The notes under the pieces: generated by a model | The model's database searches: none | Told to the model about the DNA's origin: nothing | Seen by the model: the letters and a program-made list of their open reading frames with translations, nothing else | Shown here: one piece after another, positions 1 through 64,000 of the stretch | How the letters are laid out: each line of letters opens with the position of its first letter | How positions within the stretch are numbered: position 1 is the first letter of the stretch | Translations under genes and position numbers: made by a program | NCBI GenBank assembly: GCA_036258175.1 | Contig: DATAEE010000263.1 | Location: forward strand, 1,489 to 65,488 | Reading direction: 5' to 3' | Origin: Vicinamibacterales bacterium | GTDB taxonomy: Bacteria; Acidobacteriota; Vicinamibacteria; Vicinamibacterales; 2-12-FULL-66-21 | DNA: 64,000 nt

Positions 1-382
1 CGACGGCCAGACCGATCGCCGGAGCGCCACCGCCCATCGCGCGCGATTTCACGACCGCGGGCAGCTGCTCCATCGCCTTCGCCGACGCCGGATCGAGCTT
101 GGATCGCTCGTTCAGCTCGGACACGGCGGACTGAAGCGATGAGATCTGCGACGCGAGTTCACCAGTCGCGGCGCGGTAGCTCTCGTTCTCCATCGTGAGA
201 GAGCTATTCAGTTCGCGGAGCGCGTTGATTTCGGCCGACGCGCTCCAGCGCGCGCCGAGACCCATCAGGATCGGCAGGCTTCCAAGGAAGACACAGACAC
301 CAAAGGCGGGCCCCAAGGGCACCGTAAACCGGCGTACAACGCCGGACGCCCGATTCGCTATCAGTACTGTGTACCGCTTCAT
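1..382 (-). CDS. N-terminal fragment (127 codons, runs off the left edge) of a membrane-anchored coiled-coil protein; the N-terminus resembles M23/LytM-type endopeptidases
   Basis: Absent from the ORF track because it has no stop in the window. Reverse-strand ATG at 382..380 opens an uninterrupted frame to position 2: MKRYTVLIANRASGVVRRFTVPLGPAFGVCVFLGSLPILMGLGARW...ENESYRAATGELASQISSLQSAVSELNERSKL. It shows a basic N-region, one TM helix and a coiled coil, with GC3-rich codons. The catalytic domain is not visible. Confidence 0.45.
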   Translation of the reverse strand, partial: MKRYTVLIANRASGVVRRFTVPLGPAFGVCVFLGSLPILMGLGARWSASAEINALRELNSSLTMENESYRAATGELASQISSLQSAVSELNERSKLDPASAKAMEQLPAVVKSRAMGGGAPAIGLAV

Positions 383-493
383 CAGCCGGGGGGCGGGAAG
401 CCCACAAACTGTAGCACAGACCCAGCTAGCCCCCGAAGTTGAAAAGTCGTGCAATCCCACGGCTGGGGTAACGGGTCGCCGGCCTTACCAAGC

Positions 494-509
494 TGGCGAG
501 CGCGTTGCA
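494..509 (+). promoter_or_regulatory. Candidate sigma-54 (-24/-12) promoter for the PEP-CTERM gene
   Basis: TGGCGAGCGCGTTGCA has GG and GC doublets with the 10-nt separation of the TGGCAC-N5-TTGCW consensus. It lies 74 nt upstream of ATG 583, and a GGGGAGGG Shine-Dalgarno sits just before the ATG. Confidence 0.35.
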
Positions 510-582
510 GTGAGGCCGTCGGCTGCGTCTCTCGTAGGCTTTCGCACCCGCGAGTTGCCCAACGAGGGTAGGGGAGGGACGA

Positions 583-1278
583 ATGAGGGCAATTCAGGTG
601 CGTCTGGCGCTGATACTGCTCTGCTTCAGCGTGGGGACCGCATACGCGGATCCGATCCAGATCACGGTCTTCGGCGGTGGTCCGACAGTCTTCGGCGATG
701 GTCCGACAGGCGCTATCTCGGGTCTGTCGGTAGACGGCCACAACATCTCGTTCGACCTGGCGTTGGGCATGTCGGGTCCGGTCTTCCTCTTGGTGAACGG
801 ATTGGGCGCGCGCGAGGACTTTCAGGTAACGGTGAACATGTCGGGTCGGTCCAACTGGACCGGTCTAACGGCTGAGATCCTCAATCCGTCTAGCGGATGG
901 GGCAACAGCCTCGACCCGAATCCGCAGCCAGCGTACGTGCCGCAGGGGTTCTCGACCTCCACGGACTACGACGGCTATGACTTCGCGCAGGGCTCCGGAC
1001 TGGAGCGTAGTTTCCTGATCGCGGGCGGTCCGGGCTTCGCCATGGTTGCCGATGAGTCGACCAACGCGCGCGATCTCCTGCGCTTCACGGGCTCTGGCAT
1101 GGGTATGGGCATGGCGATGTTTGGTCTCACAGCGGGCTATGGCGGAAGGGCGTTCCTCCTGCGCCTGGACGCGGGTAACCCGCTGGTGACGCCTGAGCCG
1201 GGCGCAATGCTGCTCGTGGGCACGGGTCTCGTTGCCATCGCGCGGGTCTTCAAGAAGCGTCGACGCAGCCGAGTCTGA
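583..1278 (+). CDS. PEP-CTERM sorting-domain protein (exosortase substrate), secreted
   Basis: N-terminal signal peptide MRAIQVRLALILLCFSVGTAYA. The C-terminus VTPEPGAMLLVGTGLVAIARVFKKRRRSRV gives PEP motif + TM helix + Arg-rich tail, the canonical PEP-CTERM tripartite signal. The exosortase gene follows 3 nt downstream. Confidence 0.85.
   Translation: MRAIQVRLALILLCFSVGTAYADPIQITVFGGGPTVFGDGPTGAISGLSVDGHNISFDLALGMSGPVFLLVNGLGAREDFQVTVNMSGRSNWTGLTAEILNPSSGWGNSLDPNPQPAYVPQGFSTSTDYDGYDFAQGSGLERSFLIAGGPGFAMVADESTNARDLLRFTGSGMGMGMAMFGLTAGYGGRAFLLRLDAGNPLVTPEPGAMLLVGTGLVAIARVFKKRRRSRV
667..708 (+). repeat. Tandem 21-bp in-frame duplication inside the PEP-CTERM gene
   Basis: gtcttcggcgGtggtccgaca followed directly by gtcttcggcgAtggtccgaca (20/21 identical). 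Encodes VFGGGPT-VFGDGPT. Confidence 0.8.
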
Positions 1279-1280
1279 CA

Positions 1281-2159
1281 GTGACGAAGTCGGATCGGCG
1301 CGGCGCGCTGAGCGTCGCGCTGATCGCCGCGGCCATCGCCGTTGCGTACGGGCCCGTCCTTGCGAAACTCGTCCGGCAATGGCTCGACGATGCGAACGCC
1401 TCGCATGGGCTCATCGTCGTACCGCTTGCTCTGTACCTCGTGTGGGCGAGACGGGTTCGCTGGCGCGCCCTGACGTTGCGTCCGTCCCCGGTGGGCTTGC
1501 TGGCTGTAGTCGGGAGTCTAGTACTTTACGCAGCCGGCGTCCTCGGCGCCGAGCTATACCTCTCTCGGATCTCGCTCGTGGGTGTTCTGGCCGGTGCGAC
1601 GTTGTTCGTGTGTGGTTGGGGTCACCTGCGCCTGCTCGCGTTTCCGCTGATTCTGGTTGCCCTTTCGGTTCCGCTTCCGGCAATCGTTCTGAACCAGATC
1701 ACGTTCCCTCTGCAGCTTCTGGCGTCGCGCATCGGCGAGACGGTCATTGCCGCGGCGGGCGTTCCCATCTTGCGGGAAGGGAACGTCCTCGTCCTCGCCG
1801 ACACGACCCTCGAAGTGGCCGAGGCGTGCAGCGGAATTCGTTCGCTGGTCTCGCTCGTCACGCTCGCGGTCGTCGCGGCGTACTTCCGGGGCGGCACGAG
1901 GATCGGCGGAATTGTGCTCGTGATGCTGGCCCTGCCGATCGCCGTCGTCGCGAATGCCGCGCGCGTCGCCGGGACCGGATTGGCTGCGCACTTCTGGGGC
2001 CCCGGAGCTGCGGAGGGTTTCTTCCATACCTTCTCCGGCTGGCTCGTGTTCGTCGTGGCGGCGGCGCTGCTCGTGCTCAGCGAGCGCGTCATCTCGCGTG
2101 CCGAGCGTTCGGGGCGTTACAGCCCCACCAGGGAGGCGACGTGCGCACCCGCGCCCTGA
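1281..2159 (+). CDS. Exosortase (EpsH/Xrt family polytopic membrane transpeptidase)
   Basis: GTG start. Multi-TM protein containing LEVAEACSGIRSLVSL (the exosortase catalytic Cys motif) and NAARVAGTGL. It sits immediately after a PEP-CTERM gene and before EpsI. Confidence 0.85.
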   Translation: MTKSDRRGALSVALIAAAIAVAYGPVLAKLVRQWLDDANASHGLIVVPLALYLVWARRVRWRALTLRPSPVGLLAVVGSLVLYAAGVLGAELYLSRISLVGVLAGATLFVCGWGHLRLLAFPLILVALSVPLPAIVLNQITFPLQLLASRIGETVIAAAGVPILREGNVLVLADTTLEVAEACSGIRSLVSLVTLAVVAAYFRGGTRIGGIVLVMLALPIAVVANAARVAGTGLAAHFWGPGAAEGFFHTFSGWLVFVVAAALLVLSERVISRAERSGRYSPTREATCAPAP

Positions 2160-2773
2160 TTGTCGCCGTCCTCGTGGCGGCGACTGCGTTCGCCACGCGG
2201 GGAATCAGCCGCGCGACCACCGCGGCCGGCGGATCGGTGGTGGTCCAGCCGCTCGGCCGTCTGCCGCTGACGATTGCCGACTGGTCGGGCCGACGGCTAC
2301 CTGATGTCGATGAGGCCTCGCAGCGGGTGCTCGGAGCGGACGACTACTTGAATCGGCGGTACGCCCGCGGGAAAGAGGCCATCGTCGATTTGTTTGTTGC
2401 GTTCTACGCGAGCCAGCGTCAGGGAGACGCTATCCACTCGCCGCGAAACTGTCTGCCGGGCGCCGGCTGGCGGCCGGTCGCGCAGTCCACGGTCCCCTTC
2501 GCCGTGAACGAAAACCGCACCGTGACTGTGAACAGGTACGTAATCGAAAAGGGCCACGATCGACGCATCGTTTATTACTGGTACCAGGGCCGCGGTCGCG
2601 TCGTTGCGAACGAGTACGCCAACAAGGCGTGGCTCGTGATCGACGCAATGCGGACCGGGCGGTCTGACGGCGCCCTCGTTCGCGCCATGGCGCCGGCAAC
2701 GCTCGAAGGCGAACGCGACACGAAAGCCTTTGTCCAGGCGCTTTTCGCGCCGCTCTCACAGGCACTGCCATGA
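2141..2773 (+). CDS. EpsI family exosortase-associated protein
   Basis: This is the 3-prime third of the 1232..2773 ORF. GTG at 2141 is preceded by GGGAGG. Translation VRTRALIVAVLVAATAFA...IADWSGRRLPDVDEASQRVLGADDYLNRRY...QRQGDAIHSPRNCLPGAGW matches the EpsI pattern. It overlaps the exosortase end by 19 nt. Confidence 0.8.
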   Translation: MRTRALIVAVLVAATAFATRGISRATTAAGGSVVVQPLGRLPLTIADWSGRRLPDVDEASQRVLGADDYLNRRYARGKEAIVDLFVAFYASQRQGDAIHSPRNCLPGAGWRPVAQSTVPFAVNENRTVTVNRYVIEKGHDRRIVYYWYQGRGRVVANEYANKAWLVIDAMRTGRSDGALVRAMAPATLEGERDTKAFVQALFAPLSQALP

Positions 2774-4827
2774 AACGCATCCTTCTCCTGTCACTGCTGA
2801 TCTGCGCCGCCTGCGGCGGCGATCCTGCCGAGCGGGCGCGCGCCTACACGGCGAGCGGCGATGACTACGCAGCCAAAGGGCAGCTGAACGAGGCGGTCAT
2901 CGAGTACCGGAACGCGGCCAAGGCGGATCCGAACCGCGTCGAGGTCTTCGTCAAGCTGGGACGTGCCTTGCGGAAGCTCGGGCGCGTCCCTGATGCGTAT
3001 GCCGCGCTGTCGCGTGCCGCCGAACTCAATCCACGCGACGCCGCTACTCAGCTCGAGCTGGCTTCAATCCTGATTGCGGAAGGGGACTTCCAGGGCGCGC
3101 GCGTTCGCGCCGAACAGGCATTGCAGTCGGAACCATCCAACGCCGAGGCTCACGTCCTTCTTGGCACCGCGCTTATCGGCCTCGAAAAGCTGGACGTCGC
3201 GGTCGAACAGCTGGAACGCGCGATGCGCATCGACCCGACCCATGCGGGGTCGTTCGCTGCGCTGGGTTCGTTGCGTCTCTTCCAAGGCAAGAAAGACGAA
3301 GCGGCGACTCTTCTCCGAAAAGCGGCTGAGCTGGATCCGAAGTCGGCGCGTCCCCACATAGCGCTGGCGAATTTTTACTGGGCGCTCGGCGACAAGGCGC
3401 GCGCCGAAGCGGAGTTGAACGAGGCGCTCAAACGCGAACCTGAGAACCGTCTGGCGCACCGGGCCGCAGCGATGCTCTACCTGGTGACCGGCAGGGCGAG
3501 GGAAGCAGAGCCGCATCTGGCGGCGCTCGCTGCGACTGGCATGCCGCGCGACCGGTTGGCATTGGCGGAGTTCAAAGCGGCGCATGGCCGCCGCGACGAG
3601 GCGAAGGGCGACGTCGCGCTCCTCTTGAAGAACCGCGAACCCGAGACTCAGGCGGCGGCGCACGCGCTCAATGCCCGGCTCTACCTCGCGGCGACCCCTC
3701 CCGATCCCCAGGCGGCGGTGAAGGAAGGACGTGCGGCGGTGACCGCGATGGCGCAGGCTCCAGAGGCGCATTACGCGCTTGGCCTCGCCCTCGCTGCGAC
3801 CGGACAGTACGACGAAGCGGATGCCGCGTTTGCGGAGGTGTTGCGGCTGGAGCCGCGCGCCGCCGTGGCGGCCCTTGAGCGCTCGCGGCTCAGCCTGGCC
3901 CGGGGCGACGGCCGCGCCGCGATTGAGACAGCCAGAGCAGCGGCCAGCAGTCCGTCGGGAGGCGCCGCAGCGTCACTGCAGCTCGCGCGCAGCTTGCGCG
4001 CGACAGGCCGCCTCACTGAAGCGCGCGCCGAGCTCGCGTCGCTTCGCGCCTCGGCCGGCGACTCCACCGAGGTTCAGACCGAGGCGGCGTGGCTCGCGCT
4101 GGCGTCAGGCGAACGCGCCGCAGCCCGCGCCGCGTTCGAGCGCCTCGGTGTGCTGGAAGGACTCGTTGCCGCCGATCTCCACGACGGCCACGTCGATGCC
4201 GCTCGGGCGCGGGTCAATCCCTTGCTCGACGCGAAGCCGAACGATCCGTCCACGCTCATGCTCGCAGCGCGCGTCGAGCTCGCGGCTCAGGATCCGGACG
4301 CCGCAGAACCGTACCTCAATCGAGTGCTCGAACTCGACCCGCGCTCGCTCGACGCGTACTATTTACTGGCCGACATCTACCGTCGCCGCGGCAACGCTTC
4401 GCGGGCGCGTGCCGAATTTGAGCGCGCGTTGGAGACAAGGCCGGACGCCGCCGTTCCAACGCGCACGATGCTGGGGCTCATCGAGCAGGCCGAGGGAAAT
4501 GCGGCGCAGGCGGAGCAACAGTACCGAGCGGCGCTCGCTCGCGATTCGCGCGCCGGCGTCGCGGCGAACAATCTGGCGTGGCTCCTCGCGGAGCGGGGAG
4601 AAATCGACGAAGCGCGCCGCTTGGCCGAGACCGCCGTGCGGGAGCTGCCGGGCCGCCCCGAAGCCCAGCACACGCTCGGATGGGTGATGCTGAAACAGGG
4701 ACGTCCCCGTGAGGCCATCCGTCCGCTCGAGGCGAGCGTCAAGCTCGCGCCGGATCGCGCACAGTACCGCGATGATCTGACCCGCGCGCGGCGTGAGGCG
4801 GCGCCCAAAACGAAGACCGACGAGTAA
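2770..4827 (+). CDS. TPR-repeat (lipo)protein of the PEP-CTERM system (PrsT-like)
   Basis: Signal MKRILLLSLLICAACGG, then about 16 recognisable TPR units (e.g. AVIEYRNAAKADPNRVEVFVKLGRAL). ATGA overlap with the EpsI stop. Confidence 0.8.
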   Translation: MKRILLLSLLICAACGGDPAERARAYTASGDDYAAKGQLNEAVIEYRNAAKADPNRVEVFVKLGRALRKLGRVPDAYAALSRAAELNPRDAATQLELASILIAEGDFQGARVRAEQALQSEPSNAEAHVLLGTALIGLEKLDVAVEQLERAMRIDPTHAGSFAALGSLRLFQGKKDEAATLLRKAAELDPKSARPHIALANFYWALGDKARAEAELNEALKREPENRLAHRAAAMLYLVTGRAREAEPHLAALAATGMPRDRLALAEFKAAHGRRDEAKGDVALLLKNREPETQAAAHALNARLYLAATPPDPQAAVKEGRAAVTAMAQAPEAHYALGLALAATGQYDEADAAFAEVLRLEPRAAVAALERSRLSLARGDGRAAIETARAAASSPSGGAAASLQLARSLRATGRLTEARAELASLRASAGDSTEVQTEAAWLALASGERAAARAAFERLGVLEGLVAADLHDGHVDAARARVNPLLDAKPNDPSTLMLAARVELAAQDPDAAEPYLNRVLELDPRSLDAYYLLADIYRRRGNASRARAEFERALETRPDAAVPTRTMLGLIEQAEGNAAQAEQQYRAALARDSRAGVAANNLAWLLAERGEIDEARRLAETAVRELPGRPEAQHTLGWVMLKQGRPREAIRPLEASVKLAPDRAQYRDDLTRARREAAPKTKTDE

Positions 4828-4835
4828 GCCGGTGC

Positions 4836-6320
4836 TCAGTTCAGCCTGAACTGAAGCGCCTCGGCGATGTGCGCGCGGGCGACGGCCGGCTCGCCCGCGA
4901 GGTCGGCGATCGTTCGCGACACGCGGAGCACGCGATCGTGCCCGCGTGCACTCAAGCCAAAGCGTTGCGCCGCCTGTTCCAGCAACTGCGCACCAGCCGC
5001 CTCAGGCCACGCGTGCTCGCGGAGCGCTCGCCCCTCGAGGCGCGCATTCAATCCACGGATCTGCCGGCGACGTGCGGCGGACACGCGCTCCCGGATCGCC
5101 GATGAGCCCTCGGCGTGACCGGTCTCCGCCAGAGTGCGGGCCGGCACGGGTGCCACTTGCACCACGAGGTCAATCCGATCGCGAAGCGGCCCCGAGATGC
5201 GCCCGGCGTAGCGCTGGACCTGCGACGGCGTGCAGCGGCACACGCGAATCGGATCCCCCAGAAATCCGCACGGACAGGGGTTCATCGCGGCCACCAGCAT
5301 GAAGCGGGATGGAAAGACCGCCGTGCGCGCCGCCCTGGCGATGCGCGCGCAGCCTTCCTCCAGCGGCTGGCGCAGCACTTCGAGGACCCGCCGGCCGAAC
5401 TCGGGCATCTCGTCCAGGAACAGGACTCCGTGGTGGGCGAGGCTAATCTCGCCGGGCCGCGGAATCGCGCCCCCTCCGACGAGCGCCGCGTCGGAAACCG
5501 TGTGATGCGGTGCGCGGAACGGCCGCGTCACCACCAACCCGCTGTTGCTCGGCAGCAGGCCGGCGACCGAATGGATGGCAGTGACCTCGAGCGCCTCGTC
5601 GAAGGTGAGCGGAGGAAGGATTCCGGCGAGCCGCCTCGCCATCATCGTCTTGCCGGCCCCCGGTGAACCGACCATTAACGCGTTGTGTCCCCCGGCCGCC
5701 GCGATTTCGAGCGCGCGCCGAGCGAGCGCCTGCCCGCGGACGTCCGCGAAATCGCCGGCATGTACGTCGATTCTCGGCGCCGGCGGCACCGGCTCTGGCG
5801 TCACGCGCTCCGGCTGGTTGAGTGCCGCCACCGCCTGGACAAGGGAATCGACTGGCAGCACGCGCAGTCCTTCGACGATAGCCGCTTCCCCTGCGTTCGC
5901 GCGCGGCAACAGCATTCCGGAGCGCCCCGCCCGCCGCGCCGCGGCAGCAATGGGGAGCGCGCCACGCGCCGCGTGAATCCCGCCGTCTAGCGCGAGTTCG
6001 CCAATCAGAACGAGCTCTGGAACGTGACGCCGTTCGACGATGCCACTGGCCGCCAGAATCGCGAGCGCGATGGGAAGATCGAACGACGATCCCGCCTTGC
6101 GCAGGTCCGCCGGCGCCAGGTTCACGGTCACGCGCTGCGGGGGAAACCCATATCCGGCGTTCCGGATGGCCGCCTTGACGCGATCACGGCTCTCGCGGAC
6201 GCTCGCGTCAGGGAGACCAACCATCGTGAAGTGGGGAAGTCCGCGCGACACGTCGACCTCCACGTGAACTTCGTACACGTCGAGGCCGAACAGCGTCGCG
6301 GTCAGGAGCGACGACAGCAC
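4836..6320 (-). CDS. comM: YifB/ComM family Mg-chelatase-like AAA+ ATPase
   Basis: VLSSLLTATLFGLDVYEVHVEVDVSRGLPHFTMVGLPD (Lon-like N-domain), Walker A GSPGAGKT, VLFLDEMPEF. GTG 6320 fits the family N-terminus; ATG 6353 is the alternative start. Confidence 0.9.
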   Translation of the reverse strand: MLSSLLTATLFGLDVYEVHVEVDVSRGLPHFTMVGLPDASVRESRDRVKAAIRNAGYGFPPQRVTVNLAPADLRKAGSSFDLPIALAILAASGIVERRHVPELVLIGELALDGGIHAARGALPIAAAARRAGRSGMLLPRANAGEAAIVEGLRVLPVDSLVQAVAALNQPERVTPEPVPPAPRIDVHAGDFADVRGQALARRALEIAAAGGHNALMVGSPGAGKTMMARRLAGILPPLTFDEALEVTAIHSVAGLLPSNSGLVVTRPFRAPHHTVSDAALVGGGAIPRPGEISLAHHGVLFLDEMPEFGRRVLEVLRQPLEEGCARIARAARTAVFPSRFMLVAAMNPCPCGFLGDPIRVCRCTPSQVQRYAGRISGPLRDRIDLVVQVAPVPARTLAETGHAEGSSAIRERVSAARRRQIRGLNARLEGRALREHAWPEAAGAQLLEQAAQRFGLSARGHDRVLRVSRTIADLAGEPAVARAHIAEALQFRLN

Positions 6321-6408
6321 GGCACCCGTGCTGCAAGAAGCGCAGCGCGGCATGCCGAACGTGCCATCAACAGGTTACGGGCCGGGGCGGGCAAAAACTG
6401 CAACGCGC

Positions 6409-8133
6409 TCAGCGCACGTTGGTGGCAAAGATCGTCAAGCGATCGCCGGCCGAGATGCGGTTGCTCCGCAGCCGGTTCCACGTCTTGATTTTCTCGACGG
6501 TCGTGTCGTAGAGCCGCGCGATGCCGAAGAGCGTGTCTCCTCGCTTCACGCGATGGATGACCCGGCTGGATGCCGGGCGTGCATCAGGCGTTTGAGTGGC
6601 CCCGGTCAGCGACCGCGAGACCGCAAGCGATGCGGGCGGCTGCCGGTCCGTGCGGGCGGCCATCAGGGCGGCGGGTGCCCGCGGGATGATCAGCTGCTGT
6701 CCAGTGCGCACCCGCGACTTGAGCGACAAGCCATTGGCTTCCGCGAGATCGGTGCGGCTCACGCCCAGCTTGCGCGCGATCGTTTTGATCGACTCGCCCC
6801 GCTTGACCGTGTGCCACTTGAGGGCCGTCAGCTCCGCCGCGGGCGCCGATGCGAGCTCTGCTCGCAGACGGTCGCCCGAACCGACGGGGACTTTCACGTC
6901 GTACTCGTACTTCACCGGCGTGGTCCAGCGGCGCAGCTCGGGATTGAGCGCCTGGATCTCGTCAATGGTCGTGCCGGCCCATTCGGCGACGCGACGCAGG
7001 TCGACGCCTCGCGGCACCTGCACCTTTTCGTACTCGACCGGCTCGGCCGCCTCGACGGTCAGGCCGTACTGATTGGGATTGCGAGCGATGATCATCGCCG
7101 CGAGGACCAGCGGAACGTACTCGCGGGTTTCGCGCGGCAGGTACCTCGAGGTCGACGTCAAAGCCCAGAAGTCGGTGCGTCCGGACCTCCGCATCGCGCG
7201 CTGGAGACGGCCGAGGCCTCCGTTGTACGCCGCAAGCGCCAGGTGCCAGTCACCGAACTGCCGGTAGAGCGTCTTCAGGTACTTCGCCGCCGCCTGCGTG
7301 GCCTTTTCGGGATCCGACCGCTCGTCGATATACCAATCCGTGCGCAGACCGTTCTCGAGCGCCGTCCCGCGCATGAACTGCCAGACGCCCTTCGCCTTCG
7401 CCCGCGACAATGCGTTGGGTTTGAACGCGCTCTCGATGAGCGGCACGTAGGCGAGATCGAGCGGCAGTCCTTCGGCGCGGAATACGCTCTGGATCATCGG
7501 CAGGTATCTGCTGCCCCGGTTGAGCCCGTCCTGGATGTAATCCCGCAGTTTGCCCTGAAAGAGTTCCACGTACGACAACACGCGCTGGTTGGCTGGAATC
7601 GGGACGTCGTGGCTGGTCTCGGCGAGGTCTGCTTCAACAGCGACGCGGGTGCTCGGCTCCGGCTCCGGCATCGGGAAGGTCGCGATCTCGAGCAGCTCGT
7701 CGATCGATGCCGGCTCGTACCGCTTCTCGTCGAAGCCATCACCTTGCGCGAGCGCCGTGACCTCGTGAGCGTTGATGCGATCGACGAGCCGATCGAAATG
7801 TTCGCGGAGCCGCGCGTTGGTTCGCGCACCCATCGGCGATTCAAGCAGTACGTCGACCGCCCGATCGAATTCAGTGCGTGCTTGCTCGAGATGACCGAGC
7901 TTCAACTCGCGTTCGCCGGCGGCGAAGTGACGCTCTGAAAGCGCGATCAGATCGGAAACCGGATCAGATGGTTTTGGCGGTTGCGGCGCCGCAGCCTGGG
8001 CCGCTGGCGGTGCGGGCGCCGTCTTCGGCGCCGTAGCGGGACGTTCGTTCGTGCTCGCGCAGCCAGCGGCGATCGTGCCCGCCAGCACTGCCACCCACAA
8101 CAGTCTGTCAGCGCGCATCCAGTCGCTCCGCAT
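6409..8133 (-). CDS. Membrane-bound lytic murein transglycosylase with LysM domains (MltD-like lipoprotein)
   Basis: MRSDWMRADRLLWVAVLAGTIAAGCAS lipobox. SLT catalytic region AYVPLIESAFKPNALSRAKAKGVWQFM...LALAAYNGG. Two C-terminal LysM repeats (HTVKRGESIKTIARKLGV..., HRVKRGDTLFGIARLYDT...). Confidence 0.85.
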   Translation of the reverse strand: MRSDWMRADRLLWVAVLAGTIAAGCASTNERPATAPKTAPAPPAAQAAAPQPPKPSDPVSDLIALSERHFAAGERELKLGHLEQARTEFDRAVDVLLESPMGARTNARLREHFDRLVDRINAHEVTALAQGDGFDEKRYEPASIDELLEIATFPMPEPEPSTRVAVEADLAETSHDVPIPANQRVLSYVELFQGKLRDYIQDGLNRGSRYLPMIQSVFRAEGLPLDLAYVPLIESAFKPNALSRAKAKGVWQFMRGTALENGLRTDWYIDERSDPEKATQAAAKYLKTLYRQFGDWHLALAAYNGGLGRLQRAMRRSGRTDFWALTSTSRYLPRETREYVPLVLAAMIIARNPNQYGLTVEAAEPVEYEKVQVPRGVDLRRVAEWAGTTIDEIQALNPELRRWTTPVKYEYDVKVPVGSGDRLRAELASAPAAELTALKWHTVKRGESIKTIARKLGVSRTDLAEANGLSLKSRVRTGQQLIIPRAPAALMAARTDRQPPASLAVSRSLTGATQTPDARPASSRVIHRVKRGDTLFGIARLYDTTVEKIKTWNRLRSNRISAGDRLTIFATNVR

Positions 8134-8320
8134 CAGACGAACCCTAAACCCATGAACTGACTCGACAAACGGTCGAGTTTGTCTGGGCTCAGCGGTAAGC
8201 AAGGGGGGTGCCCAGATCGTGGTTGGGGAAGCGACTAACCCCAATAACTGGTGGCGGACTCTAGCACCCCAACAGCTTGGGGGTCAAGCATAACCTCCAC
8301 CACAACAGCCATATAGACGG

Positions 8321-10093
8321 CTAAATGCTCAGGCCGGCCTGGACGAAGATCCGGTGCTGTTCGGCGAGATCGCGCGCTGCCGGAGTGATTAGCGATCGAT
8401 CACCGATCACAATTTTGCGTCCGTGCTTGATCGCCTGCTTGACGTCCTCCTCGCAGACAAAAGCCGCCGGTTTGTCGCCAACCGATACGGGTTGAGTAGA
8501 CTTTTCCGTCGTTTCGGCGACTCTCGGGGCCAATCCGGCCTTTCCCGGCGCGATTCCCTTCGTCGCGAGAAACTCGTCGATGCGCCGAGTCAATGAAGCT
8601 GCGCTTACGCCGCTCGAAACTGGCGCTGCCGGCGCTCGCAGCACGCTCTCGCGCTTGGGCGCAGCGGCCGCGGTGGGCGCTCCGCTTCCGGTGCGGCGCG
8701 CGATCTCTTTTCGCGGCGCCGCCGGCCTCACTTCGTACGCCAGGCGTTTGATGTTCAGGAGATGACGAGGCGAGATGTTGTCCGACGTGATGTTTCCGCC
8801 CCAGCCGCCACAACCGAGGGTCATTGCCGGATCGAGTCCAGTCGTCAGTCCGACGGACCCATGTGTCGTCGGCGTGTTGACGACGATTCGGCCCGCGGGC
8901 TTCCGGAGGCCGAACTGCAGGATCACCTCCTCGTTCCGCGAGTGGATCGACATGGTGTGCCCCATGCCGCCGTACCGCAGAATCTGGATGCACCGCTCGC
9001 AGCCCTGCTCCCAGTCCTTGACGACGTAGAACGACAGCACAGGGCAGAGCTTCTCAATCGACAGCGGATAGTCTCGGCCGACGCCTTGAAGCTCGGCGAT
9101 GAGGACCGTCGTGTCGGCTGGAACGGTCACGCCGGCCTTCTCGGCGATGTAAGCGGCCGACCGTCCAACCAGCGCCGGATTCGGAAGTCGCTGCGGGCTG
9201 ACGAGCACCTTACCGACGGCGTCGATTTCCGCCGGGCCAAGGAAATGCGCGCCATGGTTCTTGAACTCGCGCCGCACTTCTTCCGCGATCGCCTCGTCCA
9301 CGACGACGGAGTTCTCTGATGAGCAGAGAACGCCGTTGTCGAACGTCTTGCCCGTGATGATGTCGCGAACGGCTTTGTGGAGATCTGCCGACCGCTCGAT
9401 GTACGCAGGAGCGTTGCCCGGACCGACACCATAGGCAGGCTTGCCGGCGCTGTACGCGGCGCGCACGAGACCCATGCCGCCCGTGGCGAGGATGACAGCC
9501 ACGTCGCGATGTTTCATCAGCTCCTGCGTGCCTTCGATCGTGACAGTCTTCATCCAGTTGATTGATCCCTCGGGCGCGCCGGCGCGTAGCGCCGCATCCG
9601 ACATGACCTCCGCGACGCGGGTGATGCATCGGACTGCAGCGGGATGCGGGCTGATGACGATCGGACAGCGCGCCTTCAGCGAGATCAAGATCTTGTAGAT
9701 AGCCGTCGAGGTCGGGTTCGTAGACGGAATCACCGCAGCAACCACGCCAAAGGGTTCGGCGATTTCGACAATCTTCCGCGATTCGTCGCGCCCGACGACA
9801 CCGACGGTCCTGATTGGTTTGATGAAGCGGTAGACCTTTTCCGATGAGAACAGGTTCTTCTGAACCTTGTCCTCGACAACGCCATAACCCGTTTCGTCGA
9901 CGGCAAGCCTCGCCAAGGACTCGGCGGATGCGGTCGCTGCCGCCGCCATGGCGTCGATCAGGGCATCGACCTGCTGTTGGGAGAATTCCGCCAGTTGCGG
10001 CAGCGCCTGTTTGGCGCGCCGCGCGAGCATACGAGCCTCGTGAATCGACGTGAGGTCACGATCAGACTGAGCGGCGGTGGCTTCGGCCGGCAT
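8321..10093 (-). CDS. CoA-acylating aldehyde dehydrogenase (AdhE-N/EutE/PduP type) with a ~120-aa C-terminal extension
   Basis: VIPSTNPTST, ILATGGMGLV, catalytic GKTFDNGVLCSSENSVVV, GGMGHTMSIHS. After ~aa 470 comes an Ala/Pro linker, the amphipathic SAASLTRRIDEFLATKG, then FVCEEDVKQAIKHGRKIVIGDRSLITPAARDLAEQH. It lies 36 nt downstream of the BMC-H gene. Confidence 0.85.
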   Translation of the reverse strand: MPAEATAAQSDRDLTSIHEARMLARRAKQALPQLAEFSQQQVDALIDAMAAAATASAESLARLAVDETGYGVVEDKVQKNLFSSEKVYRFIKPIRTVGVVGRDESRKIVEIAEPFGVVAAVIPSTNPTSTAIYKILISLKARCPIVISPHPAAVRCITRVAEVMSDAALRAGAPEGSINWMKTVTIEGTQELMKHRDVAVILATGGMGLVRAAYSAGKPAYGVGPGNAPAYIERSADLHKAVRDIITGKTFDNGVLCSSENSVVVDEAIAEEVRREFKNHGAHFLGPAEIDAVGKVLVSPQRLPNPALVGRSAAYIAEKAGVTVPADTTVLIAELQGVGRDYPLSIEKLCPVLSFYVVKDWEQGCERCIQILRYGGMGHTMSIHSRNEEVILQFGLRKPAGRIVVNTPTTHGSVGLTTGLDPAMTLGCGGWGGNITSDNISPRHLLNIKRLAYEVRPAAPRKEIARRTGSGAPTAAAAPKRESVLRAPAAPVSSGVSAASLTRRIDEFLATKGIAPGKAGLAPRVAETTEKSTQPVSVGDKPAAFVCEEDVKQAIKHGRKIVIGDRSLITPAARDLAEQHRIFVQAGLSI

Positions 10094-10129
10094 TGGGGCT
10101 TATCGGCGCCGCCCGACCCAAGGTCGGGC

Positions 10130-10402
10130 CTACGATTTCTTGGGAATGATCTTCTCGACCTCGGCGTGCGGTCGCGGAATCACGTGGACCGATACGAGCT
10201 CGCCCACGCGTCGCGCCGCGGCAGCACCGGCATCGGTCGCGGCTTTCACCGCGCCGACATCTCCCCGGACCATGACGGTGACATAGCCGGCGCCGATGTA
10301 CTCTTTCGCGACGAGTACGACGTTCGCAGCTTTCACCATCGCATCGGCCGCTTCGACCGATCCGATCAAGCCGCGTGTTTCGATCAAACCGAGAGCTTCC
10401 AT
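10130..10402 (-). CDS. Bacterial microcompartment shell protein, single-domain BMC-H (PduA/EutM/CcmK class)
   Basis: [79 protein letters not shown] is the textbook BMC-domain pattern. ATG at 10402; the 155-aa ORF in the track is over-extended. Confidence 0.9.
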
Positions 10403-10437
10403 TATGTCCGTTCGCGCGATCTTTCGTTGTGCGGCAG

Positions 10438-10478
10438 AGGCTAACATATTGCCGGAAGTGCGGCAACCGCAGTAAGAT
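10438..10478. promoter_or_regulatory. Divergent promoter region with inverted repeat TTGCCG-N6-CGGCAA
   Basis: Minus strand: TTGCCG (10466..10461), 17 nt, TAGCCT (10443..10438), upstream of the BMC-H gene. Plus strand: TTGCCG (10449..10454), 18 nt, TAAGAT (10473..10478). The two -35 hexamers form a 6-bp palindrome pair. Confidence 0.25.
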
Positions 10479-11382
10479 GCCGGGCTCGATGGACTTAAAC
10501 GTAGCGCGCGGTCTCCTCGTGGTCTGCGTGAGCGCCGGAGCGCTCGCAGGTTGTGCCCCGTCGGACAATCAGCCTCCGGTAGCGACGCCAACCGCAACGC
10601 TCAGCCGCTCGCGCATCCCAGTCGGCGCTCCGCTCGAGGTGACATACCGCTTCGACGTCGCACAGGGCACGAAGATCGATGGCAACTATCGGGTCTTTGT
10701 GCATTTCCTCGACAGCGAGGGAGAGCGGATGTGGGGAGACGATCACACACCGGTTCCCCCGACACCTCAGTGGACTCCCGGTAAGAGAGTCGAATACACG
10801 CGCCTGATCTGGTTGCCGATCTATCCCTACACCGGTGAAACACGTGTCCGCGTCGGGCTCTACGCGGACGATGGCAGCCGGCTTCCTCTGAGTGGCAACG
10901 ACTCGGGCCAGCGCGAATACGAAGTCGCGACGTTTACGCTGCTGCCGCAATCCGAGAACATCTTCCTCATATTCAAGGACGGCTGGTATCCCGCGGAGAC
11001 GCTGTCCGATCAGCCGAACCTGAGTTGGGAATGGACCAAGAAGGAAGCGACGCTCGCGTTCCGCAATCCGAAGCAGGACGTGACCTTCTTTCTCGAAGCG
11101 GACGGTCGAACTGACGTCTTTAACCCACCGCAGCGTGCGACGGTCGTCGTCAATGGGCAGCCGCTGCATACCGTAACGATGGAACGCGACCCGAGGCTGC
11201 ACCGGCTGCCTATCACCGGGGCGCAACTCGGCACGCAGGACATGGTGGAGCTCAAGATCCAGGTCGACCGCGCATTCACCCCGTCGGCCGTACCGACGGG
11301 CCAGCCCGGATACGGGACCGACACGCGGGAGCTGGGCATCCGCGTGTTTCACGCCTTCGTAGCCGCAGATGCACGCAAATAG
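10477..11382 (+). CDS. Hypothetical lipoprotein
   Basis: [30 protein letters not shown] is a signal peptide with lipobox Cys (alternative ATG at 10489). Coding-like composition; I recognise no family. Confidence 0.6.
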
Positions 11383-11472
11383 ACGCAGATAGTTGCGGTG
11401 AGTCGGCGGGCGGGCCTTGCCCGCCGAAGCCTTTCGCGTCGGCGGGTGTGTGCTAAACTGAACCTTCCACTG

Positions 11473-12120
11473 ATGTTAGGGGGATTTCGGCTCGCGGTCG
11501 CGACGTGTGCGCTGACGGCGATGTCCGCCGTGCCGGCTGCGGCGGAGCTCGTTTATCTCACATCCGGCCGGACGCTCTCGGTCCGCGGCCACCGTGCCGA
11601 AGGGGAATCGATCGTCCTGATGCTCCGGGCCGGTGGCGAGATGATCTGCGACCGTGGGCTCGTGGACCGGATCGAGCCGGACGAGGTCCCATATCCCGAA
11701 CCCGAGACCCTGGCCACGACAGGTCAGACAGCGCCTGTCGAGCTCGCGGCCGTGCCCTTCGGTGAGTTGATCGATGACCTGTCCGCCGCTCACGGCGTGG
11801 ATCCGGTTCTCGTCCGTGCGGTGATTCAGGTCGAGTCGGCATTCGCCCCGAACGCACATTCGCGAAAAGGCGCGCGTGGTCTCATGCAGGTGATGCCCGC
11901 GACGGGACGTCAGTACGGCGCAGGCAATCTTTACGACCCGCGTACGAATCTCGATACCGGCATCCGCCATCTCAAGTCGTTGCTCCAGAAATACGAGCGG
12001 TCGGTCGCGCTCGCCGCGTATAACGCGGGCGAAGCGGCCGTGAAGCGGTTCGGCGGCATTCCGCCGTACGGCGAAACGCGCTCGTACGTTGCGAAGATTC
12101 TTTCGCTGCTCAAGCGCTAA
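11473..12120 (+). CDS. Lytic transglycosylase, SLT domain
   Basis: Signal MLGGFRLAVATCALTAMSAVPAAA. Catalytic VIQVESAFAPNAHSRKGARGLMQVMPAT...LAAYNAGEAAVKRFGGIPPYGETRSYV. Confidence 0.8.
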   Translation: MLGGFRLAVATCALTAMSAVPAAAELVYLTSGRTLSVRGHRAEGESIVLMLRAGGEMICDRGLVDRIEPDEVPYPEPETLATTGQTAPVELAAVPFGELIDDLSAAHGVDPVLVRAVIQVESAFAPNAHSRKGARGLMQVMPATGRQYGAGNLYDPRTNLDTGIRHLKSLLQKYERSVALAAYNAGEAAVKRFGGIPPYGETRSYVAKILSLLKR

Positions 12121-12230
12121 ACGTTCAGCTCAGCCAGTTCGCTTCGAAACCGGTCTAACTGAAGACAGGGTTCGTCACGCGCTTCACGGCGGTGCGCGGG
12201 ATTGCCCTTCGGTTCCGGGTCCGCAACGAG

Positions 12231-12260
12231 TTGAATGTTATAATCCGCTGATCCGATAAT
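12231..12260 (+). promoter_or_regulatory. Candidate sigma-70 promoter for the secretion/pilus operon
   Basis: TTGAAT (12231..12236), 18 nt, GATAAT (12255..12260), in a visibly AT-richer gap. GGAGA Shine-Dalgarno lies ~12 nt before ATG 12282. Confidence 0.3.
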
Positions 12261-12281
12261 CTCCACGGAGACAAGAGCTTA

Positions 12282-13490
12282 ATGGAGTACCGCTGCAGGC
12301 TGGGCACGCCATCCGGAGAAGTGACTGAAGGCGTGTACGTAGCCGACAGTGAATCCCGGCTGAGGCGCGAGCTCGAAGACAAGGGCCTCTACGTCCTTGC
12401 CATCCGGCGCGCCGGCGGCCTCGGGCTGGCGGGCGTCGCGGTACCTCGCAGGCGGAAGCTCTCGACTCGGGAGTTCCTCGTGTTCAACCAGGAGCTCGCG
12501 ACGCTTCTCAAGGCCGGCATGCCGCTCGTACAGTCGCTCGACATTTTGCGTCAGCGGCTGCCGAACCCGGTCTTCAAGGCGGTGCTGGACGACATCCACG
12601 AACGCGTCCGCGCGGGTTCATCGCTCTCGGAGGCCTTCGAAGCCCAAGGCGAGCTCTTTCCTGGCGTCTACACGGCGACGCTGTTCGCCGGCGAGAAGAG
12701 CGGCAACCTCGAGCAGGTTCTCCGCCGCTACGTCGCGTACACGAAGGTGATTTCGGCGGTCCGGCGGCGAACGATCTCGGCGCTCGTTTACCCAATGATC
12801 CTTCTGGCGCTCTCGATCGTTGTCGTCGCGATCATCATGCTGAAGGTCGTTCCGGAGTTCGCGAGCTTCTACGATCAGTTCGGCCGGGAGCTGCCCGCGT
12901 CGACGCGTGTGATCGTTGCTATCTCGACGTTCATCTCGAACTACGTGTTCTTCATCCTGGCGGCGATTGTATCGGCGGGCCTCGGGTTCTGGTACTGGCT
13001 GCAGCGCCCCGGCGAACGAGTCCGAATCGATCACATCGTGCTCAGCCTCCCGCTGGCCGGTCCCACGGTGCGGAAGTACTCGACGTCGCAGGCGGCGCGG
13101 ACTCTCGCCACCCTTCTCGGCGGCGGTATCCCACTCGTGAACGCGCTCGACATCAGCGCGCGTTCGATCGGCAATCAGTTCATGGCGTGCGAACTGCACA
13201 CCGCGGCGCAGCAGGTTCGGGAAGGGCGCGCGCTCGCGCAGGCGTTGAACGAGCGCGGGCACTTTCCCGACGTCGCGATCAAGATGATTGAAGTTGGTGA
13301 GTCCACCGGCGCGCTGCAGGACATGTTGAACAGCCTCGCCGACTTCTACGACGAGGAAATTGAAACCGGGTTGGGCCGGTTCGTGACGCTCGTGGAGCCG
13401 ATACTGCTGGTGACGATGGGGCTCGTGATAGCCGCGTTGCTGCTGGCGCTCTACATGCCGCTCTTCCAACTCTCTTCGGTGTTGCGGTGA
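12282..13490 (+). CDS. Type II secretion system F family platform protein (GspF/PilC)
   Basis: Two T2SSF repeats: FNQELATLLKAGMPLVQSLDIL... and AARTLATLLGGGIPLVNALDI...EVGESTGALQDML. Three TM segments. Confidence 0.9.
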   Translation: MEYRCRLGTPSGEVTEGVYVADSESRLRRELEDKGLYVLAIRRAGGLGLAGVAVPRRRKLSTREFLVFNQELATLLKAGMPLVQSLDILRQRLPNPVFKAVLDDIHERVRAGSSLSEAFEAQGELFPGVYTATLFAGEKSGNLEQVLRRYVAYTKVISAVRRRTISALVYPMILLALSIVVVAIIMLKVVPEFASFYDQFGRELPASTRVIVAISTFISNYVFFILAAIVSAGLGFWYWLQRPGERVRIDHIVLSLPLAGPTVRKYSTSQAARTLATLLGGGIPLVNALDISARSIGNQFMACELHTAAQQVREGRALAQALNERGHFPDVAIKMIEVGESTGALQDMLNSLADFYDEEIETGLGRFVTLVEPILLVTMGLVIAALLLALYMPLFQLSSVLR

Positions 13491-15133
13491 TGGAACCCAG
13501 GACAGTCAGCGATCTTTACACGACGGAAGAACCGTCCGCAGCCGCGCGGGCGGCCGAAGTCGTCCAGGCCCGAAAGCTGGCCGAGCGCTACCGGCTCGAA
13601 TTCGTCGACATGGGGCGGTTCAGCATCGATCACGAGCTGTTCCGCCAGATTCCGGCCGACCTGATGTTGCGCTACGGCTTCGTGCCGTATCGGCGCGAGG
13701 GTGGAGCGCTCGTAATCGTGGTGTCGGACCCGACCGATCTGCCGATGATCGACGAACTCGGCGCGCTGCTGGCAACACCGATCCGCGTCTGCGTCGGCAC
13801 ACCGTCCGCCATCCAGGCGATTCTGAAGAAAAGCGAAAGCTCGCAGCGCGTCCTCGATCAGGCGACCGAGAGCTTCCAGATGCAGATCCTCCGCGACGAG
13901 GACGTCGCCGCGGCCGAAGACAGCCTGACGGTCGATCGCATCACGAGCGACGCGAGTCCGGTCATCCGCCTCGTGGACTCGACAATCTACACAGCAATCC
14001 AGCGGCGGGCAAGCGACATCCATATCGAGACGGGCGACGATGCGGTGCATGTGAAGTACCGGATCGACGGCGTGCTGCAGCCGGCGATGCGGCCGATCGA
14101 CCGGCGCTTCCACAGCACGATCATCTCCCGCGTCAAGGTCATGGCCGAGCTCGATATCGCGGAGAAGCGCGTGCCACAGGACGGCCGCTTCAAGCTGCGG
14201 CTGCCCGAGAAGACGATCGACTTTCGCGTGTCCATCATGCCGAGCGTTCACGGCGAGGACGCCGTCATCCGCATCCTGGACAAGGAATCGATCAGCGAGC
14301 AGTTCAAGGAGCTCCGGCTGGATATCCTCGGCTTCCCGGAGTCCGAGCTGAAGCGGTTCCGAAAGTACATCGCCGAGCCGTACGGGATGGTCCTCGTCAC
14401 AGGTCCCACGGGCAGCGGCAAGACGACAACGCTTTACGCGGCGCTGTCCGAGATCAAGTCGCCCGAAGACAAGATCGTGACGATCGAGGACCCCGTCGAG
14501 TACCAACTCCGCGGCATCACGCAGATCCCGATCAACGAGAAAAAAGGACTGACGTTCGCGCGCGGCCTGCGGTCGATCCTCCGGCACGATCCGGACAAGA
14601 TCATGGTCGGCGAGATCCGCGACCCCGAGACTGCGCAGATTGCGATCCAGTCCGCGTTGACGGGGCATCTCGTTTTTACGACGGTCCACGCGAACAACGT
14701 TGTCGACGTGCTCGGCCGGTTCCTGAACATGGGTGTGGAGCCGTATCAGTTTGTTTCGGCGCTCAACTGCGTGCTGGCGCAGCGCCTGGTGCGGAATATC
14801 TGCATCCACTGCAAGCGGCCAGCGTCGATCACGCGCGAGATGCTGGAAGAGTCGGCGCTCGACCCGGCGCTCCTCCGGTCGCAGGTGTTTTACGAAGGCG
14901 CGGGCTGCATCGAGTGCGCCGGAACCGGCTACAAAGGCCGGACCGCGATCTGCGAGCTCCTCGACCTCTCCGATCCCATCCGCGAGATGATTCTCGAGCG
15001 GCGTCCCACGTCGGAGATCAAGAAGGCGGCGCGGGAAGAAGGCATGCAGTTCCTGCGCGAATCGGCGGTCGAAAAAGTCGTCGGCGGCACGACGACGTTG
15101 CGAGAGATCAACAAGGTGACGTTCGTCGAGTGA
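13487..15133 (+). CDS. GspE/PilB family secretion ATPase
   Basis: T2SSE_N domain (FVPYRREGGALVIVVSDPTD), Walker A VTGPTGSGKTTT, Asp box, Walker B IMVGEIRD, tetracysteine CIHC...CIECAGTGYKGR. GTGATG overlaps the GspF stop (ATG at 13490). Confidence 0.9.
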   Translation: MMEPRTVSDLYTTEEPSAAARAAEVVQARKLAERYRLEFVDMGRFSIDHELFRQIPADLMLRYGFVPYRREGGALVIVVSDPTDLPMIDELGALLATPIRVCVGTPSAIQAILKKSESSQRVLDQATESFQMQILRDEDVAAAEDSLTVDRITSDASPVIRLVDSTIYTAIQRRASDIHIETGDDAVHVKYRIDGVLQPAMRPIDRRFHSTIISRVKVMAELDIAEKRVPQDGRFKLRLPEKTIDFRVSIMPSVHGEDAVIRILDKESISEQFKELRLDILGFPESELKRFRKYIAEPYGMVLVTGPTGSGKTTTLYAALSEIKSPEDKIVTIEDPVEYQLRGITQIPINEKKGLTFARGLRSILRHDPDKIMVGEIRDPETAQIAIQSALTGHLVFTTVHANNVVDVLGRFLNMGVEPYQFVSALNCVLAQRLVRNICIHCKRPASITREMLEESALDPALLRSQVFYEGAGCIECAGTGYKGRTAICELLDLSDPIREMILERRPTSEIKKAAREEGMQFLRESAVEKVVGGTTTLREINKVTFVE

Positions 15134-16083
15134 TGGAGTTTCAACGCGCTCTCAGCTCGCCGGGGCCGCCGCATGCCGTCGAAATTGCCGCACGCCGCGT
15201 GACGGTCGTCGCGATCCGCCATGAAAGCGGAAAGGCGGTCGTGGCCGCGTCGGCGACCGAACCGCTTGCTCCAGGCGTCGTGACCCCGGGCCTGGCGCAC
15301 CCCAATATTCGCGACACCGAAGCAGTCGTCAGCGCGCTGTCCCGGGCGCTCGAGCGGGCGGGAATCCGGCCAAAGCGCGTCGGCCTCGTTATTCCGGATG
15401 CGGCCGCGCGTGTGTCCATCGTCCGGTTCGACACGGTTCCGCCGCGCGCCCGTGATCTCGATGAGCTCGTTCGATGGCAGGTCGGGAAAGGCGCTCCGTT
15501 CCGGATCGAGGAAGGCCAGCTGTCATATGTTCCGGGCGCCGCGGTTGGGACCGGTGGCCGGGAGTTCGTGTCGGTGCTCGTCCGGCGTGACGTCATCGAA
15601 GAGTACGAAGGTGTCTGCGCGCGCGCCGGAATGCACGCCGGCCTCGTGGACATCGCGAGCTTTAACGTGGTGAACGCCGTGCTCGCGGCGGCGCAAGAGA
15701 AGGACGGGGCGGATTGGCTGCTCGTGCATGTCACGCCTGAGGACACGACGCTGGCGATCGTGCGATCGGGAGACCTGATTTTCTTCCGCAATCGTCCGGT
15801 TGGCGAAGGGTCTCTTGAGGACCTGGTGCATCAGACGGCGATGTACTACGAGGACCGCCTTGGCGGGCGGGGCCTCAGCCGCGTGATCGTCGCCGGCGGT
15901 TCCGACGGCGGCGACGCGCTTCGGCGGGCCCTCGAGGATCGGCTACGCGTCAGCGTGGAGAGTATCGATCCGCGCCACGCCGCCGGCCTACGGGATCGCG
16001 TGTCGGCGAGTTCGGACCTCCTTGACGCCATTGCAGCTCCGGTGGGGCTGATCGTGAGGGATACCGCGGGTGCTGCGAACTAA
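15133..16083 (+). CDS. pilM: PilM-like actin-fold pilus/pseudopilus assembly protein
   Basis: ATG at 15133 overlaps the GspE TGA by 1 nt (TGATG). Translation MEFQRALSSPGPPHAVEIAARRVTVVAI...RVGLVIPDAAARVSIVRFD...LVDIASFNVVNAV is the typical PilM pattern. The upstream part of the 14914 ORF overlaps gspE and is rejected. Confidence 0.8.
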   Translation: MEFQRALSSPGPPHAVEIAARRVTVVAIRHESGKAVVAASATEPLAPGVVTPGLAHPNIRDTEAVVSALSRALERAGIRPKRVGLVIPDAAARVSIVRFDTVPPRARDLDELVRWQVGKGAPFRIEEGQLSYVPGAAVGTGGREFVSVLVRRDVIEEYEGVCARAGMHAGLVDIASFNVVNAVLAAAQEKDGADWLLVHVTPEDTTLAIVRSGDLIFFRNRPVGEGSLEDLVHQTAMYYEDRLGGRGLSRVIVAGGSDGGDALRRALEDRLRVSVESIDPRHAAGLRDRVSASSDLLDAIAAPVGLIVRDTAGAAN

Positions 16084-16639
16084 CGTCTCCACGCGGCCGT
16101 TCTATAACGAGCGCGCGGTGCATGTCGGCATCGGGGTCGTCGCAGGGCTCGTCCTGCTCGCGACGCTCATCAACGTGGTGTGGGTCATCTCGTTATCCGC
16201 GCGCAATACGTTGCTCGGGACCCAGATTCGTCAGGACGAGCAGACGGCGGCCAAGCTGGATGCCGAGGCCAAGAGCCTGCGGTCGCGCATCAATCAGCAG
16301 GAGCTCGCCGTCGTCGTGACCGCGGCGCGTGAGGCGAACGCGCTCATCGACCAGCGGACGTTCTCCTGGACGGAATTCTTCAATCTGATCGAGGCGACGC
16401 TTCCCGCGGACGTCATGCTCATGTCGGTATCGCCGACAGTCACGGACGGTGAGACCGAAGTGCGGATGAAGGTCCTGGCGCGGCGGGCGGAGGACATCGA
16501 CGCGTTCATGGAATCGCTCGAGGGAACGAAGGCGTTCGCCGGCCTGTTGCCGATCAGCGAACAGTTGAACGAAGCCGGGCTCCACGATGTAGAACTCGTC
16601 GGACGCTACGTGGCGCCCGTGACGGAGGCTGCACGATGA
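16070..16639 (+). CDS. pilN: PilN-like bitopic assembly protein
   Basis: MLRTNVSTRPFYNERAV, then one TM (VGIGVVAGLVLLATLINVVWV), a coiled coil and a ferredoxin-like C-domain. 14-nt overlap with pilM. Confidence 0.7.
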   Translation: MLRTNVSTRPFYNERAVHVGIGVVAGLVLLATLINVVWVISLSARNTLLGTQIRQDEQTAAKLDAEAKSLRSRINQQELAVVVTAAREANALIDQRTFSWTEFFNLIEATLPADVMLMSVSPTVTDGETEVRMKVLARRAEDIDAFMESLEGTKAFAGLLPISEQLNEAGLHDVELVGRYVAPVTEAAR

Positions 16640-17214
16640 CCTCCTTCAAGCGCATCTTCGACGAGAAGCGCCGGCTGATCGTGCCGCTGCTCATCGCGAT
16701 CGCTGCCAACGTGGCGCTTTATGCGTTCGCGGTCTACCCTCTCGAACGGCGCGTGGCTACCGCCGGTACGCGGGCGGAGGCCGCGGCGGCCGCGCGCCGT
16801 GCGGCCGAGAGCAACCATCGCGACGCGCAGGCGACCGTTACTGGTATGGACCGGGCGGACGAAGAGCTCAAACGGTTCTACAACAACATCCTTCCAACCG
16901 ATCAAACGGGAGCGCGACGGATCACGTACGTGCGCCTCGCCCGCATGGCGCGCGACGCCGGTCTGCGGACGGAGCGCGGCACAATCGAGTCGTCCGCGAT
17001 CGACGACAGCCGGTTGTCACGTCTGCGCATGACGATGACCCTCGAGGGACAGTACGACGAGATTCGCCGGTTCATCCACCGGATCGAAACCGCCCCGGAG
17101 TTCACCGTCATAGAGGACGTTGCCGTTCAGCGCGGCGCCGACGAGGAGGGATCGACGCTCGTCCTGGAGCTTGCCGTCACGACGTACTACTGGACGAATG
17201 GCCATGGCAACTGA
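16636..17214 (+). CDS. pilO: PilO/GspM-like bitopic assembly protein
   Basis: One TM (LIVPLLIAIAANVALYAFAVY), a coiled coil, then LRMTMTLEGQYDEIRRFIHRIE...LVLELAVTTYYW. ATGA overlap with pilN. Confidence 0.6.
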   Translation: MTSFKRIFDEKRRLIVPLLIAIAANVALYAFAVYPLERRVATAGTRAEAAAAARRAAESNHRDAQATVTGMDRADEELKRFYNNILPTDQTGARRITYVRLARMARDAGLRTERGTIESSAIDDSRLSRLRMTMTLEGQYDEIRRFIHRIETAPEFTVIEDVAVQRGADEEGSTLVLELAVTTYYWTNGHGN

Positions 17215-17752
17215 TCGGCCGCGGCGGCAATTCATCGTCCTGGGCGTGCTGCTCGTCGGGCTGGCGGGGCTGATCGTGTACAACCTGGACGGGAGTCAAC
17301 AGGCCGCCGCTCCTGCGACGACGTCCAATGCTCCAAGGCCTCAGCGCGGGCGTCAGGCGCCGGCCACTACCGCGGAGGCGCTGGACCTACGAATCGAATC
17401 GCTGAGTCAGGCCAAGCCGGCGCCGGAAGAATCCGATCGCAATCCATTCCGATTCCGTCCGCCGCCTCCGCCGCCCGCGTCCAAGTCGCTCCCCCCCGTT
17501 GAGGCCCCGGTCGTAGACCCGAACCCGCCGGAAGCGCCGCCCCCAACAATCCCCCTGAAGTTCATCGGGGTGTTCGAGGCGGCGCGGGTGGGGAAGGTTG
17601 CCGCGCTCAAGGATGAACGTGGCGTGTACCACGCGCGCGAAGGGGAAATCGTCGTCGGCCAGTATCGTGTCGTGCGGATCGGCGTGGAGTCGATCGTCTT
17701 GGAGTACGCTGACGGGCGTGGACGTCAGACCATCCGCCTGTCGGGCCAGTAG
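17198..17752 (+). CDS. PilP/GspC-HR-like protein with Pro-rich linker
   Basis: MAMATDRPRRQFIVLGVLLVGLAGLIVY (TM), a Pro-rich stretch, then C-terminal LKFIGVFEAARVGKVAALKDERGVYHAREGEIVVGQYRVVRIGVESIVLEY (PilP-type beta-sandwich pattern). Confidence 0.5.
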   Translation: MAMATDRPRRQFIVLGVLLVGLAGLIVYNLDGSQQAAAPATTSNAPRPQRGRQAPATTAEALDLRIESLSQAKPAPEESDRNPFRFRPPPPPPASKSLPPVEAPVVDPNPPEAPPPTIPLKFIGVFEAARVGKVAALKDERGVYHAREGEIVVGQYRVVRIGVESIVLEYADGRGRQTIRLSGQ

Positions 17753-17798
17753 CGCCTCCGTGACCCGGGCCGGTACCCCGGGGAGCAGAAAAGGAACG

Positions 17799-20291
17799 AT
17801 GACGCGCAGAGTTCTCTTGATCCTTGTTCTGGCCAGCACAGCCGTTGGGTGCGCCGCGGGGCGCGCGTTCCGGCAGGGTGACGAAGCGGCGCGTCTCGGC
17901 GACTGGGACACGGCTGTCATCCACTACCGCCGTGCGGTCCAGGAGGCGCCCGATCGGCCGGATTACAAGATCCAGCTCGAACGGGCGATGCAGAATGCCG
18001 CTCTGACGCATCTCGCTGCCGCCTACGACCTCGAAGCGAAGGATCAGCTTGATCTGGCGCTGAAGGAATACCGGAAGGCTCTGGAATACGACTTGAGCAA
18101 TCGCATCGCCTCCGCGAAGGCGGCGGAGCTCGAACGGAAGATTCGCGACCGGGTCGAGGCGGCGCGGCCGAAACCCAAGATCGACGAATTGCGCGAAAAG
18201 GCGCGTCAGCTCGGGCAGGAGCCAATCCTGAACCCGGCGCGGCGCGAGCCGCTAAAGGTCGTGTTCAACAACGCCAGCGTCCGCGACATCCTGAACTCGA
18301 TGGGGAGCACCGCGGGTATCAACGTCATCTACGATCAGCAGGCGGAGTCAGCGGTCAACCGCGGGTTCACCGTCAATCTCGAGGGCGTGACGCTCGAAGA
18401 GGCGCTCAACCAGGTCCTCACCGCGAACGGTCTTTTCTACAAAGTCGTCAATCCGCGCACTATCATCGTCATTCCGGATATCCCCGCGAAGCGCGCGCAG
18501 TACGAAGAGCTGGTCATCAAGACCTTCTTCCTCTCTCACGCAGACGCGACCGAGCTGACGACGATGATCAATCAGGTCGCGCGGCTGCCCGGGAGCCAGC
18601 CGGCGGTGATGGCGAACAAGACCGCCAACACGATCACGATCCGGACGACCGCGGCGCTCGCCGCGGTCATCGAGCGGGTTATTCGGGCCAACGACAAGCC
18701 GCGAGCTGAGATCCTGCTCGACGTCGAGATTCTCGAAGTCAACCGGACGCGCCTGAAGGAGTACGGGCTCAATCTGAGCAACTATTCGGTGAACCTGTTC
18801 TTCTCGCCCGAGCAGCCGCCGTCCACTGCGGGCGGCGTGACATCGACTCCACCGTTCAACCTCAATACGATCACGCAGGGCATCAGCACCGCCGACTTCT
18901 ACCTCGCGGTGCCGACTGCAGTCGTCCGGTTTCTCGAGACCGACTCGAACACGCGGATTCTCGCCAAGCCGCAGCTGCGCGGCGCCGAAGGGCAGAAGCT
19001 CACGCTGAACCTAGGTCAACAGGTGCCCGTGCTCTCGACGGTCTTCGGGGCCGCGGCAGCTGGCGGATTTGCGACGATTCCGCAGTCCTCGTTCAATTAC
19101 CGCGACGTCGGCGTCAACCTCGAGATGGAGCCCCGCGTCTCTTACGAGGGCGAGATCATCCTGACGCTCGGCATCGAAGTCAGCGCGCTCGGACCGAACA
19201 TCGAAGTCGCGGGCCAAAACGTCCCGTCGTTCCAGACGCGGCGCGTGTCGACGCGACTCCGGCTGCGCGAAGGGGAGTCGAACCTGCTCGCCGGACTGAT
19301 CCAGCAGAACGAGCGCAAATCGATCAGCGGTTTCCCGGGGCTGATTCGCGTCCCGGTCTTCAAACAGCTCTTCTCGGGCAACCGGAACGAGTCCGAGGAA
19401 AACGACATCGTCATGCTCATCACGCCGCACATCGTGCGGACGCACGAGCTGACCGCGGAAGACCTTGCGCCGATCTTCATCGGCACGCAAGGAAACATCG
19501 GTTTGGGCGGGCCGCCGCCACTTATCGCTCCGCAGCCGATCCCAGAAGAACCGGAATCGAGGATCGATCCCGGCCCAGGCGTCACGCAGCAGCCTGGCAC
19601 GCGTCTGGGCGTGCCGGTCGGGCCGGAGGCCGGGGCAACGCCCGGTGGTGTGCCGCAAACCTCGAGGCCGGGCGTTCCGCCGGGTACGGCACCCACGCCG
19701 GGGCAGCTGCCTCCTGTGGCTCCGGTGGCTCCGCCTGGGGCCGCGCCTGCGACGCCCGCCGTTCCGCCGCCGGGCACCGAACAGCCGCCACCGGTTGCGC
19801 CGCCGGTTCCCTCACGCGAGCGGCCGCCACCGACCGCTCCTGCGACTCCTGAAGCTCCAGCCCCGGCGCCGTCGGCGGCGGCGCAGGTGATCGTGACGCC
19901 TCCGGGCACCGAATTCCGCGTAGCTGGCGGACCGTACACGGTGCCGATTTCGATTAACGGCGTGGCGCGAGCCTCGACGGCGACGATTACGCTGACCTTC
20001 AATTCGTCGACGGTTCGCGCGCGAAACGCCCAGGAGGGCAGTTTCATGCGGCAGGGTGGCGTCGCGACGAGCTTCACGCCACGCGTAGACGCCGTCTCCG
20101 GGCGAGTCGATATCGTGATCACGCGCCTGAGCGATGCGACGGGCGCATCAGGGTCTGGTCTTCTGGCCGCAGTGATCTTCGACGCGATCGCGCCGGGCAG
20201 CACCACGTTTACCGTCAGCGGTTTGGCGACCACGCCGGAAGGCGGGACGATTCCGCTGCAGTTCAGCCCGGTCACGGTGACCATACGATGA
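17799..20291 (+). CDS. Secretin (GspD/PilQ family) with N-terminal lipobox + TPR module and C-terminal Pro-rich linker + cohesin-like domain
   Basis: AAGGAA precedes ATG 17799. MTRRVLLILVLASTAVGCAAG, then TPR (GDWDTAVIHYRRAVQEAPDRPDY...). N0/N1 domains (VRDILNSMGSTAGINVIYD; KTFFLSHADATELTTMI). Secretin core (ILAKPQLRGAEGQKLTLNLGQQVPV...GFPGLIRVPVFKQLFS...IVMLITPHIV). About 125 aa of P/A-rich linker, then VIVTPPGTEFRVAGGPYTVPISINGVARASTATITLTFNSSTV... Confidence 0.85.
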   Translation: MTRRVLLILVLASTAVGCAAGRAFRQGDEAARLGDWDTAVIHYRRAVQEAPDRPDYKIQLERAMQNAALTHLAAAYDLEAKDQLDLALKEYRKALEYDLSNRIASAKAAELERKIRDRVEAARPKPKIDELREKARQLGQEPILNPARREPLKVVFNNASVRDILNSMGSTAGINVIYDQQAESAVNRGFTVNLEGVTLEEALNQVLTANGLFYKVVNPRTIIVIPDIPAKRAQYEELVIKTFFLSHADATELTTMINQVARLPGSQPAVMANKTANTITIRTTAALAAVIERVIRANDKPRAEILLDVEILEVNRTRLKEYGLNLSNYSVNLFFSPEQPPSTAGGVTSTPPFNLNTITQGISTADFYLAVPTAVVRFLETDSNTRILAKPQLRGAEGQKLTLNLGQQVPVLSTVFGAAAAGGFATIPQSSFNYRDVGVNLEMEPRVSYEGEIILTLGIEVSALGPNIEVAGQNVPSFQTRRVSTRLRLREGESNLLAGLIQQNERKSISGFPGLIRVPVFKQLFSGNRNESEENDIVMLITPHIVRTHELTAEDLAPIFIGTQGNIGLGGPPPLIAPQPIPEEPESRIDPGPGVTQQPGTRLGVPVGPEAGATPGGVPQTSRPGVPPGTAPTPGQLPPVAPVAPPGAAPATPAVPPPGTEQPPPVAPPVPSRERPPPTAPATPEAPAPAPSAAAQVIVTPPGTEFRVAGGPYTVPISINGVARASTATITLTFNSSTVRARNAQEGSFMRQGGVATSFTPRVDAVSGRVDIVITRLSDATGASGSGLLAAVIFDAIAPGSTTFTVSGLATTPEGGTIPLQFSPVTVTIR

Positions 20292-20881
20292 TCCGCCAGG
20301 TGCCTCGTGCTTCGTGGTTCGTGCCTCGGGCAGTGCCTCGTGCGCCGTTCCTCGTCCGAGGTCCGAGGTCCGAGGTACGGCCCGAGACCCGAGACCCGAG
20401 GCCCGAGGCACGTACTGCGTTCGAGCACGGTTATACCTTCATTGAGCTGCTGGTCGTCGCGACGATCCTGTTGATCCTCGCGTCGGCGGCAATGCCGCTG
20501 ACGCGCGTGACGGTTCAGCGCACGAAAGAGGCGGAGCTGCGGCGCGTCCTGCGCGAGATGCGCACGGCGATCGACAAGTACAAGGACGCCGTCGATACCG
20601 GGCTCATCTCGAATCTCGACGTGCGCGCTGGCAGCGAAGGATATCCGCCAGACCTCGAGACGCTCGTGGAAGGTGTCACGGTTGCGAACGATGCATCGGG
20701 GCGCAAGCTCAAGTTCCTCCGTCGGATTCCGATCGACCCGTTGACGGGCGAGGCGGAGTGGGGGTTACGCGCGTATCAGGATCGGCCCGACTCCATGTCC
20801 TGGGGCGGGTCGAACGTGTACGACGTCTATTCGCTTGCCGCCGGAGTCGGGTTGGACGGAACGAAATACAGGGATTGGTAG
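20288..20881 (+). CDS. GspG-like pseudopilin / prepilin with an unusually long Arg/Pro-rich leader
   Basis: ATGA overlap with the secretin stop. Class III signal ...AFEHG|YTFIELLVVATILLILASAAMPL (Gly-1, Glu+5). GspG-type body AELRRVLREMRTAIDKYKD...YPPDLETLVEG...IPIDPLTGE...YDVYSLAAGVGLDGTKYRDW. The only in-frame starts (ATG 20288; GTG 20300, 20321, 20333) give 33-48-aa leaders. Confidence 0.75.
   Translation: MIRQVPRASWFVPRAVPRAPFLVRGPRSEVRPETRDPRPEARTAFEHGYTFIELLVVATILLILASAAMPLTRVTVQRTKEAELRRVLREMRTAIDKYKDAVDTGLISNLDVRAGSEGYPPDLETLVEGVTVANDASGRKLKFLRRIPIDPLTGEAEWGLRAYQDRPDSMSWGGSNVYDVYSLAAGVGLDGTKYRDW
20300..20411. repeat. Run of 16 consecutive heptamers forming an imperfect inverted repeat
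   Basis: GTGCCTC GTGCTTC GTGGTTC GTGCCTC GGGCAGT GCCTCGT GCGCCGT TCCTCGT | CCGAGGT x3, ACGGCCC, GAGACCC x2, GAGGCCC, GAGGCAC. The outer 8 bp, GTGCCTCG and CGAGGCAC, are perfectly complementary. CCTCG units in the left arm pair with CGAGG units in the right arm. Confidence 0.7.
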
Positions 20882-20887
20882 CTGGTT

Positions 20888-21280
20888 ATGAAGCGCAGCA
20901 ACTCGCGCGGATGGACGCTTATCGAGCTCCTGATCGTGATCTCACTGATCTCGATCCTCGCGACCATCGGGCTGGCGAGCTATCGCAACTCGGTGACCGC
21001 CTCCAAAGAAGCGATTCTGAAGACGGATCTGTTCCGTATGCGCGACGCGATCGATCAGTATTACGCGGACAAAGGGGAGTACCCGGCATCGCTCGACGCG
21101 CTCGTCAGTGAAGGCTACTTGCGAAAGATCCCCGACGATCCGTTCACGCGTGCCGCGGATTGGCAGACACTTCCGGCCGAGCCGAACCCGAGCAAGCCCA
21201 CGGCCGAGCCTGGCGTCTACGATGTGAAGAGCAGCTCCTCAGACACCGCGCTCGACGGTTCCCGCTACGCTGACTGGTAA
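20888..21280 (+). CDS. GspG-like pseudopilin / prepilin (canonical short leader)
   Basis: MKRSNSRG|WTLIELLIVISLISILATIGLASY (Gly-1, Glu+5). KEAILKTDLFRMRDAIDQYYADKGEYPASLDALVSEGYLRKIPDDPF...DGSRYADW. Confidence 0.85.
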   Translation: MKRSNSRGWTLIELLIVISLISILATIGLASYRNSVTASKEAILKTDLFRMRDAIDQYYADKGEYPASLDALVSEGYLRKIPDDPFTRAADWQTLPAEPNPSKPTAEPGVYDVKSSSSDTALDGSRYADW

Positions 21281-21292
21281 TCCTCAATTGTC

Positions 21293-21310
21293 ACCAGGCT
21301 TTAGCCTGGT
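21293..21310. terminator. Hairpin between convergent genes (possible bidirectional terminator)
   Basis: ACCAGGC-TTTA-GCCTGGT is a perfect 7-bp stem with a 4-nt loop, placed 13 nt after the pseudopilin stop and 5 nt before the stop of the minus-strand PKD gene. No clear U-tract. Confidence 0.4.
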
Positions 21311-21314
21311 CTCG

Positions 21315-22348
21315 TCACGGGCACGTCCCGCTCGTCGGCCGCACTGTTACGGTGCGGGTTGCTACAGCCTCTTCCCCCGTCGTCGTAGTCACACGCACCC
21401 GCGCGGTTCTCGTACCCGTGTTCTCGTACGTATGGACGATGCGGTCCGAGACGGTTGAGGGCGGATCGAACGTGCCGTCGCCTTCGAAATCCCAATCATG
21501 CGTGAGCGGCCGGCCTGTGACATTCGACGACACGGCCCTGAACGTTATCGGCGCGCCGAGCAGCACGCACTCTGGCGTCGCGGTCAACGTGACCGTGAAT
21601 GGCACGGCGGGGAGAACGGTCACAACGGCGCTTGCCGTTCCGGTCACGCCTGCCGTCACTGAATGCGCGCGCACGGAGACAGTCTTCACCCCTGCGGTGT
21701 CGAACACAACACTGTGCGCGTTCGGCCTCGAGAGGAGTTCGAAATTCCCATCGCCGTCTTCATCCCAGTCGAACGACACGATTTGACCGGCGCCGTTCGC
21801 GGCGTGGCAGTCGCCGTGAAGACGAACGTCGTCTCGGTCGTTCCGGTTATGGGCGCGGCATCGAGCGTGACCTCGACGGAAGGCGCTGGCCGTGCTGGAG
21901 GAGGCACTGTTGGAGCGGGGACCGGCGTGGGCGGCGGCGGCGCTGGCGGCACAGGGTGAGGCACACCGCCAGGCGGCACATCCACGCTGACGGGTCGCTC
22001 GACGATGAGGCCTGGCGCCGTCGCCCGGATGATTGTGGACGTCGACAGAAACAGCCGCTGCGCGAACTCACCGTCTTCGTCGAGTTCCACAGGGTTCGGC
22101 GTCTCGCGCCCGTCGTTCACCAGCACAAGCCGCACGGCATCCGGCGCCACACGCATGCCGACATCGGTCGTTGCGCGCAGTTCGATATTGACTGGGTCGG
22201 CAGCGGGCAATCGATCCGGCGTTGCGTTCAGCGTGAGTGAGCGAACCGGGCCGAACTGATCAGTCGGCGGCGTCGGCCCATCGTCGCATCCCAGGCTGAT
22301 GAGGACCGAGAGGAGGCCGACGCCGCCGACGACTCTGGTTATCGCCAT
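21315..22348 (-). pseudogene. PKD-domain (lipo)protein interrupted by a 1-nt frameshift near 21797-21803 (true pseudogene or assembly error)
   Basis: ORF 21686..22348 (MAITRVVGGVGLLSVLISLGCDD..., Pro-rich linker, ...TTFVFTATATP) loses sense exactly where ORF 21315..21779, read in the -1 frame, continues the same PKD domain (ANGAGQIVSFDWDEDGDGNFE...). A second PKD domain follows (THDWDFEGDGTFD...IVHTYENTGTRTARVRV). Total length 1034 nt, not a multiple of 3. Confidence 0.6.
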
Positions 22349-22390
22349 GGCCGCTCCGGTTCATGCGAGAGCCGGGCCATGCGAGCACGT

Positions 22391-22426
22391 GATGCGGCGC
22401 TCGACGGATCGCGCTACGCGGATTGG
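22391..22426 (+). pseudogene. 36-nt relic of a pseudopilin 3-prime end in an intergenic gap
   Basis: gat gcg gcg ctc gac gga tcg cgc tac gcg gat tgg (DAALDGSRYADW) compared with 21242..21277 of the second pseudopilin (DTALDGSRYADW). 29/36 nt identical, 11/12 codons encode the same residue, and 5 of the 6 differing codons are synonymous. The stop is replaced by CAG. Confidence 0.4.
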
Positions 22427-22429
22427 CAG

Positions 22430-23743
22430 CTACCGGATGCTGCCCGTCGCCGTTACGTTGACACTCGCCTGACCCGTCCCTGTGGGCCCGGCCGCTTGGG
22501 TTACAACGACAGTAATCGTAAATGTGCCAATGGTCGTGTAGACCTTCGATGTCTGGTTCCCCGTAGTGGTAGCCGTTGTCCCGTCGCCGAAGTTCCAATC
22601 GTAGCGCACGATCGTCGAAGTCGCCCCGCTGACGATTGCGGTCAGGTTGACCTGTTGATTGATCGCCGGAACCGCGTCGGAGACATTAACAACCACGCCT
22701 GGCGGTTGCCCCGGCAGGATCGTAATGTCGGTCGCTACGGTCTCCTGATCGCCTGTCGACTGCGTCGCGGTCGCGCTGACTTCGTACGTGCCTGCGACCC
22801 GATACGTGTGTTGAATCGTGGTCGAACCGCTGATCGCTCCGAGCGACCGAGCCTCGCCGTCCCCGAAATCAATGCGGACATTTGTGATGTTCGCCGTCGC
22901 GGCGACCGCGACGGTGAACGTCGCCGGCAGCCCTTCTGACGGCGGGGTCGCTGGCCCGGTAAGTGTCAGCCCGCTGCGCGGGCGCAAGCTGACCGTGATC
23001 TTACCTTCTGCAGCGCCGGATCGCGCCACGACATCCGCACTCGCATTCGCCTGCAGTGTCGCGACGGCGATTCCATTGTTGTCCGTATTGGCAGTCGATG
23101 GCGTGATGTTGCCCGCCGTCGTGCTGAACGTTACAGGCGCGCCGGAGACCACCGAGCCTTCTGCGTCCTCGACTCGCGCGGAAATCTGACTCGTACCTCC
23201 GACGGCGGGAAGCTGCGCCGGACTCGCTGAAAGAATGACTCTCGATGACGCGGCAGAACCAACCCTGATCGCGAGGCTCGCGGATCGGGCGCCGCCGGAG
23301 AACGCAACCACGGTCGCGGTTCCAGATTGACCAGTCGACGTGAGCCGAACGCTCGCCTGCCCGTTGTGTGTGCGCGCCTCCGCAGGCTCCAGACGTCCCA
23401 GCGTCGTCGTAAACGTGATGACAGTGCCGTTGTGGACTGGGGTGCCGGTGCCGGGCGTGCCAGGCGTTGGCGTCGGAGTCGTCGGAGTCGTCGGTGTGCC
23501 GGGCGTAGGAGGCGTCGGAGTCGGAGTTGTCGGTGTGCTCGGAGCGGCTCCAGCCTCGATGGCAATCGCCGTTATATCCACAGAGCCGTTCAGCGGCAGA
23601 ACCATGCTCGTCGAGAACAACGAGATGACGGTGCCTTGCGGCGCCAAAAGGGGCAGCTTGTCGCAGGAGCCGCTCGCGATTGCTCCGAGGGCTGCGACGA
23701 CGGCAAGCGCCAGACGGCTGCGAAGGCGTGCGTGTGCTACCAT
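22430..23743 (-). CDS. Exported Big_1 (invasin-like Ig) + 2x PKD domain protein with Pro/Thr linker
   Basis: MVAHARLRSRLALAVVAALGAIASGSC signal. PTPTPPTPGTPTTPTTPTPTPGTPGTGTP linker. Big_1-like segments (NGQASVRLTSTGQSGTATVVAFSG; NNGIAVATLQANAS). PKD motifs (VRIDFGDGEA...HTYRVAGTYEV; VRYDWNFGDGTT...KVYTTIGTFTITV). Alternative ATG at 23770. Confidence 0.75.
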   Translation of the reverse strand: MVAHARLRSRLALAVVAALGAIASGSCDKLPLLAPQGTVISLFSTSMVLPLNGSVDITAIAIEAGAAPSTPTTPTPTPPTPGTPTTPTTPTPTPGTPGTGTPVHNGTVITFTTTLGRLEPAEARTHNGQASVRLTSTGQSGTATVVAFSGGARSASLAIRVGSAASSRVILSASPAQLPAVGGTSQISARVEDAEGSVVSGAPVTFSTTAGNITPSTANTDNNGIAVATLQANASADVVARSGAAEGKITVSLRPRSGLTLTGPATPPSEGLPATFTVAVAATANITNVRIDFGDGEARSLGAISGSTTIQHTYRVAGTYEVSATATQSTGDQETVATDITILPGQPPGVVVNVSDAVPAINQQVNLTAIVSGATSTIVRYDWNFGDGTTATTTGNQTSKVYTTIGTFTITVVVTQAAGPTGTGQASVNVTATGSIR

Positions 23744-23768
23744 GGATACTCTTAAGATATTACGGTCC

Positions 23769-24557
23769 ATGTACTTACGAGGTCAAGCACGGAGAGCGGC
23801 GGGTTCCAGGACGCGCAGGAATCCGGCCGGCTACGCGATGGCGGCCTTGCTGGTCGCGATCGCCGTGCTGACCATCATGTTGTCGGTCGCGATGCCCGTT
23901 TGGCGCCATGAAATGCAGCGAGAACGGGAAGCCGAGCTCGTATTCCGAGGCGAGCAGTACGTCCGCGCGATTGACCTGTTTCAGCGCAAGTACGCCGGCG
24001 CTTTGCCGCCGACAATCGATCTCCTTGTCACCGAGCGCTTTCTTCGGAAGAAGTACAAGGACCCGATGACTGAGGACGGTGAGTTCCGGGTCATCGCCGC
24101 CGGTGCGCAACAACAGCCCGGATCGCCGCAGCCGGGCGGACCCGATGCTCCCCCGGGCCAGCAGCCTCAGCTGCGCGCGACGGTTCAACCGCCCACGTCG
24201 GCGTTCGGACAGAACCGACCTGGTGCGCAACCGTCGGTCGGCGCGGGCATCATTGGCGTCGCGAGCAAGAGCAAGGAAAAGTCGATTCGGCTCTACAAGG
24301 GCCGGAGCAAATACGACGAGTGGCAATTCATCTTTGCCAGCATCGGCGCGCGTCCGGGCGCGCCGGGCCAACAGCCGAATCGGCCTGGACAGCAAAACCT
24401 GCCTGGCATACGTCCCGGTTTTCCGCGTCCCGGTCAAGGACAGCCCGGCATGCCGGGACAACCCGGACCGGGAGATCCGCTGCGGCGTCGTCCAGGCATG
24501 AATCCGCCGGTCGTCAAGCCCGGAACCTCGGGCACGGGTCAACGTCCTCCCGGCTAG
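23769..24557 (+). CDS. Atypical GspG-like pseudopilin lacking Glu+5, with Gly/Pro/Gln-rich insert and tail
   Basis: MYLRGQARRAAGSRTRRNPAG|YAMAALLVAIAVLTIMLSVAMPVW, then REAELVFRGEQYVRAIDLFQRKYAGALPPTIDLLVTERFLRKKYKDPMT and YKGRSKYDEWQF (parallels the DGxxYxDW ends of the other two). The C-terminal ~70 aa is PGQ-rich. Alternative ATG at 23742. Confidence 0.55.
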   Translation: MYLRGQARRAAGSRTRRNPAGYAMAALLVAIAVLTIMLSVAMPVWRHEMQREREAELVFRGEQYVRAIDLFQRKYAGALPPTIDLLVTERFLRKKYKDPMTEDGEFRVIAAGAQQQPGSPQPGGPDAPPGQQPQLRATVQPPTSAFGQNRPGAQPSVGAGIIGVASKSKEKSIRLYKGRSKYDEWQFIFASIGARPGAPGQQPNRPGQQNLPGIRPGFPRPGQGQPGMPGQPGPGDPLRRRPGMNPPVVKPGTSGTGQRPPG

Positions 24558-24625
24558 TCTCATCGTTCTTGTTAGGACGGGGGTCGAGCTGCTACGGCCG
24601 CCTCCGCGACAAACTTTCGACGGTC

Positions 24626-24648
24626 GCTTCGGCGAGCCCCGCCGAAGC
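24626..24648. terminator. Hairpin between convergent genes
   Basis: GCTTCGGCG-AGCCC-CGCCGAAGC is a perfect 9-bp stem with a 5-nt loop, between the pseudopilin-like gene (end 24557) and the symporter (end 24664). Confidence 0.4.
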
Positions 24649-24663
24649 CTTGGCGATGGCGGC

Positions 24664-26469
24664 CTAACGCGTCGGATCGGGCCGAAGGTTGCGCGTGATC
24701 ACGATTCCGCTGACGATGGCAATGGCACCGTATACCGCCGCGCGAAACACGGTTCCGAATAACAGTTCGCGCAGCAGAAACAGCACGCTGTAGACAGTCG
24801 CGATCCCCATCACCCAATTCACCGCTGCGGGACCGAGCTCGTCGACACCTCCTGCAGGCAGGCCGGCGACGACGCGCACGTGCGTCCAGCCGGGGCCTGC
24901 CGGCCGCACCCGCCGGTAGAAAGAGATCAGCGTGTCCATCGGCTCCGGCTTCGTCGCGAACGTCGCGGTGATCCACACGACCGTCGTGACCGCAACCGTC
25001 GTCAATATCGTCTGCGCGAAGCCAATCGGCGTGCCGGCGTCGAAGAGGCCGCTGTAGGTCAGCGTCAGCGAGACCGTGAGTGCCGCAATCATCGCGGCAA
25101 TCTCGGACCAGGCGTTGATGCGCCACCAGTACCATCGAAGAATGTAGACGAGCCCGGTGCCGGCGCCGAGCGCGAGCACGAGTTCCCATCCGCCCGTGAT
25201 CCGGTTCATGAAGTACGTCACGACGATCGAGAGCACGACGGTGACGAGCGTCGCTATGCGTGAGGCGAGGACGTAATGCTTCTCGCTCGCATCAGTCCGG
25301 ACGAACCGGCGGTACACGTCGTTCACGACGTAACTCGATCCCCAGTTCATCTGCGTCGAGATCGTGCTCATGTATGCCGCGGCGAACGATGCGAGCAGCA
25401 AACCGCGGAAGCCGGCGGGGAGGTAATCGTTCATCACACGGACGTAGCCGAACGCGGGGTCCGGTAATCCCGTTTCTGGGTTCAGCGAACCCGCCGGGTA
25501 GAGAACTACCGCGCACAACGCGACGATGATCCAGGGCCACGGACGCAGCGCATAGTGAGCGACGTTGAACCATAGGGTCGCGAGCAGACCGTGCCGCTCG
25601 TCACGCGCCGAAAAGATCCGTTGCGCGACGTAGCCGCCGCCACCTGGCTCCGCGCCTGGGTACCATGACGCCCACCAGTTGATTCCCAGGTACACCACGA
25701 GTGTCATGAAGGGCAACATCCAGATCGCGGTGCCGTCCGGCCAGATCGCCGTGGCGGCCGGGCCGAACGGGTCCGTCGCTGCCATCGGCGCCCCGGCCGG
25801 CGTGGGGTATGTGGTCGACAACTTTGCAACGAGCGCGTCGATTCCGCCGACGGCTCGCAGTGCGAACACCGCGAGCGCGATCGAGCCCACCATCGCGATC
25901 ACGAACTGCACGACGTCAGTCACGACGACGCCCCACAGGCCCGACAGGATTGAATAGAGAAACGTGATACCCAGGCAGAACGCGAGCGCTTGCCATTTGG
26001 GGAGGCCGAGCGTACCGCTCATGACTTTGGCCATTCCCAGGTTGACCCAGCCCATGATGATCAGATTGATGACGAAGCCGAGATAGATCGCGCGAAATCC
26101 GCGCAGGACTGCCGCCGGACGTCCCGCATAGCGAATCTCTGCGAACTCGACGTCGGTCATCACCTCCGCGCGACGCCACAGCCTCGAGAAAAAGAACACG
26201 GTGAGCATGCCGCTTGGAAGCATCGACCACCAGAGCCAGTTGCCGGCAACTCCGTTGCGCGCGACCATCTCCGTGACGGCCAAAGGCGTATCGGCCGCAA
26301 AAGTGGTTGCGACCATCGACGTTCCGGCAAGCCACCAGGGAAGATCGCGGCCGGCAACGAAGTACTCCTCTGTGCTGGTGCCCGCGCGTCGTGTGTAGTA
26401 AAGGCCGATGAGCAGCGAAAGCGCGAAGTAGGCGGCGATGATCAACCAGTCGACAGTCGTGAGCGTCAT
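24664..26469 (-). CDS. Sodium:solute symporter (SSS) family transporter
   Basis: 601 aa, about 14 TM segments. N-terminus MTLTTVDWLIIAAYFALSLLIGLYYTRRAGTSTEEYFVAGRDLPWW is the typical SSS opening. Confidence 0.85.
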   Translation of the reverse strand: MTLTTVDWLIIAAYFALSLLIGLYYTRRAGTSTEEYFVAGRDLPWWLAGTSMVATTFAADTPLAVTEMVARNGVAGNWLWWSMLPSGMLTVFFFSRLWRRAEVMTDVEFAEIRYAGRPAAVLRGFRAIYLGFVINLIIMGWVNLGMAKVMSGTLGLPKWQALAFCLGITFLYSILSGLWGVVVTDVVQFVIAMVGSIALAVFALRAVGGIDALVAKLSTTYPTPAGAPMAATDPFGPAATAIWPDGTAIWMLPFMTLVVYLGINWWASWYPGAEPGGGGYVAQRIFSARDERHGLLATLWFNVAHYALRPWPWIIVALCAVVLYPAGSLNPETGLPDPAFGYVRVMNDYLPAGFRGLLLASFAAAYMSTISTQMNWGSSYVVNDVYRRFVRTDASEKHYVLASRIATLVTVVLSIVVTYFMNRITGGWELVLALGAGTGLVYILRWYWWRINAWSEIAAMIAALTVSLTLTYSGLFDAGTPIGFAQTILTTVAVTTVVWITATFATKPEPMDTLISFYRRVRPAGPGWTHVRVVAGLPAGGVDELGPAAVNWVMGIATVYSVLFLLRELLFGTVFRAAVYGAIAIVSGIVITRNLRPDPTR

Positions 26470-26470
26470 G

Positions 26471-27523
26471 TCACCTCAGCGCATCTACGATTGCGTCGTG
26501 AATCAGGGGCCGCAGCCGCTTCAAGTTGTCGTTGTCACGGGTCGGATGAACGCGATTGGTCAGCAGCGCCACATAGAGATCCTGATCCGGGTCGACCCAT
26601 AGTGACGTGCCCGTGAATCCGGTATGGCCGATGGCAGTCGCCGACAGCCGCCGCCCGCAGGATGAGGTCGGCAGCATGGTATCCCATCCGAGGGCACGCG
26701 AGCTTCCAGGGATCTCGTCCCGTTTACGGGCGAACTCCATCAGCGTTGCGCGCCGCGCGAGCGGGGAATCACCGCTCAACGTCTGGAGGACGAGCCTGCC
26801 GAACGCGCCGACGGCGCCGACCGTGCCGAAGAGTCCCGCGTGGCCCGCGGCCCCGCCGAGCGCCCAGGTATTCTCGTCGTGCGCTTCCGCGACAAGGAGA
26901 CGCCCGCGCCACCGATCTACTTCGGTTGGCGCAACTCGCGGCCGCCAGGCTTTCGGTGGACGAAATGCGAGTGGCTCCGAACCGACGAGACCCTGGATTG
27001 CTTCGAACTGATTGGGGAGCGGCGCTCCACCGAGATCCTCGAGGAGAAAGCCGAGCAGCATGAACCCGAGATCGCTGTAGATCGACTGGGACCGCGGCGG
27101 ATATTCGAGAGCGAGCCGGCAGATCGCGGGCTCGAACTCCGCTCGCCCGGTATGGTCGTTGAAGAACGGAAGATACCCGGTCAGGCCGCTGCAGTGCGAA
27201 AGCAGGTCACGAACGGTGACCATGTCACGATCGACGCCCCGCCACGAGTCGAACCGCGCAGCGATCGGCTCGTCGAGATCGAGGCCTCTCCGGTCCACTG
27301 CTTGCATGATGAGCGTCGCGGTGGCGATGACCTTGGTCAGAGACGCCAGATCGAAAATCGTCGACGTCTCGGTCTTCGCGGCGCCAACGTCGTAAGTCAG
27401 CGTCCCGAACACTTCGCGCCAGAGCACGGCATCACGACGGCCGACTTCGACGGAAGCGGCCGGGTAGGCGCGATCGCGAATGCCTCCGGCGATGAGCGCG
27501 GCGGCCGTGTCGAACGTCGTCAT
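26471..27523 (-). CDS. Serine hydrolase, beta-lactamase/transpeptidase-like fold
   Basis: SxxK motif in IFDLASLTKVIATATL, YSDLGF (Y-x-N-like), HTGFTGTSLW (KTG-like box). ATGA overlap with the upstream symporter stop. Confidence 0.8.
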   Translation of the reverse strand: MTTFDTAAALIAGGIRDRAYPAASVEVGRRDAVLWREVFGTLTYDVGAAKTETSTIFDLASLTKVIATATLIMQAVDRRGLDLDEPIAARFDSWRGVDRDMVTVRDLLSHCSGLTGYLPFFNDHTGRAEFEPAICRLALEYPPRSQSIYSDLGFMLLGFLLEDLGGAPLPNQFEAIQGLVGSEPLAFRPPKAWRPRVAPTEVDRWRGRLLVAEAHDENTWALGGAAGHAGLFGTVGAVGAFGRLVLQTLSGDSPLARRATLMEFARKRDEIPGSSRALGWDTMLPTSSCGRRLSATAIGHTGFTGTSLWVDPDQDLYVALLTNRVHPTRDNDNLKRLRPLIHDAIVDALR

Positions 27524-28941
27524 CGTCTGGCGACAGCCTGCGCCATGAGGGCGACGAGCGACGTCACGGCGACGCCGACGAAGGCGAACCAGGTCCATGC
27601 CACGGCTTGTGTCCACCAGACGGCTGTCACTGTCGCGATCCCGGCGACGATCCCAGCCAGCATCGATGTCCTCGTCACGTGCGGCGCAAGGACGCCGATG
27701 AGAAACGCGCCGAGCACCGGACCGGCCGCGAGCGACAGGACTGAAAGGCCAGCATCCAGTACAGAGCGGATCCAGCGCGCGCCGAGCGCAACGCCGATCT
27801 GCAGCACACCCCAGCCAATCGTGGCGATCTTCGACACGCGCATCAACGTCGGCTGGTCCGCGTCCGGCCGCACGTACTTCACGTAGAAATCGTTGACCGT
27901 GGTGGCCGCAAGCGCGTTGATCGACGGCGACAGCGCGGCGGCCACGATCGCGGCAACGATGAAGCCGGCAGCGCCGTGCGACAGCTCAGTGACGACGAAC
28001 AGTGGGAGGATTTCGTCGTTCGAGGTCAGGCCTCGCGGCAGCGGTGTGGTCTGGTAGAAGGCGTAGAGCATGACGCCGATGAGGAGGAAGAGCGTGAACT
28101 GCGCGAACACGATGAACCCGCTCAATACCAGGCCGGCCGATGCATCGCGCGAGCTCCTGGCCGAGAGCAGACGCTGGACGAGAAACTGGTCGGTCCCGTG
28201 GGTCGCGAGCGTCAAGGCCACGCCGCCGAGGATCCCGGTCCAGAACGTATAGACCCGTGTCAGGTCCAGAGAGAAGTCCCATATGCGGAACTTTCCGGCG
28301 GCGCTGCCGGCCGCAACGATCGCATCCCATCCCCCCGGAATCCGGTTGAGGATCGCGAAGAACACCACCAGCGCGCCGGCGATGTAGACGAACATCTGCA
28401 CGACGTCGGTCCAGATGACCGCCGCCGCGCCGCCGCGGACGGTGTAGATGATCATCGCAGTGCCGATCAGCACGATCGTCCACGGGACTGGCACGTGCGT
28501 AACAACGGAAATGACGAGCGCTGTCGCAAAGAGGCGGACGCCGTCGGCCAGCGTCCGTGTCACGAGAAAAATGACCGCGGCGATGTTCTTGACCGATGCC
28601 CCGAAGCGGCGCTGGAGGAGCTCGTACGACGTGTACAACTCGCCGCGGAAGTACGCCGGAATGAACAGGACGCTCACGAGAATGCGTCCGGTGATGTAGC
28701 CGAGCGCGAGCTGGAGAAAGGTGAAGTTGCCAGCGTATGCGCCGGCGGGGACGCCGATGAAGCTCAGCGTGCTCGTTTCAGTGGCGACGACGGTGAAGCA
28801 GATGCCCCACCACGGGACCGTCCGGCCGGTGAGGAAGTAATCGCGAGTTGTGCGCTGGAAGCGCGCGAACCATGAACCGAACGCAGTGATCGCTGTGAGG
28901 TACCCGGCGATCACCAGGTAGTCGGCCCAGGTGAGGACCAT
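27520..28941 (-). CDS. Sodium:solute symporter (SSS) family transporter
   Basis: 473 aa. MVLTWADYLVIAGYLTAITAFGSWFARFQRTTRDYFLTGRTVPWW. 12-13 TM segments. Confidence 0.85.
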   Translation of the reverse strand: MVLTWADYLVIAGYLTAITAFGSWFARFQRTTRDYFLTGRTVPWWGICFTVVATETSTLSFIGVPAGAYAGNFTFLQLALGYITGRILVSVLFIPAYFRGELYTSYELLQRRFGASVKNIAAVIFLVTRTLADGVRLFATALVISVVTHVPVPWTIVLIGTAMIIYTVRGGAAAVIWTDVVQMFVYIAGALVVFFAILNRIPGGWDAIVAAGSAAGKFRIWDFSLDLTRVYTFWTGILGGVALTLATHGTDQFLVQRLLSARSSRDASAGLVLSGFIVFAQFTLFLLIGVMLYAFYQTTPLPRGLTSNDEILPLFVVTELSHGAAGFIVAAIVAAALSPSINALAATTVNDFYVKYVRPDADQPTLMRVSKIATIGWGVLQIGVALGARWIRSVLDAGLSVLSLAAGPVLGAFLIGVLAPHVTRTSMLAGIVAGIATVTAVWWTQAVAWTWFAFVGVAVTSLVALMAQAVARR

Positions 28942-28949
28942 CTAGTCGA

Positions 28950-30257
28950 TCAACGGGTGCCGCCGCCAGCAGCAGACGACAGGCCGAACGCGCCGCGGCC
29001 CACCGTCGCGAGGTAGTCGGGCGGCGCCGGAGGAACGATCACGCTGTCGTACGAAAAGAGCGCGATGCCTGCGGCGCCCGCGCGCCGCGCGGCAGCGATG
29101 TGCTCGAGCGTCTGCGCCGGCGTGAGTCGGTACGAGCCGATGCCCGCCCAGACGGCGCTCGTTCCGGCTGCGGCCTGAACGGCCGATACCTGCGCAGCAA
29201 ACACCGACGCGTCCTGCGTGTACGCCATCGGGCAGACAGCATCGAGCAGCCTGCCGTCAATCCAGGAGCGCCAGTCTTGAAGCCGGACCGTCGCCGCCTC
29301 CTCAGGGTCGGGCGCCACAGCGGCCGACAACTCGATCGACGGGCGTTCCCGTTTGACGGCGGTCCGGATGCGCATGACGAGCGCTGACAGCCGCGCCATT
29401 CGGAACTTGCGCCATTCATCCTGGAATGCGTCCGGCCACGCAAACAGATCCACCGCGGCACGCTCGTCAATCGAACGACGTACCGCGTCGCTCAGCGTGG
29501 GCGCGACGTGGGTTCGGAACTGCGCAATGGCGTACCGGCTGTAGTCGAACGTCTCCTTCGGATACCGGATGTAGTCGAGATGGAGACCATCGAGGTCGTA
29601 CCGCCGCGCGAGGGTCGTGACGATGGACACGACATGATCGGCGGCGGCCGGAATGATCGGCGACGCGTACAGGCCTTCGACCGCTCCTGCCTGCCCACGG
29701 GTCCAGCGCGATATCGCTCCGGCATACGCCGGGTTGTTCGGTTCGAACATTGCGAGCTGAGGTGCCAGCTCGCGCGGGACCATGAGCCACTCAGGATGAC
29801 GGTAGAGCAGATGATTCCGATCGGATGGCAGCTCAACCGCACTGCCGATGAGGTTCACATTGATCCAGGCGTGGACGCGCAACCCCGCCGGCCGCGCCAA
29901 GTCGATCACTTCGGCGAGCGGATCGAATGACGGGAGAGAGTTTGCCAGCTCGGCGGCGCGCGGCTCTCCGCTTCCGACGTAGTACGCGTCGCCGCGTCCG
30001 CGGACCTGCACCAGGATCGTGTTGAACCCGTGATCGTGCGCAGCGCGCACCATCTCGGCAATCGCGCGAGGTGTCGTCAGCGACGCCCGTGTCACCCAGA
30101 GCGCGCGAACCTCTCGCCTCGATGGGGAAGCCTGAAGAATCTCGGAGGGAGAACGACCAGTGAAGGTGATGCCGCCGATGAGGCTGAGAGCGAGCGCCAG
30201 AGCGATCCCGGGCGCGCGCGCCAGCGGCGCGCCGGGTCCGGCGCCGGAACGAGTCAT
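28950..30257 (-). CDS. Exported glycoside-hydrolase-like family 10 protein (GHL10/DUF187, YngK-like)
   Basis: Signal MTRSGAGPGAPLARAPGIALALALSLIGG. VRALWVTRASL...GFNTILVQVRGRGDAYY...FDPLAEVIDLAR..GLRVHAWINV...HPEWLM...DGLHLDYIRYP is the TIM-barrel GHL10 pattern. Confidence 0.7.
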   Translation of the reverse strand: MTRSGAGPGAPLARAPGIALALALSLIGGITFTGRSPSEILQASPSRREVRALWVTRASLTTPRAIAEMVRAAHDHGFNTILVQVRGRGDAYYVGSGEPRAAELANSLPSFDPLAEVIDLARPAGLRVHAWINVNLIGSAVELPSDRNHLLYRHPEWLMVPRELAPQLAMFEPNNPAYAGAISRWTRGQAGAVEGLYASPIIPAAADHVVSIVTTLARRYDLDGLHLDYIRYPKETFDYSRYAIAQFRTHVAPTLSDAVRRSIDERAAVDLFAWPDAFQDEWRKFRMARLSALVMRIRTAVKRERPSIELSAAVAPDPEEAATVRLQDWRSWIDGRLLDAVCPMAYTQDASVFAAQVSAVQAAAGTSAVWAGIGSYRLTPAQTLEHIAAARRAGAAGIALFSYDSVIVPPAPPDYLATVGRGAFGLSSAAGGGTR

Positions 30258-30365
30258 AAAGTCCGTAAATTTAACAGCTTGCGCGCCATGTGTCAACACG
30301 GCACACGCTCGACGCGCCGCGCCGTTTCGAGTACGCTCACGCGCGGTGAGAGACAGTCCCACGTC

Positions 30366-31331
30366 GTGTTCGTGATTGGCATCGATGCAGGCGGCACCAA
30401 GACCGTCTGCCAGCTCGCAGATAAGAACGGGGCGGTCATTCAGGAGACGCGCGGCCCCGGCGCGAACCTCCAAGCGGTCGGAGAGCTCGAGGTCGAGAAA
30501 GTGCTCCATGACGTGATGGAGCGCGCCATCCGCGGCTCAGCCGGCGGCGGGCCGGCGGCCGACCGGCGGGCCAGACTCCCCGCCGCTATCTGTCTCGGCA
30601 TTGCGGGCGTCGATCGCGAAGAGGACGCGCTCGTCGTAGCCGACATCATGCGTCGTATCGGCCAGAACGCCCGGATCCTCATCGTCAACGACGCGCTCGT
30701 GGCGCTCGAAGCCGGAATGCCCGGCCAGCCCGGAGTCGTGGTGATCGCGGGTACCGGCTCGATTGCGTATGGCCGCAACGCCCGTGGCGAAGCCGCGCGC
30801 GCCGGCGGCTGGGGTTACGTGCTCGGCGACGAGGGAAGTGGTTACTGGATCGGGAGGACGGCCCTGCGCGCAGTACTGCGTGAGGCGGACCGGCGGGGCG
30901 AGGCGACGAGCCTGACGGGCCGCCTCCTCATGCACTTCGACGTTTCGAAACCGCAGGACCTGATTCATGCGGTTTATTCCGGCGGCTTGCAGTCGACGGC
31001 GATCGCGTCGCTTGCACCTCACGTGCAAGAAGCCTACGAGGAAGGGGACAACGTGGCGGCGGGGATTCTAGATGGCGCGGCGCGCGAGCTGACGGCATCC
31101 GCGCTGTCGGTCGCGCGGCGGCTCGGACTCCTGGACGAGCCGTGCCCGTTCCTCCTCGCGGGCGGAGTGTTCAAGGGCGTGCCGTGGCTTGTCACCGAGT
31201 TGACCAGACGAATCACTGCGACCGGACCCGGGGCCACGGTCAGCCGGCTGGAAGTCGAACCGGCTATCGGCGCGGTCCGATTCGCGCTGGCCGAGGCACG
31301 CGGCGGCGCGAACGTGCCGGTGTACCTCTAG
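30366..31331 (+). CDS. BadF/BadG/BcrA/BcrD-type sugar kinase (GlcNAc or MurNAc kinase)
   Basis: VFVIGIDAGGTKTVCQLAD (ASKHA phosphate-1 motif), VIAGTGSIAYG, GGWGYVLGDEGSGYWIG. Start uncertain: GTG 30366 fits the family N-terminus, ATG 30288 is the alternative. Confidence 0.75.
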   Translation: MFVIGIDAGGTKTVCQLADKNGAVIQETRGPGANLQAVGELEVEKVLHDVMERAIRGSAGGGPAADRRARLPAAICLGIAGVDREEDALVVADIMRRIGQNARILIVNDALVALEAGMPGQPGVVVIAGTGSIAYGRNARGEAARAGGWGYVLGDEGSGYWIGRTALRAVLREADRRGEATSLTGRLLMHFDVSKPQDLIHAVYSGGLQSTAIASLAPHVQEAYEEGDNVAAGILDGAARELTASALSVARRLGLLDEPCPFLLAGGVFKGVPWLVTELTRRITATGPGATVSRLEVEPAIGAVRFALAEARGGANVPVYL

Positions 31332-32068
31332 TGCGGATCGCGGTCTTCAAAACTGAACGAGAGGCGTCGGTGGCGCTCGCGCGACGGGTGGCGACCGACC
31401 TGGCCGCGAGCCCGGAGATCGTGCTGGGACTTCCGACGGGCCGCACTCCGATCCATATGTATCGCGAGCTGGTGAAGCTCCACGGGCGCGGCGTCGCCGA
31501 TTTCTCCCGCGCGACGACGTTCAATCTCGACGAGTTCCTCGGGGTTGCGCCGTCTCACCCCGGCAGCTACCGGAGCTACATGGAGTCCCACCTGTTCGCC
31601 CACGTGAATCTGCCCCCCGTGCAGATTCACTTTCTGAACGGCGCCACGGCGGATCCAAATGGAGAGTGCGAACGGTACGAGTCGCAGATCGAGGCGGCGG
31701 GTGGGATCGATCTGCAGATTCTGGGGCTGGGCACTAACGGTCACATCGGATTCAACGAGCCGGCACGGGCACTCGAGCCCCGCACACATCGGGTGACGTT
31801 GAAGCCTTCGACTCGCAAATCGAACGCGTCGCTGTTCGGCGGCGATCCAGACGCCGTTCCGCGCGAAGCGCTCTCGATGGGTATGGCGACGATCATGCGC
31901 GCGCGCGCGGTCGTCCTGCTGGCGACGGGTAAGAGCAAAGCGTCGTGCATTGCGAAGATCGTCAACGGACCGATCACGACGCGGCTGCCGGCGTCGTGCC
32001 TCCAACTGCACCCGAATGCGGCGCTGATGCTCGACGAGGCGGCAGCGTCGCGCATGAGTGCGCGATAA
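31331..32068 (+). CDS. nagB: Glucosamine-6-phosphate deaminase
   Basis: VRIAVFKTEREASVALARRVA...VLGLPTGRTPIHMYRELV...TTFNLDEFLGV...DLQILGLGTNGHIGFNEP. GTG overlaps the kinase stop by 1 nt. Confidence 0.85.
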   Translation: MRIAVFKTEREASVALARRVATDLAASPEIVLGLPTGRTPIHMYRELVKLHGRGVADFSRATTFNLDEFLGVAPSHPGSYRSYMESHLFAHVNLPPVQIHFLNGATADPNGECERYESQIEAAGGIDLQILGLGTNGHIGFNEPARALEPRTHRVTLKPSTRKSNASLFGGDPDAVPREALSMGMATIMRARAVVLLATGKSKASCIAKIVNGPITTRLPASCLQLHPNAALMLDEAAASRMSAR

Positions 32069-32069
32069 G

Positions 32070-33014
32070 TCAGCCGAGGCGCAGGATTTCGCGCAGGCGC
32101 GGTTCGATGTCCTCGCCGATGGCGTTCCGGATCGATTCGTCGGCTTTCTTCAACCGGCGCACCGCCTGCGCGTAGGTCACGCCGGTCTTCTGCATCACGA
32201 TCGCGGCTTTTGTGTGGAACCGTGCTTCTTTCAGCAGCCGACCGGCCTCGTCGTAATCGACGCCGGTCACGATCGAGATGATGCGCCGCGCCCGATCTTT
32301 CAGTTTTTCGCTGCCGGTCTGTACGTCCACCATCAGATTGCCGTAGGTCTTTCCGACCTTCACCATCGAGATGGTGGTGAGCATGTTCAGCACGAGCTTG
32401 GTGGCAGTGCCGGCCTTCAAGCGCGTCGAGCCGGCGATGATCTCGGGCCCGACGGCGGGCGCGATGACGAGGTCCACGAACGTGTTCAGCTCGGAGCCGG
32501 GCCAGCACGTGACGAAAATGATTTTCGCGCCCGCCTTCCGTGCGCGTGTGAGCGCGCCGCGGACGAACGGGGTGACGCCGCTCGCCGAAACGCCGATGAT
32601 GACGTCCCGTTTCGTCGGGCGGAGACGCGCGACGCTACGCGCGCCTTCCTCGTAATTGTCTTCGACCCCTTCCTTCGCGCGGAACACCGCGTCCTGCCCG
32701 CCGGCCATGAGCGCCTGCACGAGCCGCGTGGGAGTTCCGAATGTCGGCGGCATCTCGGCGGCCTCCAACACGCCCAGACGGCCACTCGTCCCAGCGCCGA
32801 TGAGAATGATGCGTCCGCCTCTTCGAAGCGCCTGCGTGACGATCTCGATCCCGTGCGCGATTCGATCCTTCTCTTTGTGGACGGCGGCGACGACCTTCCT
32901 GTCTTCGTTGACGATCAACTCGATGATGTCCGCGACCGGAGCCTTGTCGAGGGCGAGACTGGCGGGGTTGATCGCTTCCGTGGGTAGGAACTGCCACTTC
33001 GAGTGCGTGGGCAT
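32070..33014 (-). CDS. murQ: N-acetylmuramic acid 6-phosphate etherase
   Basis: MPTHSKWQFLPTEAINPASLALDKAPVADIIELI..., SIS domain GGRIILIGAGTSGRLGVLEAAEMPPTFG...IGVSASGVTPFV...GSTRLKAGTATKLVLNM. Confidence 0.9.
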   Translation of the reverse strand: MPTHSKWQFLPTEAINPASLALDKAPVADIIELIVNEDRKVVAAVHKEKDRIAHGIEIVTQALRRGGRIILIGAGTSGRLGVLEAAEMPPTFGTPTRLVQALMAGGQDAVFRAKEGVEDNYEEGARSVARLRPTKRDVIIGVSASGVTPFVRGALTRARKAGAKIIFVTCWPGSELNTFVDLVIAPAVGPEIIAGSTRLKAGTATKLVLNMLTTISMVKVGKTYGNLMVDVQTGSEKLKDRARRIISIVTGVDYDEAGRLLKEARFHTKAAIVMQKTGVTYAQAVRRLKKADESIRNAIGEDIEPRLREILRLG

Positions 33015-33045
33015 CGCCGGGCCGAGTACGTTACTCTGCGTATCC

Positions 33046-34044
33046 GTGGCTGTCAATTCGGCGCAGGCCTTCGAGCAGTTCGTCGCGGCGGCTGCGCGGC
33101 TCGAGCAGGAGCTCGCGCGCGCGATCATCGGTCAGCGAACGGTGGTGCGCGAGATTCTGATCGCGTTTCTCGCCGGAGGCCACTGCCTTCTGCGTGGCGT
33201 GCCCGGGCTCGCGAAGACGCTGTTGATCCGCAAGCTGGCCGAGGCGGTCGACCTGAAGTTCAATCGCATCCAGTTCACACCGGATTTGATGCCGTCGGAC
33301 ATCCTGGGTGCGGAAGTGTTCGAAGAAGATCGCACGACGGGGCAGCGCGCGATCCGGTTCATTCGCGGACCGATTTTCGCCAACATCATTCTGGCCGACG
33401 AAATCAATCGCACGCCTCCGAAGACGCAAGCGGCGCTGCTCGAAGCCATGCAAGAGTACCAGGTGACGATCGGCGGCGTCCGCTTCGCGCTCGATCGGCC
33501 GCTCTTCGTGCTGGCCACACAGAATCCGATCGAGCAGGAAGGCACGTATCCGCTGCCGGAAGCCCAGCTCGATCGTTTCATGTTCAACGTCGTCATCGAC
33601 TATCCGACGGCGGACGAGGAACGCCGGATCCTTGCGGCAACGACTGCGGGTGACGAGCCGGTGATGCAGGTCGTCGCGAGCGGCGAGGAAATCGAGCGGC
33701 TGCACGGCATTGTCCGCGACGTGCCCGCGGCGGCGAACATCGTGGATTACGCGACGCGGCTCGTCAGAGCGACGCGCCCGGCCGGACCGTCCGAAGATGG
33801 CGCGCCGGAGTTCGTCCGGCGGTGGGTGAAATGGGGTGCGGGCCCGCGTGCCGGGCAGGCGCTCCTGTTGGGAGGGAAGGCGCGGGCGCTCCTCGACGGC
33901 CGGAGCGTCGTCGCGCCGGAAGATGTTCGTGCTGTCGCGCCGGCGGTGCTGCGCCACAGAGTGCTGCTGAACTTTCAGGCCGAAGCGGATGGCCTCGACC
34001 CGGACCAGATCATCAGCCGGCTGCTCGATGCGGTGCACCCGTGA
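33046..34044 (+). CDS. MoxR-family AAA+ ATPase
   Basis: IIGQRTVVREILIAFLAGGHCLLRGVPGLAKTLLIRKLAEAVDLKFNRIQFTPDLMPSDILG...ILADEINRTPPKTQAALLEAMQE. GTG 33046 is the first start that does not overlap divergent murQ. Confidence 0.9.
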   Translation: MAVNSAQAFEQFVAAAARLEQELARAIIGQRTVVREILIAFLAGGHCLLRGVPGLAKTLLIRKLAEAVDLKFNRIQFTPDLMPSDILGAEVFEEDRTTGQRAIRFIRGPIFANIILADEINRTPPKTQAALLEAMQEYQVTIGGVRFALDRPLFVLATQNPIEQEGTYPLPEAQLDRFMFNVVIDYPTADEERRILAATTAGDEPVMQVVASGEEIERLHGIVRDVPAAANIVDYATRLVRATRPAGPSEDGAPEFVRRWVKWGAGPRAGQALLLGGKARALLDGRSVVAPEDVRAVAPAVLRHRVLLNFQAEADGLDPDQIISRLLDAVHP

Positions 34045-34913
34045 TCGACCCATCGGTCCTGACGCGCATCGCGGATCTCGAGCTCATCGCGCGCGTCGTG
34101 GTCGAAGGAGCCGTCGCCGGGCTGCACCGCAGTCCGTTTCACGGTTACAGCGCGGAGTTCAGCCAGTACCGGCCATATCGTCCCGGCGACGACTTGAAGT
34201 ACGTCGACTGGAAGCTCTTCGCCCGCACCGACCGCGTTTACACCAAACAATTTCTCGAGACGACGAACGTCGCTGCACACATTGTGATGGACCGCAGCGC
34301 GTCGATGGGATTCCGGGAACGCGAATCGGGTCCATCGAAACTCGACTACGCGCGCGTCCTGGCCGCCGCGCTCGCGTATCTGATCGCCCGTCAGGGTGAT
34401 GCCGTGGGCTGGACCGCTTGCGGCGATGAACGGGGCGAATACCTGCCCCCGCGTGGAGGGCAGGCGCAGCTGCGAGCCGTGCTCGCCGCGATGGCGCGGG
34501 CGACGCCGGAAGGTCGCGAGCCGATCGCACCCGGACTCGCGCGGGCCGTCGAGCGAATGAAGACACGCGGCATGATTCTCGTGTTCACGGATCTGTATGA
34601 ACCGGACGAGGCGCTGGCAGTCGAGCTCCGGCGTGCCGCCCGAATCGGCCATGACACCGTTCTCTTTCATCTCGTGACACGGTCGGAGATCGAGTTCCCG
34701 TACGAAGGCGATCTTGAATTCGTCGATCTGGAGACAGGCGGCCGTGTGCTCGCTGCCGCAACCGGGGCCGCAGACTACCGGCGCGCAGTTGCGGATCATC
34801 TCGAGCGCTGGCGGCACCGGGCCACCGGAGATGGAGTGGAGTACGTCCGCGTGATTACGGATATCCCCGTCGACAGCGTTTTACGCGCCCACCTCCTCAG
34901 GCGCGCGCATTGA
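34041..34913 (+). CDS. DUF58 family protein (MoxR partner)
   Basis: GTGA overlap with the MoxR stop. LHRSPFHGYSAEFSQYRPYRPGDDLKYVDWKLFARTDRVYTKQF is the DUF58 signature. Confidence 0.85.
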   Translation: MIDPSVLTRIADLELIARVVVEGAVAGLHRSPFHGYSAEFSQYRPYRPGDDLKYVDWKLFARTDRVYTKQFLETTNVAAHIVMDRSASMGFRERESGPSKLDYARVLAAALAYLIARQGDAVGWTACGDERGEYLPPRGGQAQLRAVLAAMARATPEGREPIAPGLARAVERMKTRGMILVFTDLYEPDEALAVELRRAARIGHDTVLFHLVTRSEIEFPYEGDLEFVDLETGGRVLAAATGAADYRRAVADHLERWRHRATGDGVEYVRVITDIPVDSVLRAHLLRRAH

Positions 34914-34917
34914 CAGC

Positions 34918-36042
34918 ATGCGGTTCATCCTGCTGCACCCGGCCGGGCTCGCGGTTCTGGCCGCCCTCGTAGCGCCGATCCTGGTCCATCTGCTCCTGCG
35001 CCGTCGTGCGCGCCGGGTGCCATTTCCCAGCCTCCGTTTCGTCCGTCCCGCAAACGCCGCTGCAGTACGCCTTCGCGCGATAACGGACTGGCCGCTTCTG
35101 ATGGTCCGCTGCGCGATCGTTGCGGCTGCTGCGCTTGCGCTCGCGCGCCCATTGCTCGTGACGCCGGCGCGGCGCGCCGCCTGGGACGCCCGGACCGCGC
35201 GCGCAATTGTTGTCGACGTGACGCCGACGGCAGGCGATCCGTCCGCAGCGGTCGCTGAGGAGCGCCATGGGGCGTTCAACTCGACGATCATTCGATCGAC
35301 TGCAATCGACGCCGGTATCGCTGAGGCTGTCGCCTGGCTCGACACGGCCCCACCCGCGCGACGAGAAGTGGTGGTCATTTCCGACTTTCAGCTCGGAACG
35401 GTTGATCGGCTGACGGTCGATTGTGTTCCCGAGTCGGTCGGGGTGCGGTTCCGACAGACGACGCCTGCAGCGCCATCCCTCGCGGAACCCGCCGTGCAGA
35501 TCAACGTGCACGCGCCGGTTCCCGAGCGCGCGGTAGCGGACGCGGCCTTGCGCGCCGCAGGTCAGGAGAGCGCGGCGCCGGATCGCGGCGCACATCGTCG
35601 AGCGGTTGCGATTTACACGCGCGGCGTCCGTCCGCCGGAAGAGCTCGGAAGACTTCGCGCGCCCTGGATGGCAGCGGTTGCTGCGGGACTCCCGAACGCG
35701 CGTACTGGCGCGATCGACGAGCGATCGATGCTGGTCGTTCTGGATACGCCCGCGTCCTCGTTCGAGCTTCCGCGCGCGATTCGCTCCATCCGGCGTGCGC
35801 TTCTGGCGCCCACGGCGTGGCGGGAGCTCGAACCCGAGCGGCTACCGTCCGCCACGCTCGCCGCCTGGTCGCGTCCGGCTCCACCGATTGGCGGTGTCGA
35901 CGGAGAGAACGCCGATCGGGACGACCGCCGATGGTTCTGGCTGGCGGCGCTGGCCTTCATCGGGCTCGAAACGTGGCTCCGGCGCCGTGTGGATGCGAGG
36001 ACGTCGGAGGTATCGGCCGGGGAGACCGTCCGTGCGGCCTGA
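34918..36042 (+). CDS. BatA-type N-terminal double-TM domain protein
   Basis: MRFILLHPAGLAVLAALVAPILVHLLLRRRARRVPFPSLRFV...DWPLLMVRCAIVAAAALALARP (aerotolerance BatA N-terminal pattern). C-terminal TM WFWLAALAFIGLETWLRRR. Confidence 0.7.
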   Translation: MRFILLHPAGLAVLAALVAPILVHLLLRRRARRVPFPSLRFVRPANAAAVRLRAITDWPLLMVRCAIVAAAALALARPLLVTPARRAAWDARTARAIVVDVTPTAGDPSAAVAEERHGAFNSTIIRSTAIDAGIAEAVAWLDTAPPARREVVVISDFQLGTVDRLTVDCVPESVGVRFRQTTPAAPSLAEPAVQINVHAPVPERAVADAALRAAGQESAAPDRGAHRRAVAIYTRGVRPPEELGRLRAPWMAAVAAGLPNARTGAIDERSMLVVLDTPASSFELPRAIRSIRRALLAPTAWRELEPERLPSATLAAWSRPAPPIGGVDGENADRDDRRWFWLAALAFIGLETWLRRRVDARTSEVSAGETVRAA

Positions 36043-38029
36043 CGCGACCCGAGAACAGGACGCTGGAGCAGTTCGGGAACTGCTCGACCGCGGTTCACGC
36101 CGGCTGCAGATCGCGCGAGCGTTGCGCGCGACCGCGTGGGGCCCTCTCTCGCTCTTTCTGCTCCCGCGGCAGGTCCGTCGAGCGAGGCGCGAAGCCGCCA
36201 CGGCGATCGAGCGTCGCGAGAGCCGGTTCAAAAACGTTCTCATCACCGCTGATGAAATCCTTGCAGCTCGATTAGTAGTTCCGGATTACGTGGCTGCGCG
36301 GGTGATGTCGGACGCGGCCGCCGCTTCCGCGGACGTCGATCTGCGGACTGCGATTCCCCTTCGGCGTGCGGCCGCGACGGCGATTATCTCGATGCTGGTT
36401 TGGGGATTGCTGGTCGTGCTGTTGCTGCGATGGCCAGGGTCCCCGTCGTCCGAAGATTCAATTCCAGAAAGGCGGGCGAGTAAGACAGAGACGGGTGCGT
36501 GGCACGTCAACGTAACGATCGTGCCGCCCGCATATTCCGGTCGTCCGCGCGTCACCGTCGTTGACCCGGATCGTGTCGAGGCGCTCGAAGGCAGCGCGCT
36601 TCATTTGCGCGTGGATCAGGTGGCGCCGCCCCTGCGCGCCCGGACATCGAAATCGACTCGACCGCTTACCCGCAGAAACGACGGTATTCAGACAGCGGTC
36701 GTCACGTTGAACGAATCCGATTACGTCGCGCTTGAACCGGCCGGGCCTGCGACCGCCGGGACCCGATTAATCGCGGTGACCGTTGCCCCGGATCGCGCGC
36801 CTGTTTCGGTCATCACGGTCCCCGGGAAGGATTTGCTGCTTCCCGACGCCAATCGGCGGGTCGATGTCGCAGGAACTGCCACCGATGACATTGGCCTGAC
36901 TCGGCTGGAGCTACGATTCACGACGATCAGCGGGTCCGGCGAACAGTTCGATTTCAAGGAAGGCTCCGCGGTCATCACGATCGAGCGAGAGAGCGCCGGA
37001 CGCTGGCGGGCGAGGGGAGATCTACCGCTGCGTTCGCTCGGCCTTGAACCGGGCGACACCGTCATCTACCGGTTTGTCGCCTTCGACGGCCGCGGCATTG
37101 CCGGTGCGTCGGACACCTACATGGTGGATATCGCCGCGCCCGGTCAGCCGACACTCGCTGGGTTTGAACTGCCGCCGGATCGGGATCCATATGCGATCAG
37201 CCAGCAGATGATCCTGTTGAAAATCCAGCGGCTGCACGCCCGTCGTGCATCGCTCACGCCGGAAGCGCTGACCGAAGAAGCACATGGCATTGCGGCAGAG
37301 CAACGGACGGTGCGCGCTACCTTCACGTTCCTGATGGGTGGAGAGGTTCAGGACGAAGAAGAGGAAGCAGCGCACGCACACGAAATCGAGGAAGGCCGGC
37401 TCGAGAATACGGCGCGGCGCGACATGCTCGAGGCGGTCCGTCACATGACGGTCGTCGAGACGAGATTGATGACGCCTGACACTGGCGGCGCGATCCCGCC
37501 CGCGCGCGCAGCGGTGCAGGCGCTCGAGCGGGCATTCGGGCGACGCCGTTATTTCCTGCGCACGCTGCCCGTGCGCAGCCGGATCGACACATCGCGTCGT
37601 TTGTCGGGTAACCTCGCCGAGGCGCGCGATTCGTCGCGACCCGTTGAGCCCGGGGAGGAGCCTGCGGAGGCCAGTGCTGCGCGACGTGCGAGCGCCGACC
37701 TGGTCGCGTTGACGGCGCAGTTCACGCGATCAGCCACGATGCCGGCAGGTGATGCAGCGCGCTTTCTAAGTCAGGCGGCCGAGCGCATGCTGGCTCTTGA
37801 TCCGTCATCAAGCGACTTGCAGGCTGTGGCGCTGAGACTGGCACGGCGCGCCGCAGCGGTGTCGTCCGGCGCGGGTATCGAGTCGTCGGTCGGCGATCTG
37901 CGCGCGGCCCTGGACGTTGTCCTCGCACGCGCGCGGGCCCTGGCGCCGCGTCCGCTCGAGCCGGAACCGCCAGATGCGGGCCTCAAAGGGAGATGGCTGT
38001 CAGCGCTCGAGGAGGGCGGGCGCCGATAA
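36032..38029 (+). CDS. Hypothetical membrane protein of the MoxR operon
   Basis: GTG 36032 overlaps the previous gene by 11 nt. TM at AATAIISMLVWGLLVVLLLRW. Repeated beta-rich segments (VTIVPPAYSGRPRVTVVDPD...; VDVAGTATDDIGLTRLELRF...). Coding-like composition throughout; family not recognised with confidence. Confidence 0.6.
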   Translation: MRPDATREQDAGAVRELLDRGSRRLQIARALRATAWGPLSLFLLPRQVRRARREAATAIERRESRFKNVLITADEILAARLVVPDYVAARVMSDAAAASADVDLRTAIPLRRAAATAIISMLVWGLLVVLLLRWPGSPSSEDSIPERRASKTETGAWHVNVTIVPPAYSGRPRVTVVDPDRVEALEGSALHLRVDQVAPPLRARTSKSTRPLTRRNDGIQTAVVTLNESDYVALEPAGPATAGTRLIAVTVAPDRAPVSVITVPGKDLLLPDANRRVDVAGTATDDIGLTRLELRFTTISGSGEQFDFKEGSAVITIERESAGRWRARGDLPLRSLGLEPGDTVIYRFVAFDGRGIAGASDTYMVDIAAPGQPTLAGFELPPDRDPYAISQQMILLKIQRLHARRASLTPEALTEEAHGIAAEQRTVRATFTFLMGGEVQDEEEEAAHAHEIEEGRLENTARRDMLEAVRHMTVVETRLMTPDTGGAIPPARAAVQALERAFGRRRYFLRTLPVRSRIDTSRRLSGNLAEARDSSRPVEPGEEPAEASAARRASADLVALTAQFTRSATMPAGDAARFLSQAAERMLALDPSSSDLQAVALRLARRAAAVSSGAGIESSVGDLRAALDVVLARARALAPRPLEPEPPDAGLKGRWLSALEEGGRR

Positions 38030-39729
38030 TGATGCGAGTCCTGCGAGGCGCCGCGATCGTTATCGCCGCGGGAGGGGTGGTCGACCCGGCATGCGACGCC
38101 CGATCGTATGAGCGACCGACCCTATCGGTGGAGATCGTCGAGACGCCGTCGCTCGTCCTGCCGGCAGAAGGCGGCGGGACGCGATGGGATCTCGCGCGGC
38201 GCGCGCGTCAGGCTCTGCGCGACAACCTTGGCGCACAATGGGAGGTGGTTGACGGGCCTGTCTCGACAGCCGCCGCACGGGTTGTCGTCGGCGACGCGGT
38301 GCCTGCGATCGAGCTCGGACCATGGAGCGACTTGCAGACTGGCCGCGCGCCCATCCACGCCGTCACTGTTGCATCTCAGCTCCCCACAAACGTTCGGATC
38401 GTCAGTGCCAGCGCGCCGCGGCAGATCACCATTTGGGATGCGGCGGCGATCGACGCTTCGATAGAAGGGCGTGGACTCAAAGGCCACAAGGTCACCGTGC
38501 GCCTCTTCAAAGATGACGTGGCGCTCGCGTCGACGGAACACGTATGGCAATCGGACGTGGAGGTATTCGACGCCCGCCTGATGTTCCTTCCCCCGGCGGT
38601 TGGCCTCCACCGCCTCGAAATCCGCGCGTCGAGCTCACTTGCTGAACGTACGGACGTCGACAACCGGGTCTCGTTGCTGGTCGGCACCAACGCCGTTCGG
38701 CGGCGAGTGCTTGTGTATCAGCCGCGGTTGTCCTGGATGGGTGCGTTCGTCGCACGCGCGATCGAACGCGATCCGCGGTTCGAGCTGGCCGCTCGTGCGC
38801 AGGCGTCGCGCGGGGTAGCCGTATCTGCCGGCAAAGCGCTGGAAGGATTCGATACCTTCGACGTTGTCGTCGTAGGCGCTCCTGATGCGCTCACGGATGC
38901 CGAGGTCGAAGCGTTGAACCGGTACGTGAACGGGCGCGGTGGATCGGTTCTGCTCGTCGCCGATCGCAGGCCGGGAGGGCCGTACGTCCGGCTGGCGCCA
39001 TCGGCATCGTTCGACGAGGTACTGCTCCAGAAGCCCACGGACATCGCGCCTGGCCTTCGTGCGTCGGAGCTGAGTGTGCCGAACCGGCCGCGAGAAGGTT
39101 GGGAGCCGCTGACATCGGATCGCACCCAGCCCGTGCTGATGTCGGTTCCACGCGGCCGAGGGCGGCTGGTTTTTTCAGGTGCTCTCGACGCATGGCGCTA
39201 CCGAGAAGGCAGTCGGTATTGGCAGGATCTCGTCGCCGGCCTTGCGGCGCGGACGCCCGCCGACGTCCACGTGCAGGTCGAGCCGCCTGTGGCTCGCCCT
39301 GGCGAACTGATTGAAGTGTCATCGAACGCGCCCTTGGCCCGAATCGACGATCAGGCGATTCGGCTTTGGCCGGGCGGAGAGCCGGGGATCTTTCGCGGTC
39401 AGTTCCGTTGGCCGGCGGCCACGGAGTCGATCAGCGTCACGGCCGAGAAAGAAGGTGCGATCGCGCAGACCGTTGTCTCAGTAGATCCGGGCGCAGCGGA
39501 CGCCTGGCGCGATCGGGACGCCGCGCTGGGAGCGTTTGCTGCAGCACATGGCGGACGGATCGTTTCTGCGCAGGACATCGGCCGGCTCGTCAATGAACTG
39601 CGGCAAACGGCCGAACGTCGGCCAACCTCACGCACCGTCCGGCCGATGCACAGCGTCTGGTGGATCGCGCCATTCGCAGCCTTCCTTGCAGCGGAATGGA
39701 CGCTGCGCCGCCGTCGTCACCTGCACTAG
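38029..39729 (+). CDS. Hypothetical protein of the MoxR operon with a possible glutamine-amidotransferase-like (ThuA/DUF1355-type) module and a C-terminal TM anchor
   Basis: TAATG overlap with the previous gene. RRVLVYQPRLSWMGAFVARAIERDPRFEL...FDVVVVGAPDALTDAEVEALNRYVNGRGGSVLLVAD. C-terminus WWIAPFAAFLAAEWTLRRRRHLH. Confidence 0.55.
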   Translation: MMRVLRGAAIVIAAGGVVDPACDARSYERPTLSVEIVETPSLVLPAEGGGTRWDLARRARQALRDNLGAQWEVVDGPVSTAAARVVVGDAVPAIELGPWSDLQTGRAPIHAVTVASQLPTNVRIVSASAPRQITIWDAAAIDASIEGRGLKGHKVTVRLFKDDVALASTEHVWQSDVEVFDARLMFLPPAVGLHRLEIRASSSLAERTDVDNRVSLLVGTNAVRRRVLVYQPRLSWMGAFVARAIERDPRFELAARAQASRGVAVSAGKALEGFDTFDVVVVGAPDALTDAEVEALNRYVNGRGGSVLLVADRRPGGPYVRLAPSASFDEVLLQKPTDIAPGLRASELSVPNRPREGWEPLTSDRTQPVLMSVPRGRGRLVFSGALDAWRYREGSRYWQDLVAGLAARTPADVHVQVEPPVARPGELIEVSSNAPLARIDDQAIRLWPGGEPGIFRGQFRWPAATESISVTAEKEGAIAQTVVSVDPGAADAWRDRDAALGAFAAAHGGRIVSAQDIGRLVNELRQTAERRPTSRTVRPMHSVWWIAPFAAFLAAEWTLRRRRHLH

Positions 39730-39740
39730 AATGACGCTTC

Positions 39741-41096
39741 ATGAGCTATTCGCGCGAGGAAGTCAAAGCGATCACCGACAAGATCCTCAACATGGCCAAG
39801 GCCGACGCCGTCGAAGTGTCGTTTTCCGGCGGCGAGCGATCGGCCTGCCGGTACGCTAACTCGAGCATCACCGCCAACCTCGTCGAGCACGACCAGGAAG
39901 TCGAGATTACGGTTTATTACGGGCAGAAAACCGCGTCGACGTCGACGCATCAGTTCGACGATGCGTCGCTCAAGACTGCGATAAACCAGGTACAAGAGCT
40001 CGCGAAGCGGAAGCCCGACAACCCTGAGTTGATGCCGCCGGTCAAACCGCCGCAAGAGTATCTGTCGGTGGAGTCCGCTCTTTCGCCGGCTGTGAATTTC
40101 GGGCCGGCGGAGCGCGCGCAGCTCGTCAAGAAGTCCATCGACATTTGCGAGAAGAAGGGCGTGCTCGGGGCGGGTTACATCCCGAAAATGCACTGGACCG
40201 ACGCGCTGGCGAATTCAGAGGGACTCTTCGCGTACCACCGTTATGCGAATGCGAGTTTCATTCTTACCTGTCGCACTCCGGACGGGACCGGATCGGGCTG
40301 GTCTGGCACGACCGGCGTGATCGACCCGACGACCATCGACGCGGCCGGGCTGACTGAAGTCGCGGCTGACAAGGCGGTGACGTCGCGCAAGCCGCGTGCG
40401 CTGGAGCCGGGGAACTACACCGTCATCCTGGAACCGCGGCCCGCCGCGCGGTTTCTGGCGCTGATGATGGGAATCTTCAACGCGCGCGCAGCCGAGGAGG
40501 GGCGCAGCTTCATGAGCGGCGCTCAGCGCGGCGAAACGAAACTCGGACAAAAGCTGTTCGGCGAGAACGTGACGATCCGAAGCGAGATCGGTCATCCGAT
40601 GCTGCGGCAGACACCGGTCGGCCCGGATGGCCTCGCGGCGCGAAGCCTTCCGTGGGTAGAGAAGGGGGTCGTGAAGAACCTCTTCTACGATCGCTTCTGG
40701 GCGAAAAAGCAGGGTAAGGAGCCGACACCGACGGCGCCGCAGATGAGCCTCGTGATGGAAGGAGGCACGACGAGCGTCGCCGAAATGATCAAGACGACGA
40801 AGCGCGGGCTGCTCGTGACGTTCTTTTGGTACATTCGAGTCGTCGAGCCGATGACGCTGCTGAATACCGGGATGACCCGCGATGGTCTCTTTCTGATCGA
40901 AAACGGCGAAATCACCGGACCGGCGCAGAACTTCCGCTGGAACGAGTCGCCCGCCGTCGGCTTCAACAACATCACCGCGCTCGGCCCGTCTATTCTCATG
41001 CATACCGGCGAGGCCTACGACAACCCGGGGACGGCCCTCGTCCCAGCCTTGCGCATCGAGGACTTCACGATGACGTCGATTTCTCCAGCGGTGTAG
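39741..41096 (+). CDS. TldD/PmbA family metallopeptidase (PmbA-like, no signal peptide)
   Basis: MSYSREEVKAITDKILNMAKADAVEVSFSGGERSACRYANSSITANL...; ...GLLVTFFWYIRVVEPMTLLNTGMTRDGLFLIENGEI. Confidence 0.85.
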   Translation: MSYSREEVKAITDKILNMAKADAVEVSFSGGERSACRYANSSITANLVEHDQEVEITVYYGQKTASTSTHQFDDASLKTAINQVQELAKRKPDNPELMPPVKPPQEYLSVESALSPAVNFGPAERAQLVKKSIDICEKKGVLGAGYIPKMHWTDALANSEGLFAYHRYANASFILTCRTPDGTGSGWSGTTGVIDPTTIDAAGLTEVAADKAVTSRKPRALEPGNYTVILEPRPAARFLALMMGIFNARAAEEGRSFMSGAQRGETKLGQKLFGENVTIRSEIGHPMLRQTPVGPDGLAARSLPWVEKGVVKNLFYDRFWAKKQGKEPTPTAPQMSLVMEGGTTSVAEMIKTTKRGLLVTFFWYIRVVEPMTLLNTGMTRDGLFLIENGEITGPAQNFRWNESPAVGFNNITALGPSILMHTGEAYDNPGTALVPALRIEDFTMTSISPAV

Positions 41097-41098
41097 CA

Positions 41099-42679
41099 AT
41101 GAGACGACGAGACTTTCTCCGAACGACCGCCGCGGCCGGCGCTGCGCTCGCTGCGAGTGACCTCGTTGCCGACCTCGTCGCGCAATCGTCCGGCAAGCGC
41201 GTGCTCGAATCGCGGTTCAAAGGGCTGTCGGACGTCGCCCTCCGCGAGGCGAAGCGGCTAGGGTGCTCGTACGGCGACATCCGGTTTACGCGGAACGTGG
41301 ACGACTCCGTCAGCGTCAGGGACCGGATCGTCACGGAGGGGTTTGGCTTTGGCGGCCGCGGCCGAAGCGAAAGCGCAGGGTTTGGGGTCCGCGTGATCCA
41401 CGGCGGGGTGTGGGGCTTCTCGAGCAGTCCGATCGTGACCGAGGACGAGATCCGGAAGACGACTCGAATCGCGGTCGACGTCGCCAAAGCGAGCGCGATC
41501 GCGAAACGTGTCGATGTGAAGCTCGTCCCCGTGCCGGCCTATACCGACTACTGGGCCGTTCCAATCAAGCGGGATCCGTTCCAGGTTCCCCTCGACGAGA
41601 AGATCGCTTTTCTCATGAAGGTGAACGAGGCGGTCCTCAAGAACAAGGACGTGTTTCGCGTGCAGTCGGCGATGGCGTTCGATTACGAGTGGAAGTACCT
41701 GGCGACGTCCGAGGGCTCGTACATCGAGCAGGAAGTGTGGCGCACGTCCCCAGGATTCAACGTAATTGCGCGGAAGGGCCGGTCCGTCAAGAGCCGCACG
41801 TTCAACGTGCCGCCGCGAACCGGCGGCTACGAAATCGTCGAGAACTCGCAGATGCTCGAAAACGCCGAACGGATCGCCGCCGAGGCCGTCGAGCATGCCG
41901 GTGCGCCGCCGGTGCAGGCCGGCGTCAAGGACCTCGTGCTGACGCCGTCGCACGCGATGCTCACGATCCACGAAATCATTGCGCACCCTACGGAACTGGA
42001 TCGCGTGCTGGGTTACGAGGCGAACTACGCGGGCACCAGCTTCATCAAGCTCGCCGACGTCGGGAAGTTGAAGTACGGGTCGAAACAGTTCAACGTCACG
42101 GGCGATCGAACGATCCCCGGCGGCATGTGCACGATTGGCTATGACGACGATGGCGTGAAGCCGATGGAGTTTCCGATCGTGCGGGAGGGGGTCCTCGTCG
42201 GACTACAGAGCAACCGCGAGACAGCGCACTTTCTCAGCCTGAAGCAGTCGCACGGCTGCACGTTCGCGACGTCGTGGCGGAACTTTCCGTTCCTGCGCAT
42301 GCCGAACGTCCACGTGGACGCCGGCCCGCCAGGATCGCCAAGCCCTGAAGAAATCATCGCGGACACCAAGGACGGCATCCTCATCGAGGGCCGCGGGAGC
42401 TATTCGATCGACCAGCAGCGCTACAACGGCCAGTTCGGAGGCGACGCGTTCTGGGAGATTAAGAACGGCAAGGTCACCCGCATGGTGTCCGACGTGACCT
42501 ACAACGCGATCACGACCGACTTCTGGGCGAATCTCGACGCGGTCTCCGGGAAGGAGTCGTGGCAGATGTTCGGCACGACGGGAGACGCCAAAGGCCAGCC
42601 GGTCCAGATCAATCACCCGTCGCACGGGTCGCCGTATCTGCGCATCCGGCGCATGATGGTCGGGGCGGCGTACACGTAG
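41099..42679 (+). CDS. TldD/PmbA family metallopeptidase (TldD-like) with twin-arginine signal
   Basis: MRRRDFLRTTAAAGAALAASDLVA (Tat motif RRxFL). ...GCSYGDIRFTRN...HEIIAHPTELDRVLGYEANYAGTSF (HExxxH-like TldD motif). Confidence 0.85.
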   Translation: MRRRDFLRTTAAAGAALAASDLVADLVAQSSGKRVLESRFKGLSDVALREAKRLGCSYGDIRFTRNVDDSVSVRDRIVTEGFGFGGRGRSESAGFGVRVIHGGVWGFSSSPIVTEDEIRKTTRIAVDVAKASAIAKRVDVKLVPVPAYTDYWAVPIKRDPFQVPLDEKIAFLMKVNEAVLKNKDVFRVQSAMAFDYEWKYLATSEGSYIEQEVWRTSPGFNVIARKGRSVKSRTFNVPPRTGGYEIVENSQMLENAERIAAEAVEHAGAPPVQAGVKDLVLTPSHAMLTIHEIIAHPTELDRVLGYEANYAGTSFIKLADVGKLKYGSKQFNVTGDRTIPGGMCTIGYDDDGVKPMEFPIVREGVLVGLQSNRETAHFLSLKQSHGCTFATSWRNFPFLRMPNVHVDAGPPGSPSPEEIIADTKDGILIEGRGSYSIDQQRYNGQFGGDAFWEIKNGKVTRMVSDVTYNAITTDFWANLDAVSGKESWQMFGTTGDAKGQPVQINHPSHGSPYLRIRRMMVGAAYT

Positions 42680-42712
42680 GGCTTGGGGCCTGGGGTTTAG
42701 GGGCCCGCGAGT

Positions 42713-43612
42713 ATGATCGACGCCTATCTCACTCACCTGCGGTCTGTGCGTCGGCTGTCGCCAAATACAGTGGAGAGCTACGGGCGCGACCTGGGCGATC
42801 TCACCGCGTTTGCCGAGAGAAAGAAGACGACGCTCGACGCGCTCGGCAGGAGGGACCTCGAGGCGTTTGTTCGATCGTTGATGACGGCGGGCCGGTCGCC
42901 GCGATCCGTGGGCCGCGCGGTCGCGACCGTGCGCGGCTTTTACCGGTTCCTCGCGGCGTCGGGGCGCGTTGGCGCCGATCCGGCCGACGATCTTCGCGCG
43001 CCACGCGCCTGGCAAGCGCTTCCGAAGGCTATTGGCGTCGAAGACGTGGATCGACTCCTCGAGGCGCCGGATCCGTCGACGCCTCGTGGTTTACGGGATC
43101 GCGCGCTCCTCGAGCTGCTGTATGCCACTGGGCTGCGCGTCTCCGAGCTCGTCGCGCTGCGGCCAGCGGATGTGAACCTCGAAGCGGGCTACCTGACCTG
43201 CACCGGGAAAGGCGAGAAGCAGAGGATGGTGCCGATTGGCCAGACGGCCGCAGCCTGGGTGGCGCGCTACATGCGCGAGGCGCGTCCCACGTTGTTGCAT
43301 CAGTCCGGCTCGAAACGCCCGCGTAGAGACTCTGCGTGGCTGTTCGTCAACGCGCGCGGTGGAACGGGGCTGACGCGGGTCGGATTCTGGAAGATACTCA
43401 AGGGCTACGGGCGGCAAGTGGGGCTGGCGCGCGGGCTCAGCCCGCATGTGCTGCGGCACTCGTTTGCCACGCATCTCCTGGAGCGCGGCGCGGACCTGCG
43501 GGCGATCCAGATGATGCTGGGACACGCGGACCTCTCGACGACGCAGATATACACGCACGTGCTGGAGGCGCGGCTGCGCAACGTGTACGACAAGTTTCAT
43601 CCGCGCGCCTAG
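42713..43612 (+). CDS. xerD: Tyrosine site-specific recombinase XerD/XerC
   Basis: MIDAYLTHLRSVRRLSPNTVESYGRDLGDL...RDRALLELLYATGLRVSELVAL...HVLRHSFATHLLERGADLRAIQMMLGHADLSTTQIYTHV (R-H-R-Y catalytic pattern). Confidence 0.85.
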   Translation: MIDAYLTHLRSVRRLSPNTVESYGRDLGDLTAFAERKKTTLDALGRRDLEAFVRSLMTAGRSPRSVGRAVATVRGFYRFLAASGRVGADPADDLRAPRAWQALPKAIGVEDVDRLLEAPDPSTPRGLRDRALLELLYATGLRVSELVALRPADVNLEAGYLTCTGKGEKQRMVPIGQTAAAWVARYMREARPTLLHQSGSKRPRRDSAWLFVNARGGTGLTRVGFWKILKGYGRQVGLARGLSPHVLRHSFATHLLERGADLRAIQMMLGHADLSTTQIYTHVLEARLRNVYDKFHPRA

Positions 43613-43617
43613 CAACT

Positions 43618-43971
43618 ATGGCCCTGCAAATCAACGAGCGGACGACCGGCGACGTGACGATTCTCGATCTGAAGGGACGTGTCGTCCTTGGCGAGGGAGA
43701 CGACCCGTTCCGTCAGCGGATCGAAGCACTCATCAAGCGAGGATCGCTGAAGATCATCCTCAATCTTCGCGAGGTTACCTACATCGACAGCGCGGGCGTC
43801 GGCGTGATGGTGGGGAGGCTCGTGGCCATGCGGAAGCTCGGCGGTGACATCCGCCTGATCAACCTCGTGCAGCGCAATCTCCGCGTGATGACGATCACGA
43901 AGCTCGTCAGCGTCTTCGAAACGTTCGAATCGGAAGAGGAAGCGGTCCGGAGCTTCGACAAAACGAACTAG
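43618..43971 (+). CDS. STAS-domain anti-sigma-factor antagonist
   Basis: MALQINERTTGDVTILDLKGRVVLGEGD...LNLREVTYIDSAGVGVMVG...LINLVQRNLRVMTITKL. The conserved phosphorylatable Ser sits in DSAG. Confidence 0.85.
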   Translation: MALQINERTTGDVTILDLKGRVVLGEGDDPFRQRIEALIKRGSLKIILNLREVTYIDSAGVGVMVGRLVAMRKLGGDIRLINLVQRNLRVMTITKLVSVFETFESEEEAVRSFDKTN

Positions 43972-44044
43972 CGGCGGCGTGCGTTGACCGCGCGCCGTGG
44001 GCTTTGTTAGAGTTAGCTGTTTGTCCGCCTTCAAGGAGCGCGCG

Positions 44045-45196
44045 ATGGGCCGTACCGGCCGCCACCTCTTTACTTCCGAGTCTGTCACCGAAGGGCATCC
44101 CGACAAGATCGCTGATCAGATTTCCGACGCCATTCTCGATGCCATTCTCGCGCAGGATCCGGTCGGCCGGGTCGCGTGCGAGACGCTCGTCACCACCGGC
44201 CTCGCCATCGTTGCCGGAGAGATCACGACGAGCTGTTACGTCGACTTTCCTGAAATCGTCCGCGAGACAATCAAGGACGTCGGTTACACGCGCGCCAAGT
44301 ACGGGTTCGACTACGAGACCTGCGCCGTGCTGTCATCGATTCACGGGCAGTCGCCGGATATCGCAATGGGCGTCGACCCGGGTGGCGCCGGCGATCAGGG
44401 GCTGATGTTCGGGTACGCCTGCACCGAGACCGAGGAGCTGATGCCGCTCCCGATCATGCTCGCGCACAAACTGTGCCGCGGGCTGTCGTGCGCGCGGCGC
44501 GACGGCGTGCTCGATTACCTGAGACCCGACGGCAAGTCGCAGGTCACCGTCGAGTACGAGGGCGCGAAGCCGGTGCGCGTGGACGCCGTCGTCGTGTCGA
44601 CGCAGCACAGCCCGACGGTGTCGAACGACGTGATGCGCGAGGACATCGTCGAGAAGATCGTCAGCCGCGTCGTCCCGCAGGAAATGATCGATCGCAACAC
44701 GAAGTTCTACATCAATCCGACCGGCCGGTTCGTGATCGGGGGTCCGCAGGGAGACGCGGGCGTCACGGGCCGCAAGATCATCGTGGATACGTACGGTGGC
44801 GCGGCGCCCCACGGGGGCGGCGCATTCTCCGGCAAGGATCCCACGAAGGTTGATCGCTCCGCCTGCTACATGGCGCGCTTCATCGCAAAGAATTGCGTCG
44901 CGGCCGGGCTGGCCGATCGCGTCCTCGTGCAGCTCGCCTATGCGATCGGTGTGGCCGAACCGGTCTCCGTGCTCGTGGACAGCTACGGTACCGGCCGCGT
45001 GAGTGACGACAAAATGAGCGACCTCGTGCGCTCACACTTCAAGCTGACACCCCGCGGGATCATGGAAACACTCGATCTGCGGCGGCCCATCTACAAGAAA
45101 ACCGCAGCGTTCGGGCACTTCGGCCGCACCGAGCCGGAGTTTACGTGGGAGCGTACCGACAAGGCGAACGCCCTCCGCGCCGACGCCGGGCTCTAA
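44045..45196 (+). CDS. metK: S-adenosylmethionine synthase
   Basis: [33 protein letters not shown]..., [28 protein letters not shown]. Confidence 0.95.
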
Positions 45197-46854
45197 TTCG
45201 TTTCGGGATCGGAGGACTCGCCGCGGCAGCGGCGGTTCTCCTCCTTCTTCCTCCAGCGCGGATCGCGCTTCCCGCCGATGCCCGTGATCCCCGCGCTGCG
45301 GCCGGCGCGCTGCATCTGCACACGACCCGCTCGGATGGCGGCGGCAGCCCAGAGGCGGTCGCCGCCGCCGCGTCGCTTGCCGGTCTGAACTTCATCATCC
45401 TCACCGACCACGGCGACGGGACGCGCATCCCTGATCGTCCCGCATGGCGGTCCGGCGTGCTCGTGCTCGACGGCGTCGAGATCAGCACGACGCACGGGCA
45501 CCTGATCGGCATCGGGATGCGCGCGTCCGTGTATCCGCTCGGTGGAGACGCACGTGACGTCCTGGAAGACCTCGGGCGGCTGGGGGGCATCGCCATCGTT
45601 GCCCACCCGGCGTCTCCGAAGGCTGATCTGGCGTGGACGGATTGGGAGGCGCGCTTCGATGGCGCCGAGTGGCTCAGCGCAGACTCCGAATGGCGCGACG
45701 AATCATGGGCAACGCTGGCACGTGGCGCGCTGACGTTCTTCGTCAGACCGACAGAATCGCTCGCGCGCATCTTTGATCGGCCCGACGCGCTGCTCGCGCG
45801 GCTCGACGCGCGCGCGGCCGACGATCCCGTCCTGCTCGTGGCGGGCACCGACGCCCACGGTGGCATCGGTGGGGAAGGCAAACGCCGCCTGCCTTTTCCG
45901 TCATATGCGAGCACTCTCCGAGCCCTGTCGGTACGGCTGAGCCTTCGCGCCGCGCTTGCGGGCGACGCGGATAAAGACGCATCGCTCGTGCTCGAAGCGC
46001 TTCGCACGCGCCGGGCGTACACGTCAATCGACGCGCTGGCCGGTCCCCCTCGGCTGAACTTTACCGCCGAGGCCGGAGCCCGTGTGGAGATGGGCGGGCG
46101 CTTGCCACCCGGCAGGCCAGTCACGCTCCGCGTTCGCGCGAACGGCCCATCGGGATCGACGATCGTGCTGTTGCGAGATGGACAGGCGATTGCGCGAGCG
46201 CCCGTGCCGTCGCTCGAGCACGTGAGCGACGGCGCGCTGGGCGCGTACCGAGTGGAAGTGTACGTACCGGGCGCCCCTGGCCATCCGGCCGTGCCGTGGA
46301 TCTTGAGCAATGCGATCACGGTTGGCGGGCAGAAGGATCCACCGGCGACCGAAGAGCCCCGGGTCAGTCCGCGGATCGTGCTGTTCGAACCGGGTGATCG
46401 GTCGCGATGGATGGCAGAACGGGATCCCACCTCGCATGCGGCGATCTCGACGGCGGGTGGGGAAGGGCCGCTCGAGTTGAATTACACGCTCGGCCTTGAT
46501 GAGGGCGCCAGCCCGTTCGCGGCGGCAGTGCGTGAGCTGCCGTATGGCCTGGCCGAGTGTCAAACCCTCGTGTTATCGCTGAGCGGCTCGCGCGACATGC
46601 GCGTATCAGTGCAGGCACGAGAGCCGGGTGGCGAACGGCCGGCGGAAGGAAGGCGGTGGCGACGGTCTGTTTTCGTTCCGGCCGACGGGCGAACGATCGT
46701 CGTGCCCCTTGCGTCGCTCGCTCCCGTGGAAGGGGCCGGGAGCCCGCACGCCGATCCCGCCGCTCTGCGCTCGCTGTTGTTCGTCGTCGATACCGTCAAC
46801 ACGAAGGCGGGGGACCGAGGCGTGCTGAGGATCCATCGCGCCGGCTGTCTGTGA
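45145..46854 (+). CDS. PHP-domain (CehA/McbA-type) metallohydrolase with N-terminal signal anchor
   Basis: [36 protein letters not shown]...VAHPASP...AGTDAHG. The only canonical start before the hydrophobic segment [16 protein letters not shown] is ATG 45145, which implies a 52-nt overlap with the metK 3-prime end. Start uncertain. Confidence 0.6.
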
Positions 46855-46857
46855 CTG

Positions 46858-46886
46858 TGTTATAGTGCACTAGTACACTAGTTCTC
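46858..46886 (+). promoter_or_regulatory. Extended -10 element overlapped by tandem/palindromic operator-like repeats upstream of the GntR gene
   Basis: TGTTATAGT (TGn + TATAGT, 46858..46866). Three tandem 8-mers TAGTGCAC TAGTACAC TAGTTCTC (46863..46886). Near-palindrome GTGCACTAGTACAC (12/14 symmetric) with GT..AC half-sites, as GntR-family operators have. Confidence 0.35.
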
Positions 46887-46908
46887 TCGCTCTCGATCGG
46901 ACGGAGAC

Positions 46909-47295
46909 GTGTTCGAGCTGAACCACGACGACCCACGGCCCATCTACCGTCAAATTGCCGACGAGGTGCAACGTACTATCGTGGTCGGAATCCTGAAGCC
47001 GGACGACTCGTTGCCAGCCGTTCGACAGCTCGCCGCGACGCTCAAGGTGAACCCGAACACGATTCAGCACGCGTATCAACAGCTCGAACGCGAGGGAGTG
47101 GTTTACGTTCGGCGGGGGAGAGGTACTTTCGTCGCCGCTGGACCTGCTTCATCGTCCACGCAGGATAGGCGGCGCCGGTCGCTTCTTGCCCGCCTGGTGG
47201 CGCAGCGTGCGCTGCGCGACGCGTTCCGACACGGCCTCGTCGCTTCTGAGCTCATTGCAGCCATCCGGGATCTCGCGCCTGCAACGGAGAGCTAA
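46909..47295 (+). CDS. GntR family transcriptional regulator (short YtrA-like)
   Basis: PIYRQIADEVQRTIVVGILKPDDSLPAVRQLAATLKVNPNTIQHAYQQLEREGVVYVRRGRGTFV is the GntR winged-HTH signature. The effector domain is only ~55 aa. Confidence 0.85.
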   Translation: MFELNHDDPRPIYRQIADEVQRTIVVGILKPDDSLPAVRQLAATLKVNPNTIQHAYQQLEREGVVYVRRGRGTFVAAGPASSSTQDRRRRSLLARLVAQRALRDAFRHGLVASELIAAIRDLAPATES

Positions 47296-49631
47296 GTGCG
47301 GACGACGAGCAGCAAGTAGGCGGCTCCTCCCCCGAACAGTAGGTTCGGTCCCCATGCGGCAAGCATCGGTGGAAGCAGCCCTGCACTGCCCACCGCGCCG
47401 AATGCGCTCATGAGCATCCAGTAGCCGATCGCGAGCGCAATTCCGAGCCCGATACCGTACACGGCGCCGCTTCGTCCGGTCGTTGCAGCGAACGGTATCG
47501 CGATGAGCGTCATGACGACCGTGACAAAGGGGAAGGCGATCTTCCGCGCGAGAGCCACCTCCATTGGCACGGCGTTCAGGCCGCTCGCCCGCAGCTCGGA
47601 GACGAACGTGCGCAGCTCGGAAGCGGTCATGAACCGCTCGTCGGGCCGCTCGGTCTCGAAATGCTCCGGCGGCTCGATAGCGATCAAGCGCTTCTCGAAT
47701 CGCTCCCACGTCGGAGGTGCATCGGCGCGAGGGAACGTCGCGACCCAGCCGTCCTGACCCACCCAGCCTCCCTGTCTCGGTCTGTAGGAGGCGCGGCCGG
47801 TAAACGTGTGCCGTGCCAGCCGCCAGGCGTCCGGAGCGAATTCGTAGACGGAGAGCTGCGACAGCTCGTCGCGCTCCGCATCGAAGAAGGCGTAGTGATA
47901 GAGCGCGCCCTCGCGCCCGGCCAGCCATCGGCGGGTGAGCAGGTTGAACGTGCGCGGCGCGCGCCCGCGGATCTCATCGTTGAGCGCCTCGGCCCTGCGG
48001 TTCGCGCGCGCGAGGAGGTTTTCCTCGAGCAGGAACAGCGTCGCACTCGCCACCATCGCGACGAGCAGCAGGGGAGCGGCCGCCCGGTACAGGCTGATTC
48101 CGCACGCCTTCATCACGGTCAGCTCACTTGTCCGGGCGAGAATCCCAACCACGACGAGCGAGGCCACGAGGATCGAAAGCGGAATGACGAAGTAGATGAA
48201 CTGTGGGGAGGCGTACCAGAAATACTCGAGCAGCATTCCGGGGGTCGCCTGACCCTTGAAGAGCTTGTCTGACAGGTCGACGAAGGTCGCGATGTAGAAG
48301 AGACCAAGCAGTCCGGCAAACGCCAGCGCCATGATGCGGATCGCGAGAGTGCTGATGTAGCGGTCGAGGACGGTCAGCCGCGGATACCAGAAGCGGGGGA
48401 ACCGGACCACGAGGACGATCCGATCGCCCCCGCCGGCGACCGGCGTAGCCGACCGGGACGCGGGCGCTGGCGACTCCGTTCGACGCCACCGAGCGAAGCG
48501 GGGCAGTCGTATGCTTGGAATCGGAAACCTTCCCTCCGCCCAACGCGCGCGCCAAATGAGCGCACCCACTGCGACCGGCGCCAGAACCAGGTTGGGCATC
48601 CAGCGAGCGAGCACCGCGGGCATCAGATGACCCTTGGTCAGCCCCTCGGCGAGATACATCACGATGTAGTACACGAACACCACGCCGAGGCCGATCGCGA
48701 AGCCCGCCAGCCTGCCGTCGCGGCGCGCCGTCACACCTAGGGCGAGACCCAGCAGACCGAAGACCAGGCAGGCGGCCGGGATCGAGAACTTCTGCTGGAT
48801 GAACATGATTTCGTTGTGCGGGGATAGCCCCTGTGATTCTTTGAGCAGTCGCTGCGCCTGCAGCTCTGGGATCGTCAGCTCGCTGATGCCTTTTGGCGGC
48901 CCAGCGGCCGGAAACACCGTATTCGGGTCCAGGCCGAGGATCAGTGGATCCTTCCGGAAGGCGTACAGGTCGTACTCGCCGGGCGACTTGCCCGGACTGT
49001 ACCGAATGCCGTCCGCGAGCACGAGGTCCACGCGTCGTGCGGCTCGATCGAGGACCAGTCGGCCTCGCTCGGCTAAGAAGATGACCGGCCGGGCGTCGGA
49101 GGTGTCGGCCAGAAACACCTTCCGCCAGCCGGCTGACGCCTCTTCCTGCACGAACAACACGCGTCCGGGAAACTCTTCGAAGAAGACCCTAGGCCGCACA
49201 TCGTGCTCGGCCTTGGCCGCGATGATGTCGTAGGTGATTTCCCGGAAGGTCTGGTTCGCGTCCGGGATCGCGTAGATGAGCACCCAGAGCGTGGCGACGA
49301 AGGCGGCGGTCGACAGGATCACGACCGGCCGGAGAAGCCGGTACAGGCTGACTCCGCACGCGAGCATGGCCACCGTTTCCCGGTCACTCGACAGGCGGCC
49401 GAGCCCGACGAGGAGGCCAACGAGGAGGGCGACGGGGATCGCTATCCCGAGCCCTGACGGGAGCAGCGTCAGCAGGATTCTCCCGACTGTCGGCCAGGGG
49501 ACGCCCTTCGCGATCAGGCGCTCGGCGTGCTCCATGATCGGCGGGATCTCAAGGATGAAGGTGAAGATCACCAGCGCGAGCAGGAACGGCGGGATGACCT
49601 GCCGGATGACGTACCGGTCGAGCGTGCCCAC
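47292..49631 (-). CDS. Fused LptF-LptG lipopolysaccharide export permease (two YjgP/YjgQ domains in one 779-aa ORF)
   Basis: N-half MGTLDRYVIRQVIPPFLLALVIFTFILEI... The second half restarts with LTVLDRYISTLAIRIMALAFAGLLGLFYIATFV. Each half has the 6-TM + periplasmic beta-jellyroll layout. No stop codon separates the halves, and an Arg/Pro-rich linker joins them. Confidence 0.8.
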   Translation of the reverse strand: MGTLDRYVIRQVIPPFLLALVIFTFILEIPPIMEHAERLIAKGVPWPTVGRILLTLLPSGLGIAIPVALLVGLLVGLGRLSSDRETVAMLACGVSLYRLLRPVVILSTAAFVATLWVLIYAIPDANQTFREITYDIIAAKAEHDVRPRVFFEEFPGRVLFVQEEASAGWRKVFLADTSDARPVIFLAERGRLVLDRAARRVDLVLADGIRYSPGKSPGEYDLYAFRKDPLILGLDPNTVFPAAGPPKGISELTIPELQAQRLLKESQGLSPHNEIMFIQQKFSIPAACLVFGLLGLALGVTARRDGRLAGFAIGLGVVFVYYIVMYLAEGLTKGHLMPAVLARWMPNLVLAPVAVGALIWRARWAEGRFPIPSIRLPRFARWRRTESPAPASRSATPVAGGGDRIVLVVRFPRFWYPRLTVLDRYISTLAIRIMALAFAGLLGLFYIATFVDLSDKLFKGQATPGMLLEYFWYASPQFIYFVIPLSILVASLVVVGILARTSELTVMKACGISLYRAAAPLLLVAMVASATLFLLEENLLARANRRAEALNDEIRGRAPRTFNLLTRRWLAGREGALYHYAFFDAERDELSQLSVYEFAPDAWRLARHTFTGRASYRPRQGGWVGQDGWVATFPRADAPPTWERFEKRLIAIEPPEHFETERPDERFMTASELRTFVSELRASGLNAVPMEVALARKIAFPFVTVVMTLIAIPFAATTGRSGAVYGIGLGIALAIGYWMLMSAFGAVGSAGLLPPMLAAWGPNLLFGGGAAYLLLVVRT

Positions 49632-49637
49632 GAGAGG

Positions 49638-49643
49638 ATTATA
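49638..49643 (-). promoter_or_regulatory. Perfect TATAAT -10 hexamer 6 nt upstream of the lptFG GTG start (possible leaderless transcript)
   Basis: The reverse strand reads ccccTATAATcctctcGTGggc. A TSS 7 nt after the hexamer would coincide with the G of the start codon. No Shine-Dalgarno can fit in the gap. Confidence 0.3.
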
Positions 49644-49654
49644 GGGGTGCAGGA

Positions 49655-49663
49655 TTATCCACA
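49655..49663 (+). promoter_or_regulatory. Perfect consensus DnaA box
   Basis: TTATCCACA, an exact 9/9 match to the E. coli-type consensus. It lies in the only long low-GC gap of the window and within the direct repeat AGGATTAT..N8..AGGATTAT. Confidence 0.3.
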
Positions 49664-49952
49664 GACCGCCAACAGCCCTGTTTTCCGTGCAACTGCGCCT
49701 GGGTCTGATAATGAGTGTTATGTTAACTAATTCGGGAAATCGAACCCGGAGTTCAAGGCGTCGCGTTCGTGAGCGCCAAATGCCAGGAGGTCGGCAGGTC
49801 TCGGTTCTCCGATACTGAGCACTGAAACTGACTCCCCAGTCGCTTGCCTTCGCCCGCGCGTCCGTTACGAGTGCTGAACCTGGAGCTAGTGGGACCGCCG
49901 GAGCTCCGGACTCCCAGCGAACCCGGACTTCTGGCGCTGTGCGTCGGAGAGG

Positions 49953-50774
49953 TTAGTTCTGACTTCGAAGTTCTTTGATGATCGCCTGGAGCGCTTCGAT
50001 GATCTCGTCCCGCTCGACGCGGGACTTGGTGAAGCTCAGACGGAGGCTGAAGGCCTTGGTCGGTGGCCGGTAGGCGTAGACGAAGGCTTTCGGGCGGCCA
50101 GCCTTCGGCTTGGCGGTTTCTTTGCGCAACGCCTCGCGCGTCGTGCCGCCCTCTCGAGAGATCTTTTCGACGAGGGCCGTCATTTTCTTCGGGTCTGTTT
50201 GCCGAACTACCTGCAAAAGCAATGACTTAGAGGAAATGTCGGCCAGCCGACAAAGGTTCTTCACGTCTTCCGGCATTTCCTGCAGCGCGAGCGACTCGGT
50301 AATCGACGTCCTCGACTTCCCCAGCTTCCGCGCCAGGTCCTCATGCGTGTAGCGGCACCGCTCGGCCAGCGCCGCCAGCGCCTCGGACTCTTCGAACGGC
50401 GTCAGGTCCTTTCTCTGAAGGTTCTCGACGAGCGCAATCTCGATGACCTCGGAGTCGTCCAGGTCTCGGATGACAACGGGGAGGTCGCGGATTCCGACCT
50501 GCACCGCCGCCTGGTAGCGCCGCTCCCCCGCCACAATCTGAAACCGGCTGCCGCGCTGCCGGACGATGAGCGGTTCGATGACGCCCTTCTCGACGATCGA
50601 GGCCATCAGCTCCGAGAGGTCTCCCATGACCTGCCGCGGCTGGTTGGGATTGGGATCGATCTGGTCAATCGGCACGATCCGCCCGACCGGGGACCCGGCC
50701 GAACTCGCGAGCGCCTCAACGTAATGCTCGTCGTGCCGCATCCGCACCGTGGCGGGTAGTCCGCGTTTAGACAC
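49953..50774 (-). CDS. parB: ParB/Spo0J chromosome partitioning protein
   Basis: VSKRGLPATV..., IDPNPNQPRQ, GVIEPLIVRQRGSRFQIVAGERRYQAA (ParB box), HTH THEDLARKLGKSRTSITESLAL. GTG 50774 overlaps the parA stop by 8 nt. The longer 389-aa ORF in the track overlaps parA and is rejected. Confidence 0.85.
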   Translation of the reverse strand: MSKRGLPATVRMRHDEHYVEALASSAGSPVGRIVPIDQIDPNPNQPRQVMGDLSELMASIVEKGVIEPLIVRQRGSRFQIVAGERRYQAAVQVGIRDLPVVIRDLDDSEVIEIALVENLQRKDLTPFEESEALAALAERCRYTHEDLARKLGKSRTSITESLALQEMPEDVKNLCRLADISSKSLLLQVVRQTDPKKMTALVEKISREGGTTREALRKETAKPKAGRPKAFVYAYRPPTKAFSLRLSFTKSRVERDEIIEALQAIIKELRSQN

Positions 50775-51522
50775 GATCCATGACCTCCTCGCACAGCCGG
50801 TAGTACTCCGTCGCGCCGGTGGAGTCGGGGGCGAATGAGAAGATCGACTCCTTGTAGGCGGGGCTCTCTTCCAGCCGGACGCTCTTCGTGATGACCGTCT
50901 TGAACACCTTTTTGCCGAATACCTTGTCGATTTGAACGCGGATGTCGCGCGCCAGCGCCGTCCGCTTGTCGTGCATCGTAATGACCACCCCAAGAATCCG
51001 CAGGCTTGGATTGGCTCTCGCCCGGACCTTCTCGATCGTTTCCAGGAGATCGTCCGTCCCCTCGAGCGCGAAGTACGACGACTGGATCGGGATGAGCAGA
51101 TGCGTGGCCGCGACCAGCGCATTGACCGTGAGCAGTCCGAGCGTCGGCGGGCAGTCGATCACGATGTGCACGAACTGCTTGCGGATTGCCTCTATTCGGT
51201 CCTTGAGCCGAAAATGGGAGTCGAGTTCCCCCACCAGTTTGGCTTCCAGCTTGGCGAGCGCGATCCTGGAAGGCGCAATGAACAGGTTCTTCTGCGAGCT
51301 GGGCTTGATGACGTCGGTCAGTGCGACCGTGGGTTCAGAGATCGCGTCGTAGACGCTTCGATCGACATCGGCGATGTCGAGAAACGACATCGTGCTGTTG
51401 GCTTGCGGATCGAGATCGATGAGAAGAGTTGGTTTTCCCCTAAGGGCGAGAGCCGCCGCGAGGTTGATGGCGGTAGTGGTCTTCCCTACTCCGCCCTTCT
51501 GGTTGGCGATGGCGACGATCAT
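50767..51522 (-). CDS. parA: ParA/Soj chromosome partitioning ATPase
   Basis: MIVAIANQKGGVGKTTTAINLAAALA (deviant Walker A), LLIDLDPQANST, VIDCPPTLG. Confidence 0.9.
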   Translation of the reverse strand: MIVAIANQKGGVGKTTTAINLAAALALRGKPTLLIDLDPQANSTMSFLDIADVDRSVYDAISEPTVALTDVIKPSSQKNLFIAPSRIALAKLEAKLVGELDSHFRLKDRIEAIRKQFVHIVIDCPPTLGLLTVNALVAATHLLIPIQSSYFALEGTDDLLETIEKVRARANPSLRILGVVITMHDKRTALARDIRVQIDKVFGKKVFKTVITKSVRLEESPAYKESIFSFAPDSTGATEYYRLCEEVMDRV

Positions 51523-51539
51523 CGAGAAGGGGCGCCGCC

Positions 51540-51569
51540 ATTCTAGGGGTCGTGGGCAAAAAGTGTCAA
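51540..51569 (-). promoter_or_regulatory. Candidate sigma-70 promoter of parAB
   Basis: Reverse strand: TTGACA (51569..51564), 18 nt, TAGAAT (51545..51540), ending 17 nt before the parA ATG. Confidence 0.45.
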
Positions 51570-51573
51570 GCCG

Positions 51574-52059
51574 CTACATCTTGTATTTGCCAAGATCGTC
51601 CGGATCCAGACTCTCGAGCCACTTCTGGAGCCGCTCGGCGTCGCCCTTTTCGGGCACCAGATCCACCGTCTTGGCGCTCGCAATGACCGTGTCCTCGACG
51701 AAGATGGGCGCGTGCGCGCGAAGCGCCAGCGCGATCGCGTCGCTCGGACGCGCGTCGATGGCCACGGTCTCGCCCGCGGCATCGAGATAGATGAGCGCGT
51801 AGAACGTGTTCTCCTTCAGATCGGACACGACAATCTTCTGAATCCGCGCCTTGAGGTCCTGGATGACGTTCTTCAGGAGGTCGTGGGTCATCGGCCGCGG
51901 CGTGGTGACATTTTCAATCTGCAGCGCGATCGCGTTCGCCTCGAACACGCCGACCCAGATCGGAAGGACCCGCTGGCCGTCCTTGTCCCGGAGGATGATT
52001 ATCGGCATGTTCGTTATGGGGTCGACCATCAGCCCTTTAATCGTCATTTCGATCTGCAT
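51574..52059 (-). CDS. Bifunctional nuclease (BFN/DUF151) family protein
   Basis: MQIEMTIKGLMVDPITNMPIIILRDKDGQRVLPIWVGVFEANAIALQIENV..PRPMTHDLL...DARPSDAIALALR. Alternative ATG at 52047 (ATGA overlap with miaB). Confidence 0.8.
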   Translation of the reverse strand: MQIEMTIKGLMVDPITNMPIIILRDKDGQRVLPIWVGVFEANAIALQIENVTTPRPMTHDLLKNVIQDLKARIQKIVVSDLKENTFYALIYLDAAGETVAIDARPSDAIALALRAHAPIFVEDTVIASAKTVDLVPEKGDAERLQKWLESLDPDDLGKYKM

Positions 52060-53375
52060 ACCGCGTCCCCTCTCAGGCTGTTCGGCCACCCCTCGGAGAT
52101 CCTTACGTCGATGGTACGCCCGACCCACGCCCGTTCCCCCGGAAAATTGACGATGGTGTTTCCTATCGTGCGGCCTGATAGCTCCGACTCGCGCTTGCGG
52201 CTCACCGAATCCACCAGCACTGCCACGACTTGGCCGACTGCTGCCTGGTGAATCTCGGTCTGGATCTGCTTCTGCAGCGTCTGCAGCGCCACGATCCGGC
52301 TCGTCTTTTCCGCTTCCGTCACGTCGTCCGGCATCCGCTTCCCGGCTAGTGTGTTAGGCCGTTCCGAATACTTGAACGAAAACATGCTGTGATACCGAAC
52401 GGCTTCTACGAGCGACAGCGTCTCCTTGAAGTCAGCTGCCGTCTCGCCGGGAAAACCAACGATCATATCGGTCGAGAGCGCGATGTTCGGCACCTCTTCG
52501 CGCAGCCTTTCGACGAGGTCGAGATACTCGCCACGCGTGTACCGGCGGCGCATCGAAGCCAGGATGCGCGTCGAGCCCGACTGCACCGGAAGGTGAAGGT
52601 GCTTGCAGACGGCCGGCAGGTCGCGAATGGCGGTGATCGTGCGCTCGTCGACATGCCGGGGATGCGGGCTCGCGAAGCGGATGCGTTCCACCCCTTCGAT
52701 CGCGTTGACCCGCTCGAGCAGCGCCGCGAAGTCGCACGAGGCGTCGTCGGGCGCCTGGTAGTGATTCACAATCTGTCCGAGGAGATGAATTTCCTTCCGC
52801 CCTTGAGCAGCCGCGTCTCGGACTTCTTCGAGAATGTCGGAGACGGGACGCATCCGCTCGTGTCCGCGCGTGTATGGGACCACGCAGAACGCGCAGAAAT
52901 CGTTGCAGCCCTCGATGATGGTGATCCATGCCTTCAGCGGATCGCTGCGGCGCGTGACCCCGAGCGGAAACGACACGTCGTCGTACGGGTTGATATCGAT
53001 GACGGGTTCGACGGAGCGCGCCGCCTGCTCGACGAGCATCGGAAGCTGCTTGATCCGCTGGGTACCGACGACGACGTCGATCGCGGATGAGCGCTTGAGA
53101 AGGGCTGTGCCTTCCTGCTGCGCGACGCAGCCGGCGACTGCGACAACCGGACGGCGTCCTCGCTCTTCGCCGGTGGCGTGAATCTCACCAAGACGCGTGT
53201 AGAGTTTGTCCTCCGCGCGCTCGCGGACGCTGCACGTGTTGACGACGATCAGATCGGCATCGGCTTCCCCGTCGGCCGGCTCGTAGCCTGCCTGCTCGAG
53301 CAGACCCGCCATCCGCTCGGAATCGTGGAAGTTCATCTGACAGCCGAACGTTTCGATCAGATATCTACGAGCCAC
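52044..53375 (-). CDS. miaB: tRNA-i6A37 methylthiotransferase
   Basis: MARRYLIETFGCQMNFHDSERMAG (UPF0004 domain), radical-SAM CNDFCAFCVVP, C-terminal TRAM domain. Confidence 0.9.
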   Translation of the reverse strand: MARRYLIETFGCQMNFHDSERMAGLLEQAGYEPADGEADADLIVVNTCSVRERAEDKLYTRLGEIHATGEERGRRPVVAVAGCVAQQEGTALLKRSSAIDVVVGTQRIKQLPMLVEQAARSVEPVIDINPYDDVSFPLGVTRRSDPLKAWITIIEGCNDFCAFCVVPYTRGHERMRPVSDILEEVRDAAAQGRKEIHLLGQIVNHYQAPDDASCDFAALLERVNAIEGVERIRFASPHPRHVDERTITAIRDLPAVCKHLHLPVQSGSTRILASMRRRYTRGEYLDLVERLREEVPNIALSTDMIVGFPGETAADFKETLSLVEAVRYHSMFSFKYSERPNTLAGKRMPDDVTEAEKTSRIVALQTLQKQIQTEIHQAAVGQVVAVLVDSVSRKRESELSGRTIGNTIVNFPGERAWVGRTIDVRISEGWPNSLRGDAVCRSK

Positions 53376-55095
53376 GCACTTCTGGCCTTTTCGGTCGCGC
53401 GTCGCGTGCCGGCGCCGCAGGGACTTCGCGCATCGCCTTCGCTTTCGCTTTTGCTTTTATTTCGCTTTCGCCACGAATGGCGAGCATTTCCCGCGCGCTC
53501 GTGCGCACCGCGGCGGTCGGTTCGGCGCCGGCGATCATGCGGGCGAGTTCCTGCTCGCGAGCGTCCCCTGCTACTGGCGCGATCGACGTCAGAGTACGGC
53601 CGGATTGAACGCGCTTAGTAATCAAGTAGTGCGTGCCGCCGTATGCGGCTATCTGCGGCAGGTGCGTGATGCACAGCACCTGATATTTCGCGCCGAGCTC
53701 CTGCAGCCGTTTTCCCACGACATCCGCCACGGCGCCGCCGATACCAGCATCCACCTCATCGAAGATGAGCGTCTTGCCAGCCGCGTCGGTCGACGCCAGC
53801 GTCTTGAGCGCAAGCATGACTCGTGACAATTCCCCGCCTGACGCGATTCTGGCGAGCGGCCTGACTTCTTCACCTGGATTCGGCGAAATGTACAGCTCTG
53901 CCTGATCGAACCCGTGCTCGCTCCACTGTGACTCCGGAAGCGGCCCGCCGAATCGGACCTCGCAGCGGGTTTTCGCCATCGACAGCTCGGCAAGCGATCG
54001 CTCGAGCGCGCGTGAGAATCTCACAGCGGCCTCGCGCCGGGCTTCAGAGAGTTGTGTGGCAGCCTTGAGAAAGGCGTTTCTCGCCCGGCCAAGCTCCTCG
54101 TCAAGCTGCGTAGCGCGCGAGGAGACTTGCGCGAGCTCTTCGATTTCCATGCGGAGCCGCTCGCGTTTGGCCACGACGTCGGCAAGCGTGGGCCCATGCT
54201 TCTTCTTTAAACGCTCGAGAAGCGCTAGACGATCCTCGACTGCTTGAAGCCTCTGTGGCGAGGCGTCGATCCCGCTCGCATACGATCGGAGGAAGAATGC
54301 TAGATCTTCGAGTTGGGACTTGATCGCGTCGCGAGCATCCGCGTGCGAACGAAAACGGGCGTCGATCGCGGCGAGCTCGCTCACTTTTTTCCAGGTGACG
54401 CCTAGTCCGGCAAGCGCCGCATTTTCCCCGTCGTACAGCGACTCGTACGCCTCAACGCACAACCGCGCAAGCTTGTCCGCGTTCGCCAGTAATTGCCGTT
54501 CGACGGCGAGATCCTCGTCCTCCGTCGGCGCACCAGGCGCCGCCTTCTCGATCTCCGCGAGGTGAAAGCCGGCGAGCTCAAGCCGCGCCACTTTTTGTTG
54601 CTCGTCCATCAACAAACGCTGCCGTTCGCTCGTCAGGGCCCTCCACTGGGAAAAGGCGCCTTCGACCAGTTGCGAAAGCGACGTCACGTTGGCGTAAACG
54701 TCCAGGACGCCGAGGTGCGATCCGGGATCGAGAAGCGCCTGCTGATCGTGCTGACCGTGCAGGTCGACGAGTCCTTCGCAGATTTCCTTCAGCATGGCCG
54801 TAGTCGCGAGTGCACCATCGACGAACGCGCGGCTTCGTCCCTGCGCCGAAATCTCACGGCGGACGAGAATCTCGCGGCCGTCGGACGCTTCGAAAATCGC
54901 CTGGACCGAGGCCGTATCCTCGCCGGTGCGGACGAGGTCGGCCGACGCACGGCCGCCCCCGAGCAGCGCGACCGCCTCGATGACGATCGATTTACCCGCG
55001 CCCGTCTCTCCGGTGAGCACATTCAGCCCCGGTTCGAACTCGACCTCGAGAGCGTCGATGACGGCGACGTTACGGATGCTGAGGAAACGCAGCAT
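53365..55095 (-). CDS. recN: DNA repair protein RecN
   Basis: MLRFLSIRNVAVIDALEVEFEPGLNVLTGETGAGKSI, long coiled coil, ASGGELSRVMLALK, LIFDEVDAGIGG. Confidence 0.9.
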   Translation of the reverse strand: MLRFLSIRNVAVIDALEVEFEPGLNVLTGETGAGKSIVIEAVALLGGGRASADLVRTGEDTASVQAIFEASDGREILVRREISAQGRSRAFVDGALATTAMLKEICEGLVDLHGQHDQQALLDPGSHLGVLDVYANVTSLSQLVEGAFSQWRALTSERQRLLMDEQQKVARLELAGFHLAEIEKAAPGAPTEDEDLAVERQLLANADKLARLCVEAYESLYDGENAALAGLGVTWKKVSELAAIDARFRSHADARDAIKSQLEDLAFFLRSYASGIDASPQRLQAVEDRLALLERLKKKHGPTLADVVAKRERLRMEIEELAQVSSRATQLDEELGRARNAFLKAATQLSEARREAAVRFSRALERSLAELSMAKTRCEVRFGGPLPESQWSEHGFDQAELYISPNPGEEVRPLARIASGGELSRVMLALKTLASTDAAGKTLIFDEVDAGIGGAVADVVGKRLQELGAKYQVLCITHLPQIAAYGGTHYLITKRVQSGRTLTSIAPVAGDAREQELARMIAGAEPTAAVRTSAREMLAIRGESEIKAKAKAKAMREVPAAPARDARPKRPEVRGS

Positions 55096-55123
55096 GGAGG
55101 CGAAGTGCCATTCTATCAGATGT

Positions 55124-55152
55124 TTGACAGCGATCGGGTCGCGTGCTACGCT
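55124..55152 (+). promoter_or_regulatory. Candidate sigma-70 promoter of the tol-pal operon
   Basis: TTGACA (55124..55129), 17 nt, TACGCT (55147..55152), in the recN/tolQ divergent gap. Confidence 0.4.
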
Positions 55153-55191
55153 GTCGCATTCGCGCTGTCCCAGCGGCGCACACGTGTATGT

Positions 55192-55998
55192 GTGGAGGCA
55201 TGCTTGCGCACGCTCGGATGCTACGCCATTGCCCTGGCGCAGGGCGCCGGACTGCCATCCCAGACTGAGCCCGTTCCATCGTCGTCGGATCTCGTCTCGC
55301 TCGTCGCGCGGTCGAGTCCTCTCTCGAAAGTTGTCCTCATCATTCTTTTGGGATTCTCCGCGCTGTCATGGGCGATCATTCTGCTCAAGCTCTGGCAGTT
55401 CCGGCGCGCGGAACGACAGTCCTCGAGTTTCATCGACATCTTTCGACGAAGCGCGCGCTTCTCCGAAGTGCAGGCCGTGTGTGCGTCGCTTGCGGCGAGC
55501 CCGCTGGTCGGATTGTTTCAAGCCGGCTACTCGGAGTTGAACGCGCAACTCCGGCGCGATCAGGTTGCTGCAACGGGCGACCAATCAAAAACACCTGAGG
55601 GGCGTCCAGCCAGCCCGGCCCATCGTCCTACTCTGAAGAGTCTGGACGCCGTCGATCGGGCCCTGCTTCGCGCGTCTACGACCGAAACCAGCAAGCTCGA
55701 GCGCCGTGTGCCGTTTCTCGCGACGACGGCGAGCATCACGCCGTTCATCGGGTTGTTCGGCACCGTGTGGGGGATCATGGGGGCATTCCAGGAGATCGGC
55801 CTCGCGGGTTCGACAAGTCTGGGCGTCGTGGCACCGGGCATCGCGGAAGCGCTGATCGCGACGGCCGCCGGGCTCTTTGCGGCAATCCCGGCCGTGTACT
55901 TCTACAACCATCTCACGCACCGGGTGAAGGAGTTCACGGGTGAAATGGACGATTTTTCGCTCGAGTTCCTGAACCTTGCGGAACGGAATTTCACGTAA
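55192..55998 (+). CDS. tolQ: TolQ (MotA/TolQ/ExbB proton channel)
   Basis: SKVVLIILLGFSALSWAIILLKLWQF...LATTASITPFIGLFGTVWGIMGAF...APGIAEALIATAAGLFAAIPAVYFYN. Start uncertain (GTG 55192 or TTG 55204). Confidence 0.85.
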   Translation: MEACLRTLGCYAIALAQGAGLPSQTEPVPSSSDLVSLVARSSPLSKVVLIILLGFSALSWAIILLKLWQFRRAERQSSSFIDIFRRSARFSEVQAVCASLAASPLVGLFQAGYSELNAQLRRDQVAATGDQSKTPEGRPASPAHRPTLKSLDAVDRALLRASTTETSKLERRVPFLATTASITPFIGLFGTVWGIMGAFQEIGLAGSTSLGVVAPGIAEALIATAAGLFAAIPAVYFYNHLTHRVKEFTGEMDDFSLEFLNLAERNFT

Positions 55999-56006
55999 AG
56001 CGCGTC

Positions 56007-56474
56007 ATGCCGAGGGTTCAACAGATCGGGAGCGGCGGCAACGGACGGACGCGGCGAGGGCGCGGAGCGCGCGTGGCGACGGTGCTCAACGAGATCAACG
56101 TGGTGCCCCTCGTCGACGTGATGCTCGTGCTGTTGATCATCTTCATGGTCACCGCACCGATGATGCAGCAGGGCCTCAATGTGAACCTGCCCCAGTCGCG
56201 ACGCGCCTCGGCGGTGACCGCGGAGCCTATCTACGTCACAGTTCCACTGACGTATCGCACGACGCGTGTCGTTCAGATCGACAAGGACGAAGTACGCGTC
56301 GACATCCTCAACGAGCGAATCAAGCAGGCGCTCCTGACGCGCACCGACAAATCCGTGTTCGTTCGCGGCGACGGCGGCGTCACCTTGCAGGAACTGATGC
56401 AGGTGATGGACAAGCTGAAGGAAGGCGGCGTCGAAAAGGTCGGGATCGTTTCGAGGCCACCCGATGCTCGCTAG
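56007..56474 (+). CDS. tolR: TolR (ExbD/TolR biopolymer transport protein)
   Basis: LNEINVVPLVDVMLVLLIIFMVTAPMMQQGLNVNLP. Confidence 0.85.
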   Translation: MPRVQQIGSGGNGRTRRGRGARVATVLNEINVVPLVDVMLVLLIIFMVTAPMMQQGLNVNLPQSRRASAVTAEPIYVTVPLTYRTTRVVQIDKDEVRVDILNERIKQALLTRTDKSVFVRGDGGVTLQELMQVMDKLKEGGVEKVGIVSRPPDAR

Positions 56475-57219
56475 TCACGTCGACGATGGCCTCGGGCGAA
56501 TGGTTTCAATTTCGCTCGGCGCCCACATGGTCGTGCTCCTGGCGATCGCGCTCGCGCCGTCCAATTGGGGGGCAGCGCGGCGATCGCCAACGACGCCAAT
56601 GGTGATCACACTCGGAGGGACGCCTGGGCCGAGAAGTGGCGGGATGACGGAGATCGGAGGCCGACCGATCCAACAGGCCGTCCCGGCTCCGGCGCCGAAG
56701 CCAGCGCCGGTAACGCCACCGGCGCAGAAGGCGCCCGAGATGGTCTTGCCGGACACGAAGGCCCGGGCGAAACCGGCGGCTCAGACTCCGGCAAAGACAC
56801 CTGACGATGCGAAGGGCCGAAAGCTCGCCACGGGTCAGGAAGTGCGGCCGGGAAGTGCAGTCGCGGAGACGGGGGGGCAAGGCACCGGGTTCGGCCTGAC
56901 GACGGGCGGCGGCCAGGGCATGGGTGGCTATCTCGACGTCGGAAACTTCTGTTGTCCCGAGTACCTCGAAACGATGCGGATGCTGATCACGCGCAACTGG
57001 CGATCGCAGCAGCGCGCGCAAGGCAACGTCCAGGTCAAGTTCACGATCCAGCGAAACGGCGCGCTGACCGACGTCGAGCTCGAGACACGAAGCGGATACT
57101 TTGTCTTGGATACCGAGGCGCAGCGGGCGATTCTGTTGACCAAGCAGCTCCCACCGCTGCCGTCCGCGTTCACTGAGGACCACCTGACGGTGCACCTCAT
57201 CTTTCAGTACAAACCGTGA
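56464..57219 (+). CDS. tolA: TolA-like protein with TonB-type C-terminal domain
   Basis: One TM (MVSISLGAHMVVLLAIALAP), a Pro/Ala-rich spacer, then a C-terminal domain GNVQVKFTIQRNGALTDVELETRSGYFVLDTEAQRAI. Positioned between tolR and tolB. Confidence 0.7.
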   Translation: MLASHVDDGLGRMVSISLGAHMVVLLAIALAPSNWGAARRSPTTPMVITLGGTPGPRSGGMTEIGGRPIQQAVPAPAPKPAPVTPPAQKAPEMVLPDTKARAKPAAQTPAKTPDDAKGRKLATGQEVRPGSAVAETGGQGTGFGLTTGGGQGMGGYLDVGNFCCPEYLETMRMLITRNWRSQQRAQGNVQVKFTIQRNGALTDVELETRSGYFVLDTEAQRAILLTKQLPPLPSAFTEDHLTVHLIFQYKP

Positions 57220-58607
57220 TGCTGAAACTGTTCTCCAGCGGATTCGCTCTCGTCGTGGCAGGCTCGATTTCACTCGCGGCCGTGTGGCAAACGCCGCCGC
57301 CTCAACCGGCGCAACCCACTCCCCCGCCCGCCCAACCGACGGAGATCGAGCTGATCATCGGCGGCGCGGAAAGCGGCGCGCCGCCCAAGTACGCGGTACC
57401 GGAATTTCTGGCGCTCTCGAACGATCGCGAGACGACCGAAGCGGCCAAGGTGATCGGCGAAGTGCTCTTCCGCGATCTCGAGTTTGAGCGGGAGTTCTAT
57501 CTGATCGCGCGCGACACGTATCGCTCCATCCCGCGCGCGAGCTCGATCGATACGGTTCCATTCGATCGCTGGCGCGAGCTGGGCGCGGACGCGGTCGTCA
57601 GCGGCGCCGTATCGCGCACCGACAAGGGCGTTGCGGTGCAGATACGGCTGTACAACGTCCGGACCCAGCAGGCGGTTTTCGCGCGGGAGTATGCAGGGTC
57701 CGCGGCCAACCCCCGGCTGTACGCGCACACGGCCGCAGACGAGATTCACCAGCATCAACGCGCGCTGCGAGGAGTGGCGCGGACCAAGCTCACGTTTACG
57801 TCGGATCGGGACGGCGAGAATCTCCGCGGCCCTGTCGGCGATCGCGCGATCCAGGAGATTTACATCGCCGACTACGACGGCTTCAACCAGCGTCGCGTCA
57901 CGGTTGGCCGCAACTTGAACCTGTCGCCGGTCTGGTCGCCCGATTCGCGTGCGCTGGCGTACACGTCATACCGGAAAGGCTTTCCAGACATCCTCGTGTC
58001 GTTCATCTATCAGGGAAAACTCGAGTACCCCACGCAAGGGACGGAGCGCAATCACAACTTTCTGCCGGCATGGTCGCCAGACGGTTCTCAGATTGCGTTC
58101 GTCTCGAACCGTGACGGCAACTCGGAGATTTACGTCGCGAATGCGAACGGCAGCAACGTCCGGCGTCTCACCAACCATCCGTCGATCGACGTCACGCCCA
58201 CGTGGTCGCCGACCGGAAACCAGCTGGCGTTCACATCCGACCGGTCGGGGTCGCCGCAGATCTACATGATCGGTGCGGAAGGTGCGGGGCTGAGACGCGT
58301 CACCACCGAATCGTACTGCGATCGGCCGACCTGGTCGCCCGCGCCATTCAACGAGATCGCATACGCTTCCCGCACCGGCCCGGGGTACGACATCAAGATC
58401 TACGACATCGCGTCAGGCGCCATCCGGCAGATCACCTCCGGAGAGGGATCGAACGAAAGCCCCGCCTTCGCGCCCAATGGGCGGCATCTGGCTTTTACGT
58501 CGACGCGTAACGGCAAAGCTCACATCTTCACGATCGCGCGCGATGGCAAGGACGTTCGACAGGTGACACGTGACGGAAACAACCGGTATCCGAACTGGTC
58601 GTATTAG
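57216..58607 (+). CDS. tolB: TolB beta-propeller protein
   Basis: Repeated ...PVWSPDSRALAYTS..., PAWSPDGSQIAFVSNRDGNSEIYV, PTWSPTGNQLAFTSDRSGSPQIYM, PAFAPNGRHLAFTSTRNG. ATG at 57219 is the alternative start. Confidence 0.9.
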   Translation: MMLKLFSSGFALVVAGSISLAAVWQTPPPQPAQPTPPPAQPTEIELIIGGAESGAPPKYAVPEFLALSNDRETTEAAKVIGEVLFRDLEFEREFYLIARDTYRSIPRASSIDTVPFDRWRELGADAVVSGAVSRTDKGVAVQIRLYNVRTQQAVFAREYAGSAANPRLYAHTAADEIHQHQRALRGVARTKLTFTSDRDGENLRGPVGDRAIQEIYIADYDGFNQRRVTVGRNLNLSPVWSPDSRALAYTSYRKGFPDILVSFIYQGKLEYPTQGTERNHNFLPAWSPDGSQIAFVSNRDGNSEIYVANANGSNVRRLTNHPSIDVTPTWSPTGNQLAFTSDRSGSPQIYMIGAEGAGLRRVTTESYCDRPTWSPAPFNEIAYASRTGPGYDIKIYDIASGAIRQITSGEGSNESPAFAPNGRHLAFTSTRNGKAHIFTIARDGKDVRQVTRDGNNRYPNWSY

Positions 58608-58750
58608 GCTGATGCGTGAATCGACACACGATCGTTCGAAACAGCGCGCCGAGCGATGAGCGAGGCGTGGCCCTTCGGCGGGCTCAAGGCCAACCTGAGC
58701 GCAGTCGAAGGTTGGCAAGCGCTGGGGGTGGGGCCCCAGCGCGAAGGAAA

Positions 58751-59329
58751 ATGATGACGAGACTGAAAGAGACAGAGCGTCTGATCCTGATCGTCTTGCT
58801 GGCCGCGACAGCTGCCTGCGGCGGTCCCAAGACTCCTCCGGTCGCGCGGCCCGCGCCGCCGCCGCCGGTCCTCGATGCGGCGGGCCGGCCGCTGCCGCCG
58901 TCTCCCGTGACGGAGCCGACCGTCGTTCCGCCGGAGCCGGTCATCGAGGATGCGGGTCTGAACGCCAAGGATCTCGACACGCTCAACCGCGACTCCCCGC
59001 TTCAGCCCGCGTTCTTCGCGTACGACAGCTCGGAGCTCGACAGCGCCGCGCAGCAGGCGCTCAATGCCAACGCGCAGCTGCTGAAGCAGTACGCCACATG
59101 GGTGATCACCATCGAAGGGCACGCCGACGAGCGCGGCACGGCGGAGTACAATCTGGCGCTGGGCGAACGCCGCGCGCTCACAGCGAGAAACTATCTGATC
59201 TCGCTCGGCATCGCCGCGGACAGGTTGCGGACGATCAGCTACGGCAAGGAGTTTCCCTTCGACCCGCTGCACAGCGAGTCAGCCTGGTCGAAGAACCGCC
59301 GCGCCCATTTTGTGATCACGGCGAAGTAG
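58751..59329 (+). CDS. pal: Peptidoglycan-associated lipoprotein Pal (OmpA family)
   Basis: LILIVLLAATAACGG lipobox. OmpA-like IEGHADERGTAEYNLALGERRALTARNYLISLGI...SYGKE...AWSKNRRAHF. Confidence 0.9.
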   Translation: MMTRLKETERLILIVLLAATAACGGPKTPPVARPAPPPPVLDAAGRPLPPSPVTEPTVVPPEPVIEDAGLNAKDLDTLNRDSPLQPAFFAYDSSELDSAAQQALNANAQLLKQYATWVITIEGHADERGTAEYNLALGERRALTARNYLISLGIAADRLRTISYGKEFPFDPLHSESAWSKNRRAHFVITAK

Positions 59330-59339
59330 GATTGAACAG

Positions 59340-60176
59340 ATGAAGACCAGAATCGCGATGCTCGTCGCGGTGGCCGCTCTCATGACGGGTTCGCCCGCAG
59401 GCGCCGCGAACCGCGAGCACCAGGTCATGATGGCCGAGATCCGGATGCTCCAGGAGCAGACCCAGCAGCTTCAGCTCATGATCTCGACCCTCGCCGACTC
59501 GGTAAAGCAGGTCACCTCGAAGATCGACGATCAGTCAGCCCTCACCCGGAAGGCGTTCGCCGACCAGAAGGTGCTCGTCGACAACGTCGCAGAAGGCGTC
59601 CGCGTACTTCGCGAGAAAGTCGACGAGACCAACGTGCGCATCTCGTCGCTGACGCAGGAAATGGAAGGTCTGCGCATCTCGGTTCCGACGCAGCCGTCGC
59701 CCGGCGCACCGCCGCCAACGGAAGGCGGCACGGTCCCACCCGGCCAACCGGCTCCGCAGCCAGCGGCCCCCGCGACACCGACGGCCGGCGCGTCGCCCCA
59801 GGAAATCTACCGTCAGGCCTATGCCGACTACACGGCTGGCCAATGGGATCTCGCGATCACCGGCTTTCAGGCGTACATCAAGAGCTTTCCGAAGCTGCAG
59901 GACGCTGACGACGCGCAGTACTACATCGGCGAATCGCACTTCGCGGCCGGCCGTTTCAAGGAGGCGGCGGCGGCGTACAACGACGTCATCACGACCTACC
60001 CGGGAACGAACGCGGTGCCGCAGGCGATGTACAAACTCGGGCTCGCATACGAGAGGCTCGGTCAGTCGGACCGCGCCCGGCAGACGCTCGAGGCCGTGAT
60101 GAAAGCGTACCCGGATGATGCGATGGCGACGCTCGCGAAACAGGCGCTCGATCGACTGGCGAAGCCGAAGCAGTAG
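59340..60176 (+). CDS. cpoB: Tol-Pal system protein YbgF/CpoB
   Basis: Signal peptide, N-terminal coiled coil, Pro-rich linker, C-terminal TPRs (YRQAYADYTAGQWDLAITGFQAYIKSFP...AQYYIGESHF). Confidence 0.8.
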   Translation: MKTRIAMLVAVAALMTGSPAGAANREHQVMMAEIRMLQEQTQQLQLMISTLADSVKQVTSKIDDQSALTRKAFADQKVLVDNVAEGVRVLREKVDETNVRISSLTQEMEGLRISVPTQPSPGAPPPTEGGTVPPGQPAPQPAAPATPTAGASPQEIYRQAYADYTAGQWDLAITGFQAYIKSFPKLQDADDAQYYIGESHFAAGRFKEAAAAYNDVITTYPGTNAVPQAMYKLGLAYERLGQSDRARQTLEAVMKAYPDDAMATLAKQALDRLAKPKQ

Positions 60177-60194
60177 TGTTATCGTCGTCGGTCT

Positions 60195-60626
60195 ATGGGT
60201 AGCGTCAACAAAGTGATTCTTGTCGGGAATCTCGGTCGCGATGCGGAGCTGCGCTACACGCCTGGTGGCGCTGCAGTCGCGACGCTGAGCCTCGCCACGA
60301 CGGAAGTGTGGAACGACAAAGGCGGCCAGCGACAGGAGAAGACCGAGTGGCACCGCGTCGTGCTCTGGGGCAAGCAGGCTGAGACGCTCAACGAATACCT
60401 GATGAAGGGAAAGCAGATTTACGTCGAGGGACGGCTCCAGACGCGCGAGTGGAACGACAAGGATGGCAACAAGCGATACACGACCGAGATCCGCGGCGAT
60501 CGCGTGGTGCTGCTCGGCGGCGGAGGGGGCGGAGGACGCCGCGAGGCGCCGACACGCACTCCGCAGGAGTCAGTAGAACCGCACGAACCGGTCGTTCCGG
60601 TTACGGACGACGATATTCCCTTCTGA
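60195..60626 (+). CDS. ssb: Single-stranded DNA-binding protein
   Basis: [37 protein letters not shown]...[14 protein letters not shown], Gly-rich tail, acidic tip DDDIPF. Confidence 0.95.
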
Positions 60627-60646
60627 GGACAAGATCTTCGCAGCAC

Positions 60647-60666
60647 GCCCGGCCTGAAGGCTGGGC
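60647..60666. terminator. Hairpin between convergent ssb and cupin genes
   Basis: GCCCGGCC-TGAA-GGCTGGGC is an 8-bp stem with one G-U pair, 21 nt after the ssb stop and abutting the cupin stop. Confidence 0.35.
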
Positions 60667-61023
60667 CTACTCGTCCACGCGGCCGTACCTATCTTCGAGT
60701 CTCACCACATCGTCGAGTTCCGGCGTCGAGGCTTCGAGGATGTCCGAGTCTTCGATGGCGGTCATGCGGTGGACCGTCTTGGGGACGATGTGGACGCTCT
60801 CGCCGGGGCGCATGTCGCGTCTGACCAGGCGCTCCCCTTCCTGAATCTCGAAGAGCAGCCGACCGGAGTGGAGGTAGATCGTTTCGTCCTTGACGTTGTG
60901 GTACTGAAGGCTGAGCGCGTGGCCTGCCTTGACGTGAATAATCTTCCCGACGTACCGGTCGGTCTTCGCCCAATGCAGTTCGTATCCCCACGGCTTCTCC
61001 ACGCGCGTCACATCTTTCGGCAT
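60667..61023 (-). CDS. Cupin-domain protein (mannose-6-phosphate isomerase type II C-terminal-like)
   Basis: EKPWGYELHWAKTDRYVGKIIHVKAGHALSLQYHNVKDETIYLHSGRL...GESVHIVPKTVHRM. Confidence 0.7.
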   Translation of the reverse strand: MPKDVTRVEKPWGYELHWAKTDRYVGKIIHVKAGHALSLQYHNVKDETIYLHSGRLLFEIQEGERLVRRDMRPGESVHIVPKTVHRMTAIEDSDILEASTPELDDVVRLEDRYGRVDE

Positions 61024-61059
61024 CGGAATCCTCGGAATCCCAGCATCGATGATCGTTCG

Positions 61060-62766
61060 TCAGGCGCGGCGTTCGTCGGTGAGCTCCGCTGCCAATCCAC
61101 TTTCAACGTCTTCGGCGGTTGAGGCACGCAGCGCACGGGCGGCGAGCCTCCGCGCATCCGCCGCCGGCGTCGCGCGAAGGACCTGCGTGACGAGCGGGAT
61201 CGCCCCCGCCCGCATGCTCAGTTCCGTCACGCCGAGTCCCACCAGGAGTACGGCAAGCGCCGGATCGGCGGCCATCTCGCCGCACACCGACAGAGGTCGC
61301 GATTGACGGCGCGCGCCGCGGACGGCGCTCCGCACGAGGCGCAGGATCGCGGGGTGCAGCGGGTTGTACAGATGCGAGACGCGCTCGTCTGCACGGTCAA
61401 CCGCCAGCGCGAATTGGACGAGATCGTTTGTCCCCACCGCAAGAAAGTCTGCCTCAGCCCCCAGCACGTCGGCCGCGACCGCTGCGGCAGGCACTTCAAT
61501 CATGGCGCCGACCGGAACGGGCTGCGGGGCCTCTCCGACAGAGACAAGATCCGCGGCGATCTCCGCGATAAGCCTGCGCGCCTCGCGCAGTTCGTCCAGG
61601 CCGGTCACGAATGGCAACAGGATACGTAGCCGTCCGTGGCGCGAAGCCCGCAGCAGCGCACGAAGCTGGACGACGAAGGGCTCCCGTCGCGCAAGGCTGA
61701 GGCGCAGCCCCCGCAGCCCCGCGCGGCCACGAGGCTCGCGGTCGTCGTCGACGGCGTCAAAGGTCCGAATTGTCACCGGCAACGGCGCCATAGCCTCGAG
61801 GACGCCGCGATAGGCATCGTACTGGACGGATTCCGCTGCCGAACCTGGGGCCGCACCGAGCAGGAATTCCGATCGGCATAAACCGATTCCCTGCGCGCCG
61901 TTCGCTCGCGCTCCTGCGACCTCGTCCGCCACTTCGATGTTGACCTCGAGCGTCACCGAGACGCCGTCGGGCGTAACCGCCGGCAAATTCTGGAATTCGA
62001 CGACCGCTGCAGACGGACGACTTAATCGCGGCGCGTCAAGTGCTACTAGCTCTTCGTCCGAAGGGTCGACGCGCACGTCGCCTGAAGTGCCGTCGATAGC
62101 AAGCCGGGATCCGGGCGGTACGAGCCTGGTCGCGCCGTTGAGACCGACGACTGCCGGGACATGGAGTGACCGCGCGAGGATGGCGGTGTGGTAGGTCCAG
62201 CTTCCCGCGTCAGACACGAAACCAACGACCTCAGCCCAGTCGACCTGCGCGGCGACAGACGCGGACAGCTCGTCGGCCACGAGGATCACCGGCCCTCGAA
62301 GACTTGCAAGCCTGCCGGACAACGGTTGCGGTCCTGCGTCTCGAAGGTTCAAGCGCAGACGTCCTGCGACGTCCGCAATATCCGCTTTTCGTTCCCGAAG
62401 ATACGCATCTGCGGCGCGATCGAATGCGGCGATCAGGTCATCAGCCGCGCGGCGAAGCGCCCACTCGGCGTTGATGCGCTCGCCGCGAATCAGATCGCTG
62501 GCCCGGCCCGTCAGCATCGGATCATCGAGCATGAGCAATTGCGCATCGAAAATCGACGCCGGTTCCGGGTCGTCGCCCCGCCCGAGCTGTTCGCGAATCT
62601 CGCCGAGCTGACGGCGAGCCAGATCCGTTGCGCGAACGAGTCGTTCCACTTGGCGATCCACTTCCTCCGCCGCGACGCGATACCGGACATCGTGCGCGCG
62701 GTGCGTAAGGACAAGCGCACGGCCGACTGCGACGCCGGGCGACACGCCACGTCCCGTCAGGCGCAT
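61060..62766 (-). CDS. ptsI: Phosphoenolpyruvate-protein phosphotransferase (PTS Enzyme I)
   Basis: MRLTGRGVSPGVAVGRALV..., phospho-His region GSWTYHTAILARSLHVPAVVG, PEP-utilising TIM barrel GIGLCRSEFL...FLAVGTNDLVQF. Confidence 0.9.
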   Translation of the reverse strand: MRLTGRGVSPGVAVGRALVLTHRAHDVRYRVAAEEVDRQVERLVRATDLARRQLGEIREQLGRGDDPEPASIFDAQLLMLDDPMLTGRASDLIRGERINAEWALRRAADDLIAAFDRAADAYLRERKADIADVAGRLRLNLRDAGPQPLSGRLASLRGPVILVADELSASVAAQVDWAEVVGFVSDAGSWTYHTAILARSLHVPAVVGLNGATRLVPPGSRLAIDGTSGDVRVDPSDEELVALDAPRLSRPSAAVVEFQNLPAVTPDGVSVTLEVNIEVADEVAGARANGAQGIGLCRSEFLLGAAPGSAAESVQYDAYRGVLEAMAPLPVTIRTFDAVDDDREPRGRAGLRGLRLSLARREPFVVQLRALLRASRHGRLRILLPFVTGLDELREARRLIAEIAADLVSVGEAPQPVPVGAMIEVPAAAVAADVLGAEADFLAVGTNDLVQFALAVDRADERVSHLYNPLHPAILRLVRSAVRGARRQSRPLSVCGEMAADPALAVLLVGLGVTELSMRAGAIPLVTQVLRATPAADARRLAARALRASTAEDVESGLAAELTDERRA

Positions 62767-63035
62767 GGTGTCGAGTCCCCGAAGCTGTCGGCGACGAGGC
62801 AGCAGAGAGTGGAAACGGCCAGCGCTTCGTCCGGACCGTCCGCCGAGATCACTATCGTGCTCCCGCGTGCCGCGGCGAGCAGGAGCAGGCCGAGGATGCT
62901 CTTGCCGTCCACTTCGCGGCCGCCGCGCGAGACGCGAACACGGGCCGCAAAACCGCCGGCCGCCTGGACGAATCGGGCGGCGGCACGGGCGTGCATGCCC
63001 AACGCGTTGACGATCGTCGCGCTCTGAGACGTCAC
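62757..63035 (-). CDS. ptsH: HPr family phosphocarrier protein
   Basis: TIVNALGMHARAAARFV (active-site His15 context), GKSILGLLLLAAARGS (Ser46 region). 10-nt overlap with ptsI. Confidence 0.85.
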   Translation of the reverse strand: MTSQSATIVNALGMHARAAARFVQAAGGFAARVRVSRGGREVDGKSILGLLLLAAARGSTIVISADGPDEALAVSTLCCLVADSFGDSTPCA

Positions 63036-63490
63036 GGCATCGTTACTTCACGAGATGGATCTCGATCGCTTCTCAACAGGTCGGACGCGACCCAGATCGC
63101 GTGCCGGCCGTGCTCGCGCATTGCGCGTGCGACCGCAAGCAAGTCGCTCGAGGCCTGCGGGCGCGCGAGCTTGATCAGCATCGGCAGGTTGACGCCGGTA
63201 ATCACCTCGACGCGGTTGTCGTCGAGGAACGTGACGCCCAGATTCGCCGGCGTGCCGCCGAACATGTCGGTCAGCACGAGCACGCCGCCCGGCTTCTGGA
63301 CCCGCGCGATCGCCCGCTCGATCTCCTGCCGCGCCGATTCGACATCGACGTGCCAGCCGATCGACACCGCGGCGAAGTGCGGCAGATCTCCGACAATCAT
63401 CTCGGCTGCATTCACGAGTTCTGTTGCCAGCTGGCCGTGGGTCACGACGACCACGCCAATCATCGGCTGGGTTCCCGTTCCACTACTCAT
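63032..63490 (-). CDS. PTS EIIA component, mannose/fructose (EIIA-Man) family
   Basis: MIGVVVVTHGQLATELVNAAEMIVG (phospho-His in VTHG), VLVLTDMFGGTPAN. ATG at 63463 is the alternative start. ATGA-type overlap with ptsH. Confidence 0.8.
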   Translation of the reverse strand: MSSGTGTQPMIGVVVVTHGQLATELVNAAEMIVGDLPHFAAVSIGWHVDVESARQEIERAIARVQKPGGVLVLTDMFGGTPANLGVTFLDDNRVEVITGVNLPMLIKLARPQASSDLLAVARAMREHGRHAIWVASDLLRSDRDPSREVTMP

Positions 63491-64000
63491 TGGTGATGTC
63501 CCTGTGCTTGACGCGAACGCGGACGTTGTCCAGCTTCGCGAGGCGCTTCTTGAGTGCTTCGGCCATCGCCACCGATCGATGGCGTCCGCCCGTACAGCCG
63601 ATTCCGATCGTCAGGTAACTCTTCCCCTCACTGACGTACTGGGGCACCAGAAATTCGAGTAGGTGCGACGTCCGGTCGAGAAACTCGCCGGTAGCTTCGG
63701 ACCGGTTCATGAATCGCACGACCTCGTTATCCCGGCCAGTGTGCCGTCTGAGCGCCGGCACGAAATGCGGGTTCGGAAGGAACCGCACGTCGAACAGCAG
63801 ATCGGAATCGACGGGAATGCCGTGCTTGAATCCGAAACTGAGGACCGTGATGACGAGACCGGAGTCGGCGGCGCCGTCGCGCGAAACGCCGAGAAACGCA
63901 TCCCGGAGATCGTGGACGGTCATGGCGGACGTATCGAGGATTTGATCGGCAAGGCGCCGAATCGGCCGCAGCCGCGCGCGTTCTTCCTGTATGCCCTCGG
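63483..64000 (-). CDS. rapZ: RNase adapter / nucleotide-binding protein RapZ (YhbJ/YvcJ family), C-terminal part; gene runs off the right edge
   Basis: SFGFKHGIPVDSDLLFDVRFLPNPHF...YLTIGIGCTGGRHRSVAMAE. The frame stays open upstream of M63923 to the window edge (EGIQEERARLRPIRRLADQILDTSAMTV...). Confidence 0.85.
   Translation of the reverse strand, partial: EGIQEERARLRPIRRLADQILDTSAMTVHDLRDAFLGVSRDGAADSGLVITVLSFGFKHGIPVDSDLLFDVRFLPNPHFVPALRRHTGRDNEVVRFMNRSEATGEFLDRTSHLLEFLVPQYVSEGKSYLTIGIGCTGGRHRSVAMAEALKKRLAKLDNVRVRVKHRDITNE

Follow-up and report, generated by a model that had tools for sequence, protein, structure and literature searches.

We propose that the two genes described here form a satellite operon of an ACI-type microcompartment (BMC), a metabolosome, on a Vicinamibacterales (Acidobacteria subdivision 6) chromosome, a reading to which we give a probability of roughly 85%. 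The window, by which we mean the whole 64-kb stretch of DNA that was analysed, has a G+C content of 62-71% and carries on its minus strand a gene for a BMC-H shell protein (10130-10402), followed after a spacer of 36 nt (10094-10129) by a gene for a CoA-acylating aldehyde dehydrogenase (AldDH; 8321-10093). A sequence-only reading had recognised a 90-aa BMC-H and, 36 nt downstream on the same strand, such an AldDH, and both identifications are confirmed: the PF00936 match of the first spans its full length, and the second is a PF00171 protein of 590 aa. Its description of the locus as an orphan does not stand, as the arrangement matches the catalogued ACI-type satellite (Sutter 2021). Of the two options that it had left, the one in which the pair is satellite to a main locus lying elsewhere is supported, because the AldDH has the ACI-specific combination of a C-terminal encapsulation peptide (EP) and a ~50-aa domain and the relatives belong to subdivision 6, whereas a minimal pairing of unknown role is not. 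The features of the pair, in the order of transcription, are the following.

10130 to 10402 (stop codon included), minus strand: BMC-H hexamer shell protein, 90 aa (PF00936).
10111 to 10129, minus strand: stem-loop GCCCGACCTTGGGTCGGGC, adjoining the BMC-H stop codon inside the 36-nt spacer, read from the sequence.
8729 to 10093, minus strand: AldDH core, residues 1-455 (TIGR02518, PDB 3K9D).
8606 to 8728, minus strand: linker 1, Pro/Ala-rich and variable, residues 456-496 (alignment and AF2).
8555 to 8605, minus strand: EP-like amphipathic helix SAASLTRRIDEFLATKG, residues 497-513 (alignment and AF2).
8474 to 8554, minus strand: linker 2, variable, residues 514-540 (alignment and AF2).
8324 to 8473, minus strand: α/β mini-domain of ~48 aa running to the last codon, with structured residues 543-585 FVCEEDVKQAIKHGRKIVIGDRSLITPAARDLAEQHRIFV.

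The ACI type is described in a census that assigned 125 loci to it, mainly from subdivisions 4 and 6 (Sutter 2021, Nat Commun 12:3809, PMC8217296). Its main locus encodes a PF00596 class II aldolase bearing a C-terminal EP, together with a 2-hydroxyacid dehydrogenase (PF00389/02826), three adjacent BMC-P vertex proteins, a BMC-H and small unknown proteins (PMC8217296), and the AldDh is always found on a satellite locus (PMC8217296, Supplementary Data 2), sometimes with a BMC-H beside it and occasionally with a fourth BMC-P (PMC8217296). The enzyme has an EP near the C-terminus, then a ~50-aa domain of unknown function (PMC8217296). The sequence-only reading had suggested a comparison with published BMC catalogues, and the catalogue holds a type with a main locus devoid of its own AldDH and the AldDH on a satellite. 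A complete BMC locus elsewhere without an AldDH, which that reading had regarded as a refutation of its proposal, exists as a published locus type; in this particular genome we infer such a main locus. In the literature searched, no experimentally characterised ACI BMC was found.

The shell protein is of a standard kind. Its whole-length match to PF00936 (E 4.3e-28, 97.5 bits) disposes of the other refuting case that had been raised, a failure to hit this family. Identity to E. coli EutM is 70%, the top NCBIfam match is EutM PRK15474 (128 bits), and the sequence contains a standard IPRPH motif as well as the lysine motif K(A)AN; the PRPH motif implies that it is not the PRPF (H_royalpurple) variant. 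A protein search listed 120 matches, each 88-96% identical, and in the four genomic contexts of BMC-H relatives that were inspected a long AldDH adjoins the gene in all four.

The AldDH core matches PF00171 (E 2.5e-28) and, over residues 11-459, the acetylating acetaldehyde dehydrogenase model TIGR02518 with 618.8 bits against a cut-off of 620.1, as compared with 252 bits for the EutE/PduP model. The same preference is seen in the structure matches, where PDB 3K9D (E 1.8e-150, residues 10-455) is followed by 5J78 and the N-terminal halves of AdhE, the PduP structure 5JFL reaching merely 2e-46. Identity to E. coli EutE is 32%. Cys257 (codon 9323-9325) is the cysteine of FDNGVLCSSENS; E. coli EutE has its cysteine in the same alignment column, as has every homologue aligned. 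The core begins at residue ~10, with no N-terminal extension. Where an EutE/PduP-type enzyme has an N-terminal EP on a chain of ~460 aa, the protein of the window has 590 aa and its EP-like helix is C-terminal. This excess of ~135 residues, overlooked in the sequence-only reading, is the diagnostic part. The best 120 full-length homologues listed measure 573-608 aa, at 70-100% identity and 97-100% coverage.

The tail is composed of two conserved elements and two variable linkers. Linker 1, predicted to be disordered, varies in sequence and length among the 120 homologues, and its AF2 block-mean pLDDT stays at 47-58 as far as residue 486 and reaches 72 immediately ahead of the helix; linker 2 lies below 50 over most of its length. 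Between them the EP-like helix forms a conserved island in which L, D, F-L and G are invariant among 20 sequences and R and I are present in at least 90%. AF2 predicts a helix at residues 498-511 (pLDDT 72-84), and this helix matches the description of the ACI AldDh EP as lying close to the C-terminus. In a Kyte-Doolittle hydrophobic-moment scan the top rank went to the helix of the mini-domain, and the EP did not stand out.

The mini-domain was found in 36 of 36 acidobacterial AldDH tails examined, with 14 invariant columns among 28 sequences, and AF2 models it as a compact β-α-ββ-α-β fold (pLDDT 85-89). On profile comparison it is homologous to EutQ's N-terminal region: hhalign against EutQ N-termini gave a probability of 96.2% (E 2.4e-9) and aligned it with EutQ residues 3-43. 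An hmmsearch with a profile of AldDH tails and one PTAC tail recovered the N-terminus of a Eubacterium EutQ (E 9e-6) and residues 3-39 of E. coli EutQ (E 0.0024, Z = 22,033), the link to the E. coli protein being weak at this single-profile level. Direct matches of the mini-domain were weak, namely TIGR02536, the C-terminus of PduM and positions 5-41 of EutQ PRK15457 (E 0.11). A Foldseek search of the tail model against the PDB returned nothing at E <= 0.001 (best E 0.13), and a PDB sequence search with the mini-domain returned designed mini-proteins only (E >= 0.08). Beyond the AldDH, the domain is carried by PTAC, by members of the EutQ family, by flavoprotein-like proteins and by small proteins of other BMC loci that consist of an EP and the domain alone; the match in E. 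coli EutT is weak (E 0.2). An exhaustive representative search with the tail-domain profile gave 653 matches; among the 150 listed, mostly short fragments, nearly all have the domain at the C-terminal end. A mixed-carrier profile gave short fragments only (31-83 aa), many of them E. coli or Salmonella N-termini of EutQ or EutT already contained in the query profile and not independent of it. Apparent stand-alone domain proteins on long contigs were rejected, being frameshifted AldDH tails in long-read assemblies.

The likeness to EutQ acquires a functional sense from work on Salmonella, in which shell binding by EutQ was assigned to residues 9-41 (H1/H2) and the binding of cargo EPs to residues 62-99 (PMC12487888). 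By analogy, the mini-domain may serve in shell docking. For EutQ, H1/H2 is proposed to bind at the EutM/EutL interface (PMC12487888). A side observation that counts against EutQ-like docking is that no EutL-type protein is described for ACI.

Chance does not account for the pairing: more than 40 acidobacterial loci have it, in at least two unrelated flanking contexts. Synteny of the kind seen in the window is found on contigs of 3.66 Mb and 1.91 Mb and on many others, the orthologous loci having T4P/T2SS genes, an SLT and a lipoprotein on one side of the BMC-H and AldDH genes and a LysM-SLT and ChlI on the other. A Terriglobales MAG has the same pair with different flanks, and BMC-H, AldDH and tail domain occur together in gp5, Bryobacterales, Acidiferrales, Terriglobia, Sulfopaludibacter and Pyrinomonadaceae, the satellites of the last holding an extra BMC-P in addition. 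A functional tie of the pair to the flanking lytic transglycosylase and T4P genes was considered and rejected, the neighbours of the Terriglobales pair being entirely different. Among the best 120 AldDH homologues listed, those named by NCBI are labelled Vicinamibacterales, and genome-scan loci with a BMC-H 85-92% identical are titled "Acidobacteria gp6" or "Vicinamibacterales". The relatives thus belong to subdivision 6, within the Acidobacteria, mainly subdivisions 4 and 6, that host ACI.

In some relatives the BMC-H and AldDH genes overlap by 4 nt, which implies that they form one operon. Several other lineages have unrelated hairpins at the intercistronic position. RNAfold predicts a counterpart of the window's stem-loop in the two nearest relatives; for the window itself, the predicted minimum-energy fold of a 65-nt context pairs the bases of the stem-loop differently. 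This intercistronic element may conceivably have a role. Rfam and tRNA scans of the window gave no matches, and a scan for sigma-70 promoters and terminators gave background level only.

The earlier claim that the pair represents the only microcompartment genes in 64 kb is borne out by tblastn with EutN, CcmL, PduN and PduA, which found nothing further, and by Pfam scans of the ~50 genes of the window, in which, besides the pair, only housekeeping genes were seen, without PF03319, PF00596, PF00389/PF02826, PF06130 or PF00465. In place of a canonical single-locus metabolosome (EUT/PDU/GRM-like), only BMC-H and AldDH are present. A contig overlapping the right end of the window adds ~6.6 kb of housekeeping genes and no BMC gene, bringing the chromosome covered here to about 70 kb, and orthologous loci on Mb-size contigs have no PF03319, PF00596 or PF00389/PF02826 within ±10 kb. 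A scan of genome contigs with the BMC-H gave 80 loci, in which tblastn revealed acidobacterial satellites and, elsewhere, unrelated EUT/PDU/GRM/SPU loci, with no ACI main locus among them. A triplet-clade BMC-P alignment, used to scan metagenomes, again yielded 80 loci, of which those inspected were of SPU type (RpiB, DeoC) and included no ACI main locus; the nine genomic contexts inspected held satellites, SPU loci or housekeeping genes, and likewise no ACI main locus.

These searches bear on the first alternative, namely that the pair is a self-sufficient minimal system: sheets, tubes or an open scaffold would be built from BMC-H alone, and an AldDH docked there by its C-terminal tail would detoxify aldehydes, with no call for BMC-P, aldolase or main locus. 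The lack of any further BMC gene within about 70 kb would be consistent with such a system, as would the inheritance of the pair as a unit across differing genomic contexts, the putative EutQ-like shell-binding module that the AldDH itself possesses, and the fact that the main locus was not seen directly in the scans made. However, BMC-H by itself does not give a closed shell. EPs and vertex proteins characterise shells that are closed, the BMC-P included in the subdivision 4 satellite is a link to closed icosahedral shells, and the published census has an ACI main locus to which AldDH-bearing loci are satellites (PMC8217296), so that we regard the self-sufficient system as improbable. Distinctly improbable, too, is a Vicinamibacterales pair without any main locus, in which the AldDH would coat BMC-H sheets or tubes by means of its EP and EutQ-like domain; if this were true, two genes would make up a vertex-less nanoscaffold that oxidises aldehydes, in effect an "open" microcompartment of minimal kind.

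That the pair is a satellite of a different BMC type (MIC3-, HO- or SPU-like) is very unlikely. The ACI AldDh does group with the MIC3 AldDh (PMC8217296), and soil metagenomes are rich in SPU loci, which have a related mini-domain on a small protein, but the AldDH belongs to the main locus in SPU and, by description, in MIC3. Moreover, SPU AldDHs are only ~50% identical to that of the window, with no match to the terminal domain, relatives with the tail domain are all Acidobacteria, and ACI is the type whose stated hallmarks are this taxon, a C-terminal EP with a domain after it, and a split layout. An ordinary cytosolic acetylating AldDH (AdhE/EutE-like, fermentative or for ethanol oxidation) beside a stray or decaying BMC-H, with no compartment, is highly implausible: a core nearest to acetylating acetaldehyde dehydrogenases and the N-terminal halves of AdhE, in a neighbourhood of unrelated cell-envelope housekeeping genes, would suit it, but the BMC-H is intact and 88-96% conserved over hundreds of metagenomic relatives (120 matches listed), the pairing is kept across several named acidobacterial groups, sometimes with stop and start overlapping, and the tail has an EP-like helix and a domain seen on BMC-locus proteins among those carriers that could be identified.

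If the pair is an ACI satellite, the following mechanism may be proposed. The BMC-H and AldDH genes would be co-transcribed, the BMC-H providing hexamer tiles of the shell facets and the AldDH being cargo. Within the shell, Cys257, NAD+ and CoA would turn an aldehyde, probably produced by the aldolase of the main locus, into acyl-CoA, and the reactive aldehyde would stay confined through the AldDH step. Targeting would rely on the C-terminal tail and not on the usual N-terminal peptide: the EP helix (498-511) would join the AldDH to the cargo or shell assembly, and the mini-domain (543-585), homologous to the H1/H2 shell-binding region of EutQ, would dock the enzyme on the inner surface of the shell.

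That ACI loci are split in this way, and that their AldDH has an odd tail, is known from the catalogue of 2021, and the window is one more instance of an ACI satellite, from a very abundant soil lineage. The host phylum of ACI is among the most abundant in soil, and well-delimited examples help experimental design. What is added here is the probable connection, by profile comparison, of the ~50-aa domain with the N-terminal H1/H2 region of EutQ, whose binding to the Eut shell was shown in 2025 (Sci Adv 2025, PMC12487888). Across many BMC types, the proteins that carry the mini-domain include PTAC, EutT, EutQ, flavoprotein-like proteins and tiny EP-bearing ones. Were the mini-domain a general shell-docking tag, it would represent a second targeting device, portable and additional to the classical EP, with uses in BMC engineering and in spotting cargo in uncharacterised loci.

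Compared with known systems, the pair shows no difference from the ACI satellite in any feature compared. The host is an acidobacterium of subdivision 6; the PF00171 AldDH lies apart from BMC-P and aldolase genes and ends in an EP followed by a ~50-aa domain; a BMC-H with standard motifs directly adjoins it; and a fourth BMC-P occurs occasionally, in subdivision 4 relatives. The EUT2-associated AldDH (TIGR02518; 3K9D of Listeria monocytogenes; 5J78) has the nearest core, the same cysteine motif and membership of the CoA-acylating family, but the solved chains of 464-488 aa contain no counterpart of residues 466-590, with neither C-terminal EP nor mini-domain. The classic EutE/PduP type (PRK15398) differs in having its EP at the N-terminus. 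EutQ's N-terminal region (Salmonella/E. coli) resembles the tail in its succession of module, flexible linker and helical segment for cargo assembly. In EutQ, however, the module forms the N-terminus of a fusion with a cupin acetate kinase, whereas that of the window is at the C-terminus of an AldDH, and the helical segment is an EP receptor (H3/H4), whereas the adjacent helix of the AldDH is itself EP-like. In the PVM/GRM5 fucose-rhamnose metabolosomes, a PF00596 aldolase makes an aldehyde that a CoA-acylating AldDH consumes, a logic that is also proposed for ACI; there, AldDH, PTAC and shell genes share one locus, while no PTAC (PF06130) is listed for ACI. The obligately distal CcmK3/CcmK4 satellites of beta-carboxysomes offer a parallel in that shell paralogues lie distant from the main locus, where such distal shell genes presumably allow separate regulation or stoichiometry; they consist of shell genes only, to which the satellite of the window adds a core enzyme.

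The pair formed by the BMC-H shell protein gene and the gene of a CoA-acylating aldehyde dehydrogenase (AldDH) is real but already explained. The most likely reading, to which we assign a probability of about 0.85, is that it represents a satellite operon of the Acidobacteria BMC type (ACI), the AldDH being recruited via its C-terminal tail. The features concerned are the following.

8321-10093, minus strand: AldDH, 590 aa, starting 36 nt downstream of BMC-H
10111-10129, minus strand: inverted repeat GCCCGACCTTGGGTCGGGC with a 7-bp stem, directly after the BMC-H stop and within the 36-nt spacer
10130-10402, minus strand: BMC-H, 90 aa, matching PF00936 end to end (E 4.3e-28)
10477-11382, plus strand: predicted lipoprotein, ~301 aa, with a LAGC lipobox and without a Pfam match

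The 90-aa shell protein called in the sequence-only reading is borne out by the full-length PF00936 match; its best NCBIfam model is EutM, it shares 70% identity with E. coli EutM and it possesses the IPRPH edge motif in its usual form. The claim that no other microcompartment gene lies in the 64 kb was upheld: tblastn of EutN, CcmL, PduN and PduA against the window returned nothing besides the pair, and Pfam scans of ~50 window genes revealed no further BMC gene. The Pfam content of the window comprises type IV pilus/T2SS genes, exosortase, lytic transglycosylases, ChlI, Tol-Pal, SSB, PTS, MetK, LptFG, ParB, XerC and similar, and the ~6.6 kb past its right end (RapZ, HprK, RpoN, LptB, RecJ) hold no BMC gene. 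Two or three ORFs occupy the stretch at 21315-23770 on the minus strand, which the codon-bias gene filter had left empty; they encode putative secreted proteins in which a Pro/Thr-rich linker is combined with repeats of Ig/PKD-like segments. The lipoprotein gene is divergent from BMC-H, 74 nt from its start; in every Vicinamibacterales locus seen the pair has such a lipoprotein gene (288-302 aa) beside it, which is missing from that place in the Terriglobales locus.

The stop codon of BMC-H and the start of AldDH overlap by 4 nt in several relatives, in some in place of a hairpin; the two genes therefore form one operon. RNAfold predicts a corresponding hairpin in the two closest relatives; for the window itself, folded with 65 nt of context, the predicted minimum-energy structure pairs the GCCCGACCTTGGGTCGGGC bases differently, and Terriglobales, Pyrinomonadaceae and others exhibit different strong hairpins at the same spacer position. 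Such a hairpin could set the shell-to-enzyme expression ratio.

The assignment of the downstream gene as an AdhE/EutE-type CoA-acylating AldDH on the same strand is corroborated by the match of residues 11-459 to TIGR02518 (acetylating acetaldehyde dehydrogenase; 618.8 bits, curated cut-off 620.1) and by Cys257 in FDNGVLCSSENS, which occupies the same column as the E. coli EutE cysteine and is kept in all homologues shown. The model of the AdhE N-terminal half scores 566 bits, the EutE/PduP-type model PRK15398 only 252 bits. Among solved structures, 3K9D (Listeria, E 1.8e-150) and 5J78 come closest; residues past 465 lie outside all of these. The protein exceeds its solved relatives by ~135 residues, and this tail had been missed in the sequence-only reading. 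An alignment of the best 120 homologues (70-100% identity, 97-100% query coverage, 573-608 aa) divides the AldDH into five parts.

Core, ending near residue 455
First linker, after the core: variable, Pro/Ala-rich
Island SAASLTRRIDEFLATKG, residues 497-513: conserved, between the two variable linkers
Second linker, after the island: variable
Terminal block FVCEEDVKQAIKHGRKIVIGDRSLITPAARDLAEQHRIFV, C-terminal: conserved, 14 invariant columns in 28 sequences

AlphaFold2, given the last 144 residues and a 20-sequence alignment, agrees with this layout. It predicts that residues 498-511 are helical (pLDDT 72-84), that the linkers are disordered and that residues 543-585 fold into a compact β-α-ββ-α-β domain (pLDDT 85-89). 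No solved structure resembling this mini-domain was found in the PDB, by sequence or by Foldseek. Its direct matches are weak, namely the C-terminus of TIGR02536 (Eut hypothetical protein, E 9.5e-5), the PduM C-terminus and positions 5-41 of the EutQ model. An iterated HMM of acidobacterial AldDH tails and one PTAC tail, run on the 22,033 ORFs of the fetched loci, matched a Eubacterium EutQ-family protein at its N-terminus (E 9e-6) and a protein of 229 aa from a BMC locus (E 4e-5). Weaker matches went to another EutQ-family protein, to BMC proteins resembling flavoproteins and to small proteins in loci of a different BMC type, SPU. A profile search found E. coli EutQ residues 3-39 at E 0.0024, and the profile-profile comparison of AldDH-only tails with five EutQ N-termini gave 96.2% probability (E 2.4e-9). 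In Salmonella, EutQ binds the shell by residues 9-41 (helices H1/H2) and cargo encapsulation peptides (EPs) by residues 62-99 (PMC12487888). This similarity and the shell binding of Salmonella EutQ lead us to propose that the ACI AldDH tail may combine an EP with a EutQ-like shell-docking module.

The ~45-aa mini-domain looks like a portable BMC-specific module. A PTAC/PduL protein and flavoprotein-like BMC proteins with N-terminal EPs carry it C-terminally, EutQ-family cupins N-terminally; Pfam confirmed these three kinds (PTAC, Flavoprotein, EutQ). A weak match lies at the E. coli EutT N-terminus (residues 3-39, E 0.2). Its carriers in the fetched loci (L-numbers) are:

L063:5193-6215
L081:5984-6652
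L079:10315-10890
L013:11087-11836
L022:13303-14076
L172: E. coli eutQ and eutT

Tiny stand-alone proteins consisting only of an EP-like helix and the mini-domain also occur (search matches P0422, P0424, P0436 and others, and the SPU loci below); some, as in a Handelsmanbacteria MAG, have 77-83 aa with the EP first, and others, in SPU loci, about 120-135 aa with the mini-domain first and the EP last:

L119:7699-8082
L105:5054-5449
L160:9257-9667

These look like minimal shell-cargo adaptors. A different case is presented by three ENA long-read contigs (L187-L189, 99-589 kb), on which gene calling splits the AldDH into 2-3 pieces (467-526 aa, and a tail of 61 aa), likely owing to homopolymer frameshifts; "stand-alone" tail-domain proteins of this type are AldDH fragments, false entries that such artefacts put into protein databases.

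AldDH homologues with NCBI names carry the label Vicinamibacterales. Many contigs, including ones of 3.66 Mb and 1.91 Mb, share conserved flanks, with pilus genes, SLT and the lipoprotein on one side and LysM-SLT and ChlI on the other; a Terriglobales MAG has the pair among quite different flanking genes. A lineage survey (BMC-H scan of one genome per species, then tblastn) found BMC-H, long AldDH and tail domain in gp6/Vicinamibacterales, gp5, Bryobacterales, Acidiferrales, Terriglobia, Sulfopaludibacter and Pyrinomonadaceae. A longer subdivision-4 satellite lies on a Pyrinomonadaceae chromosome:

L062:9995-18022, OY970389.1: BMC-H, 618-aa AldDH, BMC-P, ACT-domain protein, zinc-ribbon protein, DUF711 (PF05167), 188-aa unknown, second BMC-H, then a divergent response-regulator/histidine-kinase pair

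Of note is the ACT and DUF711 pair within a BMC locus. Candidatus Poribacteria chromosomes (L011, L013, L016, L021) encode a BMC-H 80-82% identical to that of the window, and neither an AldDH nor a BMC-P could be detected within ±10 kb of it. At least in L011, L013 and L016, three of these four loci, it adjoins a ~250-aa protein with a C-terminal mini-domain; the L013 copy of that protein additionally shows an EP-like helix at its N-terminus and matches flavoprotein weakly.

Sutter et al (2021, PMC8217296) described the ACI type from 125 loci, all of them acidobacterial and most from subdivisions 4 and 6; further BMC-H proteins are listed "with an AldDh", and the satellite occasionally has a fourth BMC-P (PMC8217296, Supplementary Data 2). 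Of the two options left by the sequence-only reading, the satellite of a main locus matches this published layout, and the orphan or minimal pairing is not supported. A complete locus type without its own AldDH, which that reading had named as counting against it, is the ACI type as published (PMC8217296). A self-sufficient two-gene scaffold, for all that the window holds no further BMC gene, is unlikely beside that layout. Still less probable is a satellite of another BMC type. A cytosolic enzyme beside a stray shell gene is very improbable given the EutQ-like tail, and all these alternatives together carry a minor share of the probability. BMC-H-seeded searches recovered only satellites and no main locus, and in a metagenome scan seeded with triplet-type BMC-P every inspected locus was SPU-type (RpiB and DeoC). 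Our estimate for the ACI satellite is no higher mainly because the case for a main locus in this genome depends on the published census. No experimental work on ACI later than Sutter et al (2021) was found in the literature.

Under the ACI satellite reading, the co-transcribed pair would supply an ACI metabolosome with hexamer tiles (BMC-H) and an aldehyde-oxidising, CoA-acylating core enzyme (AldDH), probably recruited via its C-terminal tail; the aldolase, dehydrogenase and vertex proteins of that metabolosome would be encoded elsewhere. The remaining value lies in the ACI substrate and in the possibility that the mini-domain serves generally in shell docking. Compared with the known system, every checkable published feature of the ACI type is present in the window or in its relatives.

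What the first reader, a model, noticed from the sequence alone, without database searches (positions are those of the whole stretch)
8324..8690. The aldehyde dehydrogenase carries a C-terminal tail with an encapsulation-peptide-like helix plus a EutQ-N-terminus-like motif
The catalytic domain ends near aa 470. About 120 extra residues follow, in four parts:
- an Ala/Pro-rich linker (GSGAPTAAAAPKRESVLRAPAAPVSSG);
- an 17-aa amphipathic segment SAASLTRRIDEFLATKG (about nt 8555-8605);
- a second linker;
- FVCEEDVKQAIKHGRKIVIGDRSLITPAARDLAEQHRIFV.

A linker followed by a short amphipathic helix is the established hallmark of BMC encapsulation peptides. From memory, the last motif closely parallels the N-terminus of Salmonella EutQ (LITANDIRAAHARGEQ...IITPEAREVAELLG), a region implicated in shell binding. 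Two putative targeting elements on one enzyme, placed at the C-terminus, next to a lone shell gene, is unusual.
Basis: inference. Interest (0 to 1): 0.6.

Follow-up and report, generated by a model that had tools for sequence, protein, structure and literature searches.

The report
Microcompartment aldehyde dehydrogenase docking tail
This soil-bacterium aldehyde dehydrogenase ends in a targeting helix followed by a 45-residue mini-domain; a 2021 catalogue listed the layout with that domain's function unknown, and the domain matches the part of EutQ that fastens cargo to microcompartment shells.

Summary
The 590-aa acylating aldehyde dehydrogenase (window 8321-10093, minus strand) has a 136-aa tail. 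It runs: variable linker, conserved helix (aa 495-513), variable linker, conserved 45-aa module (aa 540-586).

It is not unusual. This is the satellite aldehyde dehydrogenase of the Acidobacteria "ACI" microcompartment. Sutter et al. [quoted passage not shown] The module occurs in 165 of 401 Acidobacteriota genomes searched.

- Profile-profile comparison aligns the module to EutQ residues 5-44 (95.5% probability, P 1.5e-8, far above column-shuffled controls).
- It also aligns to the EutT N-terminus and the PduM C-terminus, and it matches the C-terminus of the TIGR02536 family model.
- A profile built only from enterobacterial EutQ, EutT and PduM ranks this tail first in the whole 6.7-Mb genome.
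- Yang et al. 2025 showed that EutQ residues 9-41 bind the shell.
- Divergent copies sit on RpiB, DeoC, class II aldolase and an aminotransferase in other Acidobacteriota.

The module is most likely a portable shell-docking module. Binding itself is untested. This scan reached the same reading earlier on several other genomes.

The parts
10130..10402 (-). BMC-H shell hexamer gene (90 aa), 36 nt upstream of the aldehyde dehydrogenase on the same strand
   Evidence: Pfam PF00936, E 4.3e-28. Called as a 90-aa gene on an identical metagenome contig. It is the only shell gene on this contig.
8321..10093 (-). Complete aldehyde dehydrogenase coding sequence (590 aa plus stop)
   Evidence: TIGR02518 scores 618.8 bits over aa 11-459.
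8732..10093 (-). Catalytic domain, aa 1-454, of a CoA-acylating (type I, EutH_ACDH-like) aldehyde dehydrogenase; C257 lies in FDNGVLCSSENS
   Evidence: The C257 column is invariant in 108 orthologues.
8645..8731 (-). Linker 1, aa 455-483; Ala/Pro-rich and variable in sequence and length
   Evidence: High column entropy and gaps. pLDDT below 50.
8621..8644 (-). Conserved Pro-rich motif, aa 484-491 (VLRAPAAP here; family consensus LPKAPAxP)
   Evidence: Column conservation 0.7-0.9. Function unknown.
8555..8611 (-). Encapsulation-peptide-type helix, aa 495-513 (GVSAASLTRRIDEFLATKG); hydrophobic face L501/I505/F508/L509
   Evidence: G495, A498, L501, D506, F508, L509 and G513 are invariant. AF2 predicts a helix at aa 498-511. 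Sutter 2021 calls this element an EP.
8477..8554 (-). Linker 2, aa 514-539; Pro/Ala-rich and variable
   Evidence: pLDDT below 50.
8336..8476 (-). Terminal module, aa 540-586 (DKPAAFVCEEDVKQAIKHGRKIVIGDRSLITPAARDLAEQHRIFVQA); EutQ-H1/H2-like, predicted beta-alpha-beta-alpha-beta
   Evidence: Conservation. AF2 mean pLDDT 87.9. Similarity to TIGR02536, EutQ, EutT and PduM termini.

Best explanation
The gene encodes the aldehyde dehydrogenase of an ACI-type bacterial microcompartment. It lies, as is usual for this type, on a two-gene satellite locus with a BMC-H shell gene.

Its tail is a two-part packaging device:
1. An encapsulation-peptide-type helix on a flexible linker.
2. After a second flexible linker, a 45-residue folded module homologous to the H1/H2 region of the EutQ N-terminus.

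The same module forms the N-terminus of EutT and the C-terminus of PduM and of TIGR02536 proteins. Divergent copies sit on other microcompartment enzymes.

By analogy with EutQ H1/H2, the module most likely docks onto shell hexamers. The helix either joins the cargo core or binds between shell tiles. Together they would tether the enzyme to the inner face of the shell, and possibly link shell and cargo.

Shown here: the identity of the locus, the conservation of the tail, the predicted fold, the sequence kinship and the portability of the module.

Inferred: shell binding, the binding partner and the topology.
For: Locus identity:
- The genome has five dispersed BMC-H genes and a BMC-P triplet.
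- The main locus on another contig holds a class II aldolase with a C-terminal EP, BMC-H, three BMC-P genes, a 72-aa Cys-rich protein with an N-terminal EP-like helix, and a 2-hydroxyacid dehydrogenase.
- This matches the ACI description.

Module kinship:
- All 36 diverse modules hit the C-terminus of TIGR02536 (best E 8.8e-5). 15 hit the EutQ N-terminus and 12 hit the PduM C-terminus. Four of the five families matched are microcompartment families; the fifth (TIGR02302) was hit by one member at E 0.083.
- The TIGR02536 model scanned over the whole genome hits only this module (E 0.0032).
- hhalign gives EutQ-N 95.5% probability, P 1.5e-8; EutT-N 87%, P 4e-6; PduM-C 70%, P 4e-5.
- Scores are 39.8, 29.9 and 25.3, against shuffled nulls of about 9.5 +/- 2.2.
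- A profile built only from EutQ-N, EutT-N and PduM-C ranks aa 548-584 first among 92,114 open frames of this genome (E 8.9e-4, next best 0.022).

Function of the matched region: deleting EutQ 9-41 separates shell from cargo, the deleted protein stays with the cargo, and EutQ binds EutM and EutL (PMC12487888). EutQ lacking residues 1-100 loses EutM binding (PMC4827028).

Portability: module copies occur on a class III aminotransferase, RpiB, DeoC and a class II aldolase in other Acidobacteriota. Two of these genes lie within 2-6 kb of shell genes.

This genome has no separate EutQ, PduM or TIGR02536 protein and no second copy of the module.
Against: - No binding experiment and no complex model could be run here.
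- A HMMER profile made only from ACI modules scores E. coli EutQ and EutT at noise level (8.9 and 7.8 bits). The link therefore rests on profile-profile and curated-model comparisons over about 40 residues.
- The PduM alignment covers only 22 columns.
- The helix's hydrophobic moment (0.38) is not above that of shuffled sequence.
- EutQ is proposed to bind at an EutM-EutL interface. ACI shells usually lack a BMC-T protein, so the partner may differ.
- The full-length AF2 model is of low quality (mean pLDDT 65).
Confidence: 0.6

Rival explanations
1. The module is a self-association or cargo-to-cargo domain. It would help condense the enzyme core, or bind another cargo enzyme, rather than bind the shell.
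For: - Encapsulation peptides and extensions often drive cargo aggregation (PMC11585597).
- The TIGR02536 protein is predicted to form trimers (PMC13181095).
- The module sits on several different cargo enzymes, which would equally suit a shared core-condensing tag.
Against: In EutQ the homologous H1/H2 region is the shell-side element. The cargo-side contacts map to H3/H4, and NMR shows no peptide binding by H1/H2. The ACI tail has no similarity to H3/H4.
Confidence: 0.17
2. The module has a non-structural role. It might regulate the dehydrogenase, mask the helix until assembly, or recruit a cofactor-recycling partner.
For: - ACI loci lack an obvious phosphotransacylase or alcohol dehydrogenase partner, so some recruitment function is conceivable.
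- An invariant Cys547 in the ACI family could be redox-sensitive.
Against: - The module is joined by a long, variable, disordered linker.
- It occurs on unrelated enzymes and at either terminus. That pattern argues for a context-independent targeting role, not an enzyme-specific one.
- The Cys is not conserved in EutQ, EutT or PduM.
Confidence: 0.1
3. The resemblance to EutQ, EutT, PduM and TIGR02536 is convergent or due to chance. On this view the module is a lineage-specific domain of unknown function, as the 2021 catalogue left it.
For: - The region is short.
- The ACI-only HMMER profile does not find EutQ or EutT above noise.
- The 'TPAAR' helix also gives weak hits to the unrelated E3_binding domain.
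- No solved structure resembles the model.
Against: - Four independent comparisons agree in register and in terminal position.
- Shuffled controls never approach the real scores.
- The leave-one-out profile ranks the tail first in 6.7 Mb.
- The curated families hit are microcompartment-associated, apart from one single-member hit at E 0.083.
Confidence: 0.08

Closest known systems
ACI-type microcompartment satellite aldehyde dehydrogenase (Sutter, Melnicki, Schulz, Woyke, Kerfeld 2021, Nat Commun 12:3809, Supplementary Data 2)
   Same: - Acidobacterial host.
- The aldehyde dehydrogenase lies away from the main locus, here next to a BMC-H gene.
- An EP lies close to the C-terminus and is followed by a domain of about 50 aa.
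- The main locus has a class II aldolase with a C-terminal EP, a 2-hydroxyacid dehydrogenase, a BMC-P triplet and a short Cys-rich protein.
   Different: Nothing structural: this is one more member. The catalogue gives the 50-aa domain no function or relatives. The kinship to EutQ H1/H2 is added here.
EutQ N-terminal H1/H2 region (Salmonella; Yang et al. 2025 Sci Adv, PMC12487888; Held et al. 2016, PMC4827028)
   Same: A two-helix segment of about 40 residues at a protein terminus. It aligns in register (module 6-43 to EutQ 5-44) with shared [IV]-[TC]-x-x-D-[IV]-R-x-A and I-[IV]-T-P-x-A-R motifs. In EutQ this segment is the shell-binding side of the shell-cargo linker.
   Different: - In EutQ the module is N-terminal and is followed by an EP-binding H3/H4 segment and a cupin acetate-kinase domain.
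- Here it is C-terminal, fused directly to a cargo enzyme that carries its own EP.
- There is no H3/H4-like or cupin part.
- The shell partner may differ, because ACI shells usually lack EutL-type trimers.
Classical encapsulation peptides (PduP, PduD, EutC, EutE N-termini; C-terminal EPs of type I aldehyde dehydrogenases)
   Same: A conserved helix of about 15-20 residues with a hydrophobic face, set off by a poorly conserved flexible linker on a microcompartment cargo enzyme.
   Different: The helix is not terminal: a second linker and a folded module follow it. Its computed hydrophobic moment is modest.
PduM, TIGR02536 'eut_hyp' and EutT
   Same: They carry the same module at a terminus: C-terminal in PduM and TIGR02536, N-terminal in EutT. 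All are microcompartment-associated.
   Different: The remainder of each protein is unrelated to the aldehyde dehydrogenase. The window protein scores far below each family's cut-off (22 against 152.6 bits for TIGR02536).
Shell-cargo linkers PduB(1-37), CcmN and CsoS2
   Same: A possible functional analogy: a flexible element that ties the enzyme core to the shell.
   Different: No sequence relationship, and those are dedicated or shell-borne linkers. A linker role for the ACI tail is conjecture.

Membership tests
ACI-type BMC (Sutter 2021) | Host belongs to Acidobacteria | tested here: met
   Closest named homologues are from Vicinamibacterales. The phylum-level genome search places relatives in the same phylum.
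ACI-type BMC (Sutter 2021) | Main locus with PF00596 aldolase carrying a C-terminal EP, PF00389/PF02826 dehydrogenase, BMC-H, BMC-P triplet and a roughly 80-aa Cys-rich protein with an N-terminal EP | tested here: met
   All are found at G000:C300:36284-39886.
ACI-type BMC (Sutter 2021) | Aldehyde dehydrogenase on a satellite locus, sometimes with a BMC-H gene | tested here: met
   The enzyme is on contig C263 with one BMC-H and no BMC-P; the main locus is on C300. The same two-gene pair occurs in a 3.66-Mb contig of a relative.
ACI-type BMC (Sutter 2021) | EP close to the C-terminus, followed by a domain of about 50 aa | tested here: met
Type I (IPR013357 / TIGR02518) acylating aldehyde dehydrogenase | Score above the curated cut-off of TIGR02518 | tested here: inconclusive
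   618.8 bits against a cut-off of 620.1, just below. It is by far the best-scoring model and covers aa 11-459.
Encapsulation peptide | [quoted passage not shown] | tested here: met
   AF2 helix at aa 498-511 flanked by regions with pLDDT below 50. The linkers are variable and the helix is conserved.
Encapsulation peptide | Amphipathic helix | tested here: inconclusive
   L501, I505, F508 and L509 form one face. However, the hydrophobic moment of 0.38 is reached by 25% of shuffles.
Encapsulation peptide | Necessary and sufficient for packaging | not testable with these tools
   Needs fusion and deletion experiments.
EutQ-H1/H2-type terminal module | Sequence similarity in register with EutQ residues about 5-44 | tested here: met
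   hhalign 95.5% probability, P 1.5e-8, with shuffled controls reaching at most 19.2 against 39.8. Leave-one-out profile gives the top hit genome-wide.
EutQ-H1/H2-type terminal module | Two helices in about 40 residues at a protein terminus | tested here: met
   AF2 predicts H8-17 and H31-40 of the 50-aa module, pLDDT 87.9. The module is C-terminal.
EutQ-H1/H2-type terminal module | Binds shell proteins | not testable with these tools
   Shown only for EutQ.
EutQ protein family (PF06249 cupin / acetate kinase) | C-terminal cupin domain | tested here: not met
   The protein has no PF06249 hit. NF012001 matches only its positions 5-41. The protein is therefore not a EutQ; it shares only the N-terminal module.
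TIGR02536 (eut_hyp) and PduM (TIGR04493 / PF15953) | Full-length match above the curated cut-off | tested here: not met
   22.2 against 152.6 bits, and 14.3 against 50 bits. Only the terminal 40 positions of each model match.

The most novel reading that the evidence does not exclude
The 45-residue module may be a widespread, portable and so far unnamed microcompartment shell-docking domain. It is found on EutQ, EutT, PduM, TIGR02536, the ACI aldehyde dehydrogenase and assorted RpiB, DeoC, aldolase and aminotransferase cargo enzymes.

In ACI organelles, which lack any EutQ-, PduM- or PduB-type linker, the aldehyde dehydrogenase tail (helix, flexible linker, docking module) would itself be the shell-cargo linker that nucleates assembly.
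Probability: 0.4. Interest if true: 0.65.

Novelty: new member of a known kind. Interest (0 to 1): 0.4.

Why it matters
How enzymes are fastened to microcompartment shells is known for only a few model systems. ACI organelles of abundant soil Acidobacteria are entirely uncharacterised.

If the terminal module is a general shell-docking tag, three things follow:
- It gives a function to a catalogued "domain of unknown function".
- It offers a way to recognise encapsulated enzymes in cryptic loci. One example is the aminotransferase and kinase pair seen here, a possible aldehyde source for ACI.
- It offers a second, folded targeting tag for engineering synthetic compartments.

The architecture itself is already published, so the gain is an interpretation, not a discovery.

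Tried and rejected
- The exhaustive profile search of 1.84 billion representatives gave 647 hits, but the 150 listed are mostly C-terminal fragments of the same enzyme. No new carrier families were seen.
- The word-indexed search with EutQ residues 1-50 returned only near-identical enterobacterial EutQ.
- No solved structure matches the module by sequence or by fold (best Foldseek E 0.2).
- An ACI-only HMMER profile does not recover EutQ or EutT above noise in E. coli K-12.
- A class-level sample of Gammaproteobacteria for PduM found it in 1 of 300 genomes. A family-level sample was needed.
- I tested whether the helix region resembles the EP-binding H3/H4 of EutQ, which would make the tail a permuted EutQ linker. 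There is no similarity (P 0.35).
- The hydrophobic moment of the helix is not significant.
- I considered homology to the E3_binding (peripheral subunit-binding) domain (E 0.068). Only one helix matches, so I treat it as local resemblance.
- No second copy of the helix or the module exists in this genome.
- I could not obtain real TIGR02536 sequences, so that link rests on the curated model alone.

Full report
**What is there**

Window 8321-10093 (minus strand) encodes a 590-aa protein. The NCBIfam model for acetylating acetaldehyde dehydrogenase, TIGR02518, covers aa 11-459 at 618.8 bits, just under its cut-off of 620.1. Pfam Aldedh also matches.

A 90-aa BMC-H shell gene lies 36 nt upstream on the same strand, at 10130-10402 (Pfam BMC, E 4.3e-28). 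The same two-gene pair, with the same neighbours, occurs on an identical metagenome contig and in a 3.66-Mb contig of a relative.

**Checking the tail**

I aligned 108 full-length orthologues and measured conservation column by column.
- Catalytic sequence is conserved to E454.
- Three conserved islands follow: aa 484-491 (consensus LPKAPAxP), aa 495-514 (G-I-A-A-x-S-L-A-R-R-I-D-x-F-L-A-S-R-G-Y) and aa 540-586.
- The stretches between them vary in both sequence and length.

AlphaFold2 on this alignment gives a poor overall model (mean pLDDT 65). It still predicts a helix at aa 498-511, disordered linkers, and strand-helix-strand-helix-strand for aa 543-585. Folded alone with 36 diverse sequences, the module reaches mean pLDDT 87.9.

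The tail region matches 926 database proteins at E<=0.01. The named ones come from Vicinamibacterales and soil metagenomes. A profile of the module finds it in 165 of 401 Acidobacteriota genomes (93 of 228 genera), almost always at the end of a frame of about 530-650 aa.

**What the locus is**

The genome holds five dispersed BMC-H genes and one BMC-P triplet. On contig C300 the triplet sits with the following genes:
- a BMC-H gene;
- a class II aldolase ending in an EP-like helix;
- a 72-aa protein with an N-terminal EP-like helix and a Cys-rich end;
- a D-2-hydroxyacid dehydrogenase.

This is the ACI type defined by Sutter et al. 2021. [quoted passage not shown] They also note that type I aldehyde dehydrogenases (IPR013357) generally carry C-terminal EPs.

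So the architecture is published and typical, not unusual.

**Is the end module EutQ-like?**

Scanning the last 49 aa against 18,950 NCBIfam models gave three hits, all to microcompartment proteins and all at a terminus:
- TIGR02536 'eut_hyp', positions 164-204 of 207 (E 8.7e-5);
- PduM, positions 115-151 of 153 (E 0.033);
- EutQ, positions 5-41 of 233 (E 0.079).

All 36 diverse modules hit TIGR02536. 15 hit EutQ and 12 hit PduM.

In the reverse direction, the TIGR02536 model scanned over the whole 6.7-Mb genome in six frames hits one place only, this module (E 0.0032). E. coli EutQ residues 1-50 themselves hit the TIGR02536 C-terminus (E 0.0013).

I collected species-level EutQ loci and extracted 34 distinct EutQ N-termini and 26 N-termini of the adjacent EutT. 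I also collected 13 PduM C-termini. Profile-profile comparison with the ACI module gave:
- EutQ-N: 95.5% probability, P 1.5e-8, module columns 6-43 against EutQ 5-44.
- EutT-N: 87.1% probability, P 4e-6.
- PduM-C: 69.9% probability, P 4e-5, but only 22 columns.

Column-shuffled controls averaged about 9.5 +/- 2.2, with a maximum of about 20. The real scores were 39.8, 29.9 and 25.3.

In a non-circular test, I built a HMMER profile only from the proteobacterial EutQ-N, EutT-N and PduM-C segments. I searched it against all 92,114 open frames of the acidobacterial genome. It placed aa 548-584 of this protein first (E 8.9e-4; next best 0.022).

One weakness remains. An ACI-only HMMER profile scores E. 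coli EutQ and EutT at noise level.

The helix region shows no similarity to any part of EutQ 1-125. No solved structure resembles the module.

**What the matched region does in EutQ**

Held et al. 2016 found that EutQ lacking residues 1-100 no longer binds EutM in vitro.

Yang et al. 2025 dissected the Salmonella protein:
- Deleting H1/H2 (residues 9-41) separates shell from cargo, and the truncated EutQ stays with the cargo.
- Deleting H3/H4 (residues 62-99) leaves EutQ on the shell.
- H3/H4 binds the EutC and EutE encapsulation peptides, and H1/H2 shows no peptide binding by NMR.
- EutQ interacts with EutM and EutL.
- Gram-positive EutQ proteins lack the first three helices. In those loci the module appears on TIGR02536, judging from the model positions.
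- A 2026 structure atlas predicts that the Listeria TIGR02536 protein binds the EutL trimer.

**Portability**

Weaker second matches in other Acidobacteriota turned out to be the same module on other enzymes:
- the C-terminus of a class III aminotransferase that sits next to an APH-family kinase;
- the N-terminus of two RpiB isomerases and of one weakly matching RpiB-like protein (PF02502, E 2.2e-8);
- the N-terminus of a DeoC aldolase, after an EP-like helix;
- the N-terminus of a class II aldolase.

Two of these genes lie 2-6 kb from shell genes, and all five genomes checked for shell genes encode them. A small module that moves between termini of different microcompartment enzymes behaves like a targeting or docking tag.

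The published notes I found on these extensions treat them as EPs or as vaguely EutQ-like, not as a defined family. Examples are the SPU DERA and RPI extensions and the MIC2 dehydrogenase extension.

**Mechanism proposed**

The enzyme is packaged by two elements. The helix behaves as a conventional EP, either joining the cargo core or binding between shell tiles. The terminal module docks on shell hexamers as EutQ H1/H2 does.

This genome has no EutQ, PduM or TIGR02536 protein and no second copy of the module. The tail may therefore also serve as the shell-cargo linker. Binding, partner and topology are inferences, and I could not run a complex prediction.

**Verdict**

The object is a further member of a catalogued family. 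The added value is a well-supported kinship, and hence a likely function, for its "domain of unknown function".

Earlier reports of this scan reached the same reading on other genomes. One of them gave me the EutT lead, which I tested here.

Noticed in passing
L095 (G318:C21:17000-36000) 7515-9989: In another Acidobacterium, a class III aminotransferase-family enzyme (PF00202, 478 aa) ends in the same module (profile E 1.9e-18). It sits directly after an APH-family kinase (PF01636). This resembles the amino-alcohol kinase and phospho-lyase pair of RMM microcompartments, and could be an aldehyde-generating signature enzyme for some ACI organelles.
   Followed up: partly
L096 (G279:C1:6748000-6766000) 8818-10626, minus strand: In a complete 8.76-Mb genome the aldehyde dehydrogenase (530 aa, with two EP-like helices) stops at an in-frame TGA. 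Linker 2 and the module follow in the same frame for 72 codons. This could be a nonsense mutation, a sequencing error or stop-codon readthrough giving two isoforms.
   Followed up: partly
L112, L113, L103, L110, L111 (G251:C235, G291:C48, G235:C278, G059:C5, G033:C9): Divergent copies of the module lie at the N-terminus of RpiB (three times, one weak), DeoC and a class II aldolase. In G059 and G033 these genes are 2-6 kb from clusters of BMC shell genes.
   Followed up: partly
G000:C106:137869-139281 (L010 7870-9282), minus strand: A second satellite BMC-H gene of this genome abuts a PLP enzyme with Ala_racemase_N and D-ser_dehydrat domains (D-threonine aldolase or D-serine dehydratase-like, 371 aa). 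The enzyme has no EP-like extension. D-threonine aldolase activity would yield acetaldehyde.
   Followed up: partly
window 8621-8644, minus strand (aa 484-491): A conserved Pro-rich motif (consensus LPKAPAxP) lies four residues before the EP helix. The sources I read do not mention it.
   Followed up: no
window 8378-8425, minus strand (aa 557-572 region); also L103: The 'ITPAARDLAE' helix gives weak hits to the first helix of the E3_binding (peripheral subunit-binding) domain. E is 0.068 here and 6.4e-4 for the DeoC-borne module.
   Followed up: no
G000:C300:37377-37595 (L009 9378-9596), minus strand: A 72-aa main-locus protein has an N-terminal EP-like helix (EQALRSLIRDAVQRHL) and a C-terminal CNHCGYCLSHGH motif. 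It has no Pfam hit. It matches the short Cys-rich ACI protein mentioned by Sutter 2021.
   Followed up: no
G000 contigs C13:3544-3840 and C72:179-475: Two further lone BMC-H genes have nearly identical products. They sit on short contigs, one of them beside integrase- or transposase-like fragments. They may be a recent duplication or an assembly split.
   Followed up: no

What the first reader, a model, noticed from the sequence alone, without database searches (positions are those of the whole stretch)
11473..24557. Hybrid secretion/pilus cluster: T2SS-type ATPase, platform and GspG-like pseudopilins combined with a T4P-type PilMNOP alignment complex
One 13-kb block encodes, in order: an SLT transglycosylase, GspF, GspE, PilM, PilN, PilO, a PilP-like protein, a secretin, two GspG-like pseudopilins, two antisense exported Ig-like proteins, and a third pseudopilin-like protein. 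Canonical T2SS use GspC/L/M and minor pseudopilins GspH-K. Canonical T4aP have PilA-type pilins, PilT and minor pilins. Here the inner-membrane connector is T4P-like, while all three fibre subunits are GspG-like (DPxxG...Y.DW ends). I see no GspH/I/J/K, no retraction ATPase and no prepilin peptidase in the window. The system falls between the defined classes and may be a lineage-specific secretion machine.
Basis: partly seen in the sequence, partly recalled or inferred. Interest (0 to 1): 0.6.

Follow-up and report, generated by a model that had tools for sequence, protein, structure and literature searches.

The report
Pul-type "atypical" type II secretion cluster
This is an intact gene cluster for a secretion or pilus machine of a type already catalogued as the "Pul/atypical" type II secretion system of Geobacter and the "unorthodox T2SS" of Ralstonia, so it is not a one-off hybrid; most soil Acidobacteria carry it, and those that lack it usually have the textbook system.

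Summary
The genes lie at the stated coordinates in the stated order, and F through pilin 2 overlap like a single operon.

The "lineage-specific hybrid" reading does not hold. The same unit occurs in three phyla: platform, ATPase, PilM/N/O/P-like proteins, a TPR lipoprotein secretin and three dedicated pilins.
- **Acidobacteriota:** 125 of 151 sampled genomes have the ATPase ortholog.
- **Desulfobacterota:** this is the Geobacter/Pelobacter "Pul" system (pulF-E-M-N-O-P-Q-pulG-oxpG, plus tklG). It is reported as required for secretion of OmpB.
- **Beta/Gammaproteobacteria:** this is the "unorthodox T2SS" of Ralstonia solanacearum.

In a careful tree, the ATPases of these loci form one clade (100/100 support). 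It is separate from NCBIfam-validated GspE and PilB.

The third pilin lacks Glu5 in all 13 sequences examined, as GspK-type tip subunits do.

The genome also has a separate canonical T4aP, which includes the only PilD-type prepilin peptidase. It has Tad loci but no orthodox T2SS. Among Acidobacteriota, orthodox T2SS and Pul-type loci are nearly mutually exclusive (2 genomes with both, 20 with orthodox only, 123 with Pul only, 6 with neither).

The most likely function is protein secretion by a short endopilus. This is inferred, not shown.

An earlier follow-up in this scan (e1-2840835) reached the same reading on another genome. The cluster is a new member of a known but little-studied kind.

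The parts
10477..11382 (+). Upstream 301-aa predicted lipoprotein with no Pfam hit. It is a conserved neighbour in related Acidobacteriota loci, but membership of the system is uncertain.
   Evidence: No Pfam family. tblastn homologs lie upstream of the cluster in L018, L028 and L153.
11446..12120 (+). SLT-family lytic transglycosylase, probably for local peptidoglycan remodelling during machine assembly.
   Evidence: PF01464 at 2e-25. It is 54% identical to the SLT gene in the Paraburkholderia cluster. It sits at the same position in L018 and L019.
12282..13490 (+). Inner-membrane platform protein (PulF; GspF/PilC family).
   Evidence: PF00482 at 4e-57. TIGR02120 GspF scores 362.6 bits, below the 424 cut-off, against 300 bits for Myxococcus PilC. 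It is 32% identical to the genome's own PilC.
13487..15133 (+). Assembly ATPase (PulE), a member of the Pul-type clade that is distinct from GspE and PilB. It has a CxxC...CxxC motif.
   Evidence: The careful tree gives a Pul clade of 28 rows at 100/100. It is 40% identical to the genome's own PilB, 53% to the Ralstonia ATPase, and 59-64% to the Desulfobacterota ATPases. The Cys motif is at residues 439 and 474.
15130..16083 (+). PilM-like actin-fold cytoplasmic protein (PulM).
   Evidence: PF11104 at 1e-16. TIGR01175 scores 85.6 bits, below the 133 cut-off. The only significant (E<0.001) PDB hits are PilM structures; the two other hits are unrelated proteins at E 0.08 and 0.54. hhalign to the genome's own PilM gives 99% probability.
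16070..16639 (+). PilN-like bitopic protein (PulN). Its N-terminal motif TN(V/L)(S/A)TRPFYNER is comparable to the INLLP peptide of PilN.
   Evidence: hhalign gives 97.4% to the genome's own PilN and 96.8% to the proteobacterial gene at the same position. The N-terminal motifs were compared by eye.
16636..17214 (+). PilO/GspM-like bitopic protein (PulO).
   Evidence: Pfam T2SSM_b at 1.6e-5 and PilO at 2.9e-5. NF040576 GspM scores 34.5 bits, below the 60 cut-off. hhalign gives 93% to the genome's own PilO and 98.8% to the proteobacterial counterpart.
17198..17752 (+). PilP/GspC-like protein (PulP): membrane anchor, Pro-rich linker and a C-terminal beta domain.
   Evidence: NF041515 GspC_delta at 3e-7, below threshold. 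hhalign gives 98.8% to the proteobacterial gene at the same position.
17799..20291 (+). Secretin lipoprotein (PulQ) with an N-terminal TPR module and a C-terminal cohesin-like domain on a Pro-rich tether.
   Evidence: PF00263 at 2.5e-35, with TPR, STN, Secretin_N and a weak Cohesin hit. TIGR02517 GspD scores 144 bits against 112 for PilQ, both below cut-off. It is 26-27% identical over about 650 aa to the TPR secretins of Ralstonia and Paraburkholderia.
20288..20881 (+). Pseudopilin p1, at the PulG position. It is the most conserved pilin of the system.
   Evidence: It is 50% identical to Ralstonia p1, about 52% to the Desulfobacterota pilin, and 76% to the Vicinamibacterales pilin. The only hit of its profile in the PDB that extends beyond the N-terminal helix is PulG/GspG (5wda, 2.7e-7, positions 3-106).
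20888..21280 (+). Pseudopilin p2, at the OxpG position.
   Evidence: TIGR01710 GspG scores 43 bits, below the 88.85 cut-off. It is 37.5% identical to Ralstonia p2 and about 50% to the Desulfobacterota p2.
21315..22348 (-). PKD-domain lipoprotein gene split into two overlapping ORFs, apparently by a frameshift. It is not conserved in the relatives examined.
   Evidence: PKD at 1.7e-10 in the 3' ORF. There is no tblastn homolog in the related loci or elsewhere in the genome.
22430..23770 (-). Big_1 + PKD lipoprotein. It is a conserved neighbour of pilin p3 in Acidobacteriota Pul loci and a candidate cargo or accessory protein.
   Evidence: PKD_4 at 3.7e-21 and Big_1 at 2.5e-10. Homologs lie beside p3 in L018 (51% identical), L019, L028 and L153.
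23742..24557 (+). Pilin-like p3, of the TklG type. It lacks Glu5, carries low-complexity P/G/Q inserts, and is a candidate tip or initiator subunit.
   Evidence: The cleavage site is G|YAMAALL. Position +5 is never Glu in the 13 sequences examined from three phyla. Shared motifs are ELxFRG, YxDP(M/I/F)T and Y.(E/D)W.F.

Best explanation
The block is an intact operon-like cluster for a Pul-type ('atypical' or 'unorthodox') type II secretion-like machine. This is an old, self-contained branch of the type IV filament superfamily.

**Proposed mechanism** (inferred from homology to T2SS and T4aP parts)
- The PulE hexamer drives the PulF platform to polymerise three dedicated pilins.
- PilD, encoded in the separate T4aP locus, is presumed to process those pilins.
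- The pilins form a short periplasmic filament. The Glu5-less p3 starts or caps it, and p1 and p2 form the body.
- PulM-N-O-P form the cytoplasm-to-periplasm alignment complex, playing the role of GspL/M/C.
- PulP links the complex to a self-piloting lipoprotein TPR secretin.
- The SLT enzyme opens the peptidoglycan.
- The filament pushes folded periplasmic proteins out through the secretin.

**Shown here:** gene content and intactness; orthology and synteny with the Geobacter/Pelobacter-type and Ralstonia-type loci; a separate ATPase clade; and a near-exclusive distribution with orthodox T2SS in Acidobacteriota.

**Inferred:** protein secretion as the function, the roles of the three pilins, PilD sharing, and the cargo. 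The conserved Big_1/PKD lipoprotein is one candidate cargo.
For: - **Domain content and gene overlaps:**
- **Synteny with Proteobacteria:** Ralstonia and Paraburkholderia loci read G-F-E-4 genes-TPR secretin-3 pilins(-SLT). Identities are E 50-53%, p1 44-50% and p2 36-37%. The literature calls these 'unorthodox T2SS' with four hypothetical genes between gspE and gspD.
- **Match to the Pul system:** the Pelobacter/Geobacter Pul order is pulF-E-M-N-O-P-Q-pulG-oxpG followed by ftsE, ftsX, an M23 peptidase and ctpA, and Pul is stated to be required for OmpB secretion. A complete Desulfobacterota genome has exactly that order and the same FtsE, FtsX, M23 and S41 downstream genes. Its E is 60.7% and its p1 51.6% identical to the window's.
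- **Further loci:** 15 more named or unnamed loci show the same order.
- **ATPase phylogeny:** in the careful tree the Pul clade has 100/100 support with phylum-level subclades. It is separate from the NCBIfam-validated GspE clade (100/97) and from PilB.
- **Positional homology of the connector genes:** N, O and P match their counterparts at 97-99% hhalign probability; M matches at E 2e-4.
- **Third pilin:** p3 never has Glu5.
- **Distribution:** the ATPase ortholog (at least 54% identical) is in 125 of 151 Acidobacteriota genomes, against 47% or less for PilB paralogs.
- **Orthodox T2SS elsewhere in the phylum:** orthodox E-F-G-H-I-J-K-L-M-C-D loci occur almost only where Pul is missing.
- **This genome:** it has no GspL and no orthodox GspE. 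It has PilD and a complete T4aP elsewhere.
Against: - No experiment exists for any Acidobacteriota system.
- The Geobacter evidence (Mehta et al. 2006) could only be read through a citing paper, because the original is not held.
- The closest solved ATPases are PilB proteins (432 bits against 365 for GspE), and M/N/O are PilMNO-like. A surface pilus is therefore not excluded.
- The deep branching order of the Pul, GspE and PilB clades is unresolved.
- AlphaFold models of p1 and p3 gave no PDB fold match, so their pilin fold beyond the N-terminal helix rests on sequence profiles only.
- The anti-correlation with orthodox T2SS involves related genomes and is not a statistical test.
Confidence: 0.8

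Rival explanations
1. The machine builds a surface-exposed, non-retractile type IV-like pilus used for adhesion, aggregation or electron transfer. It is not a periplasmic secretion piston.
For: - M/N/O/P are PilMNOP-like, not GspL/M/C-like.
- The closest solved ATPases are PilB proteins.
- Denise et al. 2019 place MSH pili and the Bacteroidetes 'T2SS' close to T4aP.
- The secretin carries an outward-looking cohesin-like domain.
Against: - The pilins are short and GspG-like. p1's only extended PDB match is PulG, and the GspG model is the best NCBIfam hit for both p1 and p2.
- The cluster contains no retraction ATPase, PilY1 or adhesin-type minor pilins.
- The genome already has a complete T4aP and Tad pili.
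- The Geobacter homolog is reported as a secretion system.
- Its distribution in Acidobacteriota is complementary to orthodox T2SS, not to T4aP.
Confidence: 0.13
2. The machine is a DNA-uptake (competence) pseudopilus.
For: - The Pelobacter genome paper notes that pul loci sit near cell-division and DNA-uptake or DNA-metabolism genes.
- Competence pseudopili also use few pilins and no dedicated retraction ATPase.
Against: - The window locus has no ComEA/ComEC-type genes beside it. Its neighbours are amino-sugar salvage and microcompartment genes.
- The pilins are GspG-like.
- The system substitutes for orthodox T2SS across the phylum.
Confidence: 0.04
3. The cluster is a recent lineage-specific chimera of T2SS and T4P modules.
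For: Profile scores are mixed. F, D and G lean towards Gsp models, M/N/O lean towards Pil models, and E ties between the two.
Against: - The whole unit, including all three pilins, is conserved in the same order in Acidobacteriota, Desulfobacterota and Pseudomonadota.
- The ATPase clade splits by phylum with strong support.
Confidence: 0.03

Closest known systems
Pul ('atypical') type II secretion system of Geobacter sulfurreducens and Pelobacter carbinolicus (Mehta et al. 2006, Microbiology 152:2257; annotation in Aklujkar et al. 2012, PMC3543383)
   Same: - The gene order is pulF-pulE-pulM-pulN-pulO-pulP-pulQ (secretin lipoprotein)-pulG-oxpG, with a third pseudopilin (tklG).
- In a Desulfobacterota genome with that exact locus and its ftsEX, M23 and ctpA neighbours, the ATPase is 60.7% and p1 51.6% identical to the window's.
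- The third pilin lacks Glu5 there too.
   Different: - In the window, p3 is kept at the locus, but two antisense PKD/Big_1 lipoprotein genes separate it from p2.
- The window locus has an SLT gene and a lipoprotein gene upstream.
- The window's secretin has a C-terminal cohesin-like domain.
- No OmpB link is known in Acidobacteriota.
- The Geobacter sequences themselves were not available by name.
[quoted passage not shown]
   Same: - The order is F-E-four small genes-TPR secretin-three pilins, with an SLT gene in Paraburkholderia.
- E is 50-53%, p1 44-50% and p2 36-37% identical, and p3 lacks Glu5.
- The four 'hypothetical' genes are positional homologs of N, O and P (97-99% hhalign) and, more weakly, of M.
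   Different: - The proteobacterial loci add a canonical GspG gene upstream of F. The acidobacterial and Desulfobacterota loci do not have it.
- Their first small gene has diverged from PilM beyond BLAST detection.
- Some genomes carry two copies (Ralstonia in the literature; Massilia).
- No function has been reported in the papers read.
Orthodox T2SS (Gsp/Pul of Klebsiella, Eps, Xcp)
   Same: It has a secretin, a GspE-family ATPase with a tetracysteine motif, a GspF-family platform, GspG-like pilins, no retraction ATPase, and a one-locus organisation.
   Different: - The ATPase lies outside the validated GspE clade.
- Split PilM and PilN take the place of GspL, and the O and P proteins are PilO/PilP-like.
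- There are no GspH, I, J or K genes. A single Glu5-less pilin stands in their place.
- All NCBIfam equivalog scores are below cut-off.
Type IVa pilus (PilBCMNOPQ, PilA, PilT)
   Same: It has a PilMNOP-like alignment complex and a lipoprotein/TPR-assisted secretin. PilB structures are the best PDB hits for the ATPase.
   Different: - The genome has its own complete T4aP elsewhere, only 20-40% identical to the window's components.
- The locus has no PilT, PilA-type pilin or PilY1/minor-pilin set.
- By eye, the ATPase lacks the extra N-terminal c-di-GMP-type MshEN motif seen in the genome's own PilB.
Bacteroidetes (Cytophaga) 'T2SS', discussed by Denise, Abby and Rocha 2019 (PMC6668835)
   Same: It is another secretion-type machine that falls outside the T2SS clade and that MacSyFinder classes as 'generic'. 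The authors suggest such systems may have arisen independently from T4aP.
   Different: It was not compared by sequence here, and no evidence links the two lineages.

Membership tests
Orthodox T2SS (Gsp) | GspE-clade ATPase (TIGR02533 equivalog) | tested here: not met
   It scores 538.4 bits against a cut-off of 630.25. In the careful tree it lies outside the clade that holds E. coli GspE and the hits above cut-off.
Orthodox T2SS (Gsp) | GspL and GspM assembly proteins, and GspC | tested here: not met
   PF05134 (GspL) has no hit in the whole genome, which is 97.8% complete. The M/N/O profiles match PilM/N/O and not E. coli GspL/M/C. The GspM and GspC_delta models give only sub-threshold hits.
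Orthodox T2SS (Gsp) | Minor pseudopilins GspH, I, J and K | tested here: not met
   The locus has only three pilins. None reaches a GspH-K model cut-off. The other pilin genes of the genome lie in T4aP-type minor-pilin/PilY1 clusters. The single PF03934 hit is a short HhH-type match on contig C165, and that model also rings in 10 of 14 control genomes.
Orthodox T2SS (Gsp) | Secretin, GspF platform and GspG-type major pseudopilin in one locus | tested here: inconclusive
   All are present as family members, and the Gsp models are the best-scoring ones. Every score is below the equivalog cut-off: GspD 144 of 351, GspF 363 of 424, GspG 43 of 89.
Type IVa pilus | PilB-clade assembly ATPase plus PilT retraction ATPase | tested here: not met
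   TIGR02538 scores 541.6 bits against a cut-off of 675.65. The ATPase lies outside the PilB groups in the tree. PilT genes lie only on contigs C296 and C19, with the canonical T4aP.
Type IVa pilus | PilM-PilN-PilO-PilP-PilQ alignment and secretin module | tested here: met
   hhalign to the genome's own PilM, PilN and PilO gives 99%, 97% and 93%. The only significant PDB hits are PilM structures. A PilP-type C-terminal domain is seen by eye.
Type IVa pilus | PilA-type major pilin and a PilVWX/PilY1 priming complex | tested here: not met
   The locus pilins are GspG-like. PilA-type pilins and PilY1 clusters are encoded elsewhere.
Pul-type atypical/unorthodox T2SS | Gene order F-E-M-N-O-P-secretin lipoprotein-pilin-pilin, with a third pilin | tested here: met
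   The window order equals the Pelobacter Table S4 order. It also equals that of the Desulfobacterota, proteobacterial and acidobacterial loci.
Pul-type atypical/unorthodox T2SS | ATPase in the clade shared by loci with that gene order | tested here: met
   A clade of 28 rows at 100/100 contains the window, 16 context-verified loci, 10 further Acidobacteriota orthologs and a second Massilia copy.
Pul-type atypical/unorthodox T2SS | Orthologs of the three dedicated pilins (PulG, OxpG and TklG positions), the third without Glu5 | tested here: met
   p1 is 44-76% and p2 36-67% identical across phyla. The p3 family is aligned, and position +5 is never Glu. Equating these with the named Geobacter proteins rests on position and on the transketolase neighbourhood, not on named sequences.
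Pul-type atypical/unorthodox T2SS | Function: secretion of folded exoproteins (OmpB in Geobacter) | not testable with these tools
   This is known only from Mehta et al. 2006 as cited in PMC3543383. The original paper is not held.

The most novel reading that the evidence does not exclude
Pul-type machines are a separate, ancient class of type IV filament system, and they are the main route for folded-protein export in most Acidobacteriota. In this reading they work with a minimal three-pilin endopilus, in which one Glu5-less subunit replaces the GspHIJK tip complex. In Acidobacteriota, a cohesin-tailed, self-piloting secretin may also dock cargo or surface partners such as the conserved Big_1/PKD lipoprotein.
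Probability: 0.4. Interest if true: 0.6.

Novelty: new member of a known kind. Interest (0 to 1): 0.33.

Why it matters
Acidobacteriota are among the most abundant soil bacteria, and they are thought to live by secreting enzymes that break down polymers. How they export these proteins has not been studied experimentally.

This work shows that most of them carry the Pul-type system and not the textbook T2SS. It also shows that the same machine is the 'unorthodox T2SS' of Ralstonia and the 'atypical T2SS' of Geobacter. Three separate annotation traditions therefore describe one class.

That gives tractable model organisms for studying the system. It also points to a gap in the standard classification models (TXSScan/TFF-SF), which would probably label such loci 'generic'.

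For this window the finding itself is ordinary. It is one more intact copy of a widespread system.

Tried and rejected
- **AlphaFold2 models of p3 and p1.** p3 came out at mean pLDDT 68.9 with a confident core, and p1 at 63.9 with a poor C-terminal half. Foldseek against the PDB gave no match below E = 5 for either. Fold-level assignment of the pilins therefore failed.
- **Profile searches against PDB sequences.** These were used in place of the fold search. p1 reaches PulG at 2.7e-7, while p3 reaches it only at 0.084.
- **BLAST of the proteobacterial 'hypothetical' genes against the window's M/N/O/P.** This was nearly blank. Only profile-profile comparison linked them, and M to h1 remains weak at 48% probability and E 2e-4.
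- **The original Geobacter paper.** Mehta et al. 2006 is not in the library.
- **Literature on Acidobacteria secretion systems.** Searches found nothing specific.
- **The GspE model cut-off.** The TIGR02533 cut-off of 630 bits proved leaky, because acidobacterial PilBs score 580-650 bits. I therefore used 658 bits or more, a separate locus and context checks to call orthodox T2SS.
- **The promoter and terminator scan.** It gave chance-level counts.
- **Minor-pilin clusters on C87, C255 and C296.** I considered whether they serve this system and rejected the idea. They have the T4aP PilY1-type architecture.
- **The orphan secretin on C348/C262.** I considered whether it marks a second Pul system. 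No second ATPase or platform of this type exists in the genome.

Full report
**1. What is in the window**

The window is contig C263 of a 6.7-Mb, 435-contig genome that is 97.8% complete. Close ATPase homologs in public data are named Vicinamibacterales, phylum Acidobacteriota.

- SLT transglycosylase (11446-12120)
- GspF/PilC platform (12282-13490)
- GspE/PilB ATPase (13487-15133)
- PilM-like (15130-16083)
- PilN-like (16070-16639)
- PilO/GspM-like (16636-17214)
- PilP/GspC-like (17198-17752)
- TPR lipoprotein secretin (17799-20291)
- two prepilins (20288-20881 and 20888-21280)
- two antisense PKD/Big_1 lipoprotein genes
- a third pilin-like gene (23742-24557) whose mature N-terminus, G|YAMAALL, has no Glu5

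Neighbouring genes from the platform to the second pilin overlap by 4-17 nt or lie 7 nt apart, so they look like one translationally coupled operon.

All NCBIfam equivalog scores are below cut-off, and they point in different directions:

| Component | Best models and scores | Cut-offs |
|---|---|---|
| ATPase | PilB 541.6; GspE 538.4 | 675.65; 630.25 |
| Platform | GspF 363; PilC 300 | 424; 700 |
| Secretin | GspD 144; PilQ 112 | 351; 284 |
| Pilins | GspG 43 and 25 | 88.85 |
| PilM-like | PilM 85.6 | 133 |

The statement that the system sits between the textbook classes is therefore correct at the level of profile scores.

**2. The rest of the genome**

The genome has a separate, complete T4aP:
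- pilB-pilT-pilC-pilSR-pilA-pilA and pilD on contig C296
- pilMNOPQ on contig C61
- minor-pilin/PilY1 clusters on contigs C87 and C255

It also has two Tad loci, one with its own peptidase and secretin, and an extra pilT. The window's proteins are only 20-40% identical to the T4aP paralogs.

The genome has no second ATPase or platform of the window's type. It has no GspL and no credible GspK. The missing peptidase is thus available in trans, and the retraction ATPases belong to another machine.

An orphan secretin 35% identical to the window's lies across the junction of contigs C348 and C262, behind a LolA-like gene.

**3. The same unit occurs in other phyla**

A tblastn search of plasmid and chromid records with the ATPase gave best hits of 50-53% identity. 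That is higher than the identity to the genome's own PilB. The hits lie on the Ralstonia solanacearum megaplasmid and on Cupriavidus and Paraburkholderia chromids.

The annotated loci read gspG-gspF-gspE-four hypothetical genes-TPR secretin-three pilins, with an SLT gene in Paraburkholderia. Identities to the window's proteins are:
- p1: 50% (Ralstonia) and 44% (Paraburkholderia)
- p2: 37.5% and 36%
- SLT: 54%
- p3: it lacks Glu5 in both

The Ralstonia literature calls these clusters 'unorthodox T2SS', with seven core genes and four hypothetical genes between gspE and gspD (PMC5080846 and PMC6428702). I found no functional data on them.

A scan of species-representative genomes with a p1 alignment returned full-length p1 relatives. 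They came from Vicinamibacterales and other Acidobacteriota, Bryobacterales, Burkholderiales, Massilia, Nitrosomonadales, Steroidobacteraceae, Pseudomonas monteilii, Rhodoferax and a deltaproteobacterial MAG. Mapping the window and Ralstonia proteins onto these loci shows the same gene order throughout.

**4. Link to the Geobacter 'Pul' system**

The Pelobacter carbinolicus genome paper (PMC3543383) states that Geobacteraceae have two T2SS. One is Gsp. [quoted passage not shown] Pul has the pseudopilins PulG, OxpG and TklG.

Its Table S4 gives the order pulF, pulE, pulM, pulN, pulO, pulP, pulQ (secretin lipoprotein), pulG, oxpG. These are followed by ftsE, ftsX, an M23 peptidase and ctpA. tklG lies elsewhere.

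I searched 151 genomes of the phylum of a Thermodesulfobacteriota locus with the p1 profile. Eleven had strong full-length hits. Five loci were fetched, and all read F-E-M-N-O-P-secretin-p1-p2(-p3). Their ATPases are 59-64% identical to the window's, and their PilM-like genes are detectable by BLAST.

In one complete genome (G255), p2 is followed by FtsE, FtsX, M23 and S41 (CtpA) genes, exactly as in the Pelobacter table. The p3-type pilin of that genome lies at a separate locus directly after split transketolase genes, and it also lacks Glu5. This fits the name TklG, although the origin of the name is my inference.

I could not obtain the named Geobacter sequences.

**5. Phylogeny and positional homology**

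I collected 57 ATPases:
- the window's ATPase
- 16 from loci verified by p1 context
- 10 further Acidobacteriota orthologs
- E. coli GspE and HofB
- hits above the NCBIfam GspE or PilB cut-offs from five genomes that also carry a Pul-type locus
- acidobacterial PilBs
- other ATPases from three further genomes
- two PilTs as outgroup

The careful IQ-TREE run gave these results:
- All Pul-type ATPases form one clade with 100/100 support and a stem length of 0.66.
- Within it are subclades for Acidobacteriota (100/97), Desulfobacterota (99/90) and Pseudomonadota (100/100).
- The validated GspE sequences form their own clade (100/97).
- PilB sequences lie elsewhere.
- The order of these deep clades is unresolved.

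Profile-profile comparison shows that the four genes between E and the secretin are positional homologs across phyla. N, O and P match at 96.8-98.8% probability. M matches at 48% and E 2e-4.

The acidobacterial and Desulfobacterota M, N and O profiles match the genome's own PilM, PilN and PilO at 99%, 97% and 93%. They give nothing significant against E. coli GspL, GspM or GspC. The only significant PDB hits for the PilM-like protein are PilM structures.

The PilN-like N-terminus carries a conserved xNL(A/S)T motif reminiscent of the INLLP peptide that binds PilM (by eye).

**6. The pilins**

p1 is the most conserved pilin, at 42-76% identity across phyla. The only PDB match of its profile that extends beyond the N-terminal helix is Klebsiella PulG.

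The p3 family aligns well. It shares the motifs ELxFRG, YxDP(M/I/F)T and Y.(E/D)W.F. Position +5 is A, V, G, H, W or T in the 13 sequences examined and is never Glu.

It is established for T2SS that GspK, the tip subunit, lacks Glu5. The first subunit of a filament has no preceding N-terminus to neutralise. By analogy, p3 is the best candidate for the initiating or tip subunit of a minimal three-pilin filament. This is an inference.

The proteobacterial loci add a canonical GspG gene. The acidobacterial and Desulfobacterota loci do not.

**7. Distribution in Acidobacteriota**

Among 151 sampled genomes, 125 have an ATPase that is at least 54% identical to the window's (578 bits or more). PilB paralogs are at most 47% identical, and the gap between the two groups is clean. 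The gene order is kept in distant families, with some rearranged or split cases, and one genome has two copies.

A GspE-model search found 22 genomes with a separate hit of 658 bits or more. In the two I inspected, the locus is an orthodox E-F-G-H-I-J-K-L-M-C-D T2SS.

| | Orthodox present | Orthodox absent |
|---|---|---|
| Pul present | 2 | 123 |
| Pul absent | 20 | 6 |

The six genomes with neither include several incomplete ones. The genomes are related, so this is a pattern and not a test. It suggests that the two systems fill the same role.

**8. Accessory genes**

The Big_1/PKD lipoprotein (22430-23770) has homologs beside p3 in four other acidobacterial loci, one of them co-directional between p2 and p3. 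The upstream 301-aa lipoprotein also recurs in related loci. The frameshifted PKD gene (21315-22348) does not recur.

The conserved lipoprotein is a reasonable candidate for cargo or an accessory part. This is a lead only.

**9. Verdict**

The interpretation as a lineage-specific hybrid is not supported. The cluster is a typical member of the Pul-type or 'unorthodox' T2SS-like class, which is known from annotation and from one genetic study in Geobacter but is otherwise unstudied.

I reached this reading before seeing that an earlier follow-up in this scan (e1-2840835) had reached it for another genome. The scan has flagged the same system on several other genomes as well.

Secretion by a short endopilus is the most likely function (about 0.6). 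A surface pilus is the main alternative.

Three things failed. The structure predictions of p1 and p3 added nothing. The original Geobacter paper was not held.

Noticed in passing
G000 contigs C348:4772-5521 and C262:1-1125 (outside the window): An orphan secretin with the same N-terminal TPR module is split across two contig ends. It is 35% identical to the window's secretin and is preceded by a LolA-like gene. No second Pul-type ATPase or platform exists anywhere in the genome.
   Followed up: partly
Acidobacteriota sample, e.g. L146 (G017:C2:4119000-4138900) and L147 (G088:C1:3700000-3719900): Families that lack the Pul-type ATPase carry an orthodox T2SS (E-F-G-H-I-J-K-L-M-C-D). By eye, its GspE has an N-terminal MshEN-type c-di-GMP motif. 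The two systems are almost mutually exclusive across 151 genomes.
   Followed up: partly
window 23741-23770: The divergent starts of p3 (ATG at 23742) and the Big_1/PKD lipoprotein (ATG at 23770 on the minus strand) overlap by 29 nt as called. A CCATGG palindrome holds p3's ATG and an alternative Met10 start of the lipoprotein. The AT-rich 25 nt between the alternative starts (23744-23768) may be the true intergenic region, so both annotated starts are doubtful.
   Followed up: partly
window 22379-22429: A plus-strand ORF in the gap between the two antisense genes begins MRARDAALDGSRYADW. This repeats the C-terminus of pilin p2 (…ALDGSRYADW), which suggests a rearrangement or duplication when the PKD gene was inserted.
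   Followed up: no
window 20288-20431: As called, pilin p1 has a 47-residue Arg/Pro-rich leader before the G|Y cleavage site, with no alternative ATG, GTG or TTG start in between. The relatives' match in L018 starts close to the cleavage site, while L019 shares part of the long leader.
   Followed up: no
L098:2116-3621 (G255) and window 19900-20291: A 501-aa cohesin-domain protein is encoded a few genes from the Pul cluster of a Desulfobacterota genome. In the window and its close relatives, the secretin itself ends in a cohesin-like domain. This may point to a recurring association between cohesin domains and Pul systems.
   Followed up: no
L152 and L153 (G002:C1, about 40 kb apart); L022 and L122 (Massilia terrae): Some genomes carry two full or partial copies of the Pul-type system, as reported for Ralstonia. 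The paired ATPases are each other's closest relatives in the tree, which points to duplication within the lineage.
   Followed up: partly
G000:C137:74854-77172 (outside the window): A 772-aa protein carries only a partial T2SSE ATPase domain (PF00437 positions 122-280) and lies in a locus with no other filament genes.
   Followed up: no
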